Shown here: positions 1-64,000 of the stretch, piece after piece | How the letters are laid out: each line of letters opens with the position of its first letter | How positions within the stretch are numbered: position 1 is the first letter of the stretch | DNA from: an uncultured Acidimicrobiia bacterium | GTDB taxonomy: Bacteria; Actinomycetota; Acidimicrobiia; Spongiisociales; UBA4744 | Length of the DNA stretch: 64,000 bases | Assembly: GCA_964383535.1 (NCBI GenBank) | Contig: CAYLHS010000001.1 | Coordinates: 20,026 to 84,025 of the forward strand | Reading direction: 5' to 3' | Position numbers and translations under genes: made by a program | Notes under the pieces: generated by a model | Databases searched by the model: none | What the model was told of the DNA's origin: nothing | What the model saw: the letters and a program-made list of their open reading frames with translations, nothing else

Positions 1-963
1 TTTGCCGTTCCTGGACTCGTCGACGCGCACGCCCACCTTGCTCTCGCGAGCCCGGCGGGTGGCGAAGCTCCGGAATACCAACGGATCACAGCAAGCGCGC
101 GTGCCCAACTCGACGCTGGGGTGCTGCTCGTTCGCGAGCCGGGGAGCCCCACCCGCGCCGCCCGCGATCTCGGCCCGGAGCAAGGACTCCCGAGAATCCA
201 GACGGCAGGACGATTCGTTGCCGGGGTCGGGCGCTACTTCCCAGGATTGGCACGTGAAGTCACACCCGACGAGTTGCCTGATGCAGCCGTCGACGAGTTC
301 CTATGGAGTAGCCATTGGGCGAAGGTTGTTGGCGACTTCTTCGACTCCGAAGGACGAATCGTGCCGGTATTCCCGCTCGAAGCACTGAAGGAAGCAGCCG
401 CGAGGGTTCACACCGCAGGTGGAAGGATCGCGATGCACTGCATGATGCCCGAGACCGTTGAACAGGCGATTGAAGCCGGCTTCGACAGCGTCGAACATGG
501 CACGGTCATGACGGCCGACCTCGTGAGAGCAATGGCGGAGCGCAACGTCACCTGGGTTCCGACCATGAGCATCGCACCCGTCGTCCGAGAGATGCTCGCC
601 TCAGATCCACACCTCGAAGAGGAGCCGGTGCTCTCCGGCCTCGACGTCCACCCAGGAATGGTGCGGCTGGCCGCCGAACTCGGTGTCCGGGTGCTCGCCG
701 GGACAGACGCAGGGATGGTGGCCCATGGCACGATCGGTACCGAAGTACGCCTCCTCGCCGCGGCCGGTCTCACATCCCGGGAGGCGCTGGGGGCGGCGTC
801 GTGGGAGGCCAGACGGTACCTCGGGCTCCCGCTCATCGAAGACGGTGCACCAGCGGACCTCGTCATCTACCCCGACGACCCGACACACGACCTGTCGGTG
901 CTTGCCCACCCGTCGTTGATCATGATCGACGGTCGAGTCATCCTTCCGCACTCACCTGGATAG
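1..963 (+). CDS. amidohydrolase family protein (5' partial, runs off window start)
   Basis: Frame 1 is open from nt 1 (FAVPGLVDAHAHLALAS...), carrying the metal-binding HxH motif typical of the amidohydrolase superfamily; the C-terminal part has AGTDAG...DLVIYPDDP. The ORF track shows only 121..963 because that is the first Met. Confidence 0.7.
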   Translation, partial: FAVPGLVDAHAHLALASPAGGEAPEYQRITASARAQLDAGVLLVREPGSPTRAARDLGPEQGLPRIQTAGRFVAGVGRYFPGLAREVTPDELPDAAVDEFLWSSHWAKVVGDFFDSEGRIVPVFPLEALKEAAARVHTAGGRIAMHCMMPETVEQAIEAGFDSVEHGTVMTADLVRAMAERNVTWVPTMSIAPVVREMLASDPHLEEEPVLSGLDVHPGMVRLAAELGVRVLAGTDAGMVAHGTIGTEVRLLAAAGLTSREALGAASWEARRYLGLPLIEDGAPADLVIYPDDPTHDLSVLAHPSLIMIDGRVILPHSPG

Positions 964-1025
964 TCAGTCCCTCCTCGGTATGCTCGGCACAGGTTTGGCG
1001 CGAAGCAATCCGGGAGGGAGCAGAA

Positions 1026-1392
1026 GTGAACCATGTGCACGTCGCCAAGGGGTCCGGCATCACCGATGCGGACGCGGCCGGTGGGGTCAGTCGCCGGACC
1101 GCTGTCGACGAACCCACGCTCTGGGCAGGGATTTCGACGGTACCGGCAGGTGCCTCCACCGGGTGGCATCACCACGGAACCAACACCACCGGTGTTCTCC
1201 ATGCTGTCGGGCACACTGACGGTTGAACATGGAGACGACGAATCCTCTGAAGCGACGACGGGGGACTTCGTGGTAGTTCCGGCAGGTGTCGAGCACAGAG
1301 AAATCGTCAGCAGCAATGTTGACGTTCGGGCGGTTGTCATGCGTTTCGGCGACGGCGAAGGACCGCTGGTCGTCGACGTGGACAGGGGATGA
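1026..1392 (+). pseudogene. cupin-domain protein with apparent +1 frameshift near 1195-1200
   Basis: A GTG at 1026 sits 5 nt after a GGGAGGGAG ribosome-binding site. Frame 0 encodes cupin motif 1 (GASTGWHHHGTNTTG) then stops at 1226. Frame +1 continues with cupin motif 2 (VFSMLSGTLTVEHGDDE...GDFVVVPAGVEHREI) to 1392. The total length, 367 nt, is not a multiple of 3. Confidence 0.4.
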
Positions 1393-1400
1393 CAGGGGCA

Positions 1401-1838
1401 CTAGCTGCGGGTCAGGTGCTTGACACCGAACGGAACGAGCCGGTCGTCCTCGCGTGAGAACTGCTTGATGCTCCACCCGTCACCCTCTGGAATCACGTCG
1501 GTCACGAACTCGCCTTGACGGTAGGGGAACGCGAATCGGACGCCCCCGTCCTCCAAAGGGGATCCCGGCCCCGGAGTTGAGTATGCCGCTCCGAACGTGT
1601 CGAAGAGAAACATCATCAGATGTCCCTGTTCCGCGGGATCCCATCCGATGAACGCGAAGGCCTCGTACGGTGTGTCCGTCAAGGGGGTAACGGTCGACGG
1701 CAGATAGTGCATCCTGAGGTAGGCGCCACCGAGCACCCATTCGACCTTCACCTCCTGTACGAGGCGTTTGCCGAGAATCTCGCCCTCGAGATGCCAGTCG
1801 CCAACAAGGCCGTCGAGTGTGCGCACTGGAAAACCCAT
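1401..1838 (-). CDS. hypothetical protein (DUF1579-like beta-barrel; family assignment is from memory only)
   Basis: A 145-aa ORF with coding-like composition, W/G-rich (GDWHLEGE...WVLGGAYL), and no overlap with other strong calls. Confidence 0.4.
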   Translation of the reverse strand: MGFPVRTLDGLVGDWHLEGEILGKRLVQEVKVEWVLGGAYLRMHYLPSTVTPLTDTPYEAFAFIGWDPAEQGHLMMFLFDTFGAAYSTPGPGSPLEDGGVRFAFPYRQGEFVTDVIPEGDGWSIKQFSREDDRLVPFGVKHLTRS

Positions 1839-1871
1839 GGGACGTATTGTCTCACGTAGCTGGCCGACGGC

Positions 1872-2030
1872 CTACGAGTCGGGGAGTGATGCGCCGATGA
1901 GATCGATGCCGATCTGGTCGACATCGTTGTAGTTGTTGGTCAACGCGACCACGTCGGCCTGCGGCCGTGCGAAGAAATCGAGGAAACAGCGGTACCCGCC
2001 CGTGGCTTCGTGGGTTTCCACCATTTCAAG
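1872..2030 (-). pseudogene. C-terminal remnant of a serine-hydrolase/beta-lactamase-family gene
   Basis: The last ~50 codons of ORF 1872..2327 (GGYRCFLDFFARPQADVVALTNNYNDVDQIGIDLIGASLPDS) align with the C-terminus of the full-length gene at 4030..5196 (GGYWCYVGFLQDKQVGVVVLTNTFHSVDQIGLDLLAKS). The upstream part of this ORF has no such similarity. Confidence 0.4.
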
Positions 2031-2238
2031 CGGCCAGATGACACCGCGTGTCCTCGTCCTCGAAGCATCGCCAGGTGCGCCTTCGTCCTTGCGATCCGGC
2101 GTAACTCGCCCAGCACATCGCCACCGTTGCCGGCCAGAGCGTTGACGACCGCGTCGGCCGCTCGCTCGCGGCGCCTCGCGGCGGATCAGCGCCCGGGAGG
2201 TATGATCTCCGCCGAAGAACGAGCCAGAGGACAGGGAC

Positions 2239-2841
2239 ATGAGGGCTCGAATGGTCGTGTGGCTGATCTGCCTCGCGCCATTCCTCGTCGGCTGCACGAA
2301 CCGCGGGGTTGAGCGAACCGTGCCCACCCAGCAGAACGACGTCTCATACTTCCCGATCGAGACTGCCGTCGACCTGGCCCGGATGTCGTCCGCGGTGGTG
2401 GTTGGCGAGTTCGAACGGGTCGAGAGCGACGTCTGGGTGGAACCTACGGACGCCGAGGATCAATCGGGTCCAGTGACCGAGTACGACGGTTGGGTGTTTC
2501 GCCCGGTCGAATGGGTCAAGGGAGGCGGTGACGACGAGATCGTGATGGTCCTTCCCTCCGCTGTACGTGATGCCGAGAGCGGCGAGACCATGTCTCGTTT
2601 CAGCCTCGACAGCTACCCGGCCTTCGACGTTGGGCAGCGCTTCGTGCTGTTCCTCGCTCGAGTCGGAGAAACCGGCTTCTGGGTGCCCACCGCCGGACCC
2701 CTCGGGGTCGCTGAAATCACAGTCGCGGGGACGCTACGTCTGTCATCTGGCACCGACCTGTCAGGCGACAGGCCGCTCGAGGAGTACCAGGGGCACGACG
2801 TGGCCGAGCTGATCGACGCAGTCCGGGACTCCGAGCGCTGA
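2239..2841 (+). CDS. hypothetical lipoprotein
   Basis: N-terminal signal peptide with a lipobox (LAPFLVGC, Cys +1); alternative start at the Met of MVVWLICLAP; no recognisable catalytic motif. Confidence 0.5.
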   Translation: MRARMVVWLICLAPFLVGCTNRGVERTVPTQQNDVSYFPIETAVDLARMSSAVVVGEFERVESDVWVEPTDAEDQSGPVTEYDGWVFRPVEWVKGGGDDEIVMVLPSAVRDAESGETMSRFSLDSYPAFDVGQRFVLFLARVGETGFWVPTAGPLGVAEITVAGTLRLSSGTDLSGDRPLEEYQGHDVAELIDAVRDSER

Positions 2842-3101
2842 TCGCCCGCGGGACTACTCACGCGTGTCGGCTGGTCAGATCACCTGGGACGTTGTGCGTT
2901 GAGATGCTGCGGTTCAGGTGGGGGAGTAGTCAAGGGGACCTCTGGTGAATGGTCATCCATGATCCGTGAGTGGATGGAGTGTCTTCCGGCTGGAACTGCC
3001 TGCAACGCTCCAGCCAGGCGAGTCCTGCAGACGCAGGAGCGGCGGTCCACCTTCGATCCTCCGGACGAATCCCGGATCTGGAGGGCGGCTAGCCTCGCCG
3101 G

Positions 3102-3857
3102 ATGCGATTCCGTGAGATCGACCGACACCTTCGGGAGGGTCTGGCCAGGTACGGGCGCGTCGAGGCCACGCTCTTCGACAGTCCGGGTACGACGATCGCC
3201 CCGGTCGAAGACAGGGAGAGAACCAGCCGAGCGTCGGCCTACCTGGTCGGTGCTCACACCATCATCTACTGCGATTCCGCGGTCGCCGACACCGTCCGGT
3301 TGCTGGCGGATCCCGCCAGGTCGTTGCCACCGTCGGAGCTCAGAGGCTGGGCGACAGGGCACGGCTACGAATTCGAAGGCGGCGGCTGGATCCACCTTGT
3401 AGACGCGTCGATGATGAGGCCACCAGACCTTCCTGAGGGCACGACCCCGATTGTGCTCGACGCTGACGATCCCGACGACCGGGCGCTCATCGCCGACTTG
3501 GTGGATGCAGTCGGACCCGACGACGCGGACGAGGCGGATGTGAATCTCGACAACCTCGACCCGTTCATCCTGGCGCTCGTCGATCAACAGGGCAGGATCG
3601 GTGCCTACGCCAGCGAACGGCCCTTCGAGTACGGAGAGAGCTTCGCCGACATTGCCGTTCTCACCCGTCCGGAGATGCGCGCGCAAGGGTGGGGGAGCGC
3701 CGCCGTGTCGACACTGTGCGAACAGATCTTCGACCGAGGTCGGCTGCCGCTGTACCGCTGCAATTGGGAGAACTCGGGTTCACGCCGTCTCGCACTGTCG
3801 CTCGGATTCGTCGAAACGGTCACGCTCGCCGCAATGCACCTGCACGTTCGGCCCTGA
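3102..3857 (+). CDS. GNAT-family N-acetyltransferase (tentative)
   Basis: The C-terminal half has GNAT-like acetyl-CoA binding-region spacing (RAQGWGSAAVSTLCEQIFDRGRLPLYRCNWENSGSRRLALSLGF). Confidence 0.45.
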   Translation: MRFREIDRHLREGLARYGRVEATLFDSPGTTIAPVEDRERTSRASAYLVGAHTIIYCDSAVADTVRLLADPARSLPPSELRGWATGHGYEFEGGGWIHLVDASMMRPPDLPEGTTPIVLDADDPDDRALIADLVDAVGPDDADEADVNLDNLDPFILALVDQQGRIGAYASERPFEYGESFADIAVLTRPEMRAQGWGSAAVSTLCEQIFDRGRLPLYRCNWENSGSRRLALSLGFVETVTLAAMHLHVRP

Positions 3858-3903
3858 ACAGCCGGCACGCTCCAACGAGTAGGTTCGTGTCAGGAGGACA
3901 CAC

Positions 3904-4017
3904 ATGGAGTCACGCAACATCAACCCCTGGCTCTTGGTCCTGATGTCGATCGCCGTCGCCTGGATCGTTGCCCGAATCGCATTTGCCGCGACTCGGCATC
4001 AGACGGAGAACGGATAG
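3904..4017 (+). CDS. small hydrophobic peptide (37 aa), hypothetical
   Basis: ATG sits 5 nt after a strong AGGAGGA ribosome-binding site. Sequence MESRNINPWLLVLMSIAVAWIVARIAFAATRHQTENG* gives one predicted TM helix. Not in the ORF track because it is under 60 aa. Confidence 0.3.
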   Translation: MESRNINPWLLVLMSIAVAWIVARIAFAATRHQTENG

Positions 4018-4029
4018 CTCAATCTCGAG

Positions 4030-5196
4030 CTACGACTTCGCGAGCAGGTCGAGGCCGATCTGATCGACGCTGTGAAAGGTGTTGGTGAGAACAACGACTC
4101 CGACCTGTTTGTCCTGGAGGAACCCCACGTAGCACCAGTACCCGCCGGTGGCACCGTGGTCCTCGACGACCTCCCCGTAGCTTCGATGGTGGATGTGCCA
4201 GCCAAGGCCGACACCGTAGATGTCGTCCGCTTGGTGGAAGCGCTGGTGAGTGAGCTGCATCGCGTCGAAGAGGTCCGACTCCTGGAGGCCGAGATTCGCC
4301 GCCAGGTAGGTGAGGAGATCGCGCACCGTGCTCCTCAGCTCGCCCGCCCCTGCGAGCGTCGGGTTGTCCCACAGCGGAAAGACCACCTTGTCGCGATACC
4401 CGAGTGCGAGGCGGCTCTCCATGTCTGAAGTCAGGGTCGCCCGTGTGTCCGGCATTCCGAGCACATCGGTAATTCTGGAGATCACGAGATCCTCGTAGCT
4501 CATCCCGCTGTGCAGCTCGAGGATGTGTCCCAGCACGCCCATCCCGAAGTTCGAGTACTGGTACTCCGACCCGGGTGCGGTCGACAGCTCCACGGTTCCG
4601 AGCTCCTCGTACATCTGATCGAACGTGTAGTCGGCGTACGGCCTCAGCTCATCGGCGGGGTTCAGGTTGCTGGGCAGGTTCGGCAACCCAGACGTGTGCG
4701 TGGCGAGATCCACGAGCGTGATCGAGCGACCCTCGTACGTGGGCACGTCGACGTCGGCGGGGAGATACTCCTCGATCGGATCGGAGAGCGCCAACTCGTT
4801 GTGCTGCACCATGTCGGCGAGAAGGATTCCCGTGAACGATTTGCCAGTGGAGCCGATCTCGAAGACCGTATCCTCGTCGAGTGGACGACCCCCTTCCAAG
4901 CTCGAGGCGCCGTACGCGAAGACGTCTTGTCCGCAGGGACCGACGACACCCATGACGATGCCCACGTTCGCCTCTATATCGACATACGAGCGGACTTCGT
5001 CTTTGATCGACTCCGGGATGCCGCACGGGGCAGCAGCCGTGGTGCTGGTTGTCGCGGGGGCGTTGGTCGTCGTGGAGGCGCTGGTTGTCGGAAGAACGGT
5101 TGTCGACGGGCTGTTCGTCGTCGTGTCGGCCGTCGATGGCGTGCACGACGCGAGGAACAGAGTCGTTGCCAGAGCGAGTCGCACTGCCGGTCGCAT
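4030..5196 (-). CDS. serine hydrolase / class C beta-lactamase-family lipoprotein
   Basis: Start reset to the Met of MRPAVRLALATTLFLASC (lipobox), which sits 10 nt after a GAGAGGGA ribosome-binding site. A Thr/Ser-rich linker follows, then the SxxK motif GSTGKSF. The 494-aa ORF-track version has a compositionally odd N-terminal extension. Confidence 0.75.
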   Translation of the reverse strand: MRPAVRLALATTLFLASCTPSTADTTTNSPSTTVLPTTSASTTTNAPATTSTTAAAPCGIPESIKDEVRSYVDIEANVGIVMGVVGPCGQDVFAYGASSLEGGRPLDEDTVFEIGSTGKSFTGILLADMVQHNELALSDPIEEYLPADVDVPTYEGRSITLVDLATHTSGLPNLPSNLNPADELRPYADYTFDQMYEELGTVELSTAPGSEYQYSNFGMGVLGHILELHSGMSYEDLVISRITDVLGMPDTRATLTSDMESRLALGYRDKVVFPLWDNPTLAGAGELRSTVRDLLTYLAANLGLQESDLFDAMQLTHQRFHQADDIYGVGLGWHIHHRSYGEVVEDHGATGGYWCYVGFLQDKQVGVVVLTNTFHSVDQIGLDLLAKS

Positions 5197-5433
5197 GAGC
5201 CAATCGTATCCCTCTCGCTGACGGGCTACATGATCCGAGAGTGAACGACAACACCATGAGAACACCTGCTGCCGTGTATTCATCGCCGTTCCTTGTCTTG
5301 ACCGATGATCGAGGTGCCACCGCCAGTGCGACGGCGCGTGCGCTGTTCCGACGGCGTGTTTGGCGACCGAGCCGTGTCTCCCGGGCAAGGGACCCACATG
5401 GGCGGATATCCTCGAAGACGACAAGGAGGCGGA

Positions 5434-6849
5434 ATGGAGCAGACACCGGTGCGTGTCGCCGGCACACGAATCACTACCGATCAGTCCATCGAGGTCCGGA
5501 ATCCCTACTCGCACGAGGTCATCGGGCTCGTTCCAGCATGTGGCGCCGCCACCGTGACAACCGCCTGCGAAGCGGCCGCGATGACACTCGCACGCGACGA
5601 CTTCCCTCAGTATCGGAGAGCGGAAGTCCTCGAGAATGCAGCCCGACTCGTCTCCGAACGAATCGACGAGTTCGGTCGCACAATTGCACTCGAGGCCGGC
5701 AAACCGATTCGCACCGCCCGTGCCGAGGCGGCCCGTTGCGTCGACACGCTCACGTTTTCGGCTGCGGAAGCAAGGAAGCTCACCGGCGAGATGATCCCGA
5801 TGGACGCCTCCCGGTCAGGGTACGGGCGTCTCGCGTTCGCGCTACGGGTACCGATCGGCGTGGTCGCGGCGATCACACCGTTCAATTTCCCCTTGAACCT
5901 GGTCGCCCACAAACTCGCGCCTGCGATCGCCGCCGGCTGTCCCGTCGTCCTCAAGCCTGCATCGTCGACACCGTTCTCGTCGATCATGCTGGTCGAGTTG
6001 CTGATCGAAGCCGGTATGCCGGCCGACTGGATATCGATCGTGACCGGTTCCGGCAAGGAAGTCGGTGAGCCGCTGATCACCAACCCGATTCCGGCGCTGG
6101 TCACATTCACGGGAAGCCCCGCCGTGGGATGGCACATCCCGGCACAGGCCCCACGCAAGAAGATCTCACTCGAACTCGGCTCGAACTCGCCACTGATCGT
6201 CGAACCGGATGCAGATCTGGATCTCGTCGCCTCGAAGGTGCGGGTTGCGGGATTCTCGTACGCAGGTCAGAGCTGCATCTCGACCCAACGGGTCCTCGTG
6301 CACGAGTCCGTCCATGACCGGTTCGTCGAGATGCTCGCCGAAGCGATCGGAACACTCGTTGTCGGTGACCCCCTCGACGAGACGACCGACGTGGGACCAC
6401 TGATCTCGCCCGAAGAGACACAGCGGGTCCTCGGCTGGATCGACGCGGCGGTCGCCGACGGTGCCACCGTCGTGGCCGGCGGCGTACTGGAAGACGGCCT
6501 GCTCATGCCCACGCTCGTGGACAACGTCCCCCTCGATGTCGACCTCTGCGCAAAGGAGGTGTTCGGCCCCGTCGTGGCGATACTTTCCTACTCGACGTTC
6601 GACGAGGCCCTCGAGATCGCCGACATGGGCGACTACGGCCTCCACGCAGGGATCTTCACAACGGACCTGCATAAGGCGCTCAAAGCCGCACGGACGCTCC
6701 ACTTCGGTGGCGTCCTGATCAACGAGGTGCCCACCTATCGAGCCGACCAGCAACCGTACGGAGGTGTCAAGGACTCGGGGAACACTCGAGAAGGACCGGC
6801 CTACGCAGTACACGAGATGACGCAACTCCGCTTCATCCATCTCGGCTAG
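5434..6849 (+). CDS. NAD(P)-dependent aldehyde dehydrogenase (succinate-semialdehyde DH-like)
   Basis: ATG follows an AAGGAGG ribosome-binding site. ALDH hallmarks: ITPFNFP, catalytic Glu in LELGSNSP, catalytic Cys in GQSCIS. Confidence 0.85.
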   Translation: MEQTPVRVAGTRITTDQSIEVRNPYSHEVIGLVPACGAATVTTACEAAAMTLARDDFPQYRRAEVLENAARLVSERIDEFGRTIALEAGKPIRTARAEAARCVDTLTFSAAEARKLTGEMIPMDASRSGYGRLAFALRVPIGVVAAITPFNFPLNLVAHKLAPAIAAGCPVVLKPASSTPFSSIMLVELLIEAGMPADWISIVTGSGKEVGEPLITNPIPALVTFTGSPAVGWHIPAQAPRKKISLELGSNSPLIVEPDADLDLVASKVRVAGFSYAGQSCISTQRVLVHESVHDRFVEMLAEAIGTLVVGDPLDETTDVGPLISPEETQRVLGWIDAAVADGATVVAGGVLEDGLLMPTLVDNVPLDVDLCAKEVFGPVVAILSYSTFDEALEIADMGDYGLHAGIFTTDLHKALKAARTLHFGGVLINEVPTYRADQQPYGGVKDSGNTREGPAYAVHEMTQLRFIHLG

Positions 6850-6860
6850 GAGGCAGCGCG

Positions 6861-8120
6861 ATGAGTACACGACTCTCCCCACTCCTCACCCAGGCGACCG
6901 GGGTGACGGCGGTCAGAGGTGAGGGCGTCTACCTGTACGACGCCGATGGCAGGCGATATCTCGACTTCACTTCAGGGATTGGGGTGACCAATACCGGTCA
7001 TTGCCATCCAGCGGTGGTCGAGGCCGCCCAACGTCAGGCAGGGGAGCTGATCCATGGGCAGTACACAACCGTGCTGCACCCTGCGCTCCTCGAGCTGACG
7101 GAACGTCTGGGGGACGTCCTCCCGGCCGAGCTCGACTCTCTGTTCTTCACGTCGGCGGGAACCGAAGCCGTTGAGGCGGCGACCAGACTCGCCAAGCAGA
7201 CGACGGGACGAACGAATCTCATCGTCTTTCAGGGTTCCTTTCATGGACGGACCACTGCCGCCCTGTCGATGACCACCTCCAAGGCGGCCTACCGGGCAGG
7301 CCTCCAGCCACTCATGGCGGGGGTATTCGTTGCGCCATTCCCCTACGCGTACCGGTACGGCTGGGACGAGGAGACGACCACCGCGTTCACGCTCAGGGAA
7401 CTCGACTACCTGTTTGCCACCCAGTCGGCGCCGCGAGAGACAGCAGCCATATTCGTCGAGCCCGTCCTCGGCGAAGGGGGCTATGTGCCGGCGACGCCGG
7501 GCTTCCTGGAAGGTCTTCGGGAGCGCTGTGACCGTCACGGCATCCTGCTCGTGATCGACGAGGTCCAGAGCGGCTTTGGCCGCACCGGACGCTTCTGGGG
7601 TCACGAGCACTACGACGTCCGCCCCGACGTGCTGGTTACGGCCAAGGGACTGGCTTCCGGATTCCCGCTGTCCGCGATCGCCGCATCCACAGAGCTGATG
7701 GAGCGTGCGTGGGCCGGCTCGCAGGGCGGCACGTACGGAGGAAACGCCGTCGCCTGTGCGGCGGCTGTCGCGACCCTCGACGTCATCCAGAAGGAGGGAC
7801 TGGTCGAGAACGCCGACACTCTCGGAGCGCACCTCATGACGGCGCTCGGCGGGCTCCAGCAACGCTACCCGGTGATCGGTGACGTGCGAGGCAAGGGGCT
7901 GATGGTGGCCACGGAGTTCTCGACCGGCGGCGAACCCGACTCGAGCCGCGCGAAGCAGGTACAGAAGGCCGTGGAACAGCGGGGCCTTCTGATGCTGACA
8001 TGTGGGCCGCTCGGCAATGTGATCCGGTGGATTCCACCTCTCATTGTGACGAGCGAGCAGATCGACCATGCATTGGGGCTCTTCGAGGAGGCCCTCGCCG
8101 AGACCGCAAAGGAGACCTGA
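6861..8120 (+). CDS. class III (omega) aminotransferase, 4-aminobutyrate aminotransferase-like
   Basis: DEVQSGFGRTG motif and PLP lysine in TAKGLASG; lies immediately downstream of the ALDH. Confidence 0.85.
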   Translation: MSTRLSPLLTQATGVTAVRGEGVYLYDADGRRYLDFTSGIGVTNTGHCHPAVVEAAQRQAGELIHGQYTTVLHPALLELTERLGDVLPAELDSLFFTSAGTEAVEAATRLAKQTTGRTNLIVFQGSFHGRTTAALSMTTSKAAYRAGLQPLMAGVFVAPFPYAYRYGWDEETTTAFTLRELDYLFATQSAPRETAAIFVEPVLGEGGYVPATPGFLEGLRERCDRHGILLVIDEVQSGFGRTGRFWGHEHYDVRPDVLVTAKGLASGFPLSAIAASTELMERAWAGSQGGTYGGNAVACAAAVATLDVIQKEGLVENADTLGAHLMTALGGLQQRYPVIGDVRGKGLMVATEFSTGGEPDSSRAKQVQKAVEQRGLLMLTCGPLGNVIRWIPPLIVTSEQIDHALGLFEEALAETAKET

Positions 8121-9553
8121 TGAACTGGGGTATGTGGATTGATGGCCGCTGGGAGAAGGGTGCCGATGCAGCGACCAGCCGGCTGGAGAACCCGGCGACT
8201 GGAGAAGCCACGGAGGAAGTGGTCGAAGCGGGCCAGGTGGACGTGGACAAGGCGGTAAGCGCGGCGTCGCGCGCATTTTCGAGCTGGAGGCGGCTGAGTC
8301 CCGCGGAGCGATCGGAGATGATCTACCGGCTCGCGCAGCTCCTCGACCAACGCGCCGACGAGTTCGCACGCGTCGAGACCGAAGACACCGGCAAGCCATA
8401 CCCCTCGATGAGTCTCGAAGGTGACGTGGCGTTCTCTGTCGACAACCTGAAGTTCTTCGCCGGTGCCGCCCGAAGCTGGGTGGGCACCGCCGCCGGGGAC
8501 TTCATGGAGGGCTACACCTCGTTGCTGCGACGCGAGCCTGTCGGCGTGGTCGGACAGATCACACCATGGAACTACCCCCTCAACATGGGCGTTTGGAAGA
8601 TCGGTCCCGCGCTCGCGGCAGGCTGCACGATCGTGTTGAAACCGGCGCCGACGACGCCCCGTACCACGCTCATGCTCGCCGAATTGTCCAAGGAGGCAGG
8701 GTTCCCGGATGGTGTGCTCAACGTCGTGACCGGGGGAGCGGCTGCCGGACAGGCGATCGTTGAGCATCCGGGTATTCGGATGGTGTCACTCACAGGGTCG
8801 ACAGCGACCGGCAGAAAGGTGATGGAAACCGCCGCCAAGACGCTCAAGCGAGTCCACCTCGAGCTCGGCGGCAAAGCGCCCTTGGTGGTGTTCGATGATG
8901 CCGACCTGGACGGTCTCGCAGCCGGCGCAACCGAAGGGGCAACCGCCAACTCGGGCCAGGACTGCACAGCGGCGACGCGCGTCTACGTCGAGCGCAGCCA
9001 GTACGACGCCGCAGTCGAGATGATCGTCGAGGCAATGAGCGGCGTGAAAGTGGGCGACCCGTACGACGCTGACGTCGCCATGGGGCCGCTCATTTCACAC
9101 GCGCAGCGTGTACGTGTGGCCGGGTTCGTTCGGCGAGCGGTGGCCGCGGGAGCTCGGGTGGTGCTCGGCGGTGATGTACCCGCCGGTCTCGACCGGGGCT
9201 ACTTCTTCTCTCCCACCGTCATCACCGACGCGGATCAACACTCGGAGATCGTCCAGAGCGAGATCTTCGGACCGGTGCTCGTCGTGCTGCCCTTCGACAC
9301 CGAGGAAGAGGCGATCCGGCTGAGCAACGACGTCACCTATGGGCTCGCCGCGTCCGTGTGGACAAAGGACATCGCGAGAGCGATGCGCGTGTCAGCCGCA
9401 CTCGACTTCGGCACCGTCTGGATCAACGACCATCTCCCGGTCACCTCGGAGTTCCCGCATGGCGGGTTCAAGGAGTCGGGCTTCGGGAAGGACCTCAGCG
9501 AGGAGGCGGTGCTCGACTACACGGTGTCGAAGCACGTGATGATCAAGACGTAG
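8120..9553 (+). CDS. aldehyde dehydrogenase (aminobutyraldehyde/betaine-aldehyde DH-like)
   Basis: Start MNWGMWIDGRW overlaps the upstream stop by 1 nt (TGATG) after an AAGGAG ribosome-binding site; ELGGKAP and GQDCTA motifs. Confidence 0.85.
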   Translation: MNWGMWIDGRWEKGADAATSRLENPATGEATEEVVEAGQVDVDKAVSAASRAFSSWRRLSPAERSEMIYRLAQLLDQRADEFARVETEDTGKPYPSMSLEGDVAFSVDNLKFFAGAARSWVGTAAGDFMEGYTSLLRREPVGVVGQITPWNYPLNMGVWKIGPALAAGCTIVLKPAPTTPRTTLMLAELSKEAGFPDGVLNVVTGGAAAGQAIVEHPGIRMVSLTGSTATGRKVMETAAKTLKRVHLELGGKAPLVVFDDADLDGLAAGATEGATANSGQDCTAATRVYVERSQYDAAVEMIVEAMSGVKVGDPYDADVAMGPLISHAQRVRVAGFVRRAVAAGARVVLGGDVPAGLDRGYFFSPTVITDADQHSEIVQSEIFGPVLVVLPFDTEEEAIRLSNDVTYGLAASVWTKDIARAMRVSAALDFGTVWINDHLPVTSEFPHGGFKESGFGKDLSEEAVLDYTVSKHVMIKT

Positions 9554-9643
9554 GGTCCGTTCCACGGCTACATCGGCTGCGTCGGTGGGAACAGCCCCCT
9601 CCGGCGTCGGCCTTCAGCCTCGCGAGGGGAGGAAATGGCCGCC

Positions 9644-11131
9644 CTACGTGTTCTGGGGAAACCCCAGATCGACGCCACGATTGATCGGGTCACTCCACCG
9701 GGTGATCACGACCTTCGGACGCGTGTAGAAGTGAATGCCCTCCGGGCCGTAGATCGCATGGTCCCCGAACAAGGATTCCTTCCAACCACCGAACGAGTAG
9801 AAGCTCAGCGGCACCGGAATCGGCACGTTCACACCGACCATGCCGACCTGGATCTCCGTCTGGAAGGTGCGGGCAGCACCACCATCGTTGGTGAACACGG
9901 CGGTGCCGTTGCCCCACGGGTTGTCGTTCACGAGACGGATCGCATCTTCGAACGTCTCGGTACGTACGACCGACAGCACGGGACCGAAGATCTCGTCTTG
10001 GTAGATCGTCATGTCGGGGCTCACGTGATCAAAGAGGGTGGGCCCGACGAAAAAGCCTTCCTCGTGGTCGGCAACGTGGATCCCGCGGCCGTCGGCGAGC
10101 AAGGTCGCACCTTCCTCGACGCCCGTGTCGATGTAGCCGACCACCCGGTCCCGGTGCTGGGGTGTGACCAGCGGCCCCATATCCGACTCGGGATCGAGAC
10201 CCGGACCTACCTTCAGGCCCGCAATGCGCGCCTGAATCCTCGGCAGCACCTCGTCCGCTGCATCCCCGACCAGTACGAGAACCGAGATCGCCATGCAGCG
10301 CTCACCGGCCGATCCGAACCCGGCTGAGACGGCGGCGTCGGCAGCGAGGTCCATATCGGCGTCGGGCAAGACGACCATGTGGTTCTTGGCGCCCGCCAGC
10401 GCCTGCACACGCTTGCCTGAGGCCGTGGCGGTCTGATGAACGTAGCGCGCTATCGGGGTAGAACCGACGAAGCTGACTGCTCTGACATCGGGGTGTGTGA
10501 GCAAGCGGTCCACCGCGATCTTGTCGCCATGGACCACATTGAACACTCCCGGCGGCAACCCTGCCTCGGTGAAGAACTCGGCGAGCATGAGCGAGACCGA
10601 CGGATCCTTCTCCGACGGTTTGAGGACGAATGTGTTGCCCGTGGCGACGGCCACCGGGTACATCCACATGGGGACCATCGCCGGGAAATTGAACGGGGTG
10701 ATGCCTGCGACGACGCCGAGTGGTTGGCGGACAGTCAACGTGTCGACGTTGCGGGATACGTTTTCCGAGAAGTCGCCCTTGAGGAGGTGGGGAACACCGC
10801 ACGCGAACTCAACGACCTCCAGGCCCCGAGCCACCTCACCCTGTGCATCGGCGAACGTCTTGCCATGCTGTCGGGAGACCGTCCGTGCGAGATCGTCCGC
10901 GTGGCGGGAGAGGAGCTCCCGATACGCGAACAAGATGCGTGTTCTCGTCGTGAGCGAAGAATCGTGCCACTCGTCGAATGCCTCCAACGAGTTTGCGACA
11001 GCATCGTCGACATCTCCGACGGTCGCGAAACCGACCTGGTCGACCACCTGTCCGGTGGATGGGTCATAGATGCTCCCGGCGGACACGGGGTGTCTCTCGT
11101 GCGGTTTGCCACCGATCCAATGTGTGATCAC
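9644..11131 (-). CDS. mmsA: CoA-acylating methylmalonate/malonate-semialdehyde dehydrogenase
   Basis: GTG start preceded by a GGAGGA ribosome-binding site; N-term MITHWIGGK and active site GERCMA are typical of MMSDH-type ALDHs. Confidence 0.75.
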   Translation of the reverse strand: MITHWIGGKPHERHPVSAGSIYDPSTGQVVDQVGFATVGDVDDAVANSLEAFDEWHDSSLTTRTRILFAYRELLSRHADDLARTVSRQHGKTFADAQGEVARGLEVVEFACGVPHLLKGDFSENVSRNVDTLTVRQPLGVVAGITPFNFPAMVPMWMYPVAVATGNTFVLKPSEKDPSVSLMLAEFFTEAGLPPGVFNVVHGDKIAVDRLLTHPDVRAVSFVGSTPIARYVHQTATASGKRVQALAGAKNHMVVLPDADMDLAADAAVSAGFGSAGERCMAISVLVLVGDAADEVLPRIQARIAGLKVGPGLDPESDMGPLVTPQHRDRVVGYIDTGVEEGATLLADGRGIHVADHEEGFFVGPTLFDHVSPDMTIYQDEIFGPVLSVVRTETFEDAIRLVNDNPWGNGTAVFTNDGGAARTFQTEIQVGMVGVNVPIPVPLSFYSFGGWKESLFGDHAIYGPEGIHFYTRPKVVITRWSDPINRGVDLGFPQNT

Positions 11132-11159
11132 CGTGTTCCTCCGTTTCGCTCCAGACTAT

Positions 11160-12428
11160 TCACCGACCGAACCGGTCGAGTAGACGGAACCCCCAGGCCG
11201 CGAGCGGCAAGAACCACGGACGACTCCGGTAGTACCACCGTGTCGGATGGGGTATCTCGGCGAACGGACTCGACGCCAGGTCACCGGTCATCATCGCCGC
11301 GACGTCGATGCCGAGGTAGGTGCCGAGCGCCACGCCGTGGCCGCCGTAGCCCATTGCGTACCAGATGCCGTCATTCCTCCCGATGTGAGGAAGCAGATCG
11401 AAGGTGGCGGCGAGCTTCCCGCCCCAGCTGTGCGTGATCCCGTAGGGCTCGAGCCGGGGGAAGATCTCGAGCAGTCTGCGATGGAGATCCCGTCCGCTGT
11501 CATGGAGGTCGAGATCCGGCCTGAGGTTGCGCCGTCCCCCGATGAGGATCCGATCGTCCGGTGTACGGCGGATGTAGTTGAGGAACCGGCGGGCCGTCCA
11601 CAGCATGTGACCCCCAGGGATCAGCTCCTTCGCGAGATGTCCCGGAAGTGGCTCGGTGACGATCGAGTAGCTGCCGATCGGGACCACGCCACGGCGGATG
11701 TTCGGGAACAGCGACCCGGTGTAGCCGTTGGTCGCCACCAGCACCCGCCCCGCTTCGAGAGAGTCTCGACTGGTGACGATTCGATAGCCGGAGCCGGCTT
11801 TGTGAACGCCGGTCACCTCCGCGTGCTCCGTGATGGTTGCTCCTGCGCGTATCGCGGCGCGGGCCAGCCCGAACGTGTAGCGGGCGGGGTGCAGACCTCC
11901 GCTCACCGCGTCGGTGAGGGCAATCGAGAACAGGTCACTGCTCACCACCTTCCGGACGTCCGTGCCGGTCGATACCTCCATCGGGAAGCCGAGATGCTCG
12001 GTGCTCCATCGAGCGTCAGCGGACAGGTGCTCGATATCACGTCGGGTGAATCCGAGCTCGGCTGCACCGTACCTCGCGAAGGCACAATCGATGTCTTCGG
12101 ATCGGACGACGTCCTCGACTCTCTGGATGGCATCGATCGAAGCCTGCCAGAGCCTGAGACCCAGGTCGCCGTACTGGCGGAGAAGCGGCTCGACCGGGGG
12201 CTTGACCCCGTGGATGGTCATGCCGGCATTCATCCCGCTCGCTCCATCGCCAACGGTCTGAGCGTCGAGAACGGCGGTCGTGAGCCCGGCACGAGCCAGG
12301 ACCCTTGCAGCATTGAGACCCGTTATCCCGGCACCGATCACGGCAACGTCGACCGTGGCCGGAGGGTCGGTCGTCGGGAGGGTTTCGGAGTAGTCGTCGG
12401 TCCAGAAAGGAACGGTGCGAACGTCCAT
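11160..12428 (-). CDS. FAD-dependent oxidoreductase (DadA/PuuB-like amine or amino-acid oxidase)
   Basis: Start reset to MDVRTVPFW...; Rossmann FAD motif VAVIGAGITGLNAARVLA; lies upstream of and co-directional with mmsA. Confidence 0.65.
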   Translation of the reverse strand: MDVRTVPFWTDDYSETLPTTDPPATVDVAVIGAGITGLNAARVLARAGLTTAVLDAQTVGDGASGMNAGMTIHGVKPPVEPLLRQYGDLGLRLWQASIDAIQRVEDVVRSEDIDCAFARYGAAELGFTRRDIEHLSADARWSTEHLGFPMEVSTGTDVRKVVSSDLFSIALTDAVSGGLHPARYTFGLARAAIRAGATITEHAEVTGVHKAGSGYRIVTSRDSLEAGRVLVATNGYTGSLFPNIRRGVVPIGSYSIVTEPLPGHLAKELIPGGHMLWTARRFLNYIRRTPDDRILIGGRRNLRPDLDLHDSGRDLHRRLLEIFPRLEPYGITHSWGGKLAATFDLLPHIGRNDGIWYAMGYGGHGVALGTYLGIDVAAMMTGDLASSPFAEIPHPTRWYYRSRPWFLPLAAWGFRLLDRFGR

Positions 12429-12508
12429 GGCCGGAACGCTACTCAATTTCCTCGCACCGCACCGACCAGGCCGTCGGTCGCTGACTAACGTGCAATTGGG
12501 AGGACCGA

Positions 12509-14125
12509 ATGGCGGATCTGATACTGCGAGGCGGAACCATCTACACGATGGACGCAGCGCGGAGTCGGGGGACGTCCGTACTGATTCGTGATGGGCGAAT
12601 CCACGCCATCGGCCATCGTGACGCGTTCGGCCAAGGCCCCTCCACCGAGGTGATAGACCTCCACGGACGATTCGTCGTGCCGGGTTTCCAGGACGCCCAC
12701 ATTCACCCACCTTCGGGTGGTCTGGGACTCATGCGCTGCAACATGCACGACGACAAGACGAGGGAGGAGCATCTCGAGACGATCGGACGCTACGCCGCCG
12801 CGCATCCCGAGGAGGCGTGGATTCTGGGCGGCGGCTGGGCGATGGACGCGTTTCCCGGCGGCACACCAACACGCGAAGAACTCGACGCCATCATCCCCGA
12901 TCGGCCCGTGTTCCTCGTCAACAGGGATGGGCATGGAGCGTGGGTGAACTCGGTCGCACTCAAGCTCGCGGGAGTGGACCGGTCCACCCCCGATCCGGTC
13001 GACGGACGGATCGAACGCGATGCGTTGGGTGAGCCGGCCGGCACCCTCCAGGAGGGAGCGATGGAGCTGGTGTATCGAGTCCTTCCCGGAGACACCGAGG
13101 AAACGTACCTACGAGGCCTGAAGGTGGCGCAGGAGTATCTCCTGTCGCTCGGGATCACGGCATGGCAGGACGCCGAGGTGACTCCCCACACCGAGATCGC
13201 GTATCGGCGGCTCGCCGGCGAGGGCGAGCTCCACGCACACGTGGTCGGCGCCCTCTGGTGGGAACGTTCCGAAGGCGAGGAGCAGATCGAGAGACTCATC
13301 GAGCGCCGCTCAGAGGGGTTCGCTCCCGGGTTTCGACCGACAAGCGTCAAGATGATGCTCGACGGCGTGTTCGAGAACTTCACGGCTTCGATGATCGACC
13401 CTTATCTCGACGCAGCCGGTGCCTCTAGTGGCAACACCGGCATCGACTTCATCGATCGCGAGATGCTTCGACGGTACGTGACGATCCTGGACGCCGAGGG
13501 CTTTCAAGTCCACTTCCACGCCATTGGCGATAGTGCAGTCAGAAGCGCGCTCGACGCAGTCGAGTCGGCCCGCCGCGCCAACGGCTGGAACGACCACCGG
13601 CATCACATCTCACACATCCAGGTGGTCCACCCCGACGACATCCCACGCTTCCGCAGACTCGGTGTGATCGCCAACGGGCAACCGTTCTGGGCGTGCATGG
13701 ACGGGTACCAGAGCGAGCTGACGATCCCGTTCCTCGGCCCCGACAGAAGTGCAGGCCAGTACCCCTTCGGGTCGCTGCTCCGCAATGGGGCATCCCTGGC
13801 GTTTGGCAGCGACTGGTCGGTCTCGACGCCTGACCCGCTCCTGGAGATCGAAACGGCCGTCACGCGAATCTCGCCCGATGATCGAACCATGCCGGTGTTC
13901 TATCCCGATGAACGCATCGGGCTGCACGAAGCACTCGCGGCGTTCACGATCGGATCGGCCTACGCCAACCACCTCGAGGACCGGACCGGATCGATCGAGC
14001 CCGGGAAGCTCGCCGACCTCGTCGTCCTCGACAGGGACCCTTTCGAAGCGGAACCCATCGGCGAGACGAGAGTCGACCTCACCATGATCGAAGGCAAGAT
14101 CGTCTACACACGGGAGGGCTCATGA
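12509..14125 (+). CDS. amidohydrolase-3 family metal-dependent hydrolase
   Basis: GGGAGGA ribosome-binding site; N-term ILRGGTIYTMD...VVPGFQDAHIHP (HxH metal ligands); 538 aa. Confidence 0.7.
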   Translation: MADLILRGGTIYTMDAARSRGTSVLIRDGRIHAIGHRDAFGQGPSTEVIDLHGRFVVPGFQDAHIHPPSGGLGLMRCNMHDDKTREEHLETIGRYAAAHPEEAWILGGGWAMDAFPGGTPTREELDAIIPDRPVFLVNRDGHGAWVNSVALKLAGVDRSTPDPVDGRIERDALGEPAGTLQEGAMELVYRVLPGDTEETYLRGLKVAQEYLLSLGITAWQDAEVTPHTEIAYRRLAGEGELHAHVVGALWWERSEGEEQIERLIERRSEGFAPGFRPTSVKMMLDGVFENFTASMIDPYLDAAGASSGNTGIDFIDREMLRRYVTILDAEGFQVHFHAIGDSAVRSALDAVESARRANGWNDHRHHISHIQVVHPDDIPRFRRLGVIANGQPFWACMDGYQSELTIPFLGPDRSAGQYPFGSLLRNGASLAFGSDWSVSTPDPLLEIETAVTRISPDDRTMPVFYPDERIGLHEALAAFTIGSAYANHLEDRTGSIEPGKLADLVVLDRDPFEAEPIGETRVDLTMIEGKIVYTREGS

Positions 14126-14141
14126 AGCGGCGGGGGCCAAG

Positions 14142-15209
14142 GTGACGTCGGCAGCGGTGGAGCTGTCGGGGATCTCCAAGCGTTTCGGTGACGTGGAGGC
14201 GGTCAAGGATCTGGATCTCGCCATCGGTGATGGAGAGTTCTTCTCCCTGTTGGGACCATCAGGGTGTGGCAAGACCACGACGCTGCGCATGATCGCAGGT
14301 CTCGAGTTCCCCACCGAGGGGAGCATCCGCGTGTTCGGCGAGGAGATGGGTCTTCGACCTCCGAACAAGCGCCCCATCAACACGGTGTTCCAGTCATACG
14401 CCCTCTTCCCTCACATGACGGTTGCTGAGAACATCGGGTTCGGGCTCGAGATGCGCGGCGTCGAGCGTTCGGAGATCGACGGCAGGGTGAACGAGGCGGT
14501 GCAGCTCGTGCGTCTCGGCGGCATGGAACGGCGCAAACCGACTCAGCTCTCCGGCGGTCAGCAGCAGAGGGTGGCGCTTGCGCGTGCGCTGGTGAACCGT
14601 CCGAAGGTGCTGCTGCTCGACGAGCCGCTCGGCGCGCTCGACCTGAAACTCCGCCAGGCGATGCAGACAGAGTTGAAGGATCTTCAGGAGCGGGTCGGCA
14701 TCTCGTTCGTCTACGTCACCCACGACCAGGAGGAAGCGTTGACGATGTCCGATCGGATCGGCGTCATGAACGAGGGACTTCTCCTCCAGGTCGGCTCGCC
14801 GGAGCAGATCTACGAACACCCAGGGACGAGGTTCGTTGCGGACTTCATCGGAGAGACGGCGTTCGTCGATGGTGTCGTCGCGGAATCTGGTGTGGTGCGT
14901 CTGCCGAACGGGAGCACCGTCCGGACTCGCACCGACGTTCCTTCGGGCACTGCGGTGACGCTGGCTCTGCGTCCCGAACGGCTGTACCTCGCACCCTCCG
15001 ACGAGCCGGCACCTGCGTCGGTCAATCAGATCGAAGGGACCGTGCGCCGTCGCGTGTACCTGGGGAACGCCAACTTCTACGAGGTCGACGTCGGCTTCGA
15101 CACACTGAAGGTTCGGCTCGAGAACACCATCAGCGCCGCGACCTACGCACCCGGCGATGCGGTGGTCGTGCAGTGGCAGCCCGGATCGTCGAAGGCCCTG
15201 TCGGAATGA
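14142..15209 (+). CDS. potA: spermidine/putrescine ABC transporter ATP-binding protein
   Basis: Walker A GPSGCGKTT, ABC signature LSGGQQQRV, Walker B LLLDEPLGALD, and a C-terminal TOBE-like domain. Confidence 0.8.
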   Translation: MTSAAVELSGISKRFGDVEAVKDLDLAIGDGEFFSLLGPSGCGKTTTLRMIAGLEFPTEGSIRVFGEEMGLRPPNKRPINTVFQSYALFPHMTVAENIGFGLEMRGVERSEIDGRVNEAVQLVRLGGMERRKPTQLSGGQQQRVALARALVNRPKVLLLDEPLGALDLKLRQAMQTELKDLQERVGISFVYVTHDQEEALTMSDRIGVMNEGLLLQVGSPEQIYEHPGTRFVADFIGETAFVDGVVAESGVVRLPNGSTVRTRTDVPSGTAVTLALRPERLYLAPSDEPAPASVNQIEGTVRRRVYLGNANFYEVDVGFDTLKVRLENTISAATYAPGDAVVVQWQPGSSKALSE

Positions 15210-16090
15210 ACACGGAAGTGACGCCCGCCTCGCCCGATCTCGAACGGGCCGCGGAACGAGCGGAACGTCGAAGAGGCTTCCGGCTCGGACTACCCGGGTT
15301 CGTCTACCTGGTGATCTTCTTCGCGGTTCCTCTCGCGATGGTGTTCGTGTACTCCTTCGCGACGCGCAGCTCGACAGGCAAGACCCTGCTCCAGGACTGG
15401 AACCTCAACTCGTACGAAAGGCTCGCCGACCCGCTGGTGAGGCAGATCGCCTGGCGATCTCTTTGGTTGGCGCTCCTGGCCACCGTCATCTGCCTGATCC
15501 TCGCCTACCCGTTCGCCTACTTCATCGCGACCAGGCGGCCGGCCGTGCGCAACGCGCTCCTCGTTCTCGTGATGATCCCGTTCTGGTCGAACTTCCTGGT
15601 CAGGACGTACGCCTGGAGGGTGCTGTTGGGTTCCGACGGTCCAGTCTCACAGCTGACACAACTCCTCGGACTGGGTGACACTCGCATCCTGTTCACGCCA
15701 CTCGCCATCCTGATCGGTCTCGTGTATGGGTTCCTGCCGTTCATGGTGCTTCCGCTGTACGCGGCGATCGAGCGGATCGACTGGAGCCTCGTCGAAGCGG
15801 CGCGCGACCTCTACGCGAGCGGATGGCAAGCCTTCCGCAACGTCACGTTGCCGCTGAGCCGCCCAGGGGTGATCGCCGGATCCATCCTCGTGTTCATCCC
15901 GAGCCTGGGTGCGTACGTGACGCCGGAAATCCTCGGCGGAGCAAAGACGACGCTTCTGGGAAGCTACATCGTCCAGCAGTTCCTCGCCGCCCGGAACTGG
16001 CCGTTCGGATCGGCGCTCTCGTTCGCGGTCATGGCGGTCATGCTTGTGGCGACCCTCATCTACTTCAGAGAAGGAGGGCGGACACTGTGA
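15206..16090 (+). CDS. potB: spermidine/putrescine ABC transporter permease
   Basis: ATGA overlap with the potA stop; six predicted TM helices; EAA-like loop. Confidence 0.75.
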   Translation: MNTEVTPASPDLERAAERAERRRGFRLGLPGFVYLVIFFAVPLAMVFVYSFATRSSTGKTLLQDWNLNSYERLADPLVRQIAWRSLWLALLATVICLILAYPFAYFIATRRPAVRNALLVLVMIPFWSNFLVRTYAWRVLLGSDGPVSQLTQLLGLGDTRILFTPLAILIGLVYGFLPFMVLPLYAAIERIDWSLVEAARDLYASGWQAFRNVTLPLSRPGVIAGSILVFIPSLGAYVTPEILGGAKTTLLGSYIVQQFLAARNWPFGSALSFAVMAVMLVATLIYFREGGRTL

Positions 16091-16941
16091 ACTCCGGGAC
16101 CAGACCGAAGGGTCTCGTCGATCGACTCCTTGCCGCCAACTCCTGGATCGTCTACGCGTTCTTCTACGCCCCGATCTTCGTGCTGGTCTTCTTCTCCTTC
16201 AACGACAACCGCAACGTGGGCGTGTGGACGCATGCCAGCTTCCGTTGGTATGGGGAACTCGCCCAGAGCCAGGACATCATCCGATCCCTCAAGAACTCGC
16301 TGATCGTGGCCGCCGTATCCACCATCGTGTCGACCGTGATCGGCACCGCCGCAGCACTCTCGATGGAACGGTTCCGTTACCGGGGTCAGCGTACGTACGA
16401 CGCCCTGCTGTACCTGCCGATCATCATCCCCGATGTGACGATGGCAGTGATGATGCTGCTCTTCTTCGTCCAGGCGTTCGGGATCCTGAACGGCGCGTTC
16501 GGAACACGGATCGAACTCGGGCTGGGATCCATCTCTCTTGCCCACATTGCATTCAATATCTCGTTCGTCGCGGTGGTGGTGCGCGCGCGTCTGGCCCAAA
16601 TGGACTCGAGTCTGGAAGAGGCGGCACGCGACCTGTACGCGAGCCGCTGGCAGACCTTCAGGAAGGTGACCCTTCCGTTGATCATGCCGGGGGTGGCAGG
16701 CGGCGCACTCCTGGCACTCACCATGTCGCTCGACGACGTGGTGGTCACCAGCTTCGTGACGGGTCCAGGGTCGACGACACTGCCCGTATACGTGTTCGGC
16801 CTGGTGAAGAGGGGTGTGACGCCGCTGGTCAATGCCGTATCGACGCTCATGCTGGTAGCGTCGATGTTGTTGGTCGCAGGCTCGCTCTTTTTCCAGAGGA
16901 GTAGATCGACCAGTCATGGAGGAGGGACTGTTGAAACCTAG
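16087..16941 (+). CDS. potC: spermidine/putrescine ABC transporter permease
   Basis: GTGA overlap with the potB stop; EEAARDLYASRWQTFRKVTLP is a near-repeat of the corresponding PotB loop. Confidence 0.75.
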   Translation: MNSGTRPKGLVDRLLAANSWIVYAFFYAPIFVLVFFSFNDNRNVGVWTHASFRWYGELAQSQDIIRSLKNSLIVAAVSTIVSTVIGTAAALSMERFRYRGQRTYDALLYLPIIIPDVTMAVMMLLFFVQAFGILNGAFGTRIELGLGSISLAHIAFNISFVAVVVRARLAQMDSSLEEAARDLYASRWQTFRKVTLPLIMPGVAGGALLALTMSLDDVVVTSFVTGPGSTTLPVYVFGLVKRGVTPLVNAVSTLMLVASMLLVAGSLFFQRSRSTSHGGGTVET

Positions 16942-18061
16942 AACCACAATCATGACCGCCCTGCTGGTGGTGCTGCTCATGGTGATGATGTCGGCATGCA
17001 GCAGTACGGCCGAAACCACAACTACGGAGGCGGCACAGACGACGACCACCGCCGCAGAAGCGATGGGATGTTCGCCTGATCAAGTGGACGGAGACTTGAA
17101 CTTCTACAACTGGTCGGACTACATCGACCCGGACCTGATCTCCGCATTCCAAGATCAGTACGGCGTCACGGTCACCCAGGACTTCTATGAGTCGAACGAG
17201 GAGATGCTTGCCAAGATCCAAGCCGGTGTGCACTACGACTTGATCGTCCCATCCGACTACATGGTCGGGATCATGGTCGACGACGGCGATCTGATGAAGC
17301 TCGACAAGGCTGCGCTGACGAACCTGGGCAACCTGGATCCCGAGTTCACCGCCATGCCGTTCGATCCGACGGGCGACTATTCGGTGCCGTACCAGTGGGG
17401 TACGACAGGGCTCGGCGTCGATCTGGCGGTCGTCGGCGAGGATCACCCCTACTCGTGGGGGATCATCTTCGACCCTGCGATGAATCAGGGCCATCAGGTG
17501 TCCATGCTCAACGATGCCCGCGAAACGATGGGGGCGGCCCTCAAGTACCTGGGCTACTCCTTGAACAGCACGAGCCTCGACGAGCTTCAGCAGGCGGCCG
17601 ACCTCATCAAGTCGGCTAAGGACGTCATCGTCACGTTCGATTCGGACAACTACGACGAGAACCTGGTCAACGGTGAGGTGTCGATTTCGCACGGGTACAA
17701 CGGGAACTTCTTCACCGCGTTCGACGCCGCCGACAATCCGGACCAGTTCGAGTACTTCATGCCCGAGGAGGGCGGCACGATCTGGGTGGACAACATGGCG
17801 ATCCCCGCCAATGTCGACCATCCGTGCACGGCGCTCACGTTCATCAACTTCCTACTGGACGCCCAGAACGGAGCACAACTGACGAACTACAACTACTACG
17901 CGAGCCCGAACGCGGCGGCCAAGCAGTACATCAATCCCGAGATCCTCTCGGACACTGCTGTGTACCCGGACGAGGCGACGATGAAGCGCCTCGAGTTCAT
18001 CGAGGACACGGGCGACTTCGAGATCAACTACACGGACTACTTCAATCAGGCAAAGAGCTGA
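16916..18061 (+). CDS. potD: spermidine/putrescine ABC transporter substrate-binding lipoprotein
   Basis: Signal peptide with lipobox MMSAC; PotD/PotF-like periplasmic binding fold. The true start may be a TTG a few codons downstream of the GGAGGAGG ribosome-binding site. Confidence 0.7.
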   Translation: MEEGLLKPRTTIMTALLVVLLMVMMSACSSTAETTTTEAAQTTTTAAEAMGCSPDQVDGDLNFYNWSDYIDPDLISAFQDQYGVTVTQDFYESNEEMLAKIQAGVHYDLIVPSDYMVGIMVDDGDLMKLDKAALTNLGNLDPEFTAMPFDPTGDYSVPYQWGTTGLGVDLAVVGEDHPYSWGIIFDPAMNQGHQVSMLNDARETMGAALKYLGYSLNSTSLDELQQAADLIKSAKDVIVTFDSDNYDENLVNGEVSISHGYNGNFFTAFDAADNPDQFEYFMPEEGGTIWVDNMAIPANVDHPCTALTFINFLLDAQNGAQLTNYNYYASPNAAAKQYINPEILSDTAVYPDEATMKRLEFIEDTGDFEINYTDYFNQAKS

Positions 18062-18065
18062 TCGA

Positions 18066-18096
18066 GTGAAGGGGGTGGCTCCGCCACCCCCTTCAC
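18066..18096. terminator. GC-rich perfect hairpin between convergent potD and an ALDH gene (candidate bidirectional terminator)
   Basis: GTGAAGGGGGTGG-ctccg-CCACCCCCTTCAC: a 13-bp perfect stem with a 5-nt loop in the 31-nt gap between convergent genes; no U-tract. Confidence 0.45.
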
Positions 18097-19532
18097 CGCA
18101 CGTTGTCGAGGTCCAGCACCACGGTCTGAAGGTCGGTGAACTCCTCGATTCGACCTCGGCCCCAGCCGGTCTCGGTTCCAGCGGCACCGCCGAAGGGTTG
18201 GAACGTCTCCCAGAAGTCCGTCGAGTCGTTCACCACGACCGTCCCGGAGCGAACTCTGTCCGCATACCAGAACGCCTTCGACAGGCTCGAAGTGAACACG
18301 GCCGCCTGGAGACCGAGATTCGATCGATTGGCGATGGCCACGGCCTCTTCGTCGTCGCGAACGGTGATGATCGGCAGCACCGGCCCGAACGACTCCTCGG
18401 AGAACAGGGAGCTTTCCGGAGAGACGCCGTCGACGACGGTGAAGTGGTAGTAGAGATCTGTGGGGAAGCCTTCCGCCCGCCCGCCGCCGACGAGGACATC
18501 GGCGCCGCGGGCCATCGCGTCTGCGATCTGCCGATCCATCTTCGCCGCCGTCGGCTCGTTGTTGAGGGGCCCCATCGTGGTAGCCGAATCGAACGGATCT
18601 CCAAGACGCACGGCATCCGCTGCCTTGAGGGCCAGTGCGACGAATTCCTCGTGGACATCGTCGAGCACGATCACGCGTTCGGTCGCGCAGCACACCTGCC
18701 CGGCGTTGTAGTACGCCCCGTAGACGGCGAGCGACGCCGCAGCATCCAGGTTGGCGTCGCCGGTCACGATCGTAGGGCCGTTGCCCGACATCTCCATGAT
18801 CGAACGCTTGATGCCCATCGAAGAGATGATCTTCTTGCCGGTTGCCGTCGAACCGGTGAAACCCACGGCGTCGACTCCGCCGGAGGAGACGAGCTGCGCT
18901 CCGATCGACGGTCCACCGGGGATGATCGACACGGCCCCTTTCGGAACACCCGCCTCGTCGAAGGCCTCCGCCAACTTGAGGAGGGACCAGGATGTGAACT
19001 CCGGTGGTTTCACGATGAGTGCGTTACCGGTTGCGAGTCCGGGGCCGACATACTCGAGGGGGATCGTGACAGGGAAGTTCCATGGCGTGATCACGGCCCA
19101 GACACCGATCGGGCGTCTGAATGTGAACATGCGCTTGCTTCGTGACGACGTCGGGATGACCTCACCACCGAGACGCTTGGCGTCCTCGGCCGCATTCAAG
19201 AAGTACTGGTTGGCTTCCTGAATGTCCTCGAGGGACTCGGCGTGGAACGGCTTGCCCTGCTCCAGAGTCTGGATCCGGGCGATCTCGTCCACCATCGGCT
19301 CGATCGCTGCTGCGATGCGCGTGCACAGATCGGCTCGCTCGAACGCCGACCAATGGCGCATCTCGTCGGTCGCCTCACGCGCTGCCCGCACCGCCACGTC
19401 GAGATCGGCACGCGATGCGAGCGGTACGTTCGCGATGTGTTCGCCCGTCACGGGACTGTACAACTCATGCACCTGCTCGCCGGTTCCCTCGGTCCACTCG
19501 CCGGCGAGGTAGAGCTTCAAATCCTGCGCCAT
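18093..19532 (-). CDS. aldehyde dehydrogenase
   Basis: Start reset to MAQDLKLYLAGEW, with a GGAGG ribosome-binding site 7 nt upstream; ALDH motifs ELGGKDP-like and GQVCCA. Confidence 0.85.
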   Translation of the reverse strand: MAQDLKLYLAGEWTEGTGEQVHELYSPVTGEHIANVPLASRADLDVAVRAAREATDEMRHWSAFERADLCTRIAAAIEPMVDEIARIQTLEQGKPFHAESLEDIQEANQYFLNAAEDAKRLGGEVIPTSSRSKRMFTFRRPIGVWAVITPWNFPVTIPLEYVGPGLATGNALIVKPPEFTSWSLLKLAEAFDEAGVPKGAVSIIPGGPSIGAQLVSSGGVDAVGFTGSTATGKKIISSMGIKRSIMEMSGNGPTIVTGDANLDAAASLAVYGAYYNAGQVCCATERVIVLDDVHEEFVALALKAADAVRLGDPFDSATTMGPLNNEPTAAKMDRQIADAMARGADVLVGGGRAEGFPTDLYYHFTVVDGVSPESSLFSEESFGPVLPIITVRDDEEAVAIANRSNLGLQAAVFTSSLSKAFWYADRVRSGTVVVNDSTDFWETFQPFGGAAGTETGWGRGRIEEFTDLQTVVLDLDNVR

Positions 19533-19597
19533 GACGCTGCCTCCTTCGTGCAAACCATGCTAGGGACGGTCGCCGTGCCGGGTTCGCGCCGGGTAGC

Positions 19598-21082
19598 ATG
19601 GCGGGTGGTGAGAATGTGGCGGACCGCCTCCAACTGATAGACGGATCATTCGAAGCCGGAGCCGCTTCTCCATTGCCTGTCGTCGATCCGGCGACAGGCA
19701 GAACGATCGACCAGGTTTCGACCGCCTCTCGCGACCAGGTCGACCGCGCGGTCACATCCGCGAGGCGGGCACAGGCGCTCTGGTGGAGCGCCACCCAGCA
19801 GGAACGAAGCGACGCGATGCACGCCGTCGCCGCCGAGATCAGAAGACGAACCGACGACATCGCCGACATCGTCACGAGGGAGACCGGACGCCCCTACTCG
19901 AGGAATCTCCTCTATGTGGACATGATCGCCAATCTCTTCAGACAGTACGGAGAGCTTGCGCGTGTCCACGGCGGACGGGTGGCCCCCTCCAACGACCCGG
20001 GGCAGCTCTCACTCGTCCTTCGGGTTCCCTACGGCGTCGTCGCAACCCTCGTTCCCTGGAACTACCCGCTGTTGCTGCTCGCATTCAAGGTCGCACCGGC
20101 CCTCGCAACCGGCAACACGGTCGTCATCAAGCCGGCGTCGGAGACGGTCCTGACGACGCTCGTTCTCGCCGAGGTGTTCCAAGCGACGACTCCTCCAGGT
20201 GTCGTCAATGTCGTCGCCGGCAGAGGGTCGACGGTCGGGGAGCAACTCGTGTCGCATCCTGGAACCGACATGGTGGCCTTCACCGGTTCCACCGAGGTGG
20301 GCGTCCGCATCGGAGAAGTGTGCGCCCGCATGACCAAGCCCGCTCACCTCGAACTCGGCGGGAAGGACCCGGCCATCGTGTTTGGAGACACGGACCCGGA
20401 GCTGGCCGCCAGAGCCGTCGTGTGGGCGGCGTTCCTGAACGCAGGTCAAGTGTGCACGTCCACCGAGCGTGTCTACGTCCACGACAGCCTCTACGACAGC
20501 TTCCTGGAGGCCGTCGTCGAGACCACCGCGGGGCTACGCGTGGGTGATCCGTTCGATTCGATGACCCAGATAGGTCCGATGCGCAACGAGTCCGCACGAA
20601 TGAAAGTGCTCGAGCAGCTGAAGGACGCGGAACAGGCCGGAGCGAAGATCGTGGTGGGAGGAGACGTCCCCAAGGGGTCGACCGGCTTCTACCTGCGCCC
20701 GACGGTCGTCGTCGACGTCACCCACGACATGTCGCTCATGCAGGAGGAGACGTTCGGACCCGTGCTTCCCATCATGCGCTTCAGAGAACCCGACGAAGCG
20801 TTCGCCCTTGCCGCCGACACACCGTACGGGCTCGGGGCGAGTATTTACACTCAGGATGCCGGTCTCGTGGGACGCGCCTACGAGCAACTCCAGGTCGGAA
20901 CGGTCTGGGTGAACGATCCAGTCGTCGACAATCTCGCCGCCCCGTTCGGAGGTATGCGAGCCTCAGGGAACGCCAGGGAGCTGGGCTTGGAGGGTATGGA
21001 GGCGTTTACCGCTGCCCGGCATGTTCACTGGAACCTCGATCTGCAAGCCAAGCCCTGGTGGTACGGAAAGGACAACTCATGA
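19598..21082 (+). CDS. aldehyde dehydrogenase
   Basis: LELGGKDP and GQVCTS motifs; divergent from the previous ALDH. Confidence 0.85.
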   Translation: MAGGENVADRLQLIDGSFEAGAASPLPVVDPATGRTIDQVSTASRDQVDRAVTSARRAQALWWSATQQERSDAMHAVAAEIRRRTDDIADIVTRETGRPYSRNLLYVDMIANLFRQYGELARVHGGRVAPSNDPGQLSLVLRVPYGVVATLVPWNYPLLLLAFKVAPALATGNTVVIKPASETVLTTLVLAEVFQATTPPGVVNVVAGRGSTVGEQLVSHPGTDMVAFTGSTEVGVRIGEVCARMTKPAHLELGGKDPAIVFGDTDPELAARAVVWAAFLNAGQVCTSTERVYVHDSLYDSFLEAVVETTAGLRVGDPFDSMTQIGPMRNESARMKVLEQLKDAEQAGAKIVVGGDVPKGSTGFYLRPTVVVDVTHDMSLMQEETFGPVLPIMRFREPDEAFALAADTPYGLGASIYTQDAGLVGRAYEQLQVGTVWVNDPVVDNLAAPFGGMRASGNARELGLEGMEAFTAARHVHWNLDLQAKPWWYGKDNS

Positions 21083-22386
21083 GTCTGCAAGGTGAGAAGA
21101 CCGCCGCCTGGTTCGCACGGGCACGTGCGAATCTCGTGAACGGTGTGTCGAGCGGCTTTCGCTACTGGGGTGAGGACGACTCGCTCGTCATCGACCATGG
21201 TGAGGGAGCCTACGTCGTCGACATGGACGGCCGGCGCTATGTCGACTACCAATGTGGATTCGGCCCGATCGTTCTGGGCCACGGGTATCCAGCTGTTGCC
21301 GCTGCCGTCGCCGACGCAGCAGCGTCCGGGACGACGTTCGCAATGACCTCGCGTCGGGAGGTCGAGGCGGCCGAGAAGTTCCGTGCCGCGGTGCCGTGGG
21401 TGGAGGCCCTCAGATTCACGAACACGGGAACGGAAGCAACGATGCACGCGGTTCGACTGGCCAGAGGTTTCACTGGTCGTGACCTCATCTTGAAGTTCGA
21501 GGGTCAGTACCACGGCGTCCACGACTATGTGATGTTCTCGACGGCGAGTGCACCGCCTTCGGCACTTGGATCCCGATACCGTCCGATTCCGGTCCAGAGT
21601 TCGTCCGGCATCCCGGACGCGATTCGCTCGACGATCAGGACGCTTCCGTTCAACGATCTGGAGGCGGTACAGAGGTTGTTCCGGGACATCGGTCACAGGA
21701 TCGCGGCGATCATCGTCGAGCCGATGCTCGGCAATGCATTCGGCATCATGCCCCAAGAGGGCTACCTGCAAGGGTTGAGAGACGTTTGCGACGAATACGG
21801 CTCGGTCCTGATCTTCGATGAAGTGAAAACCGGTTTCAGGGTGGCACTGGGAGGAGCCCAGGAACTCTTCGGAGTCACGCCCGACCTCGGGACGTATGCA
21901 AAAGCGATGGGCAACGGGTTCCCTGTCGCCGCGATCGCCGGTCGCGGAGAGGTGATCTGGGGATGGGCGAAGGGTGGTATTGCTCAGGCGGGCACGTACT
22001 CGGGCAACGGTGTTGCCGCTGCGGCCGCCGCGGCGACCATCGACGTTCTGTCGACGGGTGAACCATACGAACGGATGCACAAGTCCGGCACCGCACTCAT
22101 GCAAGGCCTGAAGACAATCTGTGCCGACAAGGGCGTACCGGCCCACATCGTCGGAGTGCCTGCCATGTTCTCGGTCTTCTTCGGGGATGAGTCCCCGAAG
22201 GACTTCAGGGATGCATCCAATCACGACGAGGACCTCTACGCGACGGTCGTGCGCGGCATGATCCAGCGGGGAGTGATGCCCGTCGACGACGCGAAGGAAC
22301 CATGGTTCCTGTGCGCCGCGCACGGAGACGAGGAAGTAGCCGTATCGCTGACCGCCTTCGAAGAGGCGCTCGGCGAGGCGATCTAA
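21079..22386 (+). CDS. class III aminotransferase (GSA-aminomutase-like fold)
   Basis: ATGA overlap with the upstream ALDH stop; DEVKTGFRV and PLP lysine in YAKAMGNGFP. Confidence 0.8.
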   Translation: MSLQGEKTAAWFARARANLVNGVSSGFRYWGEDDSLVIDHGEGAYVVDMDGRRYVDYQCGFGPIVLGHGYPAVAAAVADAAASGTTFAMTSRREVEAAEKFRAAVPWVEALRFTNTGTEATMHAVRLARGFTGRDLILKFEGQYHGVHDYVMFSTASAPPSALGSRYRPIPVQSSSGIPDAIRSTIRTLPFNDLEAVQRLFRDIGHRIAAIIVEPMLGNAFGIMPQEGYLQGLRDVCDEYGSVLIFDEVKTGFRVALGGAQELFGVTPDLGTYAKAMGNGFPVAAIAGRGEVIWGWAKGGIAQAGTYSGNGVAAAAAAATIDVLSTGEPYERMHKSGTALMQGLKTICADKGVPAHIVGVPAMFSVFFGDESPKDFRDASNHDEDLYATVVRGMIQRGVMPVDDAKEPWFLCAAHGDEEVAVSLTAFEEALGEAI

Positions 22387-22395
22387 GGAGACATC

Positions 22396-23550
22396 ATGCA
22401 CATTGCGCTTCTCGGCGCAGGCATCATCGGCCGTGTCGTCGCCGGCGATCTGGCGACCTGGAACACCCCCGATGAGGTGACCATCGGCGATCTGGACGGT
22501 GAACGGGCGTCTCTCGTTGCCAAGGAACTCGGGTTCGACCATATGCCCGTCGACGTCGCGGACGAACCGTCACTCGACGCCTTCCTCGAGGGAACGGACG
22601 TCGTCATCAACGCCGCCCAATACGGAGTCAACCTCGCGGTGATGGAGGGAGCCCTCCGTGCGGGCGCCCACTATCTCGACCTTGGCGGGCTCTTCCACAC
22701 GACCCGCAAGCAGTTGCTGCTGGACAACCGGTTTCGCGAAGCCGGCCTGACGGCGGTGCTCGGTATCGGATCGTGCCCAGGGATAGCGAACGTGCACGCC
22801 GGTGACCTGGCGACGCGGATGGACACCGTCCGGTCGGTGAAGATCTACAACGGCGCGACCGTCGATCCGTCGGACACGCTCAAATGGCCGTACTCGCTGT
22901 GGACGATTTTCGACGAGATAACCGAGCGGCCGATGGTGTTCCGAGAAGGCGCGTTCGTCGACGTGGAACCCCTGTCCGAAGAGGAGATGTTCCCGTTCAG
23001 GGAACCGATCGGAAATGCCAAGACTCACCTGTCGCTGCACTCGGAGGTGGCCACCATCCCGGTGAGCCTCGCCGGCAAGGGCATCGAGGCATGCGAGTTC
23101 AAGATCCGGTTCTTCGGTTTCAGTGAAGGAGCTCTCCGCAAACTGCAGTTCCTCGCCTCACTCGGGCTCGCATCGAAAGAACCACGCCCGGACGGGACGG
23201 TCCCTCGCAAGCTGCTCGTCGACCTGCTCGAAGAACTGCGACCTGAGCCTCCCAAACACCCCGGATTCAAGGACATCGCGACGGTCGCCGAGGGCACCCG
23301 AGACGGAGCACCGATCACGCTGCGCATCGACTCGACGGCATGGCCGTCGAAGGAACTGGGTGTGGCCGGAGGAACGATGGTGGTGGCGTCACCGGCGGCC
23401 ATCGTCGGAAGATGGCTCGCGAGTGGCGAACTCTCACACCCAGGCGTCCATCCACCGGAGACGTCGATACCACCGCAGCCGTTCTACGAAGCGCTCGCAG
23501 TGCGGGGAGTGGCGACGACACTCCAGGAGACGACGACACTGGCCGGCTAG
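22396..23550 (+). CDS. saccharopine-dehydrogenase-like NAD(P)-binding oxidoreductase
   Basis: N-terminal Rossmann MHIALLGAGIIGRVVAGDL followed by a domain typical of saccharopine/carboxynorspermidine dehydrogenase-family proteins. Confidence 0.6.
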   Translation: MHIALLGAGIIGRVVAGDLATWNTPDEVTIGDLDGERASLVAKELGFDHMPVDVADEPSLDAFLEGTDVVINAAQYGVNLAVMEGALRAGAHYLDLGGLFHTTRKQLLLDNRFREAGLTAVLGIGSCPGIANVHAGDLATRMDTVRSVKIYNGATVDPSDTLKWPYSLWTIFDEITERPMVFREGAFVDVEPLSEEEMFPFREPIGNAKTHLSLHSEVATIPVSLAGKGIEACEFKIRFFGFSEGALRKLQFLASLGLASKEPRPDGTVPRKLLVDLLEELRPEPPKHPGFKDIATVAEGTRDGAPITLRIDSTAWPSKELGVAGGTMVVASPAAIVGRWLASGELSHPGVHPPETSIPPQPFYEALAVRGVATTLQETTTLAG

Positions 23551-23651
23551 AGGCTCGCTGTTTCTTCCTCCAGGAGCGGAGCGACGTTGGGAGAGTTGGT
23601 CGAGGCGTAGCCGAGGAGCGCGGGGGCGGCTCCCATCAACGCCGGGTACGC

Positions 23652-24911
23652 CTAGGGCCCGAGCTTGGCTGTCGGTTGCGCTGCTGCCTCGCCCTCGATC
23701 GCGCCGATCCGCTCGAGGCCCCGGTACGCGAGGGCCGCCGCGAGCAGAGTCGCAACTCCACCGAGCCCGAGTCCATAGCGCGGCCCAATGTGCTCACCGA
23801 TCCACCCAACGATCGGACCGCCGATGGGAGTCGAACCCAGGAACGCGACGGCCCACAGTCCCATGACCCTTCCTCGCATTTCCGACGTGGACCGGAGTTG
23901 AAGGGTCGCGTTGCCCAGCGCAAGGAAACTGATACTCGCCGCGCCGACCACCGCCATCGCCGCGTACTCGATCGCCAAGGTAGGAGCGAATGACGCCAAC
24001 ACCTGGGTCGCGCCGAAGAGGGCGCCTGTTCTGGCCAACGCGACCGCCGGCCGCGCTTTTCTCGATGCCGTGAACAGACCACCGGCCACGGCGCCCCCAC
24101 CCATGAAGGCGGTCATCGATGCGAAGGTACCTGCGTCACCGCCGAACGTGAACTTGGCGACGAGGGGGAGGATGACCTGAAACTCGTAGGCAAGCATCCC
24201 CACGACCGCCATCATGAGCAGCGGCGTTCGCAGCGCCGGTGTCGACCAGACGTACCTGAGCCCCTCACGCAGCTGTCCGGCCTTTCTGCTCTGGGGTGGC
24301 ACGGAGTGGAGTTCGTCATGGTGCATCAGCACCAGGGCCGCGAGAACGGCCAGATAGGTGCTCGCGTTCACGAGGAAACAGGGGCCGAGTCCGACGGTCA
24401 CGATGAGCACACCGGCCGCAGCGGGGCCGAGGACGCGAGCAAGGTTCACGAGTACCGAGTTGAGGCTGACGGCACTTGTGAGCTTCCCACGTCCGACCAT
24501 CTCCAATACGAACGTCTGACGCGTCGGGTTGTCGATGCTTGCGACGAGCCCCAGAGCGCCGGCAAGCGCGTATACCATCCAGAGCTGCACGATGTGTGTG
24601 ATCACGAGAATGCCGAGGATTGCTGCGAGGACAGCTGCGAGGCCCTGGGTGACAAACAGGAGACGCCTCTTGTCGAATCTGTCGGCGATGACTCCGCCCA
24701 GCGGAGCAAGGAAGAGCAGCGGGAGAAACTGAACCGCAGTGACAAGGCCGATCGCCGTCCCGCTTCCGGTCAGCTCGAGCACCAGCCACGACTGCGCGAT
24801 GCGTTGCATCCACGTACCGGAGACCGAAAGCGTCTGGCCGATGAAGTAGAGACGGAAGTTGCGGACGGCCAGGGGAGAGAACGCCCGGGACGCCCATGCC
24901 GGTGCGGTCAT
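23652..24911 (-). CDS. MFS transporter
   Basis: Twelve predicted TM helices; MFS-like loop motifs. Confidence 0.8.
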   Translation of the reverse strand: MTAPAWASRAFSPLAVRNFRLYFIGQTLSVSGTWMQRIAQSWLVLELTGSGTAIGLVTAVQFLPLLFLAPLGGVIADRFDKRRLLFVTQGLAAVLAAILGILVITHIVQLWMVYALAGALGLVASIDNPTRQTFVLEMVGRGKLTSAVSLNSVLVNLARVLGPAAAGVLIVTVGLGPCFLVNASTYLAVLAALVLMHHDELHSVPPQSRKAGQLREGLRYVWSTPALRTPLLMMAVVGMLAYEFQVILPLVAKFTFGGDAGTFASMTAFMGGGAVAGGLFTASRKARPAVALARTGALFGATQVLASFAPTLAIEYAAMAVVGAASISFLALGNATLQLRSTSEMRGRVMGLWAVAFLGSTPIGGPIVGWIGEHIGPRYGLGLGGVATLLAAALAYRGLERIGAIEGEAAAQPTAKLGP

Positions 24912-25330
24912 GCGTCCTCGGTGATTCTCTCGAGAAGATCGATCGCTTGGGTGAGGGTCAGAATCTCATCGTCGGCCAGCGTTGACAGGCGTGTCGTGAG
25001 AAAGGCCGTGCGCTTCGCCCTGATCGCTGCGAGGAGATCGAGCGCCCGTTGGGTGATCGAAACCACGGTTGAACGAGCATCGTGCGGATTCGCGTGGCGT
25101 GTGACGAGTCTGCGCTCTTCGAGCCGGCCGACGATGCCGGTCATCGACGGGGGAGAGACGCGCTCGATCGCGGCGAGGTCGGTCATGCGGAGCGGACCTT
25201 CCCGATCGAGGGTCGCGAGGGCCGAACGCTGTGAGGGTGTCAGGTCTCCCAGCGATTCCTGGCGGAGACGTCGAGCAAGTCTGCCGACGGAGAGTCGGAG
25301 TGCGACCGCCGTTTGCTGTCGATCGGGCAT
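24908..25330 (-). CDS. MarR-family transcriptional regulator
   Basis: 140 aa with a winged-HTH core (LTPSQRSALATLDREGPLRMTDLA); ATGA-type overlap with the downstream MFS gene. Confidence 0.8.
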   Translation of the reverse strand: MPDRQQTAVALRLSVGRLARRLRQESLGDLTPSQRSALATLDREGPLRMTDLAAIERVSPPSMTGIVGRLEERRLVTRHANPHDARSTVVSITQRALDLLAAIRAKRTAFLTTRLSTLADDEILTLTQAIDLLERITEDA

Positions 25331-25351
25331 GGGCTTCTCCGGAAGGTGTTG

Positions 25352-25364
25352 TTAGCCATGCTAA
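25352..25364. promoter_or_regulatory. inverted repeat TTAGC-cat-GCTAA just upstream of the marR start (candidate MarR operator)
   Basis: 5-bp arms with a 3-nt spacer, 22 bp upstream of the marR start codon in the marR/korA divergent region. Confidence 0.3.
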
Positions 25365-25422
25365 TGAACCCGGGGGAGAGGGCGAATTGAACCTGCTCTT
25401 TCCGGCACTACGCTTCCAGGTG

Positions 25423-26523
25423 ATGACGGCCTACGAGTTCACGGACGGGGCAACAGCGATCGTTCGTGGTGCCCTGGACGCAGGGTGCGACTTCTTCGCC
25501 GGATACCCGATCACCCCAGCGTCGCAGATCCTCATGATGATGATGGCGGAACTGCCAAAGGCGGGTGGTATCGCGATGCAGGGAGAAGACGAGATCGCCT
25601 CGATCGGGATGTGCATCGGGGCCACGATGACGGGTGCCCGGTCGATGACCGCAACATCCGGCCCGGGCATCAGCCTCTATTCGGAGAACATCGGCATGGC
25701 CATCATGGGTGAGGTGCCGCTCGTCATTGTCGATGTGCAGCGCCTTGGCCCGAGTACCGGTGGGGCGACGACCGCGGCCCAGGGTGACGTCCAGTTCGTT
25801 CGGTGGGGAACCGCGGGCGGCTACCCGATCATCGCGCTCGCCCCTTCGACAATCGCCGAGTGCTACACGTTGACGATGAGAGCATTCGACCTGTCGGAGC
25901 GATTCCGATGTCCGGTCTTCGTGCTGACCGACAAGGAACTCAACCTGACCCGCAACACGGTTGCCTCGGAGGACTACGTCAGAGTGCCCGTCCGGGAAAG
26001 ACAGGTCACCCAAGAAGGGGCTCCGTATCGGTTCGGGGGGAACGCGACCCCGATGGAGCTGTATGGAACCGAGGTCGTCCGGTTCACCGGATCCACCCAC
26101 GACGAAGAGGCCTTCATCACCAAGGACCCTGCCGTCGTAGGGCGGCTGAACGAGCACCTTCGAGACAAGATTCTGTCGCATCGCAACGAGATCGAGTTGC
26201 TCGACATCGACCGAGATCCACGAGCGACAACGGTGTTCGTCTCGTATGGAATCACCGCCGGCGCCATGCGAGAGGCGGTCTCCCTGGCGAGAGCGAGAGG
26301 CTCGCACGTTTCCTCGGTCACCGTGCAGAGCCTCTGGCCGTTCCCCGAGAAGGGCCTGCTCGATGCCTTCGAGGGCATCGAGCGTGTGGTAGTCGCCGAA
26401 CTCAATCCCGGACTCTATGTGCGGGAGATCGAGCGTATCGCGGGGAGTCGACAGGTCATGGGCCTCCAGCGGATCGACGGTGAATTGATCTCCCCTGTGC
26501 AGTTCCTGGAGTTTCTGCCGTGA
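25423..26523 (+). CDS. 2-oxoacid:ferredoxin oxidoreductase alpha subunit (KorA/PorA-like)
   Basis: MTAYEFTDGATAIVRGALDAGCDFFAGYPITPAS... matches the alpha-subunit N-terminus; an alternative TTG start at 25387 follows a GGGGGAGAGGG ribosome-binding site. Confidence 0.75.
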   Translation: MTAYEFTDGATAIVRGALDAGCDFFAGYPITPASQILMMMMAELPKAGGIAMQGEDEIASIGMCIGATMTGARSMTATSGPGISLYSENIGMAIMGEVPLVIVDVQRLGPSTGGATTAAQGDVQFVRWGTAGGYPIIALAPSTIAECYTLTMRAFDLSERFRCPVFVLTDKELNLTRNTVASEDYVRVPVRERQVTQEGAPYRFGGNATPMELYGTEVVRFTGSTHDEEAFITKDPAVVGRLNEHLRDKILSHRNEIELLDIDRDPRATTVFVSYGITAGAMREAVSLARARGSHVSSVTVQSLWPFPEKGLLDAFEGIERVVVAELNPGLYVREIERIAGSRQVMGLQRIDGELISPVQFLEFLP

Positions 26524-27830
26524 CCGTCGAGACCTACCGCAACGAGAGCGCATATCCCTTCTGCCCCGGGTGTGGGCACGGGTCGATCCTCGACGCGCTC
26601 GACGAAGCACTGGTCAGCCAGCAGATCGACCCGGCCAAGCTCGTGATCGTCAGCGACATCGGGTGCTCCGGCTTGTCGGACCAGTACTTCGGGACGAGCG
26701 CATTCCATGGGTTGCATGGCCGCAGTCTCACCTACGCGACGGGCATCAAGCTGGCACGACCGGACTTGCACGTCGTGGTCATCATGGGCGATGGTGGGAC
26801 CGGGATCGGCGGCGCGCATCTGCTGAACGCGGCCCGCCGCAACATCGGGCTCACGCTGCTCATATTCAACAACATGAACTACGGCATGACCGGGGGGCAG
26901 CACTCGACCACGACGCCGGCCGGGGCGATCACTTCGACCACCCCCGCCGGCAACCTGGAACACCCCCTGGACATCTGCTCCACCGTCGGCGTGAACGGAG
27001 CTGCGTATGTGTACCGTGGCACCAACTTCGACAAGGACCTACCCGAGCGGATCGTCGAGGGAATGCAGACACCCGGCTTCGCTCTGCTGGACATCTGGGA
27101 CCTGTGCACCGCGTACTTCGTGCCGAACAACACCTTTGGGAAGCGATCGCTCATCGCCGCGCAAGAAGAGCTCGGCCTTGCCTCGGGCGTCTTGTACCGG
27201 CGCGAGGTCGACGAGTACGCGTCTGCGTATCGGGCCGCGGCGGAGCGACTCAGAGGTTCCACGCCGCTGAGGGTCCGAACCCTGGTTCCGGAGTCGACGT
27301 CCCCGCTGGATCGGGCCGTGAACATCATGGTGGCCGGTTCGGCCGGAGGAAAGGTGAGGTCCGCTGCTCGGATGATCGCTGAGGCAGCCATCAGATCCGA
27401 CCTGTACGCAGCGCAGCGCGACGACTATCCGATCACCGTGAAGACGGGTCACTCGGTTTCCCAGATCGTCCTGAGCCCCCGCGCCATCGACTTTCTCGGA
27501 ATGGACAGGCCCGACGTGATCGTCGTCCTCAGCGAGGAAGGCCGACGCAAGGCATCTCGGTACTTGCCGGAGATGAAGGGGCCGGTGTTCGTCGTGCCCG
27601 AGTTCGCCGACCTGAACACGAGCGGGACGGTCAGCGTGTTCGACCCGAGGTCGGCGCCCGAGCGCGTCGGGAAGTCGGAACTCGCGCTCGCCATGCTGTC
27701 AGGCGCAGTTGTCCACGAGGGACTGCTCGACGCGGATGTACTCCGGAAGGCGGTCAGTGCGTACCCGGCGTTCGCTGAGAAGAACCTCGCCGCGATCGAG
27801 GCAGGACTCTCGATGGCGGGAGTGAACTAG
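26520..27830 (+). CDS. 2-oxoacid:ferredoxin oxidoreductase beta subunit (TPP-binding) with a C-terminal gamma-like extension
   Basis: GTGA overlap with the korA stop; CPGCGHG and the TPP motif GDGGTGIGGAHLLNAARRNIGLTLLIFNNMNYGMTGGQ. About 150 extra C-terminal residues (MVAGSAGGKV...) resemble the gamma subunit. Confidence 0.75.
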   Translation: MTVETYRNESAYPFCPGCGHGSILDALDEALVSQQIDPAKLVIVSDIGCSGLSDQYFGTSAFHGLHGRSLTYATGIKLARPDLHVVVIMGDGGTGIGGAHLLNAARRNIGLTLLIFNNMNYGMTGGQHSTTTPAGAITSTTPAGNLEHPLDICSTVGVNGAAYVYRGTNFDKDLPERIVEGMQTPGFALLDIWDLCTAYFVPNNTFGKRSLIAAQEELGLASGVLYRREVDEYASAYRAAAERLRGSTPLRVRTLVPESTSPLDRAVNIMVAGSAGGKVRSAARMIAEAAIRSDLYAAQRDDYPITVKTGHSVSQIVLSPRAIDFLGMDRPDVIVVLSEEGRRKASRYLPEMKGPVFVVPEFADLNTSGTVSVFDPRSAPERVGKSELALAMLSGAVVHEGLLDADVLRKAVSAYPAFAEKNLAAIEAGLSMAGVN

Positions 27831-27928
27831 GACTCGCGGGACGACTCCTGGCCCGTATCTCGTATCGTGCACCTCGTACCCGTCGGCAGGGCGCAAGAAC
27901 GCCTTCGGCCTCCGTCAGGACGGGGCTG

Positions 27929-29557
27929 TCAGGTTGGGAGCCTGGATTCAACCGTCGCGGTGATCTCGGCGGCCAGTGTGCGACACGTGTCGAGGGCAGC
28001 GGCGCGCCGCTGCTCCAAATCGTCGTGCCCTTCCAGAGACGACATGTTGATGCGTACGTTCAAAGAGGCCCCTTCGGCAGCTGCGAGAGCGCACAGACCG
28101 GCGACGCCGGCGTCCGTCACGGCGCTCTGGCTGCCACCGGAGGCCACACTCCGAGCGATGGTGAGAAGCTCTACGCAGGACTCGATCACCTCCAGCGGCA
28201 CGATCGTTGCACCGACCGTCGCGTCTGCGATGGCGGCGGGTCGATCCGGGTCGGCGCGGGAGATCCGGAACGCCGCCATCAGCGCGTTGAACGACTCGGT
28301 GTCCCGATCGACAGCCTGGAGAAGCCGATCCTTCAGCTCCTGGGCTTTGCACCCGGCGGCCTCCATCTCGGGAGTATGGCTCTTGCCGTAGGTGAGGGCT
28401 GCAACCATGGACGACAGCGACGCCGAAAGCGCTGCCACGAGCGCCGCGGTGCTTCCCCCGCCGGGAGTGGGGGTGCCCGCCGATAGGGAGTCGGCGAAGT
28501 CGAGGACCGGCATGGTGACGAGTCCCGACGGGGCCCCTCGGTACCGGTACTCGATGACCTTCTGGGCGGGGTCGAATGGGGCAACGTCGCTCAGGCCCAG
28601 GCTCATCGCGGCGATGTGCATGCGTTCCGGCTCGGGAACGCCGGTAGTCGCGCCACGGGCCCGGAGATAGTGATCCGCCGCTTCGAGCAGCGAGTCTCGT
28701 GGCACCAGCCCGACGATCTCGCTTCCAGTGACTCGTAGACCGAGACGCGCAGCCTCCTCGCAGGCCGCGTCGAACACGGCATGAAGCGGTGTCACGGACA
28801 GGTTGGTGAGGTTGAAGGAAACCTGGGCTCGGCCGTACTCCTCGATGTACCAGCCGACGCCGCGAAGCTCCGTGAATCTTCCCGGCACCCGAACGGCGGT
28901 GCCTGTCGCGTCCCGAACGGTCTTGCCGTGTTCGTCCTTCTTGACTCTGCCGCTCTCACGGAGTGCCGCGGCGATCTGGTTGGCGACCGAACGGTCCCGG
29001 GTATTCAGGTTCACGTTGTAGGCGATGAGGAAGTTGCGTGCGCCAACAGCCGTTGCACCCGACCGGGCATTGAACTCCCTGGGTCCGAAGTCCGGTGCAT
29101 CGTGCCGTTCGGGGAGGCCCTCATACTCACCTCGCCGCACATCCGCGAGAGAGCGCCGCTGGGGGATGGTTGCCGCCTCGCCGTAGAGGAACACGGGGAT
29201 GGCCAGTTCATCGCCGACCCTTGCTGCGACTCTTCGAGCCAGGTCGATGCAGTCCTGCATCGATGTCCCCTCGAGTGGTACGAACGGGCAGACGTCGGTC
29301 GCGCCCATTCGCGGATGTTCCCCGTGGTGAAAGCGCATGTCGATCAGGTCGGCAGCGTGTGCGATCGCCCGAAACGCCGCCTCTTCCACGGCAGGAATCT
29401 CACCGGCGAACGTCAGAACAGTGCGGTTCGTGTCGGATCCCGGATCGACGTCCAGCAACGCGACGCCGGCTACGTCGGAGATCGCGGCGGCGATCGCGTC
29501 GATCACGGCACGGTCACGGCCCTCACTGAAGTTGGGTACACACTCGACGAGCTTCAT
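27929..29557 (-). CDS. bifunctional glutamate formimidoyltransferase / formiminotetrahydrofolate cyclodeaminase
   Basis: Start reset to MKLVECVPNFSEGRD (classic formiminotransferase N-terminus), preceded by a GGAGGTG ribosome-binding site; the C-terminal ~200 aa are cyclodeaminase-like. Confidence 0.75.
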   Translation of the reverse strand: MKLVECVPNFSEGRDRAVIDAIAAAISDVAGVALLDVDPGSDTNRTVLTFAGEIPAVEEAAFRAIAHAADLIDMRFHHGEHPRMGATDVCPFVPLEGTSMQDCIDLARRVAARVGDELAIPVFLYGEAATIPQRRSLADVRRGEYEGLPERHDAPDFGPREFNARSGATAVGARNFLIAYNVNLNTRDRSVANQIAAALRESGRVKKDEHGKTVRDATGTAVRVPGRFTELRGVGWYIEEYGRAQVSFNLTNLSVTPLHAVFDAACEEAARLGLRVTGSEIVGLVPRDSLLEAADHYLRARGATTGVPEPERMHIAAMSLGLSDVAPFDPAQKVIEYRYRGAPSGLVTMPVLDFADSLSAGTPTPGGGSTAALVAALSASLSSMVAALTYGKSHTPEMEAAGCKAQELKDRLLQAVDRDTESFNALMAAFRISRADPDRPAAIADATVGATIVPLEVIESCVELLTIARSVASGGSQSAVTDAGVAGLCALAAAEGASLNVRINMSSLEGHDDLEQRRAAALDTCRTLAAEITATVESRLPT

Positions 29558-29778
29558 TGCACCTCCAATTCGAGGAGAGTCTCGAGCGGCTCGCGTCCCA
29601 GAGCGTGTGACACCATCGATTCCTCCCACTCCCTGAAGCGTTCCTCGCAGACAGCCGAGCAAAACTCTGAACCTCGACGCCTCGGGCCACCGTCCCACAG
29701 ACATGTCTGATGGAGACCCCGCAGCCACGCGGGATCGTAGAGCGGATACCGGCCCAAGGGGTCGAACGCGGTCTGCAT
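29554..29778 (-). CDS. hypothetical small protein (74 aa) translationally coupled to the formimidoyltransferase gene
   Basis: ATG is preceded by a GAGGAGAAG ribosome-binding site; its stop overlaps the downstream ATG (ATGA). The longer ORF-track version (29554..29898) would collide with the divergent zinc-ribbon ORF. Confidence 0.35.
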   Translation of the reverse strand: MQTAFDPLGRYPLYDPAWLRGLHQTCLWDGGPRRRGSEFCSAVCEERFREWEESMVSHALGREPLETLLELEVQ

Positions 29779-29879
29779 CTTCTCCTCGCTGCTCGCCCCA
29801 AGGGTAGAAGGGTTGGTGAATGGTTGGAGAAGGCGAAAGACTTCAGAAGCGTGCAAAGGTGGCCGATGCCACTCACTGA

Positions 29880-30059
29880 ATGGAACGAGGGCTGACATTC
29901 AAGTGCACCCGCTGCCGTGCGGCCCCTGCGGTGGTGAAGAAGGGCCGCAAGACGTTTCTTTGTCCCCGCTGCGCGTCCGACCTCATGTGGCACGACATGG
30001 TCGACTCAGTCACAGAAGCGTTCGTCGAGGATGAGACACCAGAGGTCGGATCGGTATAG
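29880..30059 (+). CDS. zinc-ribbon small protein (59 aa), hypothetical
   Basis: MERGLTFKCTRCRAAPAVVKKGRKTFLCPRCASDLMWHDM...: CxxC-x15-CxxC with high GC3. Absent from the ORF track (under 60 aa); a 2-TM ORF follows 9 nt later. Confidence 0.35.
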   Translation: MERGLTFKCTRCRAAPAVVKKGRKTFLCPRCASDLMWHDMVDSVTEAFVEDETPEVGSV

Positions 30060-30068
30060 CCTCTGGGC

Positions 30069-30389
30069 GTGTACCGACGAACCGGCATCGTGCTCCTACT
30101 TCTCGGGGTCGCCTTTTCCGTGTTGCTGCTTTGGCTGCCTGTCCGCTACTTCACCGGGTACCAGGTCGGAAAGGAGCAGGTCAGCAGAATCTATCTGCCG
30201 TGTGGCTCGGCGATCGGCATCGCTGCCGACCAATTCGATCCTGCGATAAGGACGCCTGGGGAAAGGATCGAGTGCATCAAACGGGCTCGGTCCCGCATCC
30301 TCTACGTCGTGTTCGTGGGGCCACTCCTGCTTCTCGGACTGTACGGGGTCTTTCGCGGGCCCTACCCACACCGCAAGCTCGGAGAGTAG
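30069..30389 (+). CDS. small membrane protein (2 predicted TM helices), hypothetical
   Basis: MYRRTGIVLLLLGVAFSVLLLWLP...YVVFVGPLLLLGLYGVF; positively charged N-terminus; starts directly after the zinc-ribbon ORF. Confidence 0.4.
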   Translation: MYRRTGIVLLLLGVAFSVLLLWLPVRYFTGYQVGKEQVSRIYLPCGSAIGIAADQFDPAIRTPGERIECIKRARSRILYVVFVGPLLLLGLYGVFRGPYPHRKLGE

Positions 30390-30673
30390 GCACGAGGGGG
30401 CCCTGGTATCCGAAGGAGGCCCCAGTACGCGTGCTGGGTCTGAGCAGCGGGCTCTGGGAAGAGCTGCGACTGCCTTCACGCTGGAGATAGCTCTCCCCAT
30501 CCTCGGGAGGCACCTGTACCGCAAGGGTCTCATCCGCACAGTCCGCTCCGATGGCCAACCGACAGCTCAGAGGCGAGGCCGGGGTGGCAGCTTCGAATTC
30601 ACGGCCGCAATGGAAGCGAACCTTGGGGACGAGTGACAGTATCCTCGCACCGCGTTCGAGGACAGGGCGCGTC

Positions 30674-31576
30674 CTAGTGCTCGGCCCTCGAAGCCAAGAA
30701 GGCTCCACACACCACCATGGCAGTGCCGACGATGGACAACCCCGCGACATGCTCGCCGTGGAGGAGGACGCCCAGGAGGATCGCCACGACCGGCAGGAAG
30801 TAGATGGCGATCGATGCCCTCGTGGCGCCCACCCGTCCCGCGAGTACGGACATCGCCAGTTGTGCGACACCTGTGCCGAATACGCCGAGCGCGGCAACCG
30901 CAGCGAACGGCCCCCATGCGAATGTCGCTCCGGAGAGCTGGGTGAGTCCGATCGGAACGACGATCACGATGGCGGCGAGCTGGGCCCGAAAGACGACCGG
31001 GAAGGCCCCGTACTGCTGCTGGAGTGGCACCGCCAGGTTGACGGCGAGTCCATAGGAGATCGTCGCAGCGAGAACCATGAGCGTGCCCCGCACGACCGAG
31101 GCACCGCCCCCGACGGTCGGGAGACTGACTGCCACGATGCCAGCGAGACCAAGCAGCAACCCAACCATCTGAGGCCGGCCCGGACTGCGTCGAAGGAGGA
31201 AGGCGGCGACCAGCGCCGAGAAGATCGGCATCGAACCGTTCAGCATCCCGGCCAGCGAAGAGGAGATCCACTGCTCTGCGATCGGGAACATCAACATGGG
31301 AAACGCCATCCACACCACACCGAGGAGCGCAATTCGCGGCAGGTCGGCGCGATTCACGCGGTGCCGTGACGCGGGAACCATCGCAAGGGTGGCTGCGCCG
31401 ATCAGGAGGCGCAACGAGGTGACGACGGGGGGTGGAAACGCCTCGAGACCGAGGGCGATCAGCAGAAACGACGATCCCCAAATGAGGGAGATGCCGCCGA
31501 GGAGACCCCAGTCTGCGACCGAATAGGCAGCGCGTGTAGTGCCGGGGGCGGTGGACAAGAGATTCGGACGCCGCAT
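30674..31576 (-). CDS. EamA/DMT-family transporter
   Basis: Start reset to MRRPNLL...; ten TM helices with the duplicated EamA domain pattern. Confidence 0.7.
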   Translation of the reverse strand: MRRPNLLSTAPGTTRAAYSVADWGLLGGISLIWGSSFLLIALGLEAFPPPVVTSLRLLIGAATLAMVPASRHRVNRADLPRIALLGVVWMAFPMLMFPIAEQWISSSLAGMLNGSMPIFSALVAAFLLRRSPGRPQMVGLLLGLAGIVAVSLPTVGGGASVVRGTLMVLAATISYGLAVNLAVPLQQQYGAFPVVFRAQLAAIVIVVPIGLTQLSGATFAWGPFAAVAALGVFGTGVAQLAMSVLAGRVGATRASIAIYFLPVVAILLGVLLHGEHVAGLSIVGTAMVVCGAFLASRAEH

Positions 31577-31705
31577 CGACGAGAGGCTAGCGGTCTGTCC
31601 ATCAACGTCTGGGGGCGGCCAGATGCCAGCGCGTGCAGCAGACTTGCCATCTGGGTTCTGCCGGTTGACCATCACCGATCTCGCGGGAACGGCACCGGAC
31701 CTGCG

Positions 31706-32935
31706 TCAGTATTCGGGGGTGTTCTGTGCCTTCCACACGACCGTGAATGCGAGGTAGATGGCGAACACGACGATCAGGATCGGTCCAATCCGGACGATCT
31801 TCAGCAGCCCGATCCGGTCGGCGAGCGCTGTTCCGAAGAGCGCTCCGAACGGGACGGTGCTCCAAGCCAGGCTCCTGCTCGCGGCGCTGACCCGGCCGAG
31901 AAGATGTGGGGGCGTGTAGAGCTGTCGCATGGTCAGCAGGCTCACGTTGGTCCACACCAGACCGGTGAACGCGACCGCCAGCACGCTGGTCACGATGAGG
32001 AGATTCCTCGACCATGTCAGACCGAAAATGCCGACGCCAAGGACGGCGAATCCGAGCACATAGCTGCGTCCGAGACCGACCCGATCTATGAGCTTCGACG
32101 CGCTGATGGCACCGATGATGCCTCCTGCACCCATCCCGACGAAGAAAATGCCGAGCTTGGCCGGGTCGTTGGTCCCCAGAATCTCCGCGCCGATGAGGAC
32201 GAGCGTGGCCTCGATGAACCCACCGGTGATGAAGTTGGCGAGTCCGCCCCCAAGTGTCGTGAGGCGAATTCGTGGCTCGTGCCAGAGGTGCTGCCACCCC
32301 TCCTTGAGTGTCTCGACGAAGTCGCCATTCCTCTCGAGGGTCCGCGGCGGAACACGGGCCAGGAGTGTGAACGAGGCTGCCGAAACGAGAAACGTCAGTC
32401 CGTTGAACGCGAATGCCGAGGGGAAGCCCGCCTCTTTGATGATGACCCCGCCGATCAGGGGGCCAATGAGGAACGCCGCCTGCTGCGACAGGGACAGTCG
32501 ACTGTTCGCTCGGGCCAGGGACGTGCCGGCAGCGAGGGAAGGGATGAACGCCTGAAGTGACGCGTTGAAGGAGGCCGCGAGACTCCCCGAGATGAAGGCG
32601 AGTGCAAACAGGCCAACGGTGGTGATTCCTGAGGTGCGAGAGACGATCGCCAGGACGATGAACGCCGCGGCCCTGAGCAGTTCGTTGAGGACGAGCAAAG
32701 GACGCAGCCGGTACCGGTCGAGCAGAGTGCCGCCGAGGAAACCGAAGATCAGCGTCGGGATGTTCTCTGCAGCCGAAAGGAGCCCGAAGTCGAACGCGCG
32801 CACCGTGAGCGATGTGAGGAAGTACGGAACGGTGAAGTAGGCGACGTAGTCGCCGAGCAGCGAGACCGATTGTCCCACCCATACGACGGAGAAGTTGCGG
32901 AGGGGGCGCGCGCGTCGGTGGGTGCCGTGGCTCAC
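31706..32935 (-). CDS. MFS transporter
   Basis: Twelve TM helices; NFSVVWVGQSVSLLGD N-terminus typical of MFS-family transporters. Confidence 0.75.
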   Translation of the reverse strand: MSHGTHRRARPLRNFSVVWVGQSVSLLGDYVAYFTVPYFLTSLTVRAFDFGLLSAAENIPTLIFGFLGGTLLDRYRLRPLLVLNELLRAAAFIVLAIVSRTSGITTVGLFALAFISGSLAASFNASLQAFIPSLAAGTSLARANSRLSLSQQAAFLIGPLIGGVIIKEAGFPSAFAFNGLTFLVSAASFTLLARVPPRTLERNGDFVETLKEGWQHLWHEPRIRLTTLGGGLANFITGGFIEATLVLIGAEILGTNDPAKLGIFFVGMGAGGIIGAISASKLIDRVGLGRSYVLGFAVLGVGIFGLTWSRNLLIVTSVLAVAFTGLVWTNVSLLTMRQLYTPPHLLGRVSAASRSLAWSTVPFGALFGTALADRIGLLKIVRIGPILIVVFAIYLAFTVVWKAQNTPEY

Positions 32936-33032
32936 GGCGGGTAGCCTAGCGGTGCACTGGCAGGGATTTCATAGTGACACGCCCGGACGAATTCGCTGAT
33001 GTGTCGTGCGCTCGGGTAGCCTCCATTGTGTC

Positions 33033-33326
33033 ATGGGTGATCTACGGGAGCTGCCGGAGCAGGTCAGTGAGCTGATCGATCTCTCCAAGGAGTACCTGCG
33101 CCAGGAAACCATCGAGCCGGCAAAGAGACTCGGACGCGTGTTCGGGATGGGGTTCGCCGCCTCGGTGTTGTTTTCGCTAGGAGCGGTGCTCCTGTCGGTC
33201 GCAGGAATGCGGATCCTGGTTCGAGTTCTGCCGGAAGGCGAGCTGTGGAGCGCGCTCGGTGTGTTCATCTCGTTCATCGTGCTTGCAGGAGCGGCCGGTC
33301 TGATCATGTGGAGGGCAAATCGCTGA
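33033..33326 (+). CDS. holin-X-like small membrane protein (phage-holin-3_6-like; family assignment is from memory)
   Basis: N-terminal amphipathic segment (LRELPEQVSELIDLSKEYLRQE) followed by two TM helices; alternative GTG start at 33006. Confidence 0.4.
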   Translation: MGDLRELPEQVSELIDLSKEYLRQETIEPAKRLGRVFGMGFAASVLFSLGAVLLSVAGMRILVRVLPEGELWSALGVFISFIVLAGAAGLIMWRANR

Positions 33327-33517
33327 TGGTGGAGCGCGCCGACATCGAAGCCAAGGCACGTGAGATCGAGCAATCGCTCATGGAGACGAAGGAAAGCGTT
33401 CAGGACAAGAGCGTGCTCATCGCGCTCGCCGTGATCGCGGTCGTCGGCATTGCCTTCTTGATCGGAAGACGTCGAGGCAAACAGGCCAGGGCAATCGTGA
33501 AGGTCTACAGGTCCTGA
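33326..33517 (+). CDS. DUF3618-like small protein (coiled-coil + C-terminal TM anchor + RRRGK)
   Basis: ATG overlaps the upstream stop (TGATG); MVERADIEAKAREIEQSLMETKES...LIALAVIAVVGIAFLIGRRRGKQ. Confidence 0.4.
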   Translation: MVERADIEAKAREIEQSLMETKESVQDKSVLIALAVIAVVGIAFLIGRRRGKQARAIVKVYRS

Positions 33518-33849
33518 CCTTCGAATCCAATACGGATCGTTTCGCCGGGTTTCAAGCGACGCTGGTAGACGACGCGGGAAGGTCGGGGAGTGCGGAGGAA
33601 CCGGAACGCCAGTAGCGCCGCTCCCACCAGTACCAGCGTGGCGTCACCGGTTCGCAAGCCCCGAAACAGGCTCTTGACTGCGGATCCGCCGAGCTGCATG
33701 TGACCAGGCTAGCCGCGGGGAAGGAGCCAGAAAGCGCGTAAAGTACCTGCCATGCGGAACGAAACGATGAAGAAGGTCATTGTCTGGGTCATCGTCCTCG
33801 GAATGGTGCTCTCTCTCGCCCTGGGCGTCTTGGCCCTGGTGTTCTCGTC

Positions 33850-34044
33850 ATGAACGTCATCCTTCGACATCCCCGGCGAGAGGTGGCGGTCGATGCCCCG
33901 ATCAGCGTCGATCGGATGCTGAAGGCACTAGACATCGTGCCGGAGACGGTGCTGGTGATCCGAGGAGCGGACCTTCTGACTCGAGACGCAATGCTCGAAC
34001 CCGACGACACGGTCGAGGTGCGTCCTGTCATCTCGGGGGGCTGA
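33850..34044 (+). CDS. ThiS/MoaD-fold sulfur-carrier protein with C-terminal Gly-Gly (TtuB/CysO-like)
   Basis: 64 aa ending ...TVEVRPVISGG*; stop overlaps the start of the PP-loop thiolase gene (ATGA). Confidence 0.6.
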   Translation: MNVILRHPRREVAVDAPISVDRMLKALDIVPETVLVIRGADLLTRDAMLEPDDTVEVRPVISGG

Positions 34045-34931
34045 TGCGCTGCCGGGTCTGCAAGGAGAAGGCCGCGATCGAGGTACGACGCCACAACGCC
34101 GCGTTCTGTCGCGACCACTTCATCGAGCACGTGGTACGGCAGGTGGAGCGGACCATCCATGACTTCGACATGTTCGATCGCTCGGATCGCTTGCTCATCG
34201 GGGTGTCGGGCGGGAAGGACAGCCTGGCGATCTGGGATATTCTGCACCGGCTCGGCTATCGATGTGAGGGCGTCTATCTCGACCTCGGCATTGACGGCTA
34301 CTCGGCCGACAGTCGCACCTTCATCGAACGCTTCGTGAAGGAACGAGACTTGATCCTTCGGGTCGTCGACCTCCGTGAACGATACGGCTTCACGATTCCC
34401 CAGGCGGCGGAGTCGACGAGACGAAATCCGTGCTCTGCATGCGGCCTCTCCAAGCGGTACATCCTCAACGAGGAGGCGCTGACGGGCGGCTATGACGCCC
34501 TCGTGATGGGCCACAATCTCGATGATGAAGCGGCGACTCTGTTCTCGAACGTGCTCAATTGGAACACCGAGTACCTGGCCCGGCAGAAGGCAGTCCTTCC
34601 CGCTTCCGGTGGTCTGGTCAAGAAGGTGAAACCTCTAGTCCGAGTCGCGGAGAGAGAAACCGCGGCGTATGCCGTTCTCTCGGGCATCGATTACGAAGTC
34701 GACGAGTGCCCGCTGGTTGCCGGCAACACCGTCAACAGGATGAAGGAATGGATGGCGCTGCTCGAACACAAGTCGCCAGGTGTCACCCAGCACTTCCTTG
34801 GTGGCTTCTACAACCTGGACACTTTCCACACCCCGACCCCGGATCTGCATTCGTGCGAGTCCTGCGGACGGCCGACGACTGCGACGATCTGCGCCTTCTG
34901 CCGGCTGCAAGAGCGATCGGTTCGACGATGA
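34044..34931 (+). CDS. TtuA/NcsA-family PP-loop tRNA thiolase (2-thiouridine-54-type)
   Basis: N-terminal zinc finger CRVCKEK...AAFCRDH, PP-loop SGGKDS, central CSAC and C-terminal CESCGR...CAFC cysteine clusters. Confidence 0.7.
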   Translation: MRCRVCKEKAAIEVRRHNAAFCRDHFIEHVVRQVERTIHDFDMFDRSDRLLIGVSGGKDSLAIWDILHRLGYRCEGVYLDLGIDGYSADSRTFIERFVKERDLILRVVDLRERYGFTIPQAAESTRRNPCSACGLSKRYILNEEALTGGYDALVMGHNLDDEAATLFSNVLNWNTEYLARQKAVLPASGGLVKKVKPLVRVAERETAAYAVLSGIDYEVDECPLVAGNTVNRMKEWMALLEHKSPGVTQHFLGGFYNLDTFHTPTPDLHSCESCGRPTTATICAFCRLQERSVRR

Positions 34932-35698
34932 CGTTCACTTCGGGCGACCACTGCCTACTGGTGGATCTCCGGGGACGCAGATATCTGGTCACGCTCAAGG
35001 AAGGGGGTGAGTTCCATTCCCATCTCGGCGCCCTCCCACACGATGACGTGATCGGGGTCCAGGAGGGAACGCTGATCGCAACCACGACTGGCAGCCGGCT
35101 GCTGGCCATTCGCCCGCGGTACGTCGACTATGTCCTCAAGATGCGACGCGGAGCCCAGGTCGTGTACCCCAAGGACGTCGGACCGATCCTCGTCTACGGA
35201 GACATCGGTCCAGGCGAAACGGTGCTCGAGGCGGGTACCGGTTCCGGCGCGCTCACGATCGCTCTGGTGAGGGCGGTGGGCGCCACCGGGAAGGTGATCA
35301 GTGTCGAAACACGCGAAGACCACGCGGCGCACGCCCGCAGAACCATCGACGCGTTCTTCGGGGCCCTCCCGGTCAACCTGGACCTGCGAATCGGGTCGAT
35401 AGAAGACGTCGGAGCGTCCGTGTCGCCAACCCGAATGGTGCTCGATCTGCCCGAACCCTGGCATGTGGCCGAGGGCGGCGGTGGTCTACAGCCCGGGGGC
35501 GTATTCGTCGCCTACCTACCGACCGTTCCGCAAGTTCAGACGCTGGTCGAGACGATGCGGGCGACGGGGGCGTACCAGATGATCGAGACGTTCGAGACCC
35601 TCCATCGGTCCTGGAACATCGAAGGAAGGTCGGTGCGACCCGATCACCGTATGGTTGGCCACACCGGGTTCATCGTTGTCGGTCGTCGAACACGTTGA
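34928..35698 (+). CDS. trmI: tRNA (adenine58-N1)-methyltransferase
   Basis: ATGA overlap with the upstream stop; SAM motif VLEAGTGSGALT; architecture as in M. tuberculosis Rv2118c, which also neighbours the mpa locus. Confidence 0.8.
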   Translation: MTFTSGDHCLLVDLRGRRYLVTLKEGGEFHSHLGALPHDDVIGVQEGTLIATTTGSRLLAIRPRYVDYVLKMRRGAQVVYPKDVGPILVYGDIGPGETVLEAGTGSGALTIALVRAVGATGKVISVETREDHAAHARRTIDAFFGALPVNLDLRIGSIEDVGASVSPTRMVLDLPEPWHVAEGGGGLQPGGVFVAYLPTVPQVQTLVETMRATGAYQMIETFETLHRSWNIEGRSVRPDHRMVGHTGFIVVGRRTR

Positions 35699-35714
35699 GG
35701 GGACCCAATGGTCG

Positions 35715-35960
35715 TCAGGGTTCGATGAAGATGCACTCGCCGGGGCACTCCTCCGCCGACTCGATCACCATCTCCTCTTGCCCATCTGGCACCACGGCCA
35801 GCCCCTGAGCCCCTTCGGGGTTGCCCTCGGATGCGGCGAAGATCTTGTCGCCCTCCTTGACGTAGGCCAGACCGTCGTCCAGTAGGACGAAGACATCGGG
35901 TGCGATCTCCTCGCAGAGGCCGTCGCCCGTGCAGAGATCTTGGTCGATCCAAACCTTCAT
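35715..35960 (-). CDS. small ferredoxin (single Fe-S cluster, actinobacterial 7-kDa type)
   Basis: Start reset to MKVWIDQDLCTGDGLCEE...CPGECIFIE, with a GGAGA ribosome-binding site 10 nt upstream. Confidence 0.7.
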   Translation of the reverse strand: MKVWIDQDLCTGDGLCEEIAPDVFVLLDDGLAYVKEGDKIFAASEGNPEGAQGLAVVPDGQEEMVIESAEECPGECIFIEP

Positions 35961-36061
35961 TGTGCGAGAGTCTCCTTCGTGGATACGGGGCATGATACCC
36001 ATGTTCTGAGTTGGTGTGACTCCATCGCCAAGCACGCGCCGGTCGTATACTTCGCGAGGTC

Positions 36062-37756
36062 ATGAGCGACGAGGCCCGGCTCCAAGCAACGATTGCCGAA
36101 CTCGAGTCGCAGGTCGAGCACCTGCGAACGGGCGCAGAACACGCGCGATCTCTCGAGCGGCAGCTGTCCGATGTTCGTGTTCAGCTCGACGACACCGTCG
36201 CCAGAAACGCCAGACTCACCTCGGTGCTGACGGAAGCCCGAGAGCAGCTCGCGCTCCTGCGTGAGGAGATCGAGAAGCTCTCGGCACCGCCCAACCAATT
36301 CGGCACCGTTGTGCAGGTGAATCAGGACGGCACCGTCGACGTCATGAACAGCGGCAGGAAGCTTCGAGTCACGGCGCACCCATCGATCGAAGTGAAGCAA
36401 CTCGCACGTGGTCAAGACGTGCTCTTGAACGAAGCGATGAACATCGTGGACGTACGGCAGTTCGCGCAGGCGGGTGAGGTCGTCATCGTCAAGGAGGGCC
36501 TGGAGGCGGGACGGCTTCTCGTGCTCGGACGTGGAGACGAAGAACGGGTGGTCGAGATTGCCGAACCGCTCGAAAACGAGTCACTGCGTGCCGGTGACGC
36601 GGTTCGTCTCGATGGGAGAACCGGACTCGTTTTCGAGAAGCTGAACCGCCCAGAGATCCAAGAGCTGATCCTCGAGGAAGTCCCCGACGTCACGTATGAG
36701 CAGGTGGGAGGGCTTCGCAGTCAGATCGAAGCCATCCGAGACGCGGTCGAGCTTCCCTACGTTCACAAAGAGCTCTTCGAGCAGTACGGGCTCGAAGCTC
36801 CGAAGGGTGTGCTGCTGTACGGCCCGCCCGGCTGCGGCAAGACACTCATCGCGAAAGCGGTGGCAAACAGCCTGGCCACGGCCGTCACCGAGCGGACGGG
36901 GCGAGCGGACGTCAAGTCCTACTTCCTGAACGTCAAAGGTCCCGAGTTGCTCAACAAGTACGTGGGTGAGACGGAGCGGCAGATCCGCTTGATCTTCTCC
37001 AGAGCCAAGGAGAAATCCGATCAGGGAGTGCCCGTCATCGTGTTCTTCGATGAGATGGACTCGCTGTTCCGAACGAGGGGAACCGGCGTCTCCTCCGATA
37101 TGGAGTCGACAGTGGTTCCTCAGCTGCTGTCCGAACTCGACGGCGTCGAGAGCCTCAAGAACGTCATCGTGATCGGCGCATCGAACCGCGAAGACCTGAT
37201 CGACCCTGCGATCCTTCGGCCAGGTCGTCTCGACGTGAAGATCAAGATCGACCGCCCGGACGAGGAATCAGCCCGGCAGATCTTCCGCATCTACTTGGGA
37301 GACGTGCCGATAGACGCGAGCGAAGTGGAGGCCTCGCGAGGCGACCGGGATGCCGTGGTGACGTCGATGATCCAACGTACCGTCGAGCGAATGTACTCGA
37401 CGGACGACGAGAACAAGTTCCTCGAGGTGACCTACGCCAACGGAGACAGAGAGCTGCTGTACTTCAAGGACTTCTCGAGCGGGGCGATGATCCAGAACAT
37501 CGTCAGCCGAGCGAAGAAGGAAGCGATCAAGCGCGAAATCGATGGTGGCGGCCGAGGTGTCCGAACGGAGGACCTCATGGAGGCGATCCGAAGCGAGTTC
37601 ACCGAACACGAGGACCTCCCCAACACGACGAACCCGGACGACTGGGCGAAGGTGTCAGGCAAGAAGGGCGAGCGCATCGTGTACGTACGGACGTTGGTGC
37701 GTGGCGAGGACAAGTCGAAGAAGATCGAAGCCGTCACAACCGGCCAGTACCTCTGA
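36062..37756 (+). CDS. arc: proteasome-associated AAA ATPase ARC/Mpa
   Basis: N-terminal coiled coil, OB domains, Walker A GPPGCGKT, and the C-terminal GQYL proteasome-docking motif. Confidence 0.9.
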
Positions 37757-37763
37757 GGTTCCC

Positions 37764-39248
37764 ATGAGTTCCGGCCGCAATAGCGAGGATCTCGCGGTAC
37801 TTGGCACCGAAACCGAGTTCGGCATCACCATCGAGGGGCGAACCCAGGACAGTGCGGTGCTCTCGTCAGGGTTGGTCGTCCAATCTTCGCCGGACGGTGT
37901 TCCCGTGCGGTGGTCGCTCACAGAAGAATCGCCCGGCCGGGATGCCCGGGGAAGGCGGTACACGGTCCCCGTGGATGCTGATCCGGAAGCGCTCAACGCG
38001 TTGCTTCCGAACGGGGCCCGGCTCTACGTAGACCACGCCCACCCCGAGTACTCGACACCTGAGTGCTTGGGTGCACGCCAGGCCGCCCTGTACGACAAAG
38101 CAGGCGAGTTGGCCCTCGCGCGTGCCGCCCGCAACACGCAGCGTCTCCTCCCGTCGGGAGAGAGGGTGTCGATCTACAAGAACAACAGCGACGGCAAGGG
38201 CAACTCGTACGGCGCTCACGAGAACTACCTGGTCGACCGATCGGTACCGTTCTCGGACATCATCGACTACCTCACGACATTCCTCGTGACCCGCCAGATC
38301 TTCACTGGCTCCGGAAAGGTCGGCTCAGAGAATGGCCGGCCTACGGTCCCGTACCAGATCAGTCAACGAGCCGACTTCTTCGAAACGCGCGTCGGACTCG
38401 AGACGACGATTCGCCGTCCGATCATCAACACCCGCGACGAACCGCACAGCGACCCAGATCGGTTCCGCAGGCTCCACGTGATCATCGGAGACGCGAATCG
38501 CTCCGAACCTCAAGTCTTTCTCAAGCTCGGAGCGACGGCACTGATGCTTGCCGCCATCCAAGATGGAGCGCTTCCCGACAGGCTGGAACTCGACGATCCC
38601 GTCTCGGCCACATGGGAGGTCAGCCACGACCGTGGATTGAGCCACCGGCTTCGACTTGCCGACGGGTCGTCGGCGACCGCTCTCGAGCTTCAGTGGCAGT
38701 ACCTCGACTGGCTGAGCAAGTACGCAGAAGCCGGGTCCAGGCCGGACGAGGGAGCGCTCGATGTGTGGCGAGGAGTCCTCGAGGACTTGGAGATCGACCC
38801 CCTACGCACCGCAGACCGTCTCGACTGGACGGCCAAACTGCGCATCATGGAGGCCTACCAAGCGCGCGAGGGCATAGGGTGGGATCATGCAAGGGTCCGC
38901 GCACTCGACCTGCAATACCACGACGTGGACCCTGCCAAGGGTCTCTACGACCGCCTCGTGGCAAGAGGATCCATCGAGCGGCTCTTCGACGACCACCAGG
39001 TCGCGATGGCACTGGAGGAACCGCCAGGCGAAACGAGGGCGTATTTTCGTGGCAGGTGTGTGCGGAAATTCGGATCCTCCATCATGTCCGCCAACTGGGA
39101 TTCGCTGGTCTTCGACACGGGTGAAACCACATACAAGCGAGTGCCTATGATGGATCCCCTGAGAGGCGACGCCGATCGAGTGGCCGATGTGATCGATACA
39201 TCGGAGGACGTCATGTCGCTGATCGAAGCACTAGGAAGCGAACAATGA
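37764..39248 (+). CDS. dop: Pup deamidase/depupylase
   Basis: GTETEFG N-terminus, carboxylate-amine ligase fold with the Dop-specific insertion; 494 aa; stop overlaps the pup ATG. Confidence 0.9.
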   Translation: MSSGRNSEDLAVLGTETEFGITIEGRTQDSAVLSSGLVVQSSPDGVPVRWSLTEESPGRDARGRRYTVPVDADPEALNALLPNGARLYVDHAHPEYSTPECLGARQAALYDKAGELALARAARNTQRLLPSGERVSIYKNNSDGKGNSYGAHENYLVDRSVPFSDIIDYLTTFLVTRQIFTGSGKVGSENGRPTVPYQISQRADFFETRVGLETTIRRPIINTRDEPHSDPDRFRRLHVIIGDANRSEPQVFLKLGATALMLAAIQDGALPDRLELDDPVSATWEVSHDRGLSHRLRLADGSSATALELQWQYLDWLSKYAEAGSRPDEGALDVWRGVLEDLEIDPLRTADRLDWTAKLRIMEAYQAREGIGWDHARVRALDLQYHDVDPAKGLYDRLVARGSIERLFDDHQVAMALEEPPGETRAYFRGRCVRKFGSSIMSANWDSLVFDTGETTYKRVPMMDPLRGDADRVADVIDTSEDVMSLIEALGSEQ

Positions 39249-39424
39249 AAGAACAGACCCGCAAGCCTCATCCCGAGGAAGAACAACCTCCTGAGCAGGA
39301 CATCCCGGCGGCGCCTCAGGCCGACACCGGCGACCTGGACGATCTCCTCGACGAGATCGACGACGTTCTGGAAGAGAACGCAGAGGAGTTCGTCAGGAAC
39401 TACGTACAGAAGGGCGGAGAGTGA
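39245..39424 (+). CDS. pup: prokaryotic ubiquitin-like protein Pup (C-terminal GGE)
   Basis: 59 aa: MKEQTRKPHPEEEQPP...DDLLDEIDDVLEENAEEFVRNYVQKGGE*; ATGA overlap with the dop stop and GTGA overlap with the prcB start. Not in the ORF track (under 60 aa). Confidence 0.85.
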   Translation: MKEQTRKPHPEEEQPPEQDIPAAPQADTGDLDDLLDEIDDVLEENAEEFVRNYVQKGGE

Positions 39425-40182
39425 TCGAACGTCCGACCTCGAGTTTCACCGATCTCCTCCAATCGCTCGGGCTGGAACCCAAGTGGAGCATCCCGGACGG
39501 TAGCGGGGCGCTGGAGGCGCCAATCGCGACGACGGTCCTGGCCCTGAGGTTCGCCGACGGTGTGGTGATGGTGGGCGACCGTCAGGCGACCGAAGGACAC
39601 CTCGTAGCCCACAGAACCATCCGGAAGGTGTTCGAGGCGGATCGATTCTCGGCTGTGGCGATCTCAGGGACGGCGGGCATCGCCGTCGATCTCGTTCGTC
39701 TCTTCCAGACAGAACTCGAGCACTATGAGAAGCTCGAAGGCACGAGGCTCAGCCTGGACGGCAAGGCGACCTACCTCGGCCGCATGGTTCGACAGCAACT
39801 TCCCCTCGTCTTCCAAGGTCTTGTCGTGGTTCCATTGTTTGCCGGCTACGACGAAAGCGACAAGATTGGCCGGCTCTATACGTTCGACGTCGTCGGCGGC
39901 CGGTACGAGGAACGTGAGTATGGCGCGACCGGCTCGGGGTCAAGGGACGCGAAAGCGTATCTGCGCTCGGCGTATGCACCTGAGCTCGACGAAGCCGGCG
40001 CACTCGAGGTCGGGGTGCGAGCACTCGTCGCCGCCGCGCAGGTCGATACGGCGACCGGTGGACCGGACCTGGCTCGAGGGATCCTTCCGAATGTGGTGAC
40101 CGTGACCGAACGAGGATTCGAGGAAATCGATGAGGACGTCGTGGGCGATCTCGCGTCTGCGGCATTGGAGACAATCAGATGA
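39421..40182 (+). CDS. prcB: 20S proteasome beta subunit
   Basis: Propeptide then catalytic Thr in ...APIATTVLALRFADGVVMVGDRQAT. Confidence 0.9.
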   Translation: MIERPTSSFTDLLQSLGLEPKWSIPDGSGALEAPIATTVLALRFADGVVMVGDRQATEGHLVAHRTIRKVFEADRFSAVAISGTAGIAVDLVRLFQTELEHYEKLEGTRLSLDGKATYLGRMVRQQLPLVFQGLVVVPLFAGYDESDKIGRLYTFDVVGGRYEEREYGATGSGSRDAKAYLRSAYAPELDEAGALEVGVRALVAAAQVDTATGGPDLARGILPNVVTVTERGFEEIDEDVVGDLASAALETIR

Positions 40183-40853
40183 GTGTCCCCTTCTACGTTC
40201 CGCCTGAGCAACTCGTGAAGGACCGCGCCGAGTTCGCGCGCAAGGGAATCGCGCGTGGCCGCTCGATCGTTGCGATCGAGTACGACCAGGGGATCCTGAT
40301 CTTCGCTGAGAACCCGAGCGACACACTGCACAAGATCAGCGAGATCTATGACAGAGTGGCATTCGCAGGGGTCGGGAAATTCAACGAGTTCGAGAGTCTT
40401 CGAGTTGCCGGAACACGCCACGCCGACCTTCGTGGCTACCTCTACAGCAGGTTCGATGTGAGCGCGAAAACACTGGCAAACGCGTTTTCCCAGACGCTTG
40501 GCAACATCTTCACCCACGAAGTCAAACCGTACGAGGTGGAGATCCTCGTTGCGGAACTCGGCATCAACGGCGACCCGAACCATCTCTACCGTGTCACATA
40601 TGACGGAACCCTGTCCGACGAGCGGTACGTGTGCGCGATCGGCGGGCAATTCGAGGCCCTCGACGAGTCGCTGCGCGGTGCGTCCTTCGCCCCGAAGCCC
40701 CTCGCGGTGACTATTCGCCGGGTCGCTGAGGTCTTCGGCCAGGTCCTTGACCGGGAGGTCGACGGTTGGGAGGCCGCGGTGCTGGACGGTACGAAACACC
40801 GTCGGGTGTTCCGGCGGCTCTCGGACACCGACGTGGACGCCGCGCTCTCCTGA
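40179..40853 (+). CDS. prcA: 20S proteasome alpha subunit
   Basis: Start overlaps the prcB stop; alpha-subunit fold (YDRVAFAGVGKFNEFE...). Confidence 0.9.
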   Translation: MSVPFYVPPEQLVKDRAEFARKGIARGRSIVAIEYDQGILIFAENPSDTLHKISEIYDRVAFAGVGKFNEFESLRVAGTRHADLRGYLYSRFDVSAKTLANAFSQTLGNIFTHEVKPYEVEILVAELGINGDPNHLYRVTYDGTLSDERYVCAIGGQFEALDESLRGASFAPKPLAVTIRRVAEVFGQVLDREVDGWEAAVLDGTKHRRVFRRLSDTDVDAALS

Positions 40854-40871
40854 CCGGCGTACCCTGAGTCG

Positions 40872-42227
40872 ATGCAGCGCCGCATCTATGGACTCGAAAC
40901 CGAATACGGGGTCACGTGCACTCTCCGAGGGCAGCGGAGGCTGAGTCCCGATGAGGCCGCCCGCTACCTGTTCCGCAGAGTGGTGAGCTGGGGCAGATCC
41001 TCGAACGTGTTCCTCGAGAACGGCGCCCGGCTGTACCTCGATGTCGGAAGTCATCCCGAGTACGCGACACCGGAGTGCGACACCATCGGAGATCTCGTCG
41101 CAGCGGACAAGGCGGGTGAGCGGGTCCTGCACGAACTCGTCGGCGAAGCCCAGGCACGGCTTGGAGAAGAAGGAATCTCCGGAGAGATCTACCTGTTCAA
41201 GAACAACACCGACTCGGCAGGCAACTCGTACGGCTGTCATGAGAACTACCTCGTCAGAAGGGAAGCGAACTTCGCAGCGACCATCGACGCGCTTCTCCCG
41301 TTTCTGGTGACACGACAGATCTACACAGGTGCGGGGAAGCTGCTCCGGACCGCGCGGGGCGTTCGGTTCACGATCTCCCAGCGCGCCGAGCACGTCTGGG
41401 AGGGGGTGTCGTCCGCAACGACGCGCAGCCGCCCGATCGTCAACACGCGGGACGAACCCCACGCTGATGCCGCCATATTCCGACGACTGCACGTGATCGC
41501 AGGCGACTCGAACATGTCGGAACAGGTCACCTACACGAAAGTCGGTGTGGTGGGCGCGCTCCTCCAGATGCTCGAAGCCGGCAAGACGTTCAGAGCGCTG
41601 GATCTCGAGAATCCGATCAGGGCCATCAGAGAGATCAGCGCGGACCCGACATGCAGACGGCGTGTGCGCCTGGCAAACGGCCGTGAACTGTCTGCACTCG
41701 ACATCCAATGGGAGTACCTCGACGAGGTATCCCGATACGGCAGGCTCCATGGATTCCCCCCGTCGATCGAGGCCGCGGTCCGATACTGGGAACAGATGCT
41801 CGTCGGCATCGAAAAGGACCCGATGTCGCTCGCCGACCAACTCGACTGGGCGGCGAAGTGGAGCCTGATCGAGGCATACCGGAGCCGCCACGAGCTCTCG
41901 CTGTCGAATCCGAAGCTCGCAATGATGGATCTCGCCTACCACGACATCGATCCGGATCGTGGCCTCTATCACCTCTTGCTGCGCGCCGGGCGCATGCGTC
42001 GAGCAGTTGACGACGAGGCGATCCAACGCTTCACACTGGAACCTCCGACGACCACTCGAGCGAGACTGCGCGGGAGTTTCATCAAGGCAGCAAAGGCTGC
42101 CGGGCGTGACTTCACTGTGGACTGGGTCCATCTGAAGCTCAACGATCAAGCAAAACGCACGATCCTCTGCAAGGACCCGTTCGTACACACGGACAGGCGG
42201 GTGGAGAGACTGATCGAAGGCCTTTGA
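40872..42227 (+). CDS. pafA: Pup-protein ligase
   Basis: [17 protein letters not shown]...[32 protein letters not shown] is near-identical in pattern to mycobacterial PafA. Confidence 0.9.
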
Positions 42228-42273
42228 CGAGGTACTTCAAAGGGGGGCGGGGTACCCCTACAGTTGCCAGGGC

Positions 42274-43182
42274 ATGCGACGCGTCATCGAACGGCTCTTG
42301 AATCTGCTCGCCTTCCTGCTCACTGCGGAACGGCCTGTCACTGCCGAGGAGATTCGGGTGACGGTGGCCGGATACGCGAACGAGTCCGACGAGGCGTTCC
42401 ACAGGATGTTCGAGCGGGACAAGGCGCTGCTTCGACGAATGGGCATACCCCTCGAGCTCAGAGCGACCGATGGCTGGGAGGTCGAGTACGGGTACGCGCT
42501 GCAGCCAGACGAGTATCAGCTCCCAGACCCGGATCTCAACGACGAAGAACGCGCAGCGTTGTGGCTTGCAGCTCAGGTCGTGCGCCTTGGGGGACAACCC
42601 GCGGGACCGGACGCCCTGCTCAAACTCGGAGGGTTGACAATGGCGGGGGGAGGCGAGCCATTGGCCGCCGATCTCGGGCTGGAGACCGGCGACCTGGAGA
42701 CCGCGTTTCACGCCGCGACCGAACGAAGAGAGTTGTCGTTCGACTACCACGGTCGAACCCGGACGGTGCAGCCCATGGGCATCCTCCACCAGCGGGGGCA
42801 CTGGTACCTCGTTGCTTTTGAAGCGGGCGTACAACGGTCTTTCAGAGTCGACAAGGCCGCGCGGCTGGTCCTGGGTGAGCGGGCCGGGGCCTTCACTCGG
42901 CCAAAGGGGTTCCGTCTGCGCGACGCCGTGCCGGTCGAGCCGTGGGCGATCGGTGAGGCGGACGTCGTCGCCAGGGTGCTGTTCGATCCCGACGCGGCAT
43001 GGTGGGCCAGACGCCAACTCACCGGTGGGGTCACCGAGCTCGACGACGGCTCACTCGAGGCCACAGTCACCGTTGCAAACCCCGACGCGTTCATCGGGTG
43101 GTTGTTGAGCTTCGAAGACAAGGCCGAGATCGTCGAGCCTCCGGAACTTCGGGCAATGCTCATCGAACGAGTACGCCAATGA
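42274..43182 (+). CDS. pafB: WYL-domain transcriptional regulator
   Basis: HTH + WYL architecture immediately after pafA. Confidence 0.8.
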   Translation: MRRVIERLLNLLAFLLTAERPVTAEEIRVTVAGYANESDEAFHRMFERDKALLRRMGIPLELRATDGWEVEYGYALQPDEYQLPDPDLNDEERAALWLAAQVVRLGGQPAGPDALLKLGGLTMAGGGEPLAADLGLETGDLETAFHAATERRELSFDYHGRTRTVQPMGILHQRGHWYLVAFEAGVQRSFRVDKAARLVLGERAGAFTRPKGFRLRDAVPVEPWAIGEADVVARVLFDPDAAWWARRQLTGGVTELDDGSLEATVTVANPDAFIGWLLSFEDKAEIVEPPELRAMLIERVRQ

Positions 43183-44096
43183 GCCGGACGGCGCAACGCC
43201 TGACGCGGATCCTCTCGATGGTCCCATGGGTGATCGCTCATCCGGGAGCGACCGTCACCGGCGTGTGCGAACGGTTCGGCTACACGAAAGACGAATTGAT
43301 CGCCGACCTCAACCTGGTGTTCGTCTGCGGACTGCCCGGGTACGGGCCCGGCGACCTGATGGTGGCATACGTCGAGGACGACGAAGTCGTCATCGACATG
43401 GCCGACTACTTCTCGCGAGCATTGCGGCTCAGTATGTCGGAAGCACTCGCTCTGCTCGCCGCGGCAGAAACCCTCATGGCGACCGATCAGGCGCCGCCCG
43501 CCCTCAGGAGCGCGGTGGTGAAGCTCACCCGGGTGCTCGGCATCGAGTCCGACGAGACGATCGCGATCGAGATCGACAGCGAGAGTTCGATCGTCACGAC
43601 ACTGCGCTCCGCCGCCGCGGAGGGACGCGTCGTCGACCTGACCTACACATCACTCTCCAAGGGAGAGACCACCAGACGGCTGATCGAGCCCTGGTCGGTC
43701 TTCACCACGCTGGGAAACTGGTATGTGTCCGCCTACTGCAGGACGGCACGGGCAGAGCGCGTGTTTCGCATGGATCGGATCCGCTCGGTCGAAGCGACGG
43801 GGGAGCGTTTCGCTCCCAATCCGGACCCACCTGCACCCGTGGTCCGATACACCCCGTCCGAGGACGACGTGCAGGCCACCATTCGCCTCGGACCGCGTGC
43901 CGCCTGGGTCGCCGACTACTACCCGGTCGACGTGATCGACACGGATCCTCTCACCGTCCGTTTCTCAACATCGGATGCCGGTGTCGCCGCCAGGCTGCTG
44001 GTACGACTGGGAGGTGACGCCGTCCTCGTGAAGGGCCCCGAAGTCCGCGAGGCGACGGCCTCACTGCGAAAACGCATCCTCACTAGATACGTGTGA
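43179..44096 (+). CDS. pafC: WYL-domain transcriptional regulator
   Basis: ATGA overlap with the pafB stop; start reset to MSRTAQRLTRILSMVPW. Confidence 0.8.
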   Translation: MSRTAQRLTRILSMVPWVIAHPGATVTGVCERFGYTKDELIADLNLVFVCGLPGYGPGDLMVAYVEDDEVVIDMADYFSRALRLSMSEALALLAAAETLMATDQAPPALRSAVVKLTRVLGIESDETIAIEIDSESSIVTTLRSAAAEGRVVDLTYTSLSKGETTRRLIEPWSVFTTLGNWYVSAYCRTARAERVFRMDRIRSVEATGERFAPNPDPPAPVVRYTPSEDDVQATIRLGPRAAWVADYYPVDVIDTDPLTVRFSTSDAGVAARLLVRLGGDAVLVKGPEVREATASLRKRILTRYV

Positions 44097-44172
44097 CCAT
44101 TTCGCATTAGTCACTACAGGGCGCAGCCGGCTGGACCGATACACGTGTCATGAACGGTGAGCGGAGCGCCGA

Positions 44173-44466
44173 ATGACCACTATCAAGACGACGTGCCAAC
44201 ACTGCGGTGACATCGAACTGCACCCCGACGATCTTGCACTCGAGCTGGACCCGACGGGTGACCAGGGGAGCTACCTCTTTGTGTGTCCCGAATGTGGAGA
44301 TTTGCAGCGACGCCCGGCAAACAACCGGGTCGTCAACGTCCTGCTCGCAACCGGCGTCAGCTACGACGTGATCGTGCCGGAGCCCGGACCAATCACCGAC
44401 GAGGAGATCTCCCGATTCGTCGACGCCCTCGACCGGGAAGAAGAGTTCTGGAGGATGCTCGCCTAG
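44173..44466 (+). CDS. zinc-ribbon protein (CxxC-x29-CxxC), hypothetical, between pafC and tatA
   Basis: MTTIKTTCQHCGDIELHPDD...FVCPECGDLQRRPANNRV...: 97 aa with an acidic C-terminus; a GAGCGGAG ribosome-binding site lies upstream. Confidence 0.5.
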   Translation: MTTIKTTCQHCGDIELHPDDLALELDPTGDQGSYLFVCPECGDLQRRPANNRVVNVLLATGVSYDVIVPEPGPITDEEISRFVDALDREEEFWRMLA

Positions 44467-44504
44467 TGACGCTTGGGCGGCCCCATCCCTAACATGAGAG
44501 CCTT

Positions 44505-44789
44505 GTGCTCTTCGATGTCAGCCCTTCCGAACTGATCGTCATCCTTCTCGTTGCCTTGATCGTGTTCGGACCGAAACGACTGCCCGAGATGGCCAGGAAA
44601 CTCTCGTCGATCGTACGCGAGATCCAGGGCGCCGCCGGCGAGCTGCAGCGTGGACTCGAAAAAGAAGTCCGGGAACTGACCGACCCGATCAGGGAAGCCA
44701 CGAAACCACTGCGGGAGCTGTCTGCTGCACCGGACACAGACGCTCAGGACCACTCCACGTCCGGGGACACACCTCCCGAAGATGAGTGA
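44505..44789 (+). CDS. tatA: twin-arginine translocase subunit TatA/E
   Basis: GTG start; a single TM helix ending in the hinge FGPKRLPE, then an amphipathic helix. Confidence 0.8.
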   Translation: MLFDVSPSELIVILLVALIVFGPKRLPEMARKLSSIVREIQGAAGELQRGLEKEVRELTDPIREATKPLRELSAAPDTDAQDHSTSGDTPPEDE

Positions 44790-45495
44790 GGACACGCCGC
44801 GTTCGGTCGTCGAGCATCTGGAGGAGCTTCGCTGGCGGCTCGTGAAGAGCGCAGTCGCCATCGCGATCGGGGCGATCGTCGCATTCATCTTCCGTGCGTG
44901 GATCTTCGACGCCCTGGCCCGGCCGTATCACCTCGCGCTCCCGGGGCAGGACCTGAACCAGTTCGAGGTGACCGAAGGGTTCTCAGTCGCGATGCGGCTG
45001 TCCATGTTCGGCGGACTCTTCCTCGCAAGCCCCGTCCTCTTCTATCAGGTGTGGGCATACATCAACCCCGCACTCACCAAGCGGGAGCGGAAGTGGACGG
45101 TTCCAATCATCTCGGCGCTCGTTCTGCTGTTCTCGGCCGGCGTCGCGTTCGGTTACTACATCCTCCCGCGAGGGCTGGTATTCCTCCTGGGGATTCAACC
45201 GGGGCTCAACGCGGTGATCGGGGCATCGGACTACTTCGGCCTCGCGCTGCGATTCTTGCTGGTCTTCGGTCTCGCCTTCGAGTTCCCCGTATTCATCTTC
45301 GCTGCGGCTGCCGCGGGCCTGGTCTCGTCTGAGAAACTCGGACAGGGGCGTCGCTGGGCCGTTCTGATCATCGTCATCGTCGGCGCGGTCGTGACCCCGA
45401 CAGGCGACCCCTTGACGCTCACTGCCCTCTCTGTTCCGCTCTACCTGTTGTACGAGGCGACCATCTGGGTCGTCAAGCTCGCCCTTCACAAATGA
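44782..45495 (+). CDS. tatC: twin-arginine translocase subunit TatC
   Basis: Six TM helices; LEELRWRL N-terminal motif. Confidence 0.85.
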   Translation: MSEDTPRSVVEHLEELRWRLVKSAVAIAIGAIVAFIFRAWIFDALARPYHLALPGQDLNQFEVTEGFSVAMRLSMFGGLFLASPVLFYQVWAYINPALTKRERKWTVPIISALVLLFSAGVAFGYYILPRGLVFLLGIQPGLNAVIGASDYFGLALRFLLVFGLAFEFPVFIFAAAAAGLVSSEKLGQGRRWAVLIIVIVGAVVTPTGDPLTLTALSVPLYLLYEATIWVVKLALHK

Positions 45496-47897
45496 CCGGG
45501 TTCGAGCTGGATCCCTTTCAGCGAGAGGCATCTCGCGCCATCGCATCGGGCGAATCGGTCGTTGTCACCGCCCCGACGGGCTCTGGAAAGACGCTCGTTG
45601 CGGAGTTCGCGATCCAGGGAGCGCTGGAACGCAAACGGAAGGCGTTCTACACCACACCCCTGAAGGCGCTCTCCAACCAGAAGTTCAACGATTTCGGCCG
45701 CCTGTACCCGGACGTCGGGCTGCTCACGGGCGACAACACGATCAACGGCAGCGCATCGCTTGTCGTGATGACGACGGAGGTGCTGAGGAACATGATCTAT
45801 GCGAGTTCGTCGGCCCTGGATGATCTCGACGTCGTGGTCCTCGACGAGGTGCACTACCTTCAGGATCCGGCCAGGGGAGCGGTTTGGGAGGAGATCATCG
45901 TCCACGCGCCACCTGGCGTGCAACTGGTCTGTCTCTCTGCGACCGTGTCCAATGCAGACGAGTTCGCCGCGTGGGTACGAAGCCGTAGAGGCCCAACGAG
46001 ACTCATCCAAGAAGATCGCCGCCCGGTACCCCTGGTGAACCTGTACGCCCTGAAAGACCGATGGGACGATGAAGTGCTCCTCGAGCGCATGTTCGCCGAA
46101 GCGGCACCACACCGGAGTATCGAATCCCGGGTCAGCGGCAGAAGGGCGGGACGGTACACAACCCCTCGGCGGAACGAGACCATCTCGGCGTTGGCGGCGA
46201 GGGAGATGCTACCCACCATCTACTTCATCTTCTCGAGAGCCGGTTGCGACGACGCGGCCCGGCGGCTCGTCCAGGCCGGAGCCCGTTTCACCAACCCGAC
46301 CGAGATCGAAGAGATACGAGCCGTAGCCGAGCGTCACACGGCCCATCTCGACCCTAGGGATCTCGTGGCGCTCGGCTACGACGAATGGGTGTACGGGCTC
46401 GAAGCGGGAATCGCGCCACATCACGCGGGCATGGTTCCTGCATTCAAAGAAGTGGTCGAAGAGCTGTTCGCTCGTGGGCTCGTGAAGGTGGTCTTTGCCA
46501 CCGAAACCCTGTCGCTCGGCATCAACATGCCCGCTCGGACCGTCGTCCTCGAAAGCTTGAGCAGATTCACGGGGGAGACGCACGAGCTTCTCCGTCCCGG
46601 TGACTACACGCAGCTGACCGGGCGTGCTGGGAGGAGGGGAATCGACGAGGTGGGATACGGTGTGGTGCTTCACTCGAGGTACGTACCGTTCGCCAGAGTC
46701 GCCGAACTCGCGCGTGCGGGATCACATGCGCTCTCGTCGAGTTTCCGTCCGTCCTACAACATGGCCGTCAATCTCATCGCGAACTATCCGCGCAAACGTG
46801 CCGAGCAGCTCCTCGGCGCGTCCTTCGGTCAGTACCTCGCGTCGAAGGGGATCGCATCGAAGCGGCGGCTCCTCACACGTCAAGTGCGGGAACTCGGTGA
46901 CCTTCGTGCAAAGGCGACGTGTGAGCGAGGGGACGTAGGCGAGTACGTGCGGCAGTTGCCGCACGCGGGCTCCTTCGATGTAGGGGATATCCTCGAAACC
47001 GTCGGAGGTCGCGGCATCGTCGTGAAACGTCGGCACGGGAAACGAGTCGAACTGGTGATGGTGATGGAGGATGGCCGGCTCTCGACATTGACGCCTCGCG
47101 TCTTTCGCGGCGCGCAGAAGATCGGCTGGATGGCTGTCGAGGATGCTCGCAGGATGACGACTGACGGCTCGTACAGGCGCCACGTGGGTCGTCGGATCGC
47201 TTCGGCCGTACGGCAACATCCGGTCGCCTCATGTCCCGACCGCGCCACCCACGTCGCCTCGTACCAGCGGCTGGCGAAGCTCGAACGAAGGATCGACCGC
47301 CTTCGCGAGGAACTCGAGCGAACGAGCGGTGGCCTGATCGACGAACTCGACCGAATCCTCACACTCCTGGGTGCGTTGGGCTACGTGAACGGATGGTCCC
47401 TCAGCGAGCAGGGTGAAAGGCTCAGATCGATCTACTCGGACACAGACCTGCTGCTCTGCGAAGCGATTCGAAACGGGCTGCTCGACGATCTCGAACCGGC
47501 CGAGATGGCATCACTGATCTCGATGACGGTGTACGAGGCCCGGCGGGCCGAGTCGGCAGTGCAAGAGTGGCCGACATTCAGCCTGTCGAGCCGAGGAGAG
47601 CGGCTGGAGTCGTTGTGGGAAGTGCTCGTCGATCGCGAGCAATCCCTGCGGCTGCCAAGATCACGCCCTCCGGAGAGGGGCTTCGTGGATGCCGCCTACC
47701 GGTGGGCATCTGGTGCCGATCTCGACGAACTGCCGGGCGTCACCGACGCGGGGGACTTCGTGCGAACGTCGCGCCAGCTACTCGACGTGCTGCGCCAGGT
47801 GCGCGACGCGATTCCCGCGTACAGAATCCCAATCAGTGAAGCAATCGGTGCGATCGATCGGGGCGTGGTGGCGGCCCCCCGGTACGAACATGAGTGA
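45492..47897 (+). CDS. helY: Ski2-like DEAD/DEAH-box RNA helicase
   Basis: Walker A APTGSGKT, DEVH box, SAT; 801 aa; positioned after tatC as in mycobacteria. Confidence 0.85.
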   Translation: MTGFELDPFQREASRAIASGESVVVTAPTGSGKTLVAEFAIQGALERKRKAFYTTPLKALSNQKFNDFGRLYPDVGLLTGDNTINGSASLVVMTTEVLRNMIYASSSALDDLDVVVLDEVHYLQDPARGAVWEEIIVHAPPGVQLVCLSATVSNADEFAAWVRSRRGPTRLIQEDRRPVPLVNLYALKDRWDDEVLLERMFAEAAPHRSIESRVSGRRAGRYTTPRRNETISALAAREMLPTIYFIFSRAGCDDAARRLVQAGARFTNPTEIEEIRAVAERHTAHLDPRDLVALGYDEWVYGLEAGIAPHHAGMVPAFKEVVEELFARGLVKVVFATETLSLGINMPARTVVLESLSRFTGETHELLRPGDYTQLTGRAGRRGIDEVGYGVVLHSRYVPFARVAELARAGSHALSSSFRPSYNMAVNLIANYPRKRAEQLLGASFGQYLASKGIASKRRLLTRQVRELGDLRAKATCERGDVGEYVRQLPHAGSFDVGDILETVGGRGIVVKRRHGKRVELVMVMEDGRLSTLTPRVFRGAQKIGWMAVEDARRMTTDGSYRRHVGRRIASAVRQHPVASCPDRATHVASYQRLAKLERRIDRLREELERTSGGLIDELDRILTLLGALGYVNGWSLSEQGERLRSIYSDTDLLLCEAIRNGLLDDLEPAEMASLISMTVYEARRAESAVQEWPTFSLSSRGERLESLWEVLVDREQSLRLPRSRPPERGFVDAAYRWASGADLDELPGVTDAGDFVRTSRQLLDVLRQVRDAIPAYRIPISEAIGAIDRGVVAAPRYEHE

Positions 47898-48783
47898 GTG
47901 GCTCGTCCTCGTCAACCCTCTCGCCGGAAGAGGAAGGCACGCCGCTCGACGGACACGCCGGGCCCTCGAGGTGCACGGAATCTCGGCGGACGTTCGAGTG
48001 CCCACGACACCATCGGCGATGCGGGAAGCTGTCGACGCCGGTGTCGCCGAAGGGCGGACACATTTCGTTGCGGTTGGTGGTGATGGAACCGCCAATCTCA
48101 TGGCCGACCAGCTGCTCGACCACGCGTGGTCGACGCCACCGGTGCTCGGGCTTCTCCCCGGAGGGTCCGGCTCGGACCTCGCCAGATCGTTCGACATCCC
48201 TCAGCACATCGAGGGCGCGGTGGCGGCGCTGCATGGCGACGCTACGTCCACGGTGGACGTAGGGGTGCTGGAGGGTCGGTGGGGATCGAGACGGTTTGTG
48301 AATTGCGCCGAGTCGGGCCTCACGGCCGCCGTCCTCCATCGCTCGCTCGGGCTGCCCAGGTGGCTGGGATCGGTCAAGTACCACCTCGCTCTCGGACTCG
48401 TGTACCCGAAGGTGCGGCTCGCCACCATGACGGTTCGCGCGGGCGAGCACGAGTTCCAGGGGAGTTCGCTTCTCGCAGTGTTCGCCAACGCCCGGTACTT
48501 CGCAGGTGGTTGGAACATCGCTCCGGACGCCTCTGTGTCGGACGGACAGTTCGACATCCAGGTGTTCGAGGCAACGAAACGGGACATTCCACGCCTGTGG
48601 TGGCTCGCGAAGTCGGGCGCCCATGTGGGCGAGCCGGGCGTTCATCACTTCGCTGCCGAGACCTTCACGGTGGAGGTTTCGGATGGGTGGCCGGTAGAGG
48701 CCGACGGGGAGTACTTCGGTGAGGGATCGATGCGAGGCACCATTCTTCGATCTGCCCTTTCGATCAAGATCCCTGACTCGTAG
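47890..48783 (+). CDS. diacylglycerol-kinase-family lipid kinase (YegS/DagK-like)
   Basis: Start MSEWLVLVNP overlaps the helY 3' end by 8 nt; DAGKc motif GGDGT. Confidence 0.75.
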   Translation: MSEWLVLVNPLAGRGRHAARRTRRALEVHGISADVRVPTTPSAMREAVDAGVAEGRTHFVAVGGDGTANLMADQLLDHAWSTPPVLGLLPGGSGSDLARSFDIPQHIEGAVAALHGDATSTVDVGVLEGRWGSRRFVNCAESGLTAAVLHRSLGLPRWLGSVKYHLALGLVYPKVRLATMTVRAGEHEFQGSSLLAVFANARYFAGGWNIAPDASVSDGQFDIQVFEATKRDIPRLWWLAKSGAHVGEPGVHHFAAETFTVEVSDGWPVEADGEYFGEGSMRGTILRSALSIKIPDS

Positions 48784-48838
48784 AAAGCTCTTCGCAAACG
48801 TTTCACCACACTTCGACAGGAGTGGTTATACTCTCGCC

Positions 48839-48857
48839 GCCCCTCCGGCGGAGGGGC
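48839..48857. other. GC-rich hairpin (GCCCCTCC-ggc-GGAGGGGC) between dagK-like gene and the acidic Cys4 protein gene
   Basis: 8-bp perfect GC stem with a 3-nt loop, 55 nt after the upstream stop and 30 nt before the next start codon; no U-tract. Confidence 0.35.
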
Positions 48858-48886
48858 AGGGTGATTCCGGAGACAGGGAACTCGAG

Positions 48887-49408
48887 ATGGATCGCGACAC
48901 CTTCGACGGCGTAGACGACGAACTCGAATACGAGGACGTCGACGCACCGGACGACCTCGATGACCTCGACGAAGAGGGCTCTGACGACATCGACGCGTTC
49001 GCAGATACAGAGGACGATGAAGACGACGCAGCCGGCCTGGACTTGGATAGTCTGGGACTCGATCTCGAAGAAGGCTTCGGCGAAGCGAGTACCAGCAGCG
49101 TCGACGAAGACGACGACGAAGACGACGACGAAGGCGACGAGGACGACGCGGCGGCCGAGGAGAACGAGGAAGCCCTGGAAGAACTCGAAGCGGAGGAGCT
49201 CGAACTGCTCGAGGACGAGGTCGCCGAAACGCTTCTCCTCGATGAAGCGGCGGAACTCCGGGCCATCCGGCGAGCCGAACTCACACTCGACACAGACGCC
49301 GAGAGCATCCGGGGAGACGAGTTCGTGTGCCAGTCGTGTTTCTTGGTCAAGCGCACGAGCCAGCTCGCCAACAAGCGCAGGCTAATCTGCAAAGACTGTG
49401 CCGGTTGA
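48887..49408 (+). CDS. highly acidic protein with C-terminal Cys4 motif (DUF4193-like; family assignment is from memory)
   Basis: GGAGACAGGGA ribosome-binding site; about 120 aa of D/E-rich low complexity, then FVCQSCFLVKRTSQLANKRRLICKDCAG*. Confidence 0.5.
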   Translation: MDRDTFDGVDDELEYEDVDAPDDLDDLDEEGSDDIDAFADTEDDEDDAAGLDLDSLGLDLEEGFGEASTSSVDEDDDEDDDEGDEDDAAAEENEEALEELEAEELELLEDEVAETLLLDEAAELRAIRRAELTLDTDAESIRGDEFVCQSCFLVKRTSQLANKRRLICKDCAG

Positions 49409-50120
49409 TCCCTCGTCTGTCACCGTTGTCATACCGACGTACAACGAGCGGGAGAATCTCGAATCAGTCGTGACCGCGGTGACCCGGTTCGGGTATCGCG
49501 TGCTGATCGTAGATGACAACTCTCCCGACGGTACCGGCAACGTTGCCGATGGACTGGCCTCAACGAGTGAACTCGTACGGGTCCTCCACAGGACCACCAA
49601 GCAAGGTCTCGGGTCTGCCTACGCGGAAGGATTCCAGCAGGGAATGGACGCGGGTGCCGACATTCTGTGTGAGATGGACGCGGACTTCTCCCACGACCCC
49701 GCCGCGCTTCCTCTCCTCATGAACGCAATCGAACGGGGCGCTGACCTGGCCATCGGAAGCAGATACGTCGATGGGGGTTCGACACCCGATTGGCCCCTTC
49801 ACCGCCGGGTGCTTTCGAAGGGAGCAAACGCCTACGCGAAGCTGATGCTTCGGCTGCCCGTGAAAGATGCAACGGCCGGATTCAGGGCGTTCCGAAGGGA
49901 GGCTTTGACTCGTCTCCATCCCGAGACGTGTCTCGCCGCGGGGTACGCCTTCCAGGTCGAAATGGCTTGGCGGGCGGTGCGAGAGGGCTTGCGGATACGC
50001 GAGGTGCCGATCGCGTTTCGGGACCGAGCGGCAGGGAAGTCGAAAATGGGTCTGCCCGTCGTGCTCGAAGCCATGTGGCTGGTCACCAAGTGGGGGGTAA
50101 CCAGGAGGGAGCAACGGTGA
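49398..50120 (+). CDS. polyprenol-phosphate mannosyltransferase (GT2, Ppm1/Dpm1-like)
   Basis: GTG start; VVIPTYNERENL...DDNSPDGT...DADFSHDP GT2 motifs. Confidence 0.75.
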   Translation: MPVDPSSVTVVIPTYNERENLESVVTAVTRFGYRVLIVDDNSPDGTGNVADGLASTSELVRVLHRTTKQGLGSAYAEGFQQGMDAGADILCEMDADFSHDPAALPLLMNAIERGADLAIGSRYVDGGSTPDWPLHRRVLSKGANAYAKLMLRLPVKDATAGFRAFRREALTRLHPETCLAAGYAFQVEMAWRAVREGLRIREVPIAFRDRAAGKSKMGLPVVLEAMWLVTKWGVTRREQR

Positions 50121-50554
50121 CCTGCCCATCATCGAGGTTCGCGACGGTTGAGGATGTGCCTGAGCTGGTCCGCCTCTACCGACTCCTCGACGAGGAGATG
50201 GCGGCGTTACGCCCCGCCTGGTCCGTGACGGAAGGGTTGCCCGAGCCCATCGATCGTGCACTCGACTCGAGACTCGAAGGTTGCGTCGTCGGTCTGTTCG
50301 ACGGCGTACCGGTCGGGTTCCTCGTGGCCGACCTTGCTGCGCCCATCTGTGGAATCGAGATCGTGTTCACGCACCCGGAAGCCAGGGGAGTAGGAGTGGG
50401 GGAGGCCATGGTGCGCTTGCTGATATCCGAAGCGAGGACCCGGGGGGTCACGTCTTTCGATGTTGCAGTGTTGCCCGGGCACCGCGCCGCGAAGAACTTC
50501 TTTGAAGGGGAAGGCTTCAAAGCGCGACTGATCATCATGCACCGCGATGAATGA
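50117..50554 (+). CDS. GNAT-family N-acetyltransferase
   Basis: GTGA overlap with the upstream stop; acetyl-CoA binding loop RGVGVGEAMV. Confidence 0.6.
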   Translation: MTCPSSRFATVEDVPELVRLYRLLDEEMAALRPAWSVTEGLPEPIDRALDSRLEGCVVGLFDGVPVGFLVADLAAPICGIEIVFTHPEARGVGVGEAMVRLLISEARTRGVTSFDVAVLPGHRAAKNFFEGEGFKARLIIMHRDE

Positions 50555-50960
50555 CCGTCGTCCGATCCCGGGCGTGGGCGCCGTCGTCGTTCGTGAGGAA
50601 TCGTTGCTGCTGATCCGGCGCGGCAGAGGAGCGAATGAGGGCCTGTGGGCGGTGCCTGGAGGCAAAGTCGAGTACGGAGAGACGCTGAGAGAGGCCGTGG
50701 CTCGGGAGACGCTCGAGGAGACAGGCTATGTCGTTTTCGTGGGGGACATCGCATGGGCCGGCGAGGCAATTGGACCTGGTGATCCGCCGGATTGGCACTA
50801 CACCCTGATCGACTTCTACGCGAAGGTGATCGGAGGGGAACTCGCGGCCGGCGACGATGCCACTGCCGCCGAGTGGGTGCCATTGCCGGCCGTGCTGCTA
50901 CGCCCCGTGACGCCGACCATGGTCGATCTCATGCATGTGCTTGATCGTCGAAGCACCTGA
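50547..50960 (+). CDS. NUDIX hydrolase
   Basis: Nudix box GGKVEYGETLREAVARETLEETG. Confidence 0.7.
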   Translation: MNDRRPIPGVGAVVVREESLLLIRRGRGANEGLWAVPGGKVEYGETLREAVARETLEETGYVVFVGDIAWAGEAIGPGDPPDWHYTLIDFYAKVIGGELAAGDDATAAEWVPLPAVLLRPVTPTMVDLMHVLDRRST

Positions 50961-52056
50961 CGACCAGGCCGGCGAGGGGCTTCGGCATGAACAGAGTCGT
51001 CTTCCGGGGGAAGCGCAATCGACGATCCGCGGCCTCAGACACTGCGTCGTCAGGAACGGCGGCCATCAACATCACGGCGCCTCCCGGGTAGTCGCTGAGT
51101 CGACGGAGGAGTCGATCAGGGTCCCCATGGAACTCGGCGTCGATTTCCTGCACTCCCAGGAGCGGGTAGAGCAGCTCGCGAGCGATCGAAGTACTCGCAC
51201 GCCGCCAAGGCCGTGGAAGGCGTTGCAGAGCGTCGATTGTCGGAGTGAGGTGCCACGACCCGGATTGGCGGACGACAGTGATGGTTCCGGGTTCCGTCGG
51301 AACGTTCGCCTCGCCCGGGCGAACGTCGAAGTTGTCTACGGGCGGTGTCCAGGGCAGGCGAGGGAAGAATCGGTGAATCGGTCGGATGTCGAGACCGCTT
51401 CCCTCTGTTGGCGCAACGAATGCCATGATCGAGTCCCATGGACCCGGAACCCCTCGAGAGGCCTGGACTTCCAGCGCGGCGGTGTAGCGGTGGTGACCGT
51501 CGGCGATCGCCAAAGGGTGCGCGTCGACAGCCGCACCGATGTTCGGATCGGTCAAGTCGTATACGGCGTGGCGGACGCCCTCACGTTCGACGGTCCAGCG
51601 AGGGCGCCCTGTGGGGCGTAACAGGTCAGCCAGTACCCGAGAAGGCGACAGCGCGATGATCAGGTCGAGGTTGGCACCCGTCGCGTCGAGAAGCCGGCGC
51701 CGGTCCGTACCGGTGTGCCTCATCGTCTCCTCATGCGCGAGAACCCGAGGTCCGAATTCCTCGACACTCATCGCTCCGATGACGCCGCGGGCTTCCCTCG
51801 CCGACCCGTCCGTCGCGCGAAACTGCATAGCGTACAGGTAGAAGCGGGCCGAAGGATCGGTCCGAAGCACGCCGGAACTCCTCCAGCTCGAGAGCAACCG
51901 AGCGGCCTCTTCGTGGGACTCGGGGAGGAGGAGGCGGGCGATGTTGTGAGGTGACGATTCCCGAAACCGGGCGACATCGTCGATCATGTCGTACGGCGGG
52001 CTCGTCGAGGCGGCCGCGTCATCAGAGAAGTAGGTGCCTCGGAAGGGTGTGAACAT
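50929..52056 (-). CDS. DUF1015-family protein (tentative)
   Basis: Start reset to MFTPFRGTYF; PPYDMI and ADGHHRY motifs recalled as conserved in DUF1015. Confidence 0.5.
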   Translation of the reverse strand: MFTPFRGTYFSDDAAASTSPPYDMIDDVARFRESSPHNIARLLLPESHEEAARLLSSWRSSGVLRTDPSARFYLYAMQFRATDGSAREARGVIGAMSVEEFGPRVLAHEETMRHTGTDRRRLLDATGANLDLIIALSPSRVLADLLRPTGRPRWTVEREGVRHAVYDLTDPNIGAAVDAHPLAIADGHHRYTAALEVQASRGVPGPWDSIMAFVAPTEGSGLDIRPIHRFFPRLPWTPPVDNFDVRPGEANVPTEPGTITVVRQSGSWHLTPTIDALQRLPRPWRRASTSIARELLYPLLGVQEIDAEFHGDPDRLLRRLSDYPGGAVMLMAAVPDDAVSEAADRRLRFPRKTTLFMPKPLAGLVVRCFDDQAHA

Positions 52057-52852
52057 GTCCGAAGTTGTAGCGGGTGAGCGAAGGCAAGGCAATGTCGTCT
52101 GCGACCTCGACGGGGTGATCTACCGTGGATCGACACCCATCGAAGGGGCAGCCGACGCGCTCCGGCGGCTGGAGTCCAAAGGATTCACGATCTTGTTCGT
52201 GACCAACAACTCGACCGCCACCGTGGAGGCGACGGCGAGGAGAATCACCGAGATCAGCGGATACGAGGCGTCTGTCGACCAAATCATCGGGTCGGCAGAG
52301 GCCGCTGCCTCGATGCTCGAGTCGGAGAGGCCGCGCACCATGGTCGTCGGTGGGGACGGGATCGTCCAAGCGCTCTCGAAGAGGTCGATTCCGGTCACCG
52401 AGGACTCTTCGGTCGCGCACGCTGTCGTCGTGGGACTCGACAGGGAGTTCACGTACCAGAAACTCGACGACGCTGCCACCGCGATCCGGAACGGAGCCCG
52501 ATTCATCGCGACCAACACCGACATCACGTTTCCTGGTGCGGGAGGCATCCACCCCGGCGCCGGTGCGATCGTGGCCGCGATCGAGGCCGCTTCAGGCGTG
52601 CGGCCACTCGTCGCAGGCAAGCCTCATTTGCCGATCCGGACGCTCATCAGAAAGCGCCTCAAAGCGGGGCCCGTGTGGGTCGTTGGTGATCGGCCCGAGA
52701 CGGACCTCGCGATGGCAAGGGCCGAACGATGGCATGCAGCCCTCGTGCTCACTGGGATCGCAACCTCGAAAAAGGATGTCGGCAAGGGTCTCGAACCCGA
52801 CGTGATCGTCGAGTCGATCGTCAACCTGCCTGAGAGAATCGACCCGGCGTGA
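52055..52852 (+). CDS. HAD-IIA family hydrolase
   Basis: Motif I CDLDGVIY; GGAAGGG ribosome-binding site 7 nt upstream of the ATG; the ORF-track start at 52034 is a GTG. Confidence 0.7.
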   Translation: MSEVVAGERRQGNVVCDLDGVIYRGSTPIEGAADALRRLESKGFTILFVTNNSTATVEATARRITEISGYEASVDQIIGSAEAAASMLESERPRTMVVGGDGIVQALSKRSIPVTEDSSVAHAVVVGLDREFTYQKLDDAATAIRNGARFIATNTDITFPGAGGIHPGAGAIVAAIEAASGVRPLVAGKPHLPIRTLIRKRLKAGPVWVVGDRPETDLAMARAERWHAALVLTGIATSKKDVGKGLEPDVIVESIVNLPERIDPA

Positions 52853-53558
52853 GGCGACGGCGGTGTGCGAGAAGCGCAGGCCGTAGCAGCGCCGCAACCA
52901 CCGCCCCGAACAGGAACCCCCCGATGTGCGCCTGCCAGGCGACGCCCGTTCCGCTCACGAAGAACTGGCCGACGAGCCAGACGCCGAGGAACAGCGCAGC
53001 GGGAAGCGCGATGGGAATGAAGAACAGGATCGGGAACACAGAGACGATCCTCGCCCGTGGGTACAGAACCAGATACGCGCCCATCACACCTGCAATCGCG
53101 CCAGAAGCGCCGATGAGCGGTGTGACGGCGTCAGGTGCCGATAGTACGAACGCCGCGGTTGCTACGACACCTGAAAGGAGATAGAAGACCAGATACCCGA
53201 GCTTTCCGAACGCGTCCTCGACATTGTTGCCGAAGATCCACAACACCCACAAGTTGCCGGCGAGGTGCCAGAAGCTCGCGTGCAGGAACATGGACGCGAT
53301 GACGCTCTCCCATATGTTCTTTTTCGGAAACAGCGGGGGAGGGTTCGAGACGTCCGAGCAGCCGTTGATGTCTCCATGATCGAGCAGCGCCCCTGACGAC
53401 AGCTCGCACGGGATTGCAGCATGTGCGAGATCGAACTCGTATGCTGCCTGTTCGGTGTGGGGTTGCACGAAGAAGAACACGAACGTGGCCACACCGATGA
53501 TCAGCCATGTGATCAACGGTCGGGTGACACCCGGATTCGCGTCGCGGATCGGAATCAA
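52821..53558 (-). CDS. rhomboid-family intramembrane serine protease
   Basis: Core with GASGAIAG (catalytic Ser) and a downstream His within TM helices. Start reset to a TTG 6 nt after an AGGAGCGG ribosome-binding site, because the ORF-track N-terminal extension (to 54029) is low-complexity and overlaps tlyA on the other strand. Confidence 0.6.
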   Translation of the reverse strand: MIPIRDANPGVTRPLITWLIIGVATFVFFFVQPHTEQAAYEFDLAHAAIPCELSSGALLDHGDINGCSDVSNPPPLFPKKNIWESVIASMFLHASFWHLAGNLWVLWIFGNNVEDAFGKLGYLVFYLLSGVVATAAFVLSAPDAVTPLIGASGAIAGVMGAYLVLYPRARIVSVFPILFFIPIALPAALFLGVWLVGQFFVSGTGVAWQAHIGGFLFGAVVAALLRPALLAHRRRLTPGRFSQAG

Positions 53559-53750
53559 ATGACCGCTCCTGTGGTGGTGGCCTGTGATAATGCCCGCGAT
53601 GGATGATACGCATGTGGCTCGGCTTCTGGCCGAACTCTCGGAGGCTGACCCTGCGGATGCAGCGGAGATCGCCGAACGTCTGGCCGAGTGGCTCGCGAGC
53701 CGCCTCGAGATGGATGAGGAGCCGTCCGCCTGACGCGCCGACGCCTCGAC

Positions 53751-54551
53751 ATGGAGCTGGTCCGAAGGGGGCTGGCCGAGAGCCGATCCGCCGCGAAGGA
53801 CCTCATCGCGCGCGGACGTGTCTCGGTTGGAGGTATCCCCGCAGGCAAGGCGAACACGCTGGTCGACGACCAGGTGTCGATCTCGCTCAGGGACTCCGGA
53901 CGACGCTTCGTGTCGCGCGGAGGTGAGAAACTCGCGGGTGCCCTCGAGGTCTTTCCGCTCCAGGTCGAAGGGGCGCACTGCCTCGATGCGGGCGCATCCA
54001 CCGGGGGATTCACCGATTGCCTCCTTCAAGCTGGTGCGGCATCCGTCACGGCGGTTGACGTCGGGTACGGGCAGCTCGCGTGGCGTCTACAGACTGACGC
54101 TCGTGTTCGTGTGATCGAACGCACGAACATCCGATATGCCGAGCCGGCGATCCTCGGGGCACCTTTCGACGTCGTTGTCGCGGATCTGTCGTTCATCTCG
54201 CTGTGCACCGTCGTGCCGGTCCTCGCTGCATGTGGCGCGCCGGGAGCCGACTACATCTTCCTTGTGAAGCCTCAGTTCGAGGCAGGTCGGGACCGAGTCG
54301 GCAGGGGAGGGATCGTCCGCGAGGCCGAGGTGCGTCTTCGCACGGTCGACAAGGTGGTTCGATGCGCAGCAGGTGCGGGACTCGGCACGATGGGCCTCAT
54401 GCGGTCACCGCTCGAGGGTACGGATGGGAACATCGAGTTTCTGCTCTGGGCACGGTGTGGAGAGGGCACAGTCCGCAGCACCCCGGCGGATGTGGACGAG
54501 GGGGTATCGTACGTTCCGGATCCAGGGCATGATGAGCCGTCAGGTGGTTGA
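53751..54551 (+). CDS. tlyA: TlyA-family rRNA 2'-O-methyltransferase (hemolysin A homolog)
   Basis: S4-like N-terminus ELVRRGLAESRSAAKDLI, FtsJ-like MTase domain; upstream in-frame codons encode ...LTRRRLD without a canonical start. Confidence 0.8.
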   Translation: MELVRRGLAESRSAAKDLIARGRVSVGGIPAGKANTLVDDQVSISLRDSGRRFVSRGGEKLAGALEVFPLQVEGAHCLDAGASTGGFTDCLLQAGAASVTAVDVGYGQLAWRLQTDARVRVIERTNIRYAEPAILGAPFDVVVADLSFISLCTVVPVLAACGAPGADYIFLVKPQFEAGRDRVGRGGIVREAEVRLRTVDKVVRCAAGAGLGTMGLMRSPLEGTDGNIEFLLWARCGEGTVRSTPADVDEGVSYVPDPGHDEPSGG

Positions 54552-54555
54552 GCAC

Positions 54556-55356
54556 GTGAGAATCGCACTGGTTGTGCACGAAGAACGCCCACAGGCGGGC
54601 GTTGTCGCGAAACGCCTTCGAGAAGGATGCCGTCTGCGTGGAATCGAGATCGTCGAGGAAGCCGATGACATCGATGCCGTGGTAGCCGTCGGAGGCGACG
54701 GAACGGTGCTGTGGGCGGGTCGCATCGCGCTCCGAGCCGGGGCGGCTCTCCTCGGCGTCAACGTTGGGCGAAAGGGCTTCCTCGCAGACGTCGAACCCGG
54801 ACAGCTGGACGAGGCGCTGGACGTACTGGCGTCCGGCGGCTGGCAGGAATCGTCCAGGATGACCATCCAGGCCAGCATGAACGGCTCACCCCCCATTGAA
54901 GGGATCAATGACGTCGTCGTCGAGAAGACCGAGGGCCACTCGATCATCTCCATCGAAGTCGACGTCGACGGGGAGCGTTTCATCGACTACCACGCCGACG
55001 GACTCGTATTCGCCACCCCGAGTGGGTCGACGGCCTACAACCTCTCCGCGGGCGGCCCCCTCGTCGCTCCCGAAGTCGAGGCACTCATCATCTCGCCGGT
55101 TGCGGCGCACTCGCTCTTCTCAAAGAGCCTGCTTCTCCGTCCCGATGCCAAGCTCCGATGCACGCTGGTCGCGGAGAGGCCGGCGGCTGTCAGCGTCGAC
55201 GGGCGATCCCTCGGCACGGCCGGCACAGGCGACGTGATCACGATCGAGCGTGGAGCGCGTCCGGTGCGGTTCATCGAGGTGTCCGGGACGTCGTTCCCGA
55301 CCCGGATCAAGGAGAAGTTCCACCTCAACGAGGACCGAAGGTCGGTGGGTGGCTGA
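54556..55356 (+). CDS. nadK: NAD+ kinase
   Basis: GTG follows an AGGTGG ribosome-binding site (alternative ATG at 54529); GGDGT motif; conserved tlyA-ppnK-recN order. Confidence 0.8.
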   Translation: MRIALVVHEERPQAGVVAKRLREGCRLRGIEIVEEADDIDAVVAVGGDGTVLWAGRIALRAGAALLGVNVGRKGFLADVEPGQLDEALDVLASGGWQESSRMTIQASMNGSPPIEGINDVVVEKTEGHSIISIEVDVDGERFIDYHADGLVFATPSGSTAYNLSAGGPLVAPEVEALIISPVAAHSLFSKSLLLRPDAKLRCTLVAERPAAVSVDGRSLGTAGTGDVITIERGARPVRFIEVSGTSFPTRIKEKFHLNEDRRSVGG

Positions 55357-55358
55357 AC

Positions 55359-56945
55359 GTGCTCGATGAACTGAGGGTCAGGAACCTCGGCATCCTCGAG
55401 GACGTCCGGATCGAGCCGGGAGAAGGTCTCACCGTGCTGAGTGGAGAGACGGGGGCCGGCAAGACCATGCTGCTAGGCGCGTTGAGACTCCTCACCGGCC
55501 AGCGGGCACCGTCGGATGCAATCGGCCCGCACGGTGACAGCGCGCTCGTGGAAGGGCGTCTGATCTTCGAGGAGACCGAAATGGTGCTCACCCGCAGGAT
55601 CGGCGGCCGAGGGAGTCACGCCTATCTGAACGGGGAAATGGTGCCGAACCGTGTCCTCGATGAGCGGACCGAGAGCCTGATCGAAATCGTCGGGCAGGAC
55701 GATCGCTTCCAGCTGCTGAAGCCTTCCGCGCTGCGCGCGCTGGTGGACAGTGCCCTGGATGACGCCGCTGCGACCACGCGGTACCGGAAGGCGTGGGCCG
55801 AGGTTCGGGGACTCGAGGAGCGCCTGGCGCTCCTCGGAGGTGACAGAGGGGCCCTGGAACGCGAGCGGGACATCCTGCGCTACCAGCTTCAGGACATCAG
55901 GTCGGCCGGCTTCGAGCAGGGGGACGACGAGGTCCTCATGGGCCGGGCGGCCCGCCTTCGAAGCGCCGGGGAGCTGACCGAGCGGCTCGATCGTGCCCGC
56001 GGGGCCCTCGATACGGTTCTCGAAGCCTCGGGCGATGTCATTGAGGAGCTCAGAGCCGTTGCACGGGTCGACCCGAGCAGCCTCCACCTCGTCGAAGCGG
56101 CCGACACGCTCGGGGTCCTCACGGCAGAGCTGGCTCGTCTCGTTCGCGAAGTGGCAGAGTCCGTGGATCACGATCCGGGAACGCTCGAGGAGGTGGAGTT
56201 GCGCCTCGGGCGTCTGGCCGAGCTTCGTCGGAAGTACGGCGCCACTCTCGAGCAGGTACTCGAGTTCGCGGTTGGGGTGGAGGCACGCCTACAGGAACTC
56301 GTGGTGCTGCTGGATCATGCCGACACGCTGGGAGCCGATCTCGACGTGGCGCGAGCGGAGCTCGACACGGCCGGGAGGGGACTCCTCGAAGCACGGCGAG
56401 CGGCCGCCGCGCTGATCGAGGCGGACTCCGTGAAGGAGCTCGCGGACCTGGGACTCGGCGGTGCTCGTCTCGCCATCTCGGTTGAACCGTCCGTTCCCGG
56501 CCCGGAGGGAGCGGACACCGTCAGGGTGGCCTTCTCCTCCGATTCCCGCCTGACAGCCGGACCCCTTGAGCGCATTGCGTCTGGAGGCGAGCTCAGCCGG
56601 GTGGTTCTCGCCCTCCGATTGGCGAGCCATGCGGGCGATGCGCCGATTCTGGCATTCGACGAGATCGATGCGGGTGTCGGCGGGGAGACGGCACTCGTGC
56701 TCGGACGCAAGCTCGCGAGACTTGCCGCGGGACGCCAGGTACTGTGCGTCACGCATCTTCCTCAGGTTGCAGCGTTCGCGGATCGCCACCTCGTTGTCAC
56801 CCGTGCGGGCACCTCCGCGCTCGTCGAGCAGGTCGACGGCGAAGCCCGGCTGCGGGAGCTCTCGCGAATGCTCGCGGGGTTGCCCGAGTCCGTTCAAGGG
56901 CGACTTCACGCGCAGGAGCTCCTCGCGGCGGCCAACATCGAGTGA
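55359..56945 (+). CDS. recN: DNA repair protein RecN
   Basis: GTG start after a GGTGGGTGG ribosome-binding site; Walker A GETGAGKT; SMC-like coiled coil. Confidence 0.85.
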   Translation: MLDELRVRNLGILEDVRIEPGEGLTVLSGETGAGKTMLLGALRLLTGQRAPSDAIGPHGDSALVEGRLIFEETEMVLTRRIGGRGSHAYLNGEMVPNRVLDERTESLIEIVGQDDRFQLLKPSALRALVDSALDDAAATTRYRKAWAEVRGLEERLALLGGDRGALERERDILRYQLQDIRSAGFEQGDDEVLMGRAARLRSAGELTERLDRARGALDTVLEASGDVIEELRAVARVDPSSLHLVEAADTLGVLTAELARLVREVAESVDHDPGTLEEVELRLGRLAELRRKYGATLEQVLEFAVGVEARLQELVVLLDHADTLGADLDVARAELDTAGRGLLEARRAAAALIEADSVKELADLGLGGARLAISVEPSVPGPEGADTVRVAFSSDSRLTAGPLERIASGGELSRVVLALRLASHAGDAPILAFDEIDAGVGGETALVLGRKLARLAAGRQVLCVTHLPQVAAFADRHLVVTRAGTSALVEQVDGEARLRELSRMLAGLPESVQGRLHAQELLAAANIE

Positions 56946-56980
56946 GATGCTCGATGGTTCGCTCGGGGCTGCTACGCTGA

Positions 56981-59159
<2,179 letters not shown>

Positions 59160-59163
<4 letters not shown>

Positions 59164-60287
59164 TCATTGGAGTCCCCAAGGAGATCAAGCCGGGCGAGCA
59201 TCGCGTAGCCATCACCCCGGTCGGTGTGCGCGAGCTGGCCAATCGCGGCCATCGTGTCGTGATCGAGATGGAGGCAGGGGAGGGCTCGACCATTCACGAC
59301 GAGGAGTACGCGCTCCAGGGAGCCGAGATCCTGCCTTCTCCCGAGGCCGTCTTCGAGACGGCCGACATGGTCCTCAAGGTCAAGGAGCCACAGCCGCCGG
59401 AGGTGGCCATGCTCCGCAGCGGACAGGTGCTCTTCACCTATCTCCATCTCGCCGCCCATCCCGAGTTGACCAACGCGATGCTCCAACGTGATGCAGTCGG
59501 GATAGCCTACGAGACGGTGGAGCTTCCCAGCGGGGCGCTCCCGCTCCTTGCCCCCATGTCGGAAGTTGCCGGGAGGATGGGAACTCAGGCCGGCGCCTAC
59601 TTCCTCGAGAAGGCGCACGGGGGGAGAGGCATCCTCCTCGGAGGTGTACCCGGTGTCATGCCGGCGAAGGTGGTCGTGATCGGCGCTGGAATGGCCGGTG
59701 CCAATGCGGCCATGATGGCTGCAGGCCTCGGAGCTCAAGTCGTGGTCCTCGACACGGACGCCCGCAAGTTGCAGGCGCTCGACGCCATCTACCGTGGCAG
59801 GATCCTGACGTTGTCCTCGAATCTGCTCACGATAGAAGAGCAGGTCCAGGAGGCGGATCTGGTCATCGGGGCCGTGCTGCTTCCCGGCGCATCCGCCCCC
59901 AAGCTGGTCACCGAGGCCACCGTGAAGGAAATGAAGCGGGGATCGGTGCTGGTCGACATCGCGATCGATCAGGGCGGATGCTTCGAGACGAGCAGGGAAA
60001 CGACGCATCAGGACCCGACCTACCTACTGCACGAGGTGGTTCACTACGCAGTCGGCAACATCCCGGGAGCGGTTCCGCACACGTCGACCTACGCGCTCAC
60101 CAACGCGACGCTTCCGTATGCCCTGGCACTCGCGGACAACGGTGTCGCCGGTGCAACCGAACTCCACCCCGAGCTGCTTCTCGGATTGAACGTGATCGGC
60201 GACCACGTCGTTCACAGAGCTGTCGCCCAGAGCCTTGGGCTGCCCTACACGAACCCGACGGAGCTCCTGTCCCGGCTGCCCAAGTGA
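59160..60287 (+). CDS. ald: alanine dehydrogenase
   Basis: [21 protein letters not shown]-terminus and NAD Rossmann [13 protein letters not shown]; about 375 aa. Confidence 0.8.
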
Positions 60288-61165
60288 CGACCGAAGAAGA
60301 GATAGGCGAGTACCTCTCGTCGCTTGCCGTCGAGCGAGGGCTCGCGTCGAATACGGTCGCCGCATACCGGCGTGACCTCGGGCAATACGCGGCTTTCCTG
60401 AAAGGGCGTGAACCGACCACCGGGCTGGTGGTCGAGTATGTGGCCACGCTGCACGGCTCGGCGCTCGCCCCATCCACCGTCGCACGCAAGATCGCGTCGC
60501 TCCGGGGTCTTCATCGATTCCTCGTCGGGGAGGGGCTCACGAGCAGCGACCCGACCACGCTGATCGAGACGCCTCGGCTTCCCCGCCGCCTCCCGAAGGC
60601 CCTGAGCGTCGAGGAAGTGTTCCGACTTCTCGATACTCCGGACCCTGCGACTCCGCTCGGACGTCGAGACAGCGCCCTCCTCGAGTTCATGTATGCAACC
60701 GGAGCCCGAGTCGCTGAGACGGTCGGACTGGACCTCGATGCCATTGATCTGGTGGAGCGAACGGCGATCGTGACCGGCAAAGGCTCTCACCAGCGGATCG
60801 TGCCGGTCGGGGCACATGCCGTTTCTGCCATCGAACGCTACCTTCCAGACAGGATGCGACTGAAGGGAAGCAGTCCCGATCCAGGAGCGCTGTTCTTGAG
60901 CTCACGTGGACGACGCCTGAGTCGCCAGGGGGTCTGGGTGATCGTGAAGCGTCATGCCCTCAGAGCGGACATCGACAGGGATCGGATCTCACCACATGTC
61001 CTCAGACACTCGGCGGCGACCCACATGGTGGAGGGAGGGGCCGACCTCAGAACCGTCCAGGAGATGCTGGGACACGCTAGTATCTCGACCACACAGGCGT
61101 ACACCAAGGTGTCGCCCCAGCACCTCTACGAGGTGTACGTTTTGTCCCATCCGCGGAGCAGGTGA
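60284..61165 (+). CDS. xerD: tyrosine site-specific recombinase XerD
   Basis: GTGA overlap with the upstream stop; R..HxxR..Y catalytic pattern (HVLRHSAATHM ... Y in TQAYTKV). Confidence 0.8.
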   Translation: MTTEEEIGEYLSSLAVERGLASNTVAAYRRDLGQYAAFLKGREPTTGLVVEYVATLHGSALAPSTVARKIASLRGLHRFLVGEGLTSSDPTTLIETPRLPRRLPKALSVEEVFRLLDTPDPATPLGRRDSALLEFMYATGARVAETVGLDLDAIDLVERTAIVTGKGSHQRIVPVGAHAVSAIERYLPDRMRLKGSSPDPGALFLSSRGRRLSRQGVWVIVKRHALRADIDRDRISPHVLRHSAATHMVEGGADLRTVQEMLGHASISTTQAYTKVSPQHLYEVYVLSHPRSR

Positions 61166-61172
61166 GCGAACA

Positions 61173-61505
61173 ATGGACTCCATCCGTTCAGCACTCGAAT
61201 CCGAGCGCGAGGAACTCGTCCGACAGCTCGATGAGTTCGGCGCGACCGATCAGGGAAACCTGGGTTCGGACGTTCAATTCCCGGGCTCGTTCGCCGACGC
61301 GGGTGCCGCAGCGGCAGAACGAAGCGAGGTGATCGGCCTCGTACAGAGCCTGGCCCGAAGGGTCAGAATGGTTGACCGTGCCCTCGCAAAGATCGAAGAA
61401 GGCACCTATGGGGTATGCGACCGCTGCGGAAAGCCAATTTCCAGCGCGCGCCTCGAAGCACGACCTGAGTCGGTGTTGTGCCTCGAGTGCAAGTCGCGCT
61501 CTTGA
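61173..61505 (+). CDS. TraR/DksA-family C4 zinc-finger protein
   Basis: AGGTGAG ribosome-binding site; C-terminal CDRCGKPI...CLEC. Confidence 0.6.
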   Translation: MDSIRSALESEREELVRQLDEFGATDQGNLGSDVQFPGSFADAGAAAAERSEVIGLVQSLARRVRMVDRALAKIEEGTYGVCDRCGKPISSARLEARPESVLCLECKSRS

Positions 61506-62110
61506 GCAACCTCGCCCAGAACCTCCTGTTCATCGCTGTCCTCTTTCCATCGGTGATCCTGCACGAGGTATCACACGGGTGGGTGGCCGAACGGTTCGGT
61601 GATACGACTGCTCGAAGGGCGGGACGCATCACCCTGAATCCACTGGTGCACATCGATCCCGTGGGCACCGTGCTGGTACCGGCCGTCCTTGCATTCACGG
61701 GGGCGCCGGTGTTCGGATGGGCCAAGCCGGTACCGGTCGTGCCTGCACATCTTCACCGTCCCACCCGGGACATGGCGTTGGTGGGGATCGCCGGCCCGAT
61801 CACGAACGCCACACTCGCCCTCATCGCCGGCAAGGTGGTCCTGCCGTTCACATCGGGAACTGTCGAGCAAGTCATCTGGTACTTCGCCTATGTGAACGTC
61901 GTGCTGGCCGTGTTCAACCTCCTCCCGGTTCCTCCGCTCGATGGAAGCCGCCTTCTGCCCCTTGCGCTCGGACCACGAGGGAAACGCGTGTGGTCGTCGA
62001 TCGAGCCGTTCGGTCTGCTCATCGTGTTCGCCCTCTTGTGGATTCCTCAGTTCTCGGTCGTTCTCTCGGTTCCGATTCGGGCGCTTGCCGCGTTCGTGGG
62101 CCTGACATGA
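61478..62110 (+). CDS. site-2 protease (M50) family membrane metalloprotease
   Basis: HEVSH zinc motif within a TM helix; LDG motif further on. Confidence 0.65.
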   Translation: MPRVQVALLSNLAQNLLFIAVLFPSVILHEVSHGWVAERFGDTTARRAGRITLNPLVHIDPVGTVLVPAVLAFTGAPVFGWAKPVPVVPAHLHRPTRDMALVGIAGPITNATLALIAGKVVLPFTSGTVEQVIWYFAYVNVVLAVFNLLPVPPLDGSRLLPLALGPRGKRVWSSIEPFGLLIVFALLWIPQFSVVLSVPIRALAAFVGLT

Positions 62111-62607
62111 GCCGGTTGGGAGGCTGGTCACACCTCGCTCGGAGGTTCTTGGAGGTCCTCCGCGCCATGCCGCTGACCGAGGCACAGCGGAGTGAGGCTC
62201 GGTTGCTTCTTCGTTCCGACGGGGAAGCTGCGCTGTTCTTTGCCCAACCTCCCGCGGACCAACAGCACGGGCTCGCCGCGGCCCGCCACGCTCCACTTGG
62301 GCTTCGTCGTGCCGCGCTGCTCCATGACATCGGAAAGCAGATGTCGGGACTCGGGGTATGGGGACGGTCACTCGCGAGCGCTGCGGCGAAGCTGCACATT
62401 CCGGTACGAGGTCGGTTCGCTCAGTACCTCGCGCACGGCCCCATCGGGGCAGAGATGCTGGAGGCAGTAGGAGTCGAACAGGTCATCGTCGACTACGCCA
62501 GGTGCCACCATGCCGAAAGGCCGAAGAGCATCTCCCCTGAGGATTGGGCGCTTCTGGTGGAAGCGGATCGAAAAGCACGTCCGAACACCGGTTCCCCAAT
62601 ACGATGA
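62107..62607 (+). CDS. HD-domain protein
   Basis: ATGA overlap with the upstream stop; HDIGK motif. Confidence 0.55.
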   Translation: MSRLGGWSHLARRFLEVLRAMPLTEAQRSEARLLLRSDGEAALFFAQPPADQQHGLAAARHAPLGLRRAALLHDIGKQMSGLGVWGRSLASAAAKLHIPVRGRFAQYLAHGPIGAEMLEAVGVEQVIVDYARCHHAERPKSISPEDWALLVEADRKARPNTGSPIR

Positions 62608-63383
62608 TGCCTACCGTGAGGACGCACGAAGTCAAGACAGCCGTGTTCGAAGGTCCGCTGGATCTGCTGCTCCAGCTGATCACGAGTCACCAGCTCGAGA
62701 TCACCGCAGTCAGTCTCGTGGATCTGGTCGACGAGTACCTGGTGGTCATCGGTGAGATGGAGCGCTTGGACCTGGAAGTCACCAGCGAGTTCGTGCTGAT
62801 CGCGTCGACGCTCATCCAGCTCAAGGCTCGCCGTCTTCTCCCTACGTCGGATGGGTACGACCTCGATGAGGAGCTGGAGCTCATCGAAGAGCGAGACCGC
62901 CTCCTCTCTCGGCTCCTCGCGTGCGTGACATTCAAAGATGTCGCTGCGGTGATCGCCCACAGGATGGAGCAGTCAGACCGGTTCATGTCGCGGCCGTGGG
63001 GTGTCGACTTCGTTCTGCCCCTCCAGCCGGACACGCTCCCGCCAATCGATGCGAGCAGGCTGGCACACCTAGCGACAGAGCTGTTCGAGTTGGCACGGGT
63101 CGAGCCCGACCTCGACCATCTCGACCTCGACCTGCCGTCGGTCGCCGACGCCATGGCCGATCTTCGCAAACGCGTCACTGAGGAAGCGGAGGCGGACTTC
63201 TCTGACCTCGTTGCCCACACGGAGCGGCCGGTGGAGGTGATCGCCTACTTCCTCGCATTGCTGGAACTCGCCCGGTGGGGGGTGGTCGAAGCCACGCAAA
63301 ACGGCTGGCTGGCCGAGATTCGCGTGAGGGCGGCGGTCGTGGATCTGACGATCGCAAGCGAGTGGGGTGAGAGTCGTGAGTGA
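62604..63383 (+). CDS. scpA: segregation and condensation protein A
   Basis: FEGPLDLLLQLI kleisin N-terminal motif. Confidence 0.8.
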   Translation: MMPTVRTHEVKTAVFEGPLDLLLQLITSHQLEITAVSLVDLVDEYLVVIGEMERLDLEVTSEFVLIASTLIQLKARRLLPTSDGYDLDEELELIEERDRLLSRLLACVTFKDVAAVIAHRMEQSDRFMSRPWGVDFVLPLQPDTLPPIDASRLAHLATELFELARVEPDLDHLDLDLPSVADAMADLRKRVTEEAEADFSDLVAHTERPVEVIAYFLALLELARWGVVEATQNGWLAEIRVRAAVVDLTIASEWGESRE

Positions 63384-63939
63384 TGCCGAGCTCGTTCGCA
63401 CGATCGAGGCGATTCTCTTTGTCGCAGAAGTGCCCGTGTCCAGAGAGCATCTCGCAGAGGTGCTGGAGGTAGGAATCGACGATGCAGGTCGTGGGGTAGA
63501 CCTGCTCCGAGCCTCTCTCGATGAGCGAGGCTCAGGGCTCCTCGTCCGGGAGACAGGCGGGGGTTGGCGCCTGTACACGCGACCGGAGACCCGCCCGTAC
63601 CTCGAACGGCTCGCCACCTCGGAGTCATCCGCACGCCTTTCGAGTGCCGCGATGGAGGTGCTGTCGATCATCGCCTACCAGCAGCCCGTGTCCAAGGGGC
63701 AGATCGCCGAGATCCGCGGTGTCGACTCGGGCTCTGCGGTGCGGACACTCGAGCGAAGAGGACTCATCCAAGAGCGCGAGCGGCTCTCCACACCCGGAAA
63801 CCCCGCCCTCTACGAGACATCCCGCCTGTTTCTCGAGAAGGTGGGCATCAATTCGCTCACCGAGCTCCCACCGCTCGCAGATCACGTGCCTCCATCGGCG
63901 GTCGTGGAATCGCTCGAGGAGAGCTTCCGCCCAGAATGA
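63367..63939 (+). CDS. scpB: segregation and condensation protein B
   Basis: ELVRTIEAILFVAEVPVS and ScpB winged-helix repeats. Confidence 0.8.
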   Translation: MRVVSDAELVRTIEAILFVAEVPVSREHLAEVLEVGIDDAGRGVDLLRASLDERGSGLLVRETGGGWRLYTRPETRPYLERLATSESSARLSSAAMEVLSIIAYQQPVSKGQIAEIRGVDSGSAVRTLERRGLIQERERLSTPGNPALYETSRLFLEKVGINSLTELPPLADHVPPSAVVESLEESFRPE

Positions 63940-64000
63940 TCGAGCGCCTCCAGAAGCTCATCGCGCACTCAGGGCTCACCTCACGCCGAGGCGCCGAGGA
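63936..64000 (+). CDS. pseudouridine synthase (RluB/RsuA-type, S4 domain), 3' partial
   Basis: ATGA overlap with the scpB stop; MIERLQKLIAHSGLTSRRGAE is the S4-domain start; runs off the window. Confidence 0.6.
   Translation, partial: MIERLQKLIAHSGLTSRRGAE

Follow-up and report, generated by a model that had tools for sequence, protein, structure and literature searches.

Introduction

E. coli PotD binds spermidine at a site whose Glu36, Glu171 and Asp257 hold the three nitrogens of the ligand (PMC4096761). The carboxyspermidine dehydrogenases (CASDHs), the closest fold matches of one enzyme of the locus analysed here, are strictly NADPH-dependent; in BfCASDH, His228 is the general base and Glu230 a relay. 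Here we compare these systems with a gene cluster in 64,000 nucleotides of DNA (the window) from an uncultured marine-sediment actinobacterium of the class Acidimicrobiia. The cluster is a genuine set of genes for import and breakdown of a spermidine-type polyamine. We consider it probable, if well short of certain, that this chromosomal locus serves polyamine uptake and catabolism as a source of carbon and nitrogen, with the amine cleaved by uncharacterised enzymes. Most of the cluster is textbook; conservation is highest for a hitherto uncharacterised trio of transaminase, aldehyde oxidiser and dehydrogenase, which may represent an undescribed way of cleaving polyamines.

Results

Pfam and NCBIfam searches, with refined start codons, placed 15 intact genes at 5434-23550: five aldehyde dehydrogenases (ALDHs), two class-III aminotransferases, a DAO-family flavoenzyme, a YtcJ-type amidohydrolase, potABCD and a saccharopine-dehydrogenase-family enzyme. 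The inventory that a first-pass annotation had drawn up for these 18 kb was therefore real; every gene it listed is present, intact and where it had been placed. The features are as follows.

5434-6849, plus strand: ALDH1, SSADH-like aldehyde dehydrogenase, 471 aa (PF00171)
6861-8120, plus strand: AT1, GABA-transaminase-like class-III aminotransferase, 419 aa (PF00202)
8120-9553, plus strand: ALDH2, aminobutyraldehyde dehydrogenase of the PatD/KauB type (NF010000)
9644-11131, minus strand: ALDH3, CoA-acylating (methyl)malonate-semialdehyde dehydrogenase MmsA (TIGR01722)
11160-12428, minus strand: PuuB-like DAO-family FAD amine oxidoreductase, 422 aa (PF01266)
12429-12508, no strand: intergenic region separating the divergent PuuB-like gene and amidohydrolase-potABCD unit; putative promoters
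12509-14125, plus strand: YtcJ-like Amidohydro_3 metal-dependent amidohydrolase, 538 aa (PF07969)
14142-15209, plus strand: potA, ABC ATPase with TOBE domain (TIGR01187; ABC_tran and TOBE_2)
15206-16090, plus strand: potB, permease (NCBIfam best match PotB)
16087-16941, plus strand: potC, permease (NCBIfam best match PotC)
16916-18061, plus strand: potD, predicted lipoprotein polyamine-binding protein (matched to E. coli PotD structures)
18093-19532, minus strand: ALDH4, aldehyde dehydrogenase (PF00171)
19533-19597, no strand: intergenic region separating the divergent ALDH4 gene and ALDH5-AT2-dehydrogenase unit; putative promoters
19598-21082, plus strand: ALDH5, aminoaldehyde/betaine-aldehyde-dehydrogenase-like ALDH (best match NF010000, below cut-off)
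21079-22386, plus strand: AT2, GSAM-like omega-transaminase, 435 aa (GntE model, below cut-off)
22396-23550, plus strand: CASDH-fold, NAD-type saccharopine-dehydrogenase-family enzyme, 384 aa (PF03435 and PF16653, Sacchrp_dh_NADP and Sacchrp_dh_C)

ALDH1 begins with an ATG at 5434 preceded by an AAGGAGG site. The ALDH2 start overlaps the AT1 stop codon, potA/potB and ALDH5/AT2 each share an ATGA overlap, and potC, with a AGAAGGAGG site, has a GTG start that overlaps the potB stop codon. No sigma-70-like consensus was found in 12429-12508; for this region, as for 19533-19597, we only infer a promoter role. A search of the cluster for a regulator or polyamine-responsive element found none. All 15 genes are found in the same arrangement in a sister species, with proteins 87-93% identical, and sub-sets of the genes recur across the Acidimicrobiia and a second phylum, implying that the clustering is not due to chance. 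It is not an island in the sense of horizontal transfer, as the earlier label would have it: GC content is flat (0.60-0.65) along the window, which is core actinobacterial chromosome and includes a Pup-proteasome cluster.

PotA passes TIGR01187 (384.7 against a cut-off of 355.6) and scores above PotG. PotB, PotC and PotD score best on the corresponding NCBIfam models, above PotH, PotI and PotF, at values below the equivalog cut-offs (259.9 bits against 348 for PotB and 231.2 against 326 for PotC; PotD likewise). The potD product has a signal peptide with a Cys lipobox and matches E. coli PotD structures at 37% identity (E 6e-66). Twelve of the 13 spermidine contacts of E. coli PotD are identical or conservatively replaced, the exception being Q327->I, and the acidic contacts are present as Asp (for Glu36), Glu171 and Asp257. 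W34, S/T35, D/E36, Y37, S83, Y85, D168, E171, W/Y229, W255, D257 and Y293 are conserved in almost all of 21 cluster-linked binding proteins from two phyla; two loci (L020 and L027) have Q at position 36, and L041 deviates at positions 35-37. Judged by its family and its conserved ligand site, the importer is of the PotABCD type, and from these we infer its actual substrate. Its gene order, previously singled out as notable, is simply the canonical potABCD order of E. coli.

All five ALDHs retain the catalytic Cys. Pairwise identities of only 28-40% mark them as distinct subfamilies of long standing, not the products of recent duplication. ALDH2 passes the aminobutyraldehyde dehydrogenase model NF010000 (678.9 bits against 615); over 478 aa it shares 46% identity with E. 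coli PatD. ALDH3 is clearly an MmsA (TIGR01722, 734.5 bits against 448.5), with its catalytic Cys present and the general-base Glu motif absent. AT1 (PF00202, 418 bits) falls below the GABA-aminotransferase equivalog cut-offs; its top 12 PDB matches are all 4-aminobutyrate aminotransferases, it shares 39% identity with PuuE and 37% with GabT, and relatives at 57-62% identity occur in Chloroflexota clusters. ALDH1 (PF00171, E 2.5e-146; below every NCBIfam equivalog cut-off) has the SSADH-like 5kf0/5jry and moss ALDH21 as nearest solved relatives, is 36% identical to E. coli GabD and has the catalytic Cys and Glu. Sequence thus assigns ALDH2 and MmsA to their families, and AT1 and ALDH1 at family level only. 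ALDH4 (PF00171, 466 bits) passes no NCBIfam cut-off and matches SSADH, BADH and ALDH2 structures equally well; 14 related loci have an orthologue (68-93% identity) in the corresponding, divergent position, making it the ALDH linked most constantly to the core in Acidimicrobiia. ALDH5 scores best on NF010000 (453 bits, where 615 is required), has plant BADH/AMADH and E. coli YdcW/PatD as top PDB matches, and is 40% identical to ALDH2.

These assignments are consistent with the putrescine branch proposed in the first-pass annotation, with AT1 GabT-like and ALDH1 GabD-like at family level. Of the branch it drew from 3-aminopropanal, MmsA stands; AT2 is no obvious beta-alanine or putrescine transaminase. 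Models and PDB matches indicate a glutamate-1-semialdehyde-aminomutase-like omega-transaminase: it scores 509.4 on the GntE model (cut-off 525) and 402.6 on the hemL equivalog (cut-off 527.3), and its PDB matches are GSAMs first, then aldehyde/amine transaminases.

The gene called FAD amine-oxidase-like belongs to the DAO family (PF01266, 197 bits) and aligns over 408 aa with the gamma-glutamylputrescine oxidase PuuB of E. coli at 30% identity (E 7e-45), with only weak matches to AmaA and to glycine or sarcosine oxidases. A polyamine oxidase was thereby rejected, the protein not being a PF01593 flavin amine oxidase. Comparison with Pfam, NCBIfam and E. coli proteins found no PuuA, PuuD, SpdH or PF01593 polyamine oxidase in the locus. 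The flavoenzyme gene flanks potA or lies within the cluster in six other loci (L008, L016, L020, L024, L026 and L027). The neighbouring amidohydrolase (PF07969, 365.6 bits) has uncharacterised best solved relatives (3icj, 3igh); orthologues at 67-87% identity keep its position in Acidimicrobiia clusters, and homologues at 62% identity or less lie in unrelated contexts.

This divergently arranged pair raises the question of whether the main substrate is an N-acylated or other conjugated amine (for example an acetyl-polyamine, gamma-glutamyl amine or opine-like N-carboxyalkyl amine) rather than a free polyamine. As in PuuB-PuuC-PuuD, the oxidase would act on the free end, ALDH4 would form the acid and the amidohydrolase would remove the blocking group, while the dehydrogenase would take an opine-like secondary amine. 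PuuB, the flavoenzyme's best characterised relative, does act on an N-blocked diamine; a 34%-identical amidohydrolase adjoins the dehydrogenase beside an Opp-type (peptide/opine-type) transporter in L057 and L061; and, apart from homospermidine synthase, every characterised member of the dehydrogenase family uses carboxylate-bearing amines (PMC10599626, PMC10413350). A conserved GNAT gene upstream (3102-3857) would also fit, but its match is marginal (27 bits). Against this, the binding protein retains PotD's complete set of acidic and aromatic positions for holding a free tri- or diamine, the amidohydrolase is missing from the minimal clusters L008, L017 and L020, and the window has no PuuA-like ligase. 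We consider a conjugated main substrate unlikely.

Comparison across genomes directs attention to AT2 and the dehydrogenase, which the first-pass annotation had treated as accessories and which are in fact the transporter's evolutionarily most conserved partners. In 17 of 19 Acidimicrobiia-type loci the gene immediately upstream of the dehydrogenase is AT2, and potABCD is no more than 10 kb away in 9 of 13. The recurring unit in Acidimicrobiia and some Chloroflexota is potABCD, a GSAM-like omega-transaminase, an aldehyde oxidiser and the dehydrogenase; L017 and L020 are reduced to potABCD-AT2-dehydrogenase. Anaerolineae operons (L041, L062, L076) read potCD-ALDH5like-AT1like-ALDH1like-paralog-AT2-(ALDH)-dehydrogenase. 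As aldehyde oxidiser, some Chloroflexota (Anaerolineae-type) MAGs have a tungsten aldehyde:ferredoxin oxidoreductase (AOR) in place of an ALDH; in five Chloroflexota loci the AOR gene lies between AT2 and the dehydrogenase, the position taken by an ALDH in L041 and L076. L008 and L024 lack AT2 and have a pyruvate-type omega-transaminase in its stead (NF005102, 697; cut-off 574). In L049, L051 and L084, as in the window, MmsA-type ALDHs adjoin the dehydrogenase or a paralog of it. Of 54 Chloroflexota dehydrogenase homologues, 39 occur in loci devoid of AT2 and the majority are not accompanied by pot genes, so the family may serve a different or wider function; in the L057 lineage the module is linked to the Opp-type transporter, not PotABCD.

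This pattern bears on the canonical scheme, in which the flavoenzyme would split spermidine or putrescine, the transaminases would serve putrescine/GABA and beta-alanine, and the saccharopine-dehydrogenase-like enzyme and amidohydrolase would be incidental. The PotABCD-like transporter fits, and ALDH2, MmsA, AT1 and ALDH1 suit PatD, MmsA, GabT and GabD roles; however, the ALDH1-AT1-ALDH2-MmsA block is absent from L003, the more distantly related Acidimicrobiia cluster analysed, the AT2-dehydrogenase pair is the one most conserved alongside the transporter, the flavoenzyme is neither a PF01593 oxidase nor SpdH, and AT2 is no beta-alanine-pyruvate transaminase. We regard the scheme as improbable.

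The dehydrogenase has no NCBIfam match. Foldseek searches with its AF2 model (pLDDT 93) returned carboxyspermidine dehydrogenases first (TM 0.85, 20-23% identity, the most it shares with any characterised relative), followed by L-lysine dehydrogenase 3abi. Its H215, E217 and E174 align with His228, Glu230 and Glu188 of BfCASDH, so that base and relay are both kept, whereas S216 replaces the substrate-binding Glu229. An invariant Asp closes Rossmann strand beta-2 in an NAD-type 'GD' motif, common to 3abi, where CASDHs have 'SR'. All these residues are invariant in 72 orthologues. This protein is our candidate C-N-cleaving dehydrogenase.

Two other functions could be drawn from the same features. 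The first is biosynthetic: the transaminase would supply an amino-aldehyde that the dehydrogenase reductively condenses with an amine to give a polyamine such as homospermidine or a spermidine analogue, as in CASDH, CAPADH or homospermidine synthase. The closest folds and the retained catalytic His/Glu agree with this, but the NAD-type motif, the lack of a decarboxylase partner and the constant company of importers, irreversible ALDH/AOR oxidisers and GabT-like, GabD-like and MmsA enzymes make it highly improbable. The second is lysine or pipecolate degradation via saccharopine or allysine, with a saccharopine/lysine-6-dehydrogenase, a pipecolate-oxidase-like flavoenzyme, a piperideine-6-carboxylate dehydrogenase and an aminoadipate transaminase. 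The 3abi fold and shared 'GD' point this way, some sources label homologues 'lysine 6-dehydrogenase', and there are weak matches to AmaA (183.8 against 600), 2-aminoadipate transaminase (339 against 650) and pip_6_carb_DH (234 against 730). Those scores are all far under their cut-offs, however, CASDH folds are closer than LysDH or saccharopine reductase, ALDH2 passes the aminobutyraldehyde model instead and the PotD-type site is intact; we give this reading very little credence.

Discussion

The polyamine reading of the first-pass annotation is supported for the importer, ALDH2, MmsA, AT1 and ALDH1, since the binding protein is PotD-like and the four enzymes fit the expected families; it is not supported for AT2, the flavoenzyme or spermidine cleavage. 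The claim that the gene set would suffice for spermidine catabolism presupposed a cleaving enzyme that is not identifiably present.

We suggest instead a route in three layers. PotABCD would import the polyamine. The translationally coupled ALDH5-AT2-dehydrogenase unit and divergent ALDH4 would form a conserved core with unusual chemistry: AT2 would interconvert terminal amine and aldehyde, an aldehyde-oxidising enzyme would yield the carboxylate, and the NAD+-type CASDH-fold enzyme would oxidatively cleave the secondary-amine C-N bond. Our preferred order follows that of the genes (AT2, ALDH/AOR, dehydrogenase), taking spermidine through N-(4-aminobutyl)-3-aminopropanal and a putreanine-type N-carboxyethyl amine to putrescine and malonate semialdehyde. 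Nearly as likely, the dehydrogenase would cut spermidine first, and AT2 and the ALDHs would then process the diamine and amino-aldehyde. In the third layer, ALDH2 would convert 4-aminobutanal to GABA, AT1 GABA to succinate semialdehyde, ALDH1 succinate semialdehyde to succinate, and MmsA malonate semialdehyde to acetyl-CoA. A catabolic direction is suggested by the AOR/ALDH slot, the substitute omega-transaminase in L008 and L024 and the NAD-type motif.

The flavoenzyme and adjacent amidohydrolase may belong to a side branch that handles N-blocked (acylated) amines, by a tentative analogy with PuuB/PuuC/PuuD without PuuA. For the core, CASDH-like chemistry is suggested by the fold, the retained catalytic residues and the adjoining MmsA-type ALDHs. 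The biosynthetic CASDH relatives, however, carry out reductive amination, whereas the reaction proposed here would run in the reverse direction.

Organization and setting of the cluster

The polyamine cluster (positions 5434-23550) comprises 15 intact genes in five transcription units. Because the window is 64% GC, GC at third positions guided the gene calling, with profile libraries as the subsequent check. The five aldehyde dehydrogenases (ALDHs), two aminotransferases (ATs), amidohydrolase, saccharopine dehydrogenase-like enzyme and potABCD importer of the first-pass annotation were all recovered, each intact. Unit by unit, the features are as follows.

5434-6849, +, ALDH1
6861-8120, +, AT1
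8120-9553, +, ALDH2, whose start overlaps the AT1 stop codon
11160-12428, -, PuuB-like flavoenzyme, leading the second unit
9644-11131, -, ALDH3 (MmsA type), following the flavoenzyme
12509-14125, +, YtcJ-like amidohydrolase, leading the third unit
14142-15209, +, potA
15206-16090, +, potB
16087-16941, +, potC
16916-18061, +, potD (binding protein); the pot genes overlap by 4 nt
18093-19532, -, ALDH4, a unit of its own
19598-21082, +, ALDH5, leading the fifth unit
21079-22386, +, AT2, joined to ALDH5 by an ATGA overlap
22396-23550, +, dehydrogenase of the saccharopine dehydrogenase family, after a 9-nt gap

GC content is flat along the window, which also encodes a Pup-proteasome cluster, TatC, CTP synthase and ScpAB. 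The flat GC and this core-chromosome context argue against a horizontally acquired island, a reading that was rejected; the window is ordinary actinobacterial chromosome. Identical proteins are encoded on a 91-kb MAG contig at NCBI and in two metagenomes at JGI; among named relatives, Acidimicrobiia MAGs are the closest. No riboswitch or other RNA family came up when the whole window was scanned against Rfam. Consensus scans for promoters and terminators gave fewer matches than shuffled controls and are uninformative at this high GC.

Several genes around the cluster are recorded here as observations in their own right.

121-963, +, another Amidohydro_3 match (34 bits, C-terminal part of the profile), near the left window edge
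3102-3857, +, weak GNAT acetyltransferase match (27 bits), just upstream on the ALDH1 side; this candidate could acetylate polyamines
4030-5283, -, AmpH/class-C beta-lactamase-like gene, directly upstream of ALDH1; like the GNAT gene, it keeps its position in the sister species (loci L089/L090)
23652-25330, -, and 25231-27830, +, MarR regulator and MFS exporter (EntS/MFS_3 type), immediately downstream of the cluster; both are conserved in relatives, and a two-subunit 2-oxoacid:ferredoxin oxidoreductase comes next
27929-29728, -, fused formimidoyltransferase-cyclodeaminase (599 aa; FTCD_N, FTCD and FTCD_C), pointing to folate-linked catabolism of histidine or formiminoglutamate
36062-44096, +, complete actinobacterial Pup-proteasome cluster (Mpa/ARC ATPase, Dop-like Pup-ligase family protein, two proteasome subunits, PafA-like Pup ligase, PafB/PafC WYL regulators), marking the window as Actinomycetota core chromosome
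59160-60287, +, alanine dehydrogenase/PNT-family gene (375 aa), 36 kb from the cluster, which could recycle alanine from pyruvate-dependent transaminases

A PotD-like binding protein

The importer has been called notable for its ABCD order, which is simply that of E. coli potABCD. PotA, with ABC_tran and TOBE_2 domains, passes TIGR01187 (384.7 against a cut-off of 355.6). For the permeases the top models are PotB (259.9, cut-off 348) and PotC (231.2, cut-off 326), which rank above PotH and PotI, with scores under the cut-offs. PotD is likewise the top model for the binding protein, ahead of PotF; scoring 239 against a cut-off of 582, the protein is by NCBI's rule a relative, not an orthologue.

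The binding protein is a lipoprotein that has a Thr/Ala-rich linker; its matches to E. coli PotD structures reach E ~1e-66 at 37% identity. In PotD, Glu36, Glu171 and Asp257 hold the three nitrogens of spermidine (PMC4096761). The equivalents of these three acidic residues, D36, E171 and D257, are all kept in the window protein. Thirteen PotD residues are reported to contact spermidine (Sugiyama et al. 1996); twelve are identical or conservatively replaced, and the sole loss is Q327 to Ile. Binding proteins of related clusters, 21 of them across two phyla, show the same pattern: 19 have Ile at position 327, whereas L025 has Phe and L062 Ala. Around half of the cluster-linked proteins, the window's among them, carry Tyr for Trp229. 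These features point to a polyamine-type binding protein rather than a non-polyamine solute binder.

The downstream half of the pathway

The five ALDHs share 28-40% pairwise identity. All have the catalytic Cys, and four have the general-base Glu, which ALDH3 lacks, as expected for CoA-acylating members of the family. ALDH3 matches the MmsA model TIGR01722 end to end (734.5, cut-off 448.5), which supports the proposed conversion of malonate semialdehyde to acetyl-CoA. ALDH2 passes NF010000 (678.9, cut-off 615), is 46% identical to E. coli PatD and carries the ELGGK and GQDC motifs with the catalytic Glu and Cys; it falls under the stricter equivalog TIGR03374 (512.8 versus 909.3). AT1 passes no GABA-aminotransferase equivalog (397.4 versus 506.65 for TIGR00700, with the other GABA-AT models also under their cut-offs). 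GABA transaminases make up all of its top 12 PDB matches, and its identity to GabT and PuuE is 37-39%. SSADH-like enzymes are the closest relatives of ALDH1, which is 36% identical to GabD and reaches no equivalog cut-off. A PatD-type ALDH2, a GabT-like AT1 and a GabD-like ALDH1 together support the suggested route from putrescine through GABA to succinate. Neither outcome that would have refuted the first-pass reading, enzymes of unrelated pathways or a non-polyamine solute binder, was seen in these results.

Other pathways were considered for the cluster. Catabolism of 2-aminoethylphosphonate was rejected, as the PhnAcAld_DH, Phn_aa_oxid and PhnT2 matches are all far under their cut-offs. 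Degradation of ectoine or diaminobutyrate is unlikely, for want of a DoeA/DoeB-type gene and because the transporter is of the wrong type. Lysine or pipecolate catabolism was rejected as the main reading.

The described cleavage enzymes are absent from the cluster

Five bacterial routes of polyamine catabolism have been described: gamma-glutamylation, the aminotransferase pathway, direct oxidation, SpdH and acetylation. The known means of cleaving the secondary amine of spermidine are O2-using flavin oxidases, the haem/FAD enzyme SpdH, and ATP-costly gamma-glutamylation (both PMC9397018).

We looked for these enzymes in the window. A tblastn search of the whole window with E. coli PuuA found no PuuA/glutamine synthetase-like ligase at E<=1e-3, and the sole PuuD match in the window is the amidotransferase domain of CTP synthase (57998-58591). 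Among the proteins encoded at 4030-29728, PF01593 is absent at E<=1e-5 and there is no SpdH-type enzyme. The sole flavoenzyme belongs to PF01266, and its best characterised relative is the gamma-glutamylputrescine oxidase PuuB (30% identity over 408 aa, E 7e-45); the earlier label of an FAD amine-oxidase-like enzyme gives way to a PuuB-like assignment, and it is not a polyamine oxidase. We read this likeness as one of homology, from which identity of substrate would not follow. With PuuA, PuuD, PF01593 and SpdH-type enzymes missing, no described route is complete in the cluster except for the tail of the aminotransferase pathway. The first-pass annotation had held that the gene set suffices for spermidine catabolism: this is supported for the downstream tail; for the cleavage step no enzyme of a described type was identified.

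One oddity was seen among the relatives. An Acidimicrobiia relative (L025:3898-6558, -) has an 886-aa DAO and GCV_T fusion between potD and ALDH4, which is dimethylglycine/sarcosine dehydrogenase-like and folate-linked; the clusters of other relatives carry a plain PuuB-like gene.

A carboxyspermidine dehydrogenase fold with NAD-type features

The AlphaFold model of the dehydrogenase (pLDDT 93) has carboxyspermidine dehydrogenases (CASDHs) as its closest folds, with a TM score of 0.85 and 20-23% identity (8deb, 8h4z), followed by L-lysine dehydrogenase and then saccharopine reductases. CASDH, CANSDH and CAPADH are polyamine-building enzymes that use NADPH to condense a diamine reductively with aspartate semialdehyde (PMC10413350, PMC10599626), and CASDH is NADPH-specific (PMC10413350).

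When the B. fragilis active site was mapped on the alignment, His228 (general base) fell on H215, Glu230 (relay) on E217 and Glu188 on E174, all invariant in 72 orthologues. Two differences are just as invariant. Ser216 takes the place of Glu229 (the enzymes of Agrobacterium and Vibrio have Asp), and 'GD', as in L-lysine dehydrogenase, that of the NADP-type 'SR' after strand beta-2. An acidic residue at the end of beta-2 favours NAD+ in Rossmann folds, and the 'GD' motif would fit an oxidative role. Neither the cluster nor any related locus examined encodes a carboxy(nor)spermidine decarboxylase. Because its gene is linked to importers and aldehyde oxidisers, the dehydrogenase is probably oxidative and catabolic. 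Its subfamily is moderately large, with 232 cluster representatives (50% identity) among 1.84 billion at E<=1e-30.

AT2, encoded just upstream, passes only the broad subfamily NF000818 (421.4, cut-off 398) and nearly reaches the model of the aldehyde transaminase GntE (509.4, cut-off 525), an enzyme that acts on a cationic aldehyde or amine. We rejected the reading of AT2 as HemL (glutamate-1-semialdehyde 2,1-aminomutase): it does not pass the hemL equivalog TIGR00713 (402.6, cut-off 527.3), and its synteny with the dehydrogenase also counts against this.

A conserved core in Acidimicrobiia and Chloroflexota

Homologues of the amidohydrolase at <=62% identity lie in unrelated contexts beside selenocysteine genes, which makes it an unreliable synteny marker, so the dehydrogenase was used as the anchor. 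A scan with its alignment, taking one genome per species, gave 80 loci, against which all window proteins were searched.

The whole layout is kept in the sister species. For 17 of 19 Acidimicrobiia-type orthologues (>=63% identity), the gene directly upstream of the dehydrogenase is AT2, and 9 of 13 Acidimicrobiia-type loci have a PotABCD-like transporter no more than 10 kb away. Minimal clusters (L017, L020) consist of potABCD, AT2 and the dehydrogenase, with or without a PuuB-like gene; L008 and L024 lack AT2 and have a pyruvate-type omega-transaminase in its stead. One lineage has an Opp-type transporter with the module.

Single-strand operons in Anaerolineae (L041, L062, L076) carry potCD, an ALDH5-like gene, an AT1-like gene (57-62% identical) and an ALDH1-like or OCD/mu-crystallin gene, and continue with a 25-30% identical dehydrogenase paralog, AT2, in some cases an ALDH, and the dehydrogenase. 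The ornithine cyclodeaminase/mu-crystallin gene, of the imine reductase/cyclodeaminase type, is flanked by the GabT-like gene and the paralog (L041:4698-5714, L076:4891-5973) and hints at cyclic-imine intermediates such as 1-pyrroline. The paralog lies upstream of the transaminase at L049:1483-2592, with equivalents in L034, L041, L048, L051, L053, L062, L076 and L084. In Chloroflexota it keeps the catalytic His and Glu and, as in CASDH and CANSDH, the His is followed by Asp instead of Ser. Given this acidic residue, paralog and dehydrogenase probably act on different amines.

Five Chloroflexota MAG loci encode, between AT2 and the dehydrogenase, a tungsten-type aldehyde:ferredoxin oxidoreductase (AOR; AFOR_N and AFOR_C):

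L053:6400-8445
L047:8065-9957
L034:6537-8465
L084:7405-9291
L068:7827-9719

It occupies the slot held in L041 and L076 by an NAD-dependent ALDH, which suggests that these loci are an anaerobic version of the module. This non-orthologous exchange implies that aldehyde oxidation belongs to the module, and hence that its direction is catabolic. In L049, L051 and L084, too, an MmsA-type ALDH is a neighbour of the dehydrogenase or its paralog. Among the 54 Chloroflexota homologues, 39 have no AT2 within the flanks of ~10 kb examined; the two inspected closely lie in unrelated contexts.

A proposed route and its significance

Overall, these data indicate a genuine, conserved polyamine-utilisation locus whose downstream half is ordinary. 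Homology and synteny suggest a scheme in which PotABCD would import a polyamine, and the core trio (AT2; an aldehyde oxidiser, either an NAD-ALDH or the tungsten AOR of some Anaerolineae-type Chloroflexota MAGs; and the dehydrogenase) would turn a spermidine-type polyamine into a diamine and a three- or four-carbon acid or aldehyde. The PatD-type, GabT-like, GabD-like and MmsA enzymes would then complete its breakdown, and the PuuB-like enzyme and amidohydrolase may form a branch for N-blocked amines.

Within the trio, we prefer an order in which the transaminase would act first, followed by the aldehyde oxidiser and then the dehydrogenase. This matches the gene order; nearly all characterised members of the dehydrogenase family act on carboxylate-bearing secondary amines; and direct release of malonate semialdehyde would explain why MmsA co-occurs. 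A possible alternative is that the dehydrogenase acts first. The conserved core is plausibly a new variant of polyamine catabolism; in the literature library searched, for polyamine catabolism together with saccharopine dehydrogenase, isoputreanine or Acidimicrobiia, no paper describes such a module. The stronger proposal, which we advance tentatively and consider rather doubtful, is that the trio performs a previously undescribed, O2-independent cleavage of a spermidine-type secondary amine, CASDH chemistry in reverse, and so forms a sixth bacterial route in sediment Acidimicrobiia and Chloroflexota.

In marine and sediment systems, polyamines are a significant pool within dissolved organic nitrogen. 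If true, the proposal would account for polyamine use by abundant uncultured Acidimicrobiia and anaerobic Chloroflexota, would give a function to a dehydrogenase subfamily of ~230 sequence clusters, and would reveal a biosynthetic enzyme fold turned round to serve catabolism. Otherwise the locus remains a well-supported, ordinary polyamine/GABA utilisation cluster.

Comparison with known systems

The transporter shares with E. coli PotABCD its gene order, ATPase (TOBE), permease, permease, binding protein, and its subunits score best on the PotA, PotB, PotC and PotD models. The E. coli system is spermidine-preferential. The window's transporter is embedded in catabolic genes, and a polyamine is its putative substrate.

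The aminotransferase pathway (PatA/SpuC, PatD/KauB, GabT, GabD; PMC9397018) has counterparts in ALDH2, AT1 (GabT/PuuE-like) and ALDH1. However, the window has no PatA/SpuC orthologue, its other transaminase, AT2, being GSAM-like, and it carries two ALDHs beyond the roles of that pathway. ALDH3 corresponds to the MmsA of beta-alanine and malonate semialdehyde oxidation (PMC9397018). With gamma-glutamylation (PuuA-PuuB-PuuC-PuuD, PauA-D, Streptomyces GlnA2/GlnA3) the cluster shares a full-length PuuB homologue with an ALDH and an amide-hydrolysing enzyme nearby; it differs in having no PuuA-type ligase and in its hydrolase, a metalloenzyme of the Amidohydro_3 family rather than a class-I amidotransferase.

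SpdH and the flavin polyamine oxidases (SPDP and DOP routes, PMC9397018) catalyse the same step as that proposed here, cleavage of the spermidine secondary amine to give a diamine plus an amino-aldehyde, with a KauB-type ALDH as the next enzyme. The candidate substitute in the window is instead nicotinamide-dependent and would need neither O2 nor a haem/FAD acceptor. Finally, the dehydrogenase shares with CASDH, CANSDH and CAPADH the three-domain fold, the general-base His, the relay Glu and Glu188, and CASDH-type enzymes use polyamine-type amine and aldehyde partners; unlike them, it has the NAD-type 'GD', Ser in place of Glu229, and no decarboxylase partner.

Follow-up and report, generated by a model that had tools for sequence, protein, structure and literature searches.

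The window (the whole 64,000-nucleotide stretch of DNA that was analysed) carries two small genes lying head to tail, ZR59 (forward strand, positions 29880..30059) and TM106 (forward strand, 30069..30389). The reading we favour, with slightly better than even confidence, is that they are genuine lineage-specific small-protein genes, tightly packed and with overlapping expression signals, that most likely have separate promoters, ZR59 being, at a guess, a small zinc-finger regulator or partner that goes with a divergent 74-aa ORF and the formimidoyltransferase (FTCD) operon, and TM106 an independent envelope protein. The pair is an ordinary lineage-specific one with a tidy overlap of signals; no known function, defence system, phage element or RNA family fits it, and its value lies chiefly in annotation and method, with no change to the understanding of any major process. 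It adds two small-protein families that are restricted to Acidimicrobiia: the ZR family (ZR59 and its homologues), which is inconsistently called, and the TM family (TM106 and its homologues), which has no Pfam or NCBIfam model.

ZR59 runs from an ATG at 29880 to a TAG at 30057-30059 and encodes a protein with its cysteines in the order C9-x2-C12-x15-C28-x2-C31; both the coordinates and the cysteine pattern are those of the original prediction, a 59-aa CxxC-x15-CxxC protein. Its GC contents at the first, second and third codon positions (0.60/0.49/0.73) are of the coding type and resemble those of the neighbouring real genes, the third position dominates the pairwise substitutions among homologues (352/314/811 at the three positions), synonymous codon changes are found at 15 of the 18 invariant amino-acid columns, and the median NG86 dN/dS is 0.20. 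Judged by these patterns of change, which show the reading frame to have been kept, ZR59 is a genuine protein-coding gene under purifying selection. Such a gene is easily missed: in three relatives' records (L008, L009/L010 and L014/L015) gene callers skipped the ZR ORF though it is present. An upstream ATG, within a CCGATG sequence, was rejected as a start for ZR, since just 5 of 11 lineages have it in frame and L008 lacks it.

Residues 8-32 of ZR59 match the Pfam family zf-FPG_IleRS (PF06827) at 28.0 bits (E 1.9e-6), above the gathering cut-off of 21.3, and the likeness to this Fpg/IleRS-type C4 zinc ribbon lies in four cysteines, spaced CxxC-x15-CxxC, around a beta-hairpin. In the Fpg/Nei glycosylases and IleRS, however, a large enzyme carries the finger as its C-terminal domain, whereas ZR59 and every one of its homologues (52-68 aa; 59 in ZR59) are proteins in their own right, confined to Acidimicrobiia, with a conserved helix of their own (CASDLMWxDMV) and an acidic tail. 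The 14 sequences of the family share invariant F7, C9, C12, A17, G22, R23, F26, L27, C28, C31, A32, D34, M36, W37 and V41; the four cysteines among these, unchanged in 14 of 14, are the predicted zinc ligands. The protein is laid out as a CxxC knuckle, a basic beta-hairpin (VVKKGRK), a second CxxC that caps the conserved helix, and the tail, which is variable. An AlphaFold2 model (pLDDT 68 overall and 80-83 in the core) has strands at residues 19-21 and 25-27 and a helix at 29-46 with the second CxxC at its N-terminus, a treble-clef-like arrangement with no significant match among solved structures: a Foldseek search of the PDB with this model gave none at E<=0.001 (its top hits, ClpX, RING and B-box fingers, had E>=1.7), and a ZR-family profile found nothing below E 0.03 among PDB sequences. 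The best matches, to uS14 type Z, bL33 and the ClpX N-terminal zinc-binding domain, are similar to ZR59 in size and CxxC...CxxC layout, yet at E 0.06-1.7 they are not significant and give no evidence of homology; unlike these proteins, ZR59 has a genomic context unrelated to ribosomal or Clp genes. The family alignment, the Pfam match and the model together indicate that ZR59 is a soluble cytoplasmic C4 zinc-finger or zinc-ribbon protein with an acidic disordered tail, whose metal binding is predicted. The HxxxCxxC motif of zinc-binding anti-sigma (ZAS) factors is missing, and ZR59 was rejected as one of these.

TM106 begins at a GTG (30069) and its TAG stop ends at 30389, so that the 106-aa protein with two transmembrane segments (TMs) that had been proposed 9 nt after ZR59 is confirmed, with hydrophobic helices at about residues 7-25 and 78-95. 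The protein reads, in order, MYRRTG, TM1, a loop of ~52 aa that contains invariant C45 and C69 (in a CxKxARxR motif), TM2 and RGPxP; its termini are net positive and its loop net neutral, and it probably has an N-in/C-in topology with the loop extracytoplasmic and disulfide-bonded. Its codon-position GC contents (0.64/0.43/0.75) are again coding-type and like those of adjoining real genes, and with pairwise substitutions of 908/606/1485 by codon position, synonymous changes at 24 of 28 invariant amino-acid columns and a median NG86 dN/dS of 0.36, TM106, by the same kind of evidence as ZR59, is a genuine protein-coding gene under purifying selection. It has 10 close homologues, and a search of 1.84 billion proteins at E<=1e-3 gave a family of 27 representatives, all of them 98-145 aa long, matched over their full length and beginning at MYRRxG, in which C45 and C69 are the sole invariant columns. 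A look-up showed that the exact sequence of TM106 in the window is not on record, and Pfam and NCBIfam have no family for it or for 24 members of the wider TM family. An AlphaFold2 model made from 11 sequences (pLDDT 55.6) was too poor for a fold search.

The spacer between the two genes is 9 nt long (CCTCTGGGC), and the genes share a reading frame with only a stop codon and three codons between them, which the original prediction did not remark on. The predicted head-to-tail adjacency is kept in lineages whose TM proteins are just 31% identical. Within the junction the ZR59 stop and the following CCT form the hexamer TAGCCT (forward strand, 30057..30062), a putative TANNNT -10 box that occupies -12..-7 relative to the first base of the TM106 GTG. 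The CCT is invariant and the next 6 nt are variable, and in the nine distinct lineages with a 9-nt junction the ZR stop is always kept, as TAG or, in L001 and L020, as TAA, and is never a sense codon. At 13 of 14 TM-family loci a TANNNT stands at -12..-7 of the TM start (it is 3 nt further upstream in the exception, L022), and the chance of finding one at a single fixed position is ~0.006 at this base composition. The hexamer is kept even at the loci where it is not the ZR stop and the upstream context is otherwise unlike the window's, namely L023 (where TM follows a DUF1801 gene), L024, L037 (the contexts of these two resemble one another) and the tandem paralogue of L016.

A TANNNT that precedes the start codon by ~12 nt is a published hallmark of actinobacterial leaderless genes (PMC3160421, PMC6448022), a further criterion for which is that they start with ATG or GTG and lack a Shine-Dalgarno sequence between -6 and -17 (PMC6448022). 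TM106 is like these genes in its TAGCCT at -12..-7, kept across the family, in its GTG (the TM start is ATG at 3 of 14 loci) and in having no Shine-Dalgarno sequence: the 17 nt upstream of the GTG (the GGATCGGTATAGCCTCTGGGC region) contain no AGGA, GGAG or GAGG, and the nearest GAGG is 22 nt upstream. It differs from a typical leaderless gene in that its -10 box would be built from the stop codon of the gene before it. The same architecture, TA[GC]CCT or TANNNT followed by 5-7 nt and the start, is found elsewhere in the window at pafA, EamA, MFS, GNAT and POR-alpha starts; the well-supported starts among these are those of pafA (Pfam match from residue 4), the 300-aa form of EamA and the 409-aa MFS protein, the last two having lengths that agree with relatives' gene calls. 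Genome-wide, TANNNT-N6-RTG is at chance level (10 against 8.8 expected), and the argument consequently rests on position relative to conserved gene starts and not on enrichment. Since the hexamer holds its place at 13 of 14 loci, in unrelated contexts, without a Shine-Dalgarno sequence and with parallels in the window, we infer that TM106 has its own promoter, from which RNA polymerase would start at the G of the GTG, 6 nt downstream of TAGCCT, and make a leaderless mRNA.

Such a -10 box, including as it does the ZR59 stop, would freeze the intergenic distance at 9 nt and restrict the stop to TAG or TAA; the constant spacer (and with it the shared frame), the constant stop and the constant CCT would all follow from the TANNNT geometry. 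The locus is thereby a clean example of a stop codon that doubles as the putative -10 box of the next gene's leaderless promoter, and it offers a purely transcriptional cause for a rigid in-frame 9-nt spacer that might otherwise be taken as a sign of translational coupling, read-through or a split gene. Because the junction is intact in 9 of 11 distinct ZR lineages and read-through from the putative ZR promoter would be unimpeded there, a bicistronic mRNA with reinitiation across the 9 nt may coexist with the leaderless one.

The homologues of ZR59 and TM106 are 25-98% identical to them, all come from uncultured Acidimicrobiia and lie in one syntenic core region that adjoins the Pup-proteasome genes in every relative; as the ZR-bearing loci all belong to this one block, their constant positions are less than fully independent as evidence. 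In every case ZR points away from the 74-aa ORF and FTCD, and TM stays beside the EamA transporter gene. The two genes are 1.9 kb apart in L024 and are separated by 120 nt, out of frame, in L037, and the pair in 'bacterium BMS3Abin02' is split by an ABC-2 transporter operon, its genes on the opposite strand. TM occurs without ZR in L022 and L023 and has a tandem paralogue in L016; its family extends beyond that of ZR. Every ZR gene found has a TM gene no more than 2.2 kb away, and a functional link may therefore exist. One further candidate ZR locus from a metagenome scan, L038, proved to be a false positive (low-GC DNA with no ZR ORF).

On the other side of ZR59, and divergent from it, lies the 74-aa ORF (reverse strand, 29554..29778), which contains an H-x2-C ... 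FCSxxC motif and has GC1/2/3 values of 0.67/0.49/0.72. With homologues at every ZR-bearing locus (HMM E 1e-31 to 1e-47) and conservation of both its ATG at 29778 and the Shine-Dalgarno GAGGAG that precedes it, this ORF is real, as had been supposed. Its TGA and the start codon of FTCD share bases (ATGA at 29554-29557), which makes it the first gene of the FTCD operon. Pfam gave a sub-threshold match alone, to DUF2116 ('probable treble clef'), and a profile search of PDB sequences gave no matches. A conserved block in the intergenic alignment of 8 lineages contains AGGGTA or AGGCTA, and the reverse strand here carries TACCCT (29801..29806), a candidate -10 box for the 74-aa ORF and FTCD that fits the TANNNT consensus (PMC6448022) and would give a ~16-nt leader with a Shine-Dalgarno sequence. 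The gap between ZR59 and the 74-aa ORF is 101 bp, in agreement with the shared divergent promoter region of about 100 bp that had been envisaged; that both genes of the pair are driven from there is not upheld, given that TM106 has a putative -10 box of its own.

The 74-aa ORF is the conserved C-terminal part of a longer antisense ORF of 114 aa (29554..29898) that covers the first 19 nt of ZR59, and long antisense ORFs are common in high-GC DNA; if this or another overlapping ORF were the real gene, ZR59 would be spurious. We regard this as almost certainly wrong: only the last 74 aa, with the Shine-Dalgarno sequence and ATG 29778, are conserved, the upstream extension varies in both sequence and length, the other overlapping ORFs have non-coding GC patterns, and it is the ZR59 frame that has the low dN/dS and third-position-dominated change described above. 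With its start conserved at 29778, the 74-aa ORF does not overlap ZR59 at all. A very improbable alternative of another kind is that translation continues through the in-frame TAG, or that this stop is a recent acquisition, and that the true product is a ZR-linker-TM fusion, in which a cytoplasmic zinc finger forms the N-terminal part of a membrane protein. The shared frame with only a stop and three codons between the genes in every lineage with the 9-nt junction, the C that follows the stop (TAGC or TAAC) and the N-in topology of TM106, which would suit an N-terminal cytoplasmic domain, are all compatible with such a protein, but the stop has been retained in nine distinct lineages, changing between TAG and TAA and never to sense; the third position of CCT is invariant despite a GC3 of ~0.75, which argues for a nucleotide-level signal and not a proline codon; L037 and L024 keep both genes out of frame or far apart; and there is no fused homologue among the 27 TM-family representatives or the 14 ZR homologues.

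A more serious alternative, possible though in our view doubtful, is that ZR59 and TM106 are a true bicistronic operon whose products pair physically, with one transcript from the divergent promoter region, termination-reinitiation over the 9 nt, and the ZR59 acidic tail docked on the basic cytoplasmic ends of TM106 (MYRR... and RGPxPxRK) to make a membrane-tethered zinc-finger module, for example a sensor/regulator pair that works through the Cys-pair loop. The genes are on the same strand with a 9-nt gap, no terminator-like site was seen between or after them by an E. coli-type consensus scan, their adjacency holds down to 31% TM identity, ZR always has TM no more than 2.2 kb away, and their charge patterns are complementary. 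Against this, the invariant part of the junction (TA-CCT) is the putative -10 box and not a Shine-Dalgarno or coding signal, and it is still there at loci with ZR far off or missing; the opposite-strand genes of BMS3Abin02 make co-transcription impossible there; and the TM family is the wider of the two. The compact two-gene unit of the original prediction is accordingly supported in part: it stands as regards two real genes and a conserved 9-nt adjacency, and is not supported as a single functional unit driven from the shared divergent region, since the TANNNT would explain the spacing, TM can be uncoupled from ZR, and ZR keeps to the FTCD side and TM to the EamA side. We think it very unlikely that the two genes make up a small toxin-antitoxin, holin-like or defence module composed of a membrane-damaging small protein and a zinc-finger partner. 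Two small genes, one of them for a short two-TM protein, a weak match of TM106 to Phage_holin_2 (PF23778; E 0.034) and, in relatives, a gene of the Holin-X family (PF07332) at a distance of 3 kb might bring this to mind, but the Phage_holin_2 score of 14.8 bits is far under the cut-off of 32 and covers TM1 only, no holin was matched in PHROGs (and nothing else meaningful), and we rejected that assignment. The best PADLOC-DB match of the three small proteins was a non-significant E 0.0018 (15 bits) to the 358-aa candidate HEC-08, with none for TM106 or the 74-aa ORF; no relatives turned up when viral contigs were scanned with the ZR alignment; the locus is in a stable syntenic core chromosomal region by the Pup-proteasome genes and not in a variable island; and TM is found alone and as a tandem paralogue. 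On the favoured reading of separate promoters, our best guess is that ZR59 would be a nucleic-acid- or protein-binding zinc-finger regulator or partner tied to the divergent 74-aa ORF/FTCD operon, and TM106 an independently expressed envelope protein beside EamA/MFS exporter genes and a mere neighbour of ZR59.

Searches for other signals at the locus were negative: Rfam found no RNA family over 29400-30800 at E<=1, the region downstream of TM106 folds no better than its shuffles (z = -0.06), and a scan of 29500-30750 gave 0 sigma-70 sites and 0 terminators with E. coli-type consensus sequences that are ill-suited to a GC-rich actinobacterium. Upstream of ZR59, where there is no TANNNT at the corresponding position, lies a bipartite promoter-like motif, CTTCAG-N16-CCGAT (forward strand, 29841..29867, with GCCGAT at 29862-29867). 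As CTWCAG-N16-CCGAT it is exact in 10 of 11 distinct ZR lineages (its first half is CTCAAG in L008), and each ZR-bearing locus has one copy, always just upstream of ZR. The sigma-28 consensus elements are TCTAAAG and GCCGATAA (PMC12784957). When the sigma-28 (FliA/SigD/WhiG) promoter TCTAAAG-N14-GCCGATAA is compared with the ZR59 motif, the first 6 of 8 positions of the -10 element match GCCGAT(GC) and 4-5 of 7 positions of the -35 element match CT[TA]CAG; however, the TAAA core is unmatched, the trailing AA of the -10 element is absent and the spacer is 15 nt, not 14. We take the ZR59 motif to be sigma-28-like and non-housekeeping as a lead and not as a classification. From it ZR59 transcription would start 0-5 nt before the ATG, with a predicted start at ~29877, 3 nt before it; promoter activity here, like that proposed for TM106 with its leaderless translation, is deduced from matches to consensus sequences and from conservation.

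A more elaborate scheme can be drawn in which ZR59 belongs to an alternative-sigma (sigma-28/WhiG-like) small zinc-finger regulon and forms with TM106 a split membrane-anchored signalling device, where the Cys-pair loop would sense an envelope or redox cue and hold or release ZR59, which would in turn regulate the 74-aa ORF/FTCD one-carbon operon or the sigma factor itself; we think this a long shot. The window contains 2 copies of CTWCAG-N16-CCGAT where 0.12 are expected, and the other copy precedes a second small CxxC...CxxC ORF of 97 aa (44173..44466). The local match between the two proteins covers 13 residues only, too little to show them to be paralogues. The conserved sigma-28-like motif before these two small zinc-finger ORFs offers a starting point that can be tested for the study of alternative-sigma regulation in this uncultured class of actinobacteria.

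The two small genes lie on the forward strand of the window (63.6% G+C) at exactly the coordinates first proposed for them. ZR59 (29880..30059; ATG start, TAG stop), a 59-aa protein with a CxxC-x15-CxxC zinc-finger motif (MERGLTFKCTRCRAAPAVVKKGRKTFLCPRCASDLMWHDMVDSVTEAFVEDETPEVGSV), is followed after 9 nt (CCTCTGGGC) by TM106 (30069..30389; GTG start), a 106-aa protein with two hydrophobic helices, and the two share a reading frame, a point on which the original prediction did not remark. A divergent gap of 101 bp separates ZR59 from a 74-aa ORF on the reverse strand (29554..29778), whose stop overlaps by ATGA the start of the formimidoyltransferase-cyclodeaminase gene (FTCD; 27929..29557, reverse strand; 542 aa; Pfam FTCD_N, FTCD and FTCD_C, NCBIfam FtcD). 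Downstream, EamA transporter and MFS genes on the reverse strand converge on TM106; the TM106-EamA gap (30390..30673) is 284 bp long, ~11 to 345 bp in relatives, and holds neither a hairpin-plus-T-run that would resemble a terminator nor an Rfam match, while its predicted fold is no better than that of shuffled sequence. The genomic relatives are all MAGs named “uncultured Acidimicrobiia bacterium” or unclassified, plus “bacterium BMS3Abin02”, and the region is a syntenic core that runs from MFS, MarR and 2-oxoacid:ferredoxin oxidoreductase alpha and beta genes through FTCD(−), the 74-aa ORF(−), ZR(+), TM(+), EamA(−), MFS(−) and a Holin-X-family gene to a TtuA-like gene, TrmI, ferredoxin and the proteasome ATPase (ZR and TM denote the homologues of ZR59 and TM106). 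The pafA, pafC, tatA and tatC genes also lie within the window.

Both ORFs are real genes, as had been proposed. Their GC1/GC2/GC3 values (0.60/0.49/0.73 for ZR59 and 0.64/0.43/0.75 for TM106) follow the pattern of neighboring genuine genes such as FTCD (0.70/0.51/0.77), a pattern mostly missing from overlapping ORFs in other frames. ZR59 homologues are 42–84% identical and ten close TM106 homologues 54–98% identical, and when a TM106 profile was run against 1.84 billion representatives, 27 proteins matched at E ≤ 1e-3, most of them 98–145 aa long with few exceptions and aligned over their full length, at identities down to 25%. Among eight lineages, pairwise differences at the three codon positions number 352/314/811 for ZR59 and 908/606/1485 for TM106, and synonymous codon changes occur in 15 of 18 and 24 of 28 invariant amino-acid columns, respectively; median NG86 dN/dS over 11 lineages is 0.20 and 0.36. 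The longer antisense ORF (29554..29898; 114 aa), once named as a possible rival to ZR59, shows conservation confined to its final 74 aa, whose conserved ATG has GAGGAG ahead of it, and so does not compete with ZR59. The ZR family is under-annotated in public data: intact, conserved ZR ORFs were left uncalled by gene callers in loci L008, L009/L010 and L014/L015, which include two NCBI MAGs.

In all nine distinct lineages with an intact ZR-TM junction (9/9) it reads (G/C)TA/GCA - TAG or TAA - CCT - NNNNNN - GTG/ATG, in which T, A and CCT are invariant and the six bases ahead of the start codon vary freely. The resulting hexamer, TANNNT at −12..−7 from the first base of the TM start codon, is present at 13 of 14 TM loci, the exception being L022 (TACCGT, 3 nt further upstream), and in several the ZR stop codon plays no part in it: L023 (TAGCCT, downstream of a DUF1801 gene), L024/BMS3Abin02 and L037 (TACCGT), and the tandem second TM paralogue of L016 (TACACT), all at −12..−7. 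Leaderless genes of Actinobacteria are marked by a TANNNT whose first T lies ~12 nt ahead of the start codon (PMC3160421); SigA prefers TANNNT as its −10 element, and in mycobacteria about one quarter of transcripts are leaderless and ATG or GTG suffices for initiation (PMC6448022). The 17 nt before the TM106 GTG are free of Shine-Dalgarno tetramers. The ZR stop codon would then be part of a predicted TM106 −10 box, an overlap that would account for the fixed 9-nt spacer and in-frame relation (12 nt in all), the lack of TGA stops, and the invariant CCT, whose third position is constant despite a GC3 of ~0.75.

Six other genes in the window have TANNNT 5–7 nt ahead of their starts, mostly as TAGCCT or TACCCT: pafA (start 40872, forward; TACCCT-N6-ATG, 40860..40874), EamA (start 31576, reverse; TAGCCT-N7-ATG, 31576..31591), MFS (start 32935, reverse; 32935..32950), a GNAT gene (start 3102, forward; 3090..3104), POR-alpha (start 25420, forward; 25406..25422) and a 64-aa ORF (reverse; 33697..33711); the first five of these starts are well supported. 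This sequence pattern suggests that many transcripts of this genome are leaderless, and also that EamA starts at 31576, giving the 300 aa found in relatives, not at the longest-ORF start at 31675. A genome-wide count of the bare TANNNT-start pattern gave no enrichment, so the leaderless case is argued from position and comparison, not from statistical enrichment.

TANNNT is absent upstream of ZR59. There we find a bipartite motif, CT[TA]CAG-N16-CCGAT, that ends 15–18 nt ahead of the ZR start; of 11 distinct ZR lineages, 10 match the first half exactly (L008 has CTCAAG) and 8 have GCCGAT, and each matching locus has one exact copy, always just upstream of ZR. The ATG within CCGATG was considered as the ZR start and rejected, since no more than 5 of the 11 lineages have it in frame and L008 lacks it. 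Compared with the sigma-28 elements (−36)TCTAAAG(−30) and (−15)GCCGATAA(−8) (PMC12784957), the motif agrees at 6 of 8 positions of the −10 element and 4–5 of 7 of the −35 element, and its spacer exceeds theirs by 1 nt; such a reading would imply a start ~3 nt before the ZR59 ATG, and we treat the likeness as a lead, not a classification. The window holds two copies against 0.12 expected, a number reached in 0 of 100 shuffles. The second exact copy (44114–44140, forward) lies between pafC and tatA and is followed, 32 nt on, by a small CxxC...CxxC ORF (44173..44466, forward; 97 aa) with no demonstrable homology to ZR59, and small zinc-finger genes may share an alternative-sigma promoter.

We lean, by a little, toward reading the locus as two genes with separate and differently built promoters, compressed until the ZR stop codon sits inside the TM106 −10 box. 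The original prediction of a compact two-gene unit behind a divergent promoter region of about 100 bp is borne out in the adjacency, with TM at the ZR stop + 9 nt in most lineages, but the genes are separable. An HMM scan over all fetched loci found every ZR gene divergent from a 74-aa ORF homologue, and from FTCD wherever the contig was long enough; in L037, TM is 120 nt from ZR in another frame, and in BMS3Abin02 (L024–L026, 6192..8047) they are separated by an opposite-strand operon of two ABC-2-type transporter genes, the 3' end of its permease gene overlapping that of ZR by ~10 nt, so that at least there TM must have a promoter to itself. The expected conservation of the pair holds for most ZR lineages and fails in L022 and L023, where TM is present but ZR, the 74-aa ORF and FTCD are all missing (L022 still has the EamA-MFS-HolinX side). 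Across these loci, ZR thus keeps to the FTCD side, whereas TM keeps to the EamA side.

We give distinctly less credence to the possibility that ZR59 and TM106 share a bicistronic transcript and interact physically; the junction would allow transcription to run through and translation to reinitiate across the 9 nt, and in none of the loci did ZR lack a TM gene within 2.2 kb, which speaks against full independence. Stop-codon read-through to a fusion product, which the common frame would permit, is very improbable, and we give as little weight to spurious ORFs, which the coding evidence contradicts. Equally improbable is a toxin–antitoxin or holin module; PADLOC, PHROGs and a viral-contig scan with the ZR alignment gave no sign of a mobile element, phage or defence island. 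Each component of the locus is of a known kind: ZR59 is a free-standing zinc ribbon, TM106 a small two-TM protein, and the predicted TM106 promoter one of the leaderless type. The stop codon overlapping a predicted −10 box is a tidy detail.

The zinc-ribbon assignment of ZR59 stands: it scores 28.0 bits against the Pfam Fpg/IleRS zinc finger (gathering threshold 21.3), and the four Cys are invariant in 14 homologues, together with F7, A17, G22, R23, F26, L27, A32, D34, M36, W37 and V41, ahead of an acidic tail of variable length. A moderately confident AF2 model (core pLDDT 80–83) has a beta-hairpin (19–27), a helix (29–46) from the second CxxC and then a disordered tail, a predicted arrangement that is treble-clef-like; fold and PDB sequence searches gave no significant match. 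ZR59 is probably a soluble protein whose zinc finger is combined with a basic hairpin and an acidic tail; as a small regulator or partner tied to the 74-aa ORF/FTCD operon, it could plausibly bind nucleic acid or protein. The 74-aa ORF, homologues of which precede FTCD in every ZR-bearing locus, has a zinc-finger-like H-x2-C ... FCSxxC motif and a sub-threshold match to Pfam DUF2116 (“probable treble clef”), and no Pfam, NCBIfam or PDB relative.

TM106 belongs to no Pfam or NCBIfam family, and its AF2 model is not confident (pLDDT 55.6). The wider family has the layout MYRRxG, TM1, a loop of ~52 aa, TM2 and RGPxP, with only C45 and C69 invariant, the latter inside CxKxARxR. Since across the family the two ends carry a net positive charge and the loop is neutral overall, the positive-inside rule favors an N-in/C-in topology, which would put C45 and C69 on the outside, where they could form a loop disulfide; TM106 would then be an envelope protein with a disulfide-stabilized external loop. 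A second TM paralogue stands in tandem directly 3' of the first in L016 (6373..6666; MAG MFD02923.bin.2.53), and two JGI contigs of the same lineage (L031 and L032, 4562..4855) carry the same tandem paralogue.

Follow-up and report, generated by a model that had tools for sequence, protein, structure and literature searches.

An uncultured Acidimicrobiia bacterium carries four consecutive genes on the + strand, predicted to encode a membrane miniprotein, the sulfur carrier TtuB, the thiolase TtuA, and the methyltransferase TrmI, which very probably constitute one operon for modifying the T-loop (elbow) of tRNA (Table 1). The pathway is a known tRNA-stabilising one, and what is new is its operon arrangement. 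An earlier sequence-only reading of the window (the whole 64,000-nucleotide stretch of DNA analysed) had proposed this four-gene operon; its ORFs are real, their coordinates are right, and each protein has strong homologues. The genes had also been described as packed for translational coupling, and all three junctions indeed overlap, stop onto start. The miniprotein and ttuB share an ATGA (4-nt overlap), ttuB and ttuA a TGATG (1-nt overlap), and ttuA and trmI an ATGA (4-nt overlap); the ATGA junctions of the earlier description are thus correct for ttuA/trmI and wrong for ttuB/ttuA. A chance arrangement is excluded, since the same one is present in 78 of 80 related loci and all the proteins have strong homologues. 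A scan for the sigma-70 consensus and for terminators detected neither on the + strand, and no RNA elements were matched in Rfam at E ≤ 1. The window contains no tRNA genes, hence no T-loops to inspect for determinants.

Table 1. Features of the predicted T-loop modification operon (window coordinates).
Feature	Coordinates	Strand	Description
Candidate -10 hexamer TAAAGT	33739..33744	+	putative, read from the sequence
Small ORF (miniprotein)	33752-33853	+	33 aa, MRNETMKKVIVWVIVLGMVLSLALGVLALVFSS
ttuB	33850-34044	+	64 aa, C-terminus ...VISGG then stop
ttuA	34044-34931	+	295 aa, PP-loop, predicted [4Fe-4S]-type tRNA U54 2-sulfurtransferase, N- and C-terminal zinc fingers
trmI	34928-35698	+	256 aa, predicted tRNA (adenine58-N1)-methyltransferase

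Judged by its sequence, the 295-aa protein is TtuA, not NcsA, TtcA, or TilS, with thiolation of U54 as its predicted function. It matches Thermus TtuA over its full length (46% identity over 293 aa), including both zinc fingers. The NCBIfam scores were 268.7 bits for TtuA, 129.5 for NcsA, 81.2 for TtcA, and 46.2 for TilS, and a sequence search of the PDB gave 276 bits for TtuA, 247 for PH0300, 101 for the NcsA type, and 27 for TilS. The Pfam domains TtuA_LIM_N (40.5 bits) and ATP_bind_3 (38.4 bits) were both found above the cut-off of 27. The PP-loop motif SGGxDS is present as SGGKDS at residues 55–60, the N-terminal zinc finger (CxxC...CxxH) is formed by C3, C6, C22, and H25 and the C-terminal one (CxxC...CxxC) by C271, C274, C283, and C286, while the [4Fe-4S]-ligating cysteines C130, C133, and C222, together with K137, occupy the same positions as in Thermus TtuA. 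The catalytic and metal-binding residues were invariant among 18 homologues. The sequence-only reading had named this PP-loop protein TtuA, with TtcA or TilS as the assignments that would speak against it, and TtuA is far ahead of both in NCBIfam and the PDB. One score stands against the T-loop operon model: the NCBIfam TtuA equivalog NF049949 has a cut-off of 450 bits, which the protein missed, this model being Pyrococcus-type and tuned to archaeal TtuA, while Thermus TtuA is closer.

The carrier and the PP-loop enzyme might thiolate another target, namely wobble U34 (NcsA/Ctu1-like), C32 (TtcA-like), or a small-molecule precursor. The TtcA/TtuA/NcsA superfamily has the PP-loop and the three-cysteine Fe-S site in common, and the NcsA and TtcA scores are significant, though lower than that of TtuA. 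We regard such a target as scarcely credible, because TtuA scores two to three times any alternative in two independent libraries, the full-length identity to the Thermus enzyme extends over both zinc fingers and is accompanied by the TtuA-specific LIM-type N-terminal domain, and the carrier matches TtuB best, not SAMP2, ThiS, or MoaD. In addition, linkage to trmI is kept in 78 loci, and TrmI acts on a T-loop position four nucleotides from U54.

The 64-aa protein resembles TtuB in sequence, profile, and predicted fold. Among its solved relatives, Thermus TtuB ranks first (E = 9e-8, full length), and a profile built from 30 homologues scored TtuB at 69 bits (E = 2.5e-18) and SAMP2 at 43 bits, with MoaD and ThiS in the range of 14–17 bits (17 and 15, respectively). 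A single-sequence AF2 model was of medium confidence only (pLDDT 70.5); in a Foldseek search with this model, the top five matches were TtuB chains (TM 0.70, ~40% identity), followed by other beta-grasp proteins. Searched as a single sequence, the protein scored 19.4 bits with Pfam ThiS, below the gathering score of 22.5. The C-terminal Gly-Gly for adenylation and thiocarboxylation is located right before the stop codon, and S62, G63, and G64 were invariant among the 30 homologues. A ThiS-fold, GG-terminated carrier had been suggested earlier, with a missing ThiS fold as the finding to be feared; profile and Foldseek matches both point to TtuB. In 34 of 81 relatives, TtuB extends 1–120 residues beyond the Gly-Gly; such proteins would have to be trimmed by a peptidase, like the precursors of ubiquitin-like proteins.

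The window ORFs (about 63) were scanned with Pfam, and no ThiF/MoeB (E1), JAMM, rhodanese, or cysteine desulfurase was found among them, so the earlier statement that the window contains no E1-like activator holds. The window also lacks a U54 methylase. Since E1, rhodanese, desulfurase, and U54 methylase are all missing, the pathway is incomplete from the window alone.

The last gene had been read as trmI, and its 256-aa product contains the domains GCD14 (PF08704, 70.8 bits) and TrmI-like_N (PF14801, 60.1 bits), both over cut-off. The best match among solved relatives was M. tuberculosis Rv2118c (236 bits), and Thermus TrmI scored 165 bits. The protein is therefore TrmI, a predicted m1A58 methyltransferase. 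The proposed pairing of m1A58 with U54 thiolation is biochemically sensible, since m1A58 is a positive determinant for TtuA in Thermus (PMC6418473, PMC7912444). By analogy with the described TtuB/TtuC/TtuA pathway (PMC3980101), TrmI would first convert A58 into m1A58. The Gly-Gly end of TtuB would be adenylated and thiocarboxylated in trans by an unlinked E1-like enzyme of the MoeZ/TtuC type with a cysteine desulfurase. TtuA would then adenylate C2 of U54 (or m5U54), and sulfur could be passed from TtuB-COSH to U54 via the TtuA [4Fe-4S] cluster, with s2U54 or m5s2U54 as the product. Because m1A58 speeds TtuA in Thermus, co-transcription and overlapping stop and start codons would deliver the enzymes together.

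The joining of ttuB, ttuA, and trmI is conserved across Acidimicrobiia. Among the 80 related loci, ttuB was immediately 5' of ttuA in all, trmI directly 3' of ttuA in 78, and arc was found downstream, within the DNA fetched, in 68. The two loci without trmI after ttuA were those titled Clostridia or Dehalococcoidia; these other-phylum loci contain ttuB-ttuA, and both trmI and arc are absent. A literature search turned up no paper on TtuA in Actinobacteria or on trmI-mpa adjacency. By the sample origin of the related loci, close relatives of the source organism were sampled from soil and sediment in Denmark (PMC12313526), and s2T54 is a thermophile trait in the literature (PMC3980101, PMC7912444), a mismatch that counts against the T-loop operon model. 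The growth temperature estimated from amino-acid composition was about 54°C (IVYWREL fraction 0.415), with an estimator judged unreliable at 64% G+C.

The first gene had been taken for a regulatory leader peptide. A transcription attenuator was rejected: the 4-nt overlap leaves no spacer before ttuB, and neither a + strand terminator, nor a regulatory codon run, nor an Rfam match was found. The 33-aa ORF is predicted instead to encode a conserved miniprotein with a single membrane pass, its translation coupled to that of ttuB. It comprises a short polar tail and one transmembrane helix; the tail is basic in most relatives and net neutral in the window copy (R2, K7, K8, E4). Of the 80 related loci, 69 have the miniprotein, in 64 different versions of 30–37 aa with the consensus MRNxRFVxxVVWxVVIGMVLxL, and the ORF is included in JGI gene calls. 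It reaches no cut-off in curated families, and an exhaustive phmmer search with the 33-aa protein returned just three close relatives, with no new contexts and no fusions. The last T of the TAAAGT hexamer is 8 nt 5' of the A in the miniprotein ATG. A TANNNT motif ending at -7 to -9 was present in 22 of 70 related loci and a Shine-Dalgarno-like motif in 19, while both together occurred in none of the 70; the miniprotein probably begins a leaderless mRNA.

Ribosomes terminating on the miniprotein would reinitiate at ttuB, and the ORF could be merely a translational starter (uORF) that loads ribosomes onto ttuB, its peptide being functionless; an attenuator leader is a related reading. In about 66 of 70 loci, its stop codon runs into the ttuB start (by 4 nt), and ttuB itself lacks a Shine-Dalgarno sequence. 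The peptide should also be short enough to fit wholly inside the ribosomal exit tunnel at termination, and the Microthrixaceae/Iamiaceae clade lacks the miniprotein, though it retains ttuB-ttuA-trmI. A functionless peptide is nevertheless unlikely, because length and topology persist in the 64 variants down to about 25–30% identity, as do N3, a basic residue at position 5, W12, G17-M18, and L20. Codon position 2 varies least (pairwise differences at positions 1/2/3 of 0.50/0.34/0.58; GC3 of 0.79), a coding signature. The peptide thus appears to be under selection; any action of the miniprotein together with TtuB or TtuA is hypothetical.

The miniprotein resembles Prli42, a 31-aa membrane miniprotein that tethers the stressosome in Firmicutes, in its size (about 31 aa), Met-x-Asn start, basic residues at about positions 4–8, and the single transmembrane helix that follows. 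The NCBIfam Prli42 model NF033880 was matched at E ≤ 0.01 by 22 of the 64 family members (best 2.2e-7), while the window miniprotein scored 18.3 bits and did not reach the cut-off of 27.5. In the reciprocal search, Listeria Prli42, whose sequence was taken from the PMC9840623 supplement, scored 3.6 bits with the miniprotein family profile, a value equalled or beaten by 4–7% of shuffled controls. The two also differ in that the miniprotein is from another phylum and the window has no stressosome genes nearby. Homology is not claimed, since the window copy is under the cut-off and the reciprocal Listeria test was not significant. As a speculation that we rate as decidedly improbable, the miniprotein could be a dedicated partner of the TtuB/TtuA/TrmI module, a Prli42-like membrane tether or sensor tying T-loop thiolation to the envelope or redox state, with U54 thiolation serving something other than heat stabilisation in the largely non-thermophilic Acidimicrobiia, and extended TtuB precursors being matured by a peptidase.

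Downstream, arc (36062) begins 364 bp past the end of trmI. The operon had been placed 2 kb from the Pup locus; the distance to the pup gene (39245-39424) is about 3.5 kb. The cluster order in the window (trmI, arc, dop, pup, prcBA, pafA, pafBC, tatAC, helY-like helicase) is the standard actinobacterial one. In M. tuberculosis, whose genome is not known to carry ttuBA, trmI (Rv2118c) is three genes from mpa/arc (Rv2115c). The operon adjoins the Pup-proteasome genes because trmI normally does, and ttuBA appears to have been added upstream of trmI, since the window otherwise keeps the standard order.

It had been suggested that the operon would place a second ubiquitin-like modifier next to Pup. 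Taken functionally, TtuB would be mainly, or also, a protein modifier that cooperates with the Pup-proteasome system encoded nearby. Thermus TtuB forms conjugates with lysines of TtuA and TtuC, K137 among them (PMC3980101). This lysine is conserved here, arc is close by, and the relatives' TtuB proteins with residues after Gly-Gly call for a processing peptidase. However, K137 is also at the catalytic centre of TtuA, so its conservation is expected anyway, and trmI accounts for the adjacency, the usual trmI-arc order being kept in the window. No E1, JAMM, E2/E3-like, or other conjugation gene was found in the window or in the trmI-arc inserts of relatives, which carry SerB-like, Cys/Met PLP enzyme, CvpA-trypsin, LuxR, and SDR genes. 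In the two other-phylum loci, ttuB-ttuA occurs in the absence of both trmI and arc. A modifier role linked to Pup is therefore very unlikely: no evidence was found tying TtuB to the proteasome, and a second modifier cooperating with Pup is an attractive idea that lacks support.

With TtuB as the sulfur carrier of a T-loop operon, the dependency of TtuA on TrmI that is biochemically known from Thermus is mirrored here in gene order across a whole actinobacterial class. The conserved ttuA-trmI order provides independent evolutionary support for a circuit of m1A58 and U54 modification. The TtuA/TtuB pathway is usually called a thermophile adaptation, and its wide occurrence in Acidimicrobiia genomes assembled from environmental samples, soil and sediment among them, raises the question of what purpose a 2-thiolated position 54 serves at moderate temperature. 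The predicted coupled membrane miniprotein is a concrete, testable puzzle attached to a well-understood pathway.

Similar components are known from other systems. Archaeal SAMP2/NcsA and eukaryotic Urm1/Ncs6 also combine a beta-grasp Gly-Gly carrier with an Fe-S thiolase belonging to the same PP-loop superfamily. These systems thiolate wobble U34 in the anticodon, and their dual-use carriers have a documented second role as protein modifiers with ties to proteasomes; no such tie was found for the window carrier, and SAMP2/NcsA gave clearly lower scores than TtuA/TtuB. The TrmI proteins of M. tuberculosis and Thermus have the same TrmI-like_N plus GCD14 architecture, and Rv2118c is likewise at the edge of the arc-dop-pup-prcBA cluster, whereas trmI of the window closes an operon that also contains ttuBA. 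The closest counterpart is the m5s2U54 system of Thermus thermophilus, in which TtuA and TtuB work with TtuC (E1), TtuD (rhodanese), and IscS/SufS. The window TtuA shares with its Thermus counterpart the full-length identity, both zinc fingers, the PP-loop, the three Fe-S cysteines, and K137, and TtuB shares about 40% identity, equal length, and the Gly-Gly end; in both organisms ttuA and ttuB are adjacent and no E1 gene is linked to them. Unlike in Thermus, the host belongs to Acidimicrobiia, many relatives of which come from temperate soil and sediment and not from hot habitats, a third of the relatives' TtuB proteins have residues after Gly-Gly, and ttuB-ttuA is joined to trmI by overlapping codons, with a conserved membrane miniprotein in front.

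Four ORFs touching end to end on the plus strand (33752-35698) form the operon, and only 52 bp of intergenic DNA separates its first ORF from a divergent neighbor. The miniprotein/ttuB and ttuA/trmI junctions are 4-nt ATGA overlaps, and ttuB and ttuA share 1 nt (TGATG). The four-ORF layout of the sequence-only reading was borne out with small corrections: it had placed ATGA at both the ttuB/ttuA and ttuA/trmI junctions, which holds for the latter. A G-run formed by the Gly-Gly codons of ttuB (GGG GGC), 4-10 nt before the ttuA ATG, could serve as a ribosome-binding site for ttuA. No evident Shine-Dalgarno (SD) sequence was read for ttuB and trmI, and these genes would depend on translational coupling.

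Coordinates of the operon, its surroundings, and corresponding features in related loci. Positions without a prefix refer to the window; L numbers denote related loci encoding TtuA relatives.
Feature	Position	Strand	Remark
Miniprotein ORF, 33 aa	33752-33853	+	ORF read from sequence
ttuB, 64 aa, C-terminus ...VISGG	33850-34044	+	ORF read from sequence
ttuA, 295 aa	34044-34931	+	ORF read from sequence
trmI, 256 aa	34928-35698	+	ORF read from sequence
Divergent small ORF, 64 aa	33505-33699	-	Upstream neighbor of operon
Same protein in relatives	L071:5473-5754; L016:5471-5608	+	
Holin-X-like gene, then small ORF	33006-33517		PF07332; overlapping ORF without family
Ferredoxin gene, small	about 35715-35960	-	Pfam Fer4_15, single-cluster; converges on trmI
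arc	start 36062		Downstream of ferredoxin gene
dop	37761-39248		
pup	39245-39424		
Catabolism-like island	4030-23550		
TtuB with C-terminal extension, examples	L008:5801-6004; L028:5347-5547; L032:5450-6004; L071:5780-6004; L075:5699-6004		
Inserts between trmI and ferredoxin/arc	L016:7740-9008; L019:4106-5356; L037:6246-7535; L045:7748-8989; L071:7731-8894		

The PP-loop protein is TtuA rather than TtcA or TilS, because scores, domains, and residues all fit. Compared with solved structures, it scored 276 bits against Thermus thermophilus TtuA (46% identity over 293 residues by BLASTP) and 247 against Pyrococcus PH0300 (TtuA), versus 101 for an NcsA-type U34 thiolase and 27 for TilS. The NCBIfam models gave 268.7 for TtuA, 129.5 for NcsA, 81.2 for TtcA, and 46.2 for the TilS N-domain; the score lies below the TtuA equivalog cut-off of 450 bits, a shortfall that we would attribute to the tuning of this model to Pyrococcus rather than count against TtuA. 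In Pfam, the LIM-type N-terminal domain specific to TtuA exceeded its cut-off, as did the PP-loop domain. The full set of functional residues described for TtuA is present and invariant in 18 homologues: the zinc-finger ligands C3/C6/C22/H25 and C271/C274/C283/C286, the PP-loop SGGKDS, the [4Fe-4S] ligands C130/C133/C222, and K137.

Sequence, profile, and predicted structure agree that the 64-aa protein is TtuB-like, with a predicted ThiS-type fold. Among solved structures, Thermus TtuB matched it best (E=9e-8, full length); the single sequence falls just under the Pfam ThiS threshold (19.4 versus 22.5 bits). A profile built from 30 homologues out of the related loci scored 69 bits with TtuB (E=2.5e-18), 43 with SAMP2, and 14-17 with MoaD/ThiS. 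In Foldseek, the single-sequence AlphaFold model (pLDDT 70.5) matched TtuB chains in the five best positions (TM 0.70, about 40% identity), followed by other kinds of beta-grasp proteins. The window TtuB stops exactly at GG. Between 1 and 120 extra residues, mostly 1-3, separate Gly-Gly from the stop in 34 of 81 TtuB homologues, the longest being a repetitive 120-aa tail in locus L032; such homologues would be able to carry sulfur only after their C-terminus had been processed. TrmI comprises TrmI-like N-terminal and GCD14 domains and scored 236 bits against M. tuberculosis Rv2118c and 165 against Thermus TrmI.

Taking one genome per species, 80 loci with TtuA relatives (48-88% identity) were surveyed, almost all from Acidimicrobiia metagenome-assembled genomes, and neighbors were counted by tblastn with the window proteins. 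The ttuB gene lies directly upstream of ttuA in all 80 loci, and trmI directly downstream in 78, the exceptions being titled Clostridia and Dehalococcoidia. Further downstream, arc was found in 68 loci; among the twelve without it, two are the non-actinobacterial loci, which lack the gene, and in the others the examined DNA does not reach far enough. The shared order is MFS transporter, holin-like protein, two small ORFs, operon, ferredoxin, and arc. The ttuA/trmI overlap occurs in the closest relatives only, with gaps of roughly 10-90 nt elsewhere. The holin-X-like gene and its overlapping small ORF are kept upstream in most loci. The ferredoxin, which adjoins arc in most loci, is unusually conserved: it is 100% identical over 78 aa in loci L001 and L067, whose neighboring proteins are about 86-93% identical. 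Inserts between trmI and arc in some relatives encode a SerB-like ACT-HAD phosphatase, a Cys/Met-metabolism PLP enzyme, CvpA-trypsin, LuxR, or a short-chain dehydrogenase, and no conjugation machinery was found in them; in Microthrixaceae, the CvpA-trypsin fusion directly follows trmI on the same strand.

Equivalents of the first ORF were found in 69 of 80 loci, giving 64 distinct peptides of 30-37 aa with the consensus MRNxRFVxxVVWxVVIGMVLxL and a variable hydrophobic tail. About 60 loci show a 4-nt overlap between the stop of this ORF and the start of ttuB, six show a 1-nt overlap, and only two have a gap. At codon positions 1/2/3, pairwise differences amount to 0.50/0.34/0.58 and GC content to 0.58/0.34/0.79, and JGI's gene caller predicted a 33-aa gene on three independent contigs. 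Overlap conservation, codon pattern, and gene calls are evidence that the ORF is coding. The window carries a TAAAGT hexamer whose end lies 8 nt upstream of the ATG; TANNNT ending at -7 to -9 was found in 22 of 70 loci, an SD-like motif in 19, and both in none, which would fit this ATG being the real start, via a leaderless transcript or a ribosome-binding site. The product is a single-pass membrane protein with a short N-terminal tail, basic in most relatives and net neutral in the window (R2, K7, K8, E4). The label "leader peptide" is not supported: the window region has no terminator, Rfam match, or run of regulatory codons and no space for alternative hairpins, and an attenuator was rejected.

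Prli42, a 31-aa protein that tethers the stressosome in Firmicutes, is the only curated family touched by the miniprotein. The window sequence scored 18.3 bits, below the cut-off of 27.5, and 22 of 64 relatives matched at E<=0.01 (best 2.2e-7). Reciprocally, Listeria Prli42 (supplement of PMC9840623) scored 3.6 bits against the miniprotein profile, equaled or beaten by 4-7% of shuffled controls. We treat the likeness as a resemblance of architecture and do not claim homology. The miniprotein is absent from the Microthrixaceae/Iamiaceae clade. There, ttuB is preceded on its own strand, at a distance of 24-25 nt, by a gene for a different small membrane protein, homologous to the divergent 64-aa ORF of the window; in Microthrixaceae, it replaces the miniprotein as the same-strand ORF before ttuB. 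This 64-72 aa protein has no Pfam match, carries one hydrophobic segment and a VVYxxxLKPGE motif, and always adjoins the operon, its orientation flipping between lineages.

No ThiF/MoeB-type E1, JAMM peptidase, rhodanese, or cysteine desulfurase was found by Pfam among about 63 ORFs of the 64-kb window; the proposal that TtuB is charged in trans stands. In Actinobacteria, MoeZ is presumably the obvious E1 candidate. TrmI would make m1A58, an unlinked E1 and desulfurase would turn TtuB-GG into a thiocarboxylate, and TtuA would adenylate C2 of U54 and pass the sulfur via its [4Fe-4S] cluster. As cited in PMC6418473 and PMC7912444, Shigi 2006b reported that m1A58 accelerates thiolation in Thermus, a rationale for co-expression of trmI and ttuBA. 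The substrate could be either U54 or m5U54, between which the window sequence does not distinguish; s2U54 without methylation occurs in Sulfolobus (PMC7912444).

Downstream of the operon lie arc, dop, pup, prcB, prcA, pafA, pafB, pafC, tatA, tatC, and a DSHCT-domain helicase, helY-like by position. Such an order is canonical for Actinobacteria, and no sign of pupylation cross-talk was seen, so the suggested link to Pup is not supported. In M. tuberculosis, trmI (Rv2118c) is three genes from mpa (Rv2115c), and the genome is not known to have ttuBA; we found no statement on trmI-mpa adjacency in the literature. Neither trmI nor arc accompanies ttuB-ttuA in the two loci of other phyla. The simplest reading is that ttuB-ttuA and the miniprotein were added upstream of a trmI that already adjoined arc. 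Pup ends in KGGE and not GGQ, which would make deamidation by Dop before ligation unneeded; dop is still present. TtuB conjugation to TtuA and TtuC lysines, documented in Thermus (PMC3980101), could by analogy occur here too.

Reviews describe m5s2U54 as a thermophile trait (PMC3980101, PMC7912444, PMC5372739). The related loci include Danish soil and sediment genomes (MFD prefix; PMC12313526), among them the closest relative, L067 (TtuA 88%, Arc 93% identity); other assemblies carry isolate names that point to soil catalogues, sand samples, and Microthrixaceae, and a few names may indicate hot springs. This breadth of sources argues against a restriction of the pathway to thermophiles within Acidimicrobiia. 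The IVYWREL fraction of 45 confident window ORFs (0.415) corresponds to optimal growth at ~54 C, an estimate that we consider unreliable at 64% G+C and that may hint at moderate thermophily or just reflect high-G+C amino-acid bias. Elsewhere in the window, an island resembling amine or polyamine catabolism encodes five aldehyde dehydrogenase paralogues, two class-III aminotransferases, two amidohydrolases, an FAD oxidoreductase, a saccharopine-dehydrogenase-like protein, and an ABC importer with a TOBE domain.

The core of the sequence-only reading is upheld, minus the leader peptide and the Pup connection. The system is of moderate interest: a known pathway whose operon arrangement is new and conserved and includes an additional miniprotein. 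It resembles that of Thermus, where the E1 TtuC, shared with thiamin and molybdopterin synthesis, is also unlinked to ttuB and ttuA (PMC3980101).

Follow-up and report, generated by a model that had tools for sequence, protein, structure and literature searches.

A predicted PupE-type Pup-proteasome locus with a retained dop gene in an uncultured Acidimicrobiia-like actinobacterium

Described Pup systems and the layout of the locus

Pup is a small, acidic protein with a size range of about 60-70 aa (PMC3511204). Mpa, PafA and Dop all bind to its C-terminal half, which carries the pattern LLDEID-VLE-NAE-FV. Whether the last three residues are GGQ or GGE varies 'depending on the bacterial species' (PMC3511204, 2012). 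In mycobacteria they are invariably GGQ, and Dop has to deamidate this Pup before it can be ligated (PMC3511204, PMC12288473). The reference case for the GGE terminus is Corynebacterium glutamicum, in which Pup is encoded with GGE, dop has been kept and Dop serves as a depupylase (PMC3511204); the Dop of this species is the model depupylase (PMC8599861). In corynebacteria, prcB and prcA are absent and the ATPase has no proteasome-docking motif (PMC3511204). Deamidation and depupylation rely on the same active-site chemistry (PMC12288473, PMC8599861), and reviews of 2012 and 2025 describe PupE species as retaining Dop as a depupylase. What follows from a PupE accompanied by a retained Dop is therefore already known: it has been textbook knowledge since 2010-2012 (C. 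glutamicum) and is repeated in current reviews.

The DNA analysed here, a stretch of 64,000 nt ('the window'), contains the genes mpa-dop-pup-prcB-prcA-pafA-pafB-pafC in that order (Table 1). Judged from its sequence, the locus is predicted to encode a complete, canonical Pup-proteasome system of an uncultured Acidimicrobiia-like actinobacterium; all six core genes scored above the cut-offs of curated profiles. Gene content, the order dop-pup-prcB-prcA and pafA-pafB-pafC, and the GQYL end of Mpa are as in Mycobacterium tuberculosis, whose Pup, however, has 64 aa rather than 59 and ends in GGQ rather than GGE. Unlike the corynebacteria, the window has both 20S proteasome subunits and an Mpa with GQYL, the proteasome-docking motif (PMC12288473). 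Direct reading of the Mpa C-terminus gave ...TTGQYL, and the Pfam content of this protein comprised AAA and the Prot_ATP_ID_OB N and C domains. Among experimentally studied systems, C. glutamicum comes closest (PupE plus Dop, without a proteasome); in gene order it is M. tuberculosis (PupQ). Other Acidimicrobiia MAGs supply the nearest homologues of this Pup (identity up to 90%), in loci laid out alike, and the window is a further member of this set with no difference of substance. Beyond correct annotation its value is slight, consisting in a complete PupE-type Pup-proteasome system in an uncultured Acidimicrobiia-like organism.

Table 1. Genes of the Pup-proteasome locus in the window, with their profile matches
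Gene	Product	Length (aa)	Position	Strand	Profile match
mpa/arc	Proteasomal AAA+ ATPase	564	36062..37756	+	TIGR03689, 758.1 bits (cut-off 504.75)
dop	Depupylase/deamidase	494	37764..39248	+	TIGR03688, 559.8 bits (cut-off 492.3)
pup	Pup, PupE type (C-terminal GGE)	59	39245..39424	+	PF05639, 73.7 bits (gathering score 27); TIGR03687, 70.6 bits (cut-off 41.45)
prcB	20S proteasome beta subunit with propeptide	253	39421..40182	+	TIGR03690, 277.7 bits (cut-off 191.9)
prcA	20S proteasome alpha subunit	224	40179..40853	+	TIGR03691, 273.4 bits (cut-off 139.05)
pafA	Pup-protein ligase, without Dop-loop	451	40872..42227	+	TIGR03686, 657.6 bits (cut-off 551.3)
pafB-like	WYL/WCX regulator	302	42274..43182	+	Pfam WYL and WCX
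pafC-like	HTH_PafC/WYL regulator	305	43179..44096	+	Pfam HTH_PafC, 103.9 bits; WYL

Several genes overlap by 4 nt. The pup ATG begins at 39245 and the dop TGA lies at 39246-39248 (ATGA); likewise, the prcB GTG begins at 39421 and the pup TGA lies at 39422-39424 (GTGA). Since prcB and prcA also overlap by 4 nt, dop, pup, prcB and prcA may be translationally coupled as parts of one operon. A Shine-Dalgarno-like AGGAAG was found 6 nt upstream of the pup ATG. The locus is preceded on its 5' side by a gene for a TrmI-like methyltransferase and, on related contigs, also by a small ferredoxin gene.

Gene starts were compared with those called on six related contigs (L001-L006). The mechanically derived dop ORF (37542-39248) begins 74 codons early, and its segment 37542-37763 runs over the 3' end of mpa, out of frame with it; the true start is the ATG at 37764, 8 nt past the mpa stop, which gives the same 494-aa protein that JGI called on four contigs. 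The 253-aa prcB was called on all six contigs and the pafB-like gene on L005. For the pafC-like gene, the start in Table 1 was taken from the JGI call on L005 (position 4043, equivalent to 43179 in the window), the mechanical ORF starting at 42999. In L002 (5628-6278), pafA is present in two pieces of 98 and 72 aa, which is probably an assembly frameshift error rather than a pseudogene. Two antisense ORFs, one of 770 aa on the minus strand opposite prcB, prcA and pafA (39876-42188) and one of 138 aa (35644-36060), had no Pfam match; they were rejected as genes and are regarded as shadow ORFs of GC-rich coding DNA (63.6% GC).

Dop and the proposed working of the system

In all likelihood, pup belongs to a canonical Pup-proteasome system of the actinobacterial kind, complete and of the PupE type, in which Dop would act as a depupylase with no need for deamidation. 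What was observed here are the gene identities, the recurrence of the glutamate codon, the conservation of the Dop residues and how often the arrangement occurs; the enzymatic steps of ligation, unfolding and depupylation are drawn by homology from established biochemistry (PMC8223512, PMC7947786, PMC12288473). PafA would phosphorylate the gamma-carboxylate of the C-terminal glutamate and then link Pup to substrate lysines. Mpa, which ends in GQYL, would bind Pup and unfold the tagged protein into the PrcAB 20S proteasome. Dop, with ADP and Pi, would cleave the isopeptide bond, rescuing the substrate and recycling Pup. With a PupE, the deamidation step would not be needed. The original prediction had proposed that the terminal glutamate makes the modifier ligation-competent without deamidation and that Dop is presumably just a depupylase here; both proposals agree with what the literature states for PupE and for the Dop of PupE species (PMC3511204, PMC12288473).

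The Dop of the window was compared with that of Acidothermus cellulolyticus (PDB 4B0R, 5LRT, 7OXY, others), to which it is 52.6% identical over 477 aligned residues; the match to structures 5LRT/4B0R had E = 1.4e-148. Against the PafA model it scored 368.4 bits, under the 551.3 cut-off of that model, while it exceeded the cut-off of the Dop model. Residues E8, E10 and E99 of the Acidothermus enzyme, which we take to be glutamine-synthetase-like active-site residues, align with E16, E18 and E95 of the window's Dop. In the same alignment R90, Y92, D94 and H95 correspond to R86, Y88, D90 and H91, the Dop-loop residue W47 to W50, the alpha-loop residue T217 to T214, and W453 to W445. The catalytic residues, whose integrity the original prediction had left to be checked, are intact: all ten of the catalytic, Dop-loop and alpha-loop residues inspected, that is, the three glutamates plus those highlighted in structural work (PMC8599861), have been kept. 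The Dop-loop includes the conserved Trp (W50) and an RDARG motif, and no Dop-loop was found in the window's PafA when it was aligned pairwise with Dop.

The Acidothermus enzyme, which was crystallised with its own PupQ (PMC8599861), differs from the window's Dop in the Dop-loop region, which is 12 residues shorter in the latter (47 vs 59 residues between equivalent anchors). This shortening might be taken as a sign that dop, no longer needed for deamidation, is being lost or has turned into a variant specialised for depupylation alone, unlike the Dop of PupQ species. Such an explanation appears very unlikely. The gene is full-length, its product scores above the equivalog cut-off, and W50, T214 and all the catalytic residues are conserved; the active-site chemistry shared by deamidation and depupylation (PMC12288473, PMC8599861) also speaks against it. 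Further, an alignment of 71 Dops from loci with known Pup termini showed nine of the checked positions to be invariant in PupE and PupQ species alike, and the E8-equivalent position to be E in 70 sequences and D in one. No Dop column among these 71 sequences tracked the E/Q state past the Bonferroni threshold: the lowest p-value was 6.7e-5, the threshold being ~2e-5, and raw p-values are inflated by shared ancestry. All candidate columns were confounded by phylogeny. A depupylase-only Dop was accordingly rejected, the aligned sequences giving no sign of such a subtype, and the preferred reading remains that of an ordinary Dop with an intact active site, predicted to act as a depupylase.

The pup gene and its terminal codon

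Direct translation of the ATG-initiated pup ORF gave 59 codons (MKEQTRKPHPEEEQPPEQDIPAAPQADTGDLDDLLDEIDDVLEENAEEFVRNYVQKGGE) followed by a TGA stop, with YVQKGGE immediately before the stop. The terminal GAG is one base away from CAG, and two related Pups (P0007 and P0009, 72-77% identity) end in GGQ; a sequencing or assembly error that turned a true PupQ gene into an apparent PupE could therefore be imagined. The chance of this is very small. The six related contigs, each from a different sample (five from JGI metagenomes, one a Logan assembly), carry a pup identical to that of the window at 180 of 180 bases, including GGC GGA GAG TGA, and both the dop/pup and the pup/prcB overlaps are present on all six. 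Over the locus as a whole they match the window at 98.8-99.98% identity and so differ from it elsewhere; judging by their sequences, they are independent assemblies of closely related strains. An identical Pup protein was found on at least ten contigs, six of which were those compared in detail. In addition, the next nearest distinct Pups, P0002-P0006, at 77-90% identity, have the GGE terminus as well. An error at the last codon, which the original prediction had itself named as what would overturn its GGE terminus, is in effect refuted by the identity of the six contigs. A comparison of C-termini across relatives, which it had also proposed, gave a divided result: P0002-P0006 share the GGE end, while P0007 and P0009 do not.

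Since the length of an ORF says little in DNA of 63.6% GC, the status of pup as a gene rests on profile scores far beyond chance. The 59-aa peptide matched Pfam PF05639 with E = 2.3e-20 and also NCBIfam TIGR03687 (ubiquitin-like protein Pup; scores in Table 1), and it had 3562 homologues at E <= 0.001 in a collection of 5.8 billion proteins. The conserved C-terminal half of Pup is present as LLDEIDDVLEENAEEFV, and the gene lies where a pup is expected, directly 3' of dop and 5' of prcB. At 59 aa, the protein is one residue below the range given in PMC3511204; its nearest relatives have 59-62 aa and keep its MKEQ start. The idea that this reading frame between dop and prcB arose by chance and is no gene, for which one could cite its shortness and the abundance of spurious ORFs in such GC-rich DNA (the 770-aa antisense ORF, with no Pfam match, is an example), is already refuted by the profile scores, the number of homologues, the conserved dop-prcB position and MKEQ start, and the upstream AGGAAG, and has practically no likelihood left. 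The 59-codon ORF is, on these sequence criteria, a genuine Pup gene. An HMM based on 122 Pup sequences (120 homologues and two cluster members) was run over the window in all six frames and matched the known gene alone, with no second pup copy.

The original prediction had thus correctly given the coordinates, length, terminus and both 4-nt overlaps of the ORF, and had identified it as Pup, which the profile searches bore out. It had also held the gene to be hidden and liable to be missed by ORF-based annotation. This does not stand, because the identical 59-aa protein is already present in NCBI, JGI/IMG and Logan, and NCBI and JGI name it 'ubiquitin-like protein Pup'; gene calling on each of the six related contigs also gave this 59-aa product, with PF05639. 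The argument that a gene of fewer than 60 codons is hidden applies only to an ORF list filtered at 60 aa. Overall, the feature is real and was properly located and identified, but its presentation as hidden and rare was not borne out.

Frequency of the GGE terminus and Pup loci of other layouts

Among the nearest homologues (the best 120 of 3562), 87 end in GGE and 33 in GGQ. A second sample was drawn from species-dereplicated GTDB genomes with a DNA pattern encoding F-V-x-x-[YF]-V-Q-K-G-G-[EQ]-stop, which misses Pups without that F-V. It comprised at least 120 loci (L007-L126), arbitrary rather than ranked by similarity, so that percentages are estimates, and it spanned Streptomyces, Mycobacteriales, Micrococcales, Acidimicrobiia, Nitrospira and others. 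All 120 matches were bona fide Pup tails; among the matches listed, 44 (37%) ended in GGE and 76 in GGQ. Grouped by record title, both ends occurred in Streptomyces (12 E and 10 Q among the matches listed) and in Acidimicrobiia-type genomes (9 E and 9 Q among the 18 listed), which are of the host's class to judge by how its closest homologues are named; the Nitrospira matches listed were all E (5 E, 0 Q). Those from Mycobacteriales were all Q among the matches listed, including three Corynebacterium species; these encode GGQ, yet C. glutamicum is the textbook PupE organism. As a rough estimate, PupE would be found in about a third of Pup-bearing species and in about half of those of the host's class.

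Where at least 1.7 kb of upstream sequence was available, a Dop-type gene, defined by a better score with the window's Dop than with its PafA, lay directly upstream of pup in 30 of 33 GGE loci among the matches listed. Nine further GGE loci with shorter upstream sequence contained a partial Dop, and the three loci without an adjacent dop were all from Nitrospira. GGE with dop kept is the normal state of PupE organisms. The description of this combination as a minority arrangement can be defended in numbers overall, though only weakly (44/120, 37%, in the species sample; 9 of 18 in the host class; 87 of 120 among the nearest homologues), and it carries no significance.

Fitch parsimony on a neighbour-joining tree of the 71 Dops required at least 17 switches of the Pup E/Q state, a figure possibly inflated by tree error; that switching is frequent is independently shown by the mixed states within genera. 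Together with the rough estimate that a third of Pup-bearing species are PupE, this frequent switching within genera is a mildly useful by-product of the survey. An unlikely idea is that the Q 'pro-form', far from being a near-neutral polymorphism, works as a labile checkpoint that regulates pupylation. If it were true, the PupE lineage of the window and its GGQ neighbours would be a natural matched pair for probing the role of the deamidation step.

Some Pup loci in the survey were of other layouts. All five pup genes from Nitrospira/Nitrospirales (L013, L050, L058, L104 and L111) end in GGE. The Pup of L058 (5475-5678) is genuine (75 bits), its neighbours being a TPR protein and RNase H. These genes appear to be unlinked from the enzyme genes, unlike in the actinobacterial operon, because no dop, pafA, mpa or proteasome gene was found within the respective 8-kb blocks (for L050, a 3.5-kb contig).

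A divergent Pup-like ORF of 66 aa (PF05639, 54.9 bits) was found in Streptomyces sp. NPDC020681 (L024; NZ_JBIRTX010000011.1, 128001-136000; region 1249-4697). Its tail is ...LLDEIENAGEFVKGYVQKGGQ, and about seven of the usual helix residues are missing. It is followed after 3 nt by a RimK-like ATP-grasp ORF (1453-2538). A PLP-decarboxylase-like ORF comes next, an amino-acid permease lies on the upstream side, and the 8-kb block contained no dop, pafA, mpa or proteasome gene. Searching the literature for Pup-like genes adjoining ATP-grasp/RimK enzymes turned up nothing relevant; the locus may represent a non-canonical Pup-like/ATP-grasp module. Finally, in L055 (MAG MFD05942.bin.2.12; about 3700-7100), Dop and Mpa are split among several frames, and the Pup ORF is cut short; the broken Dop and Mpa are probably the result of assembly frameshift errors rather than pseudogenes.
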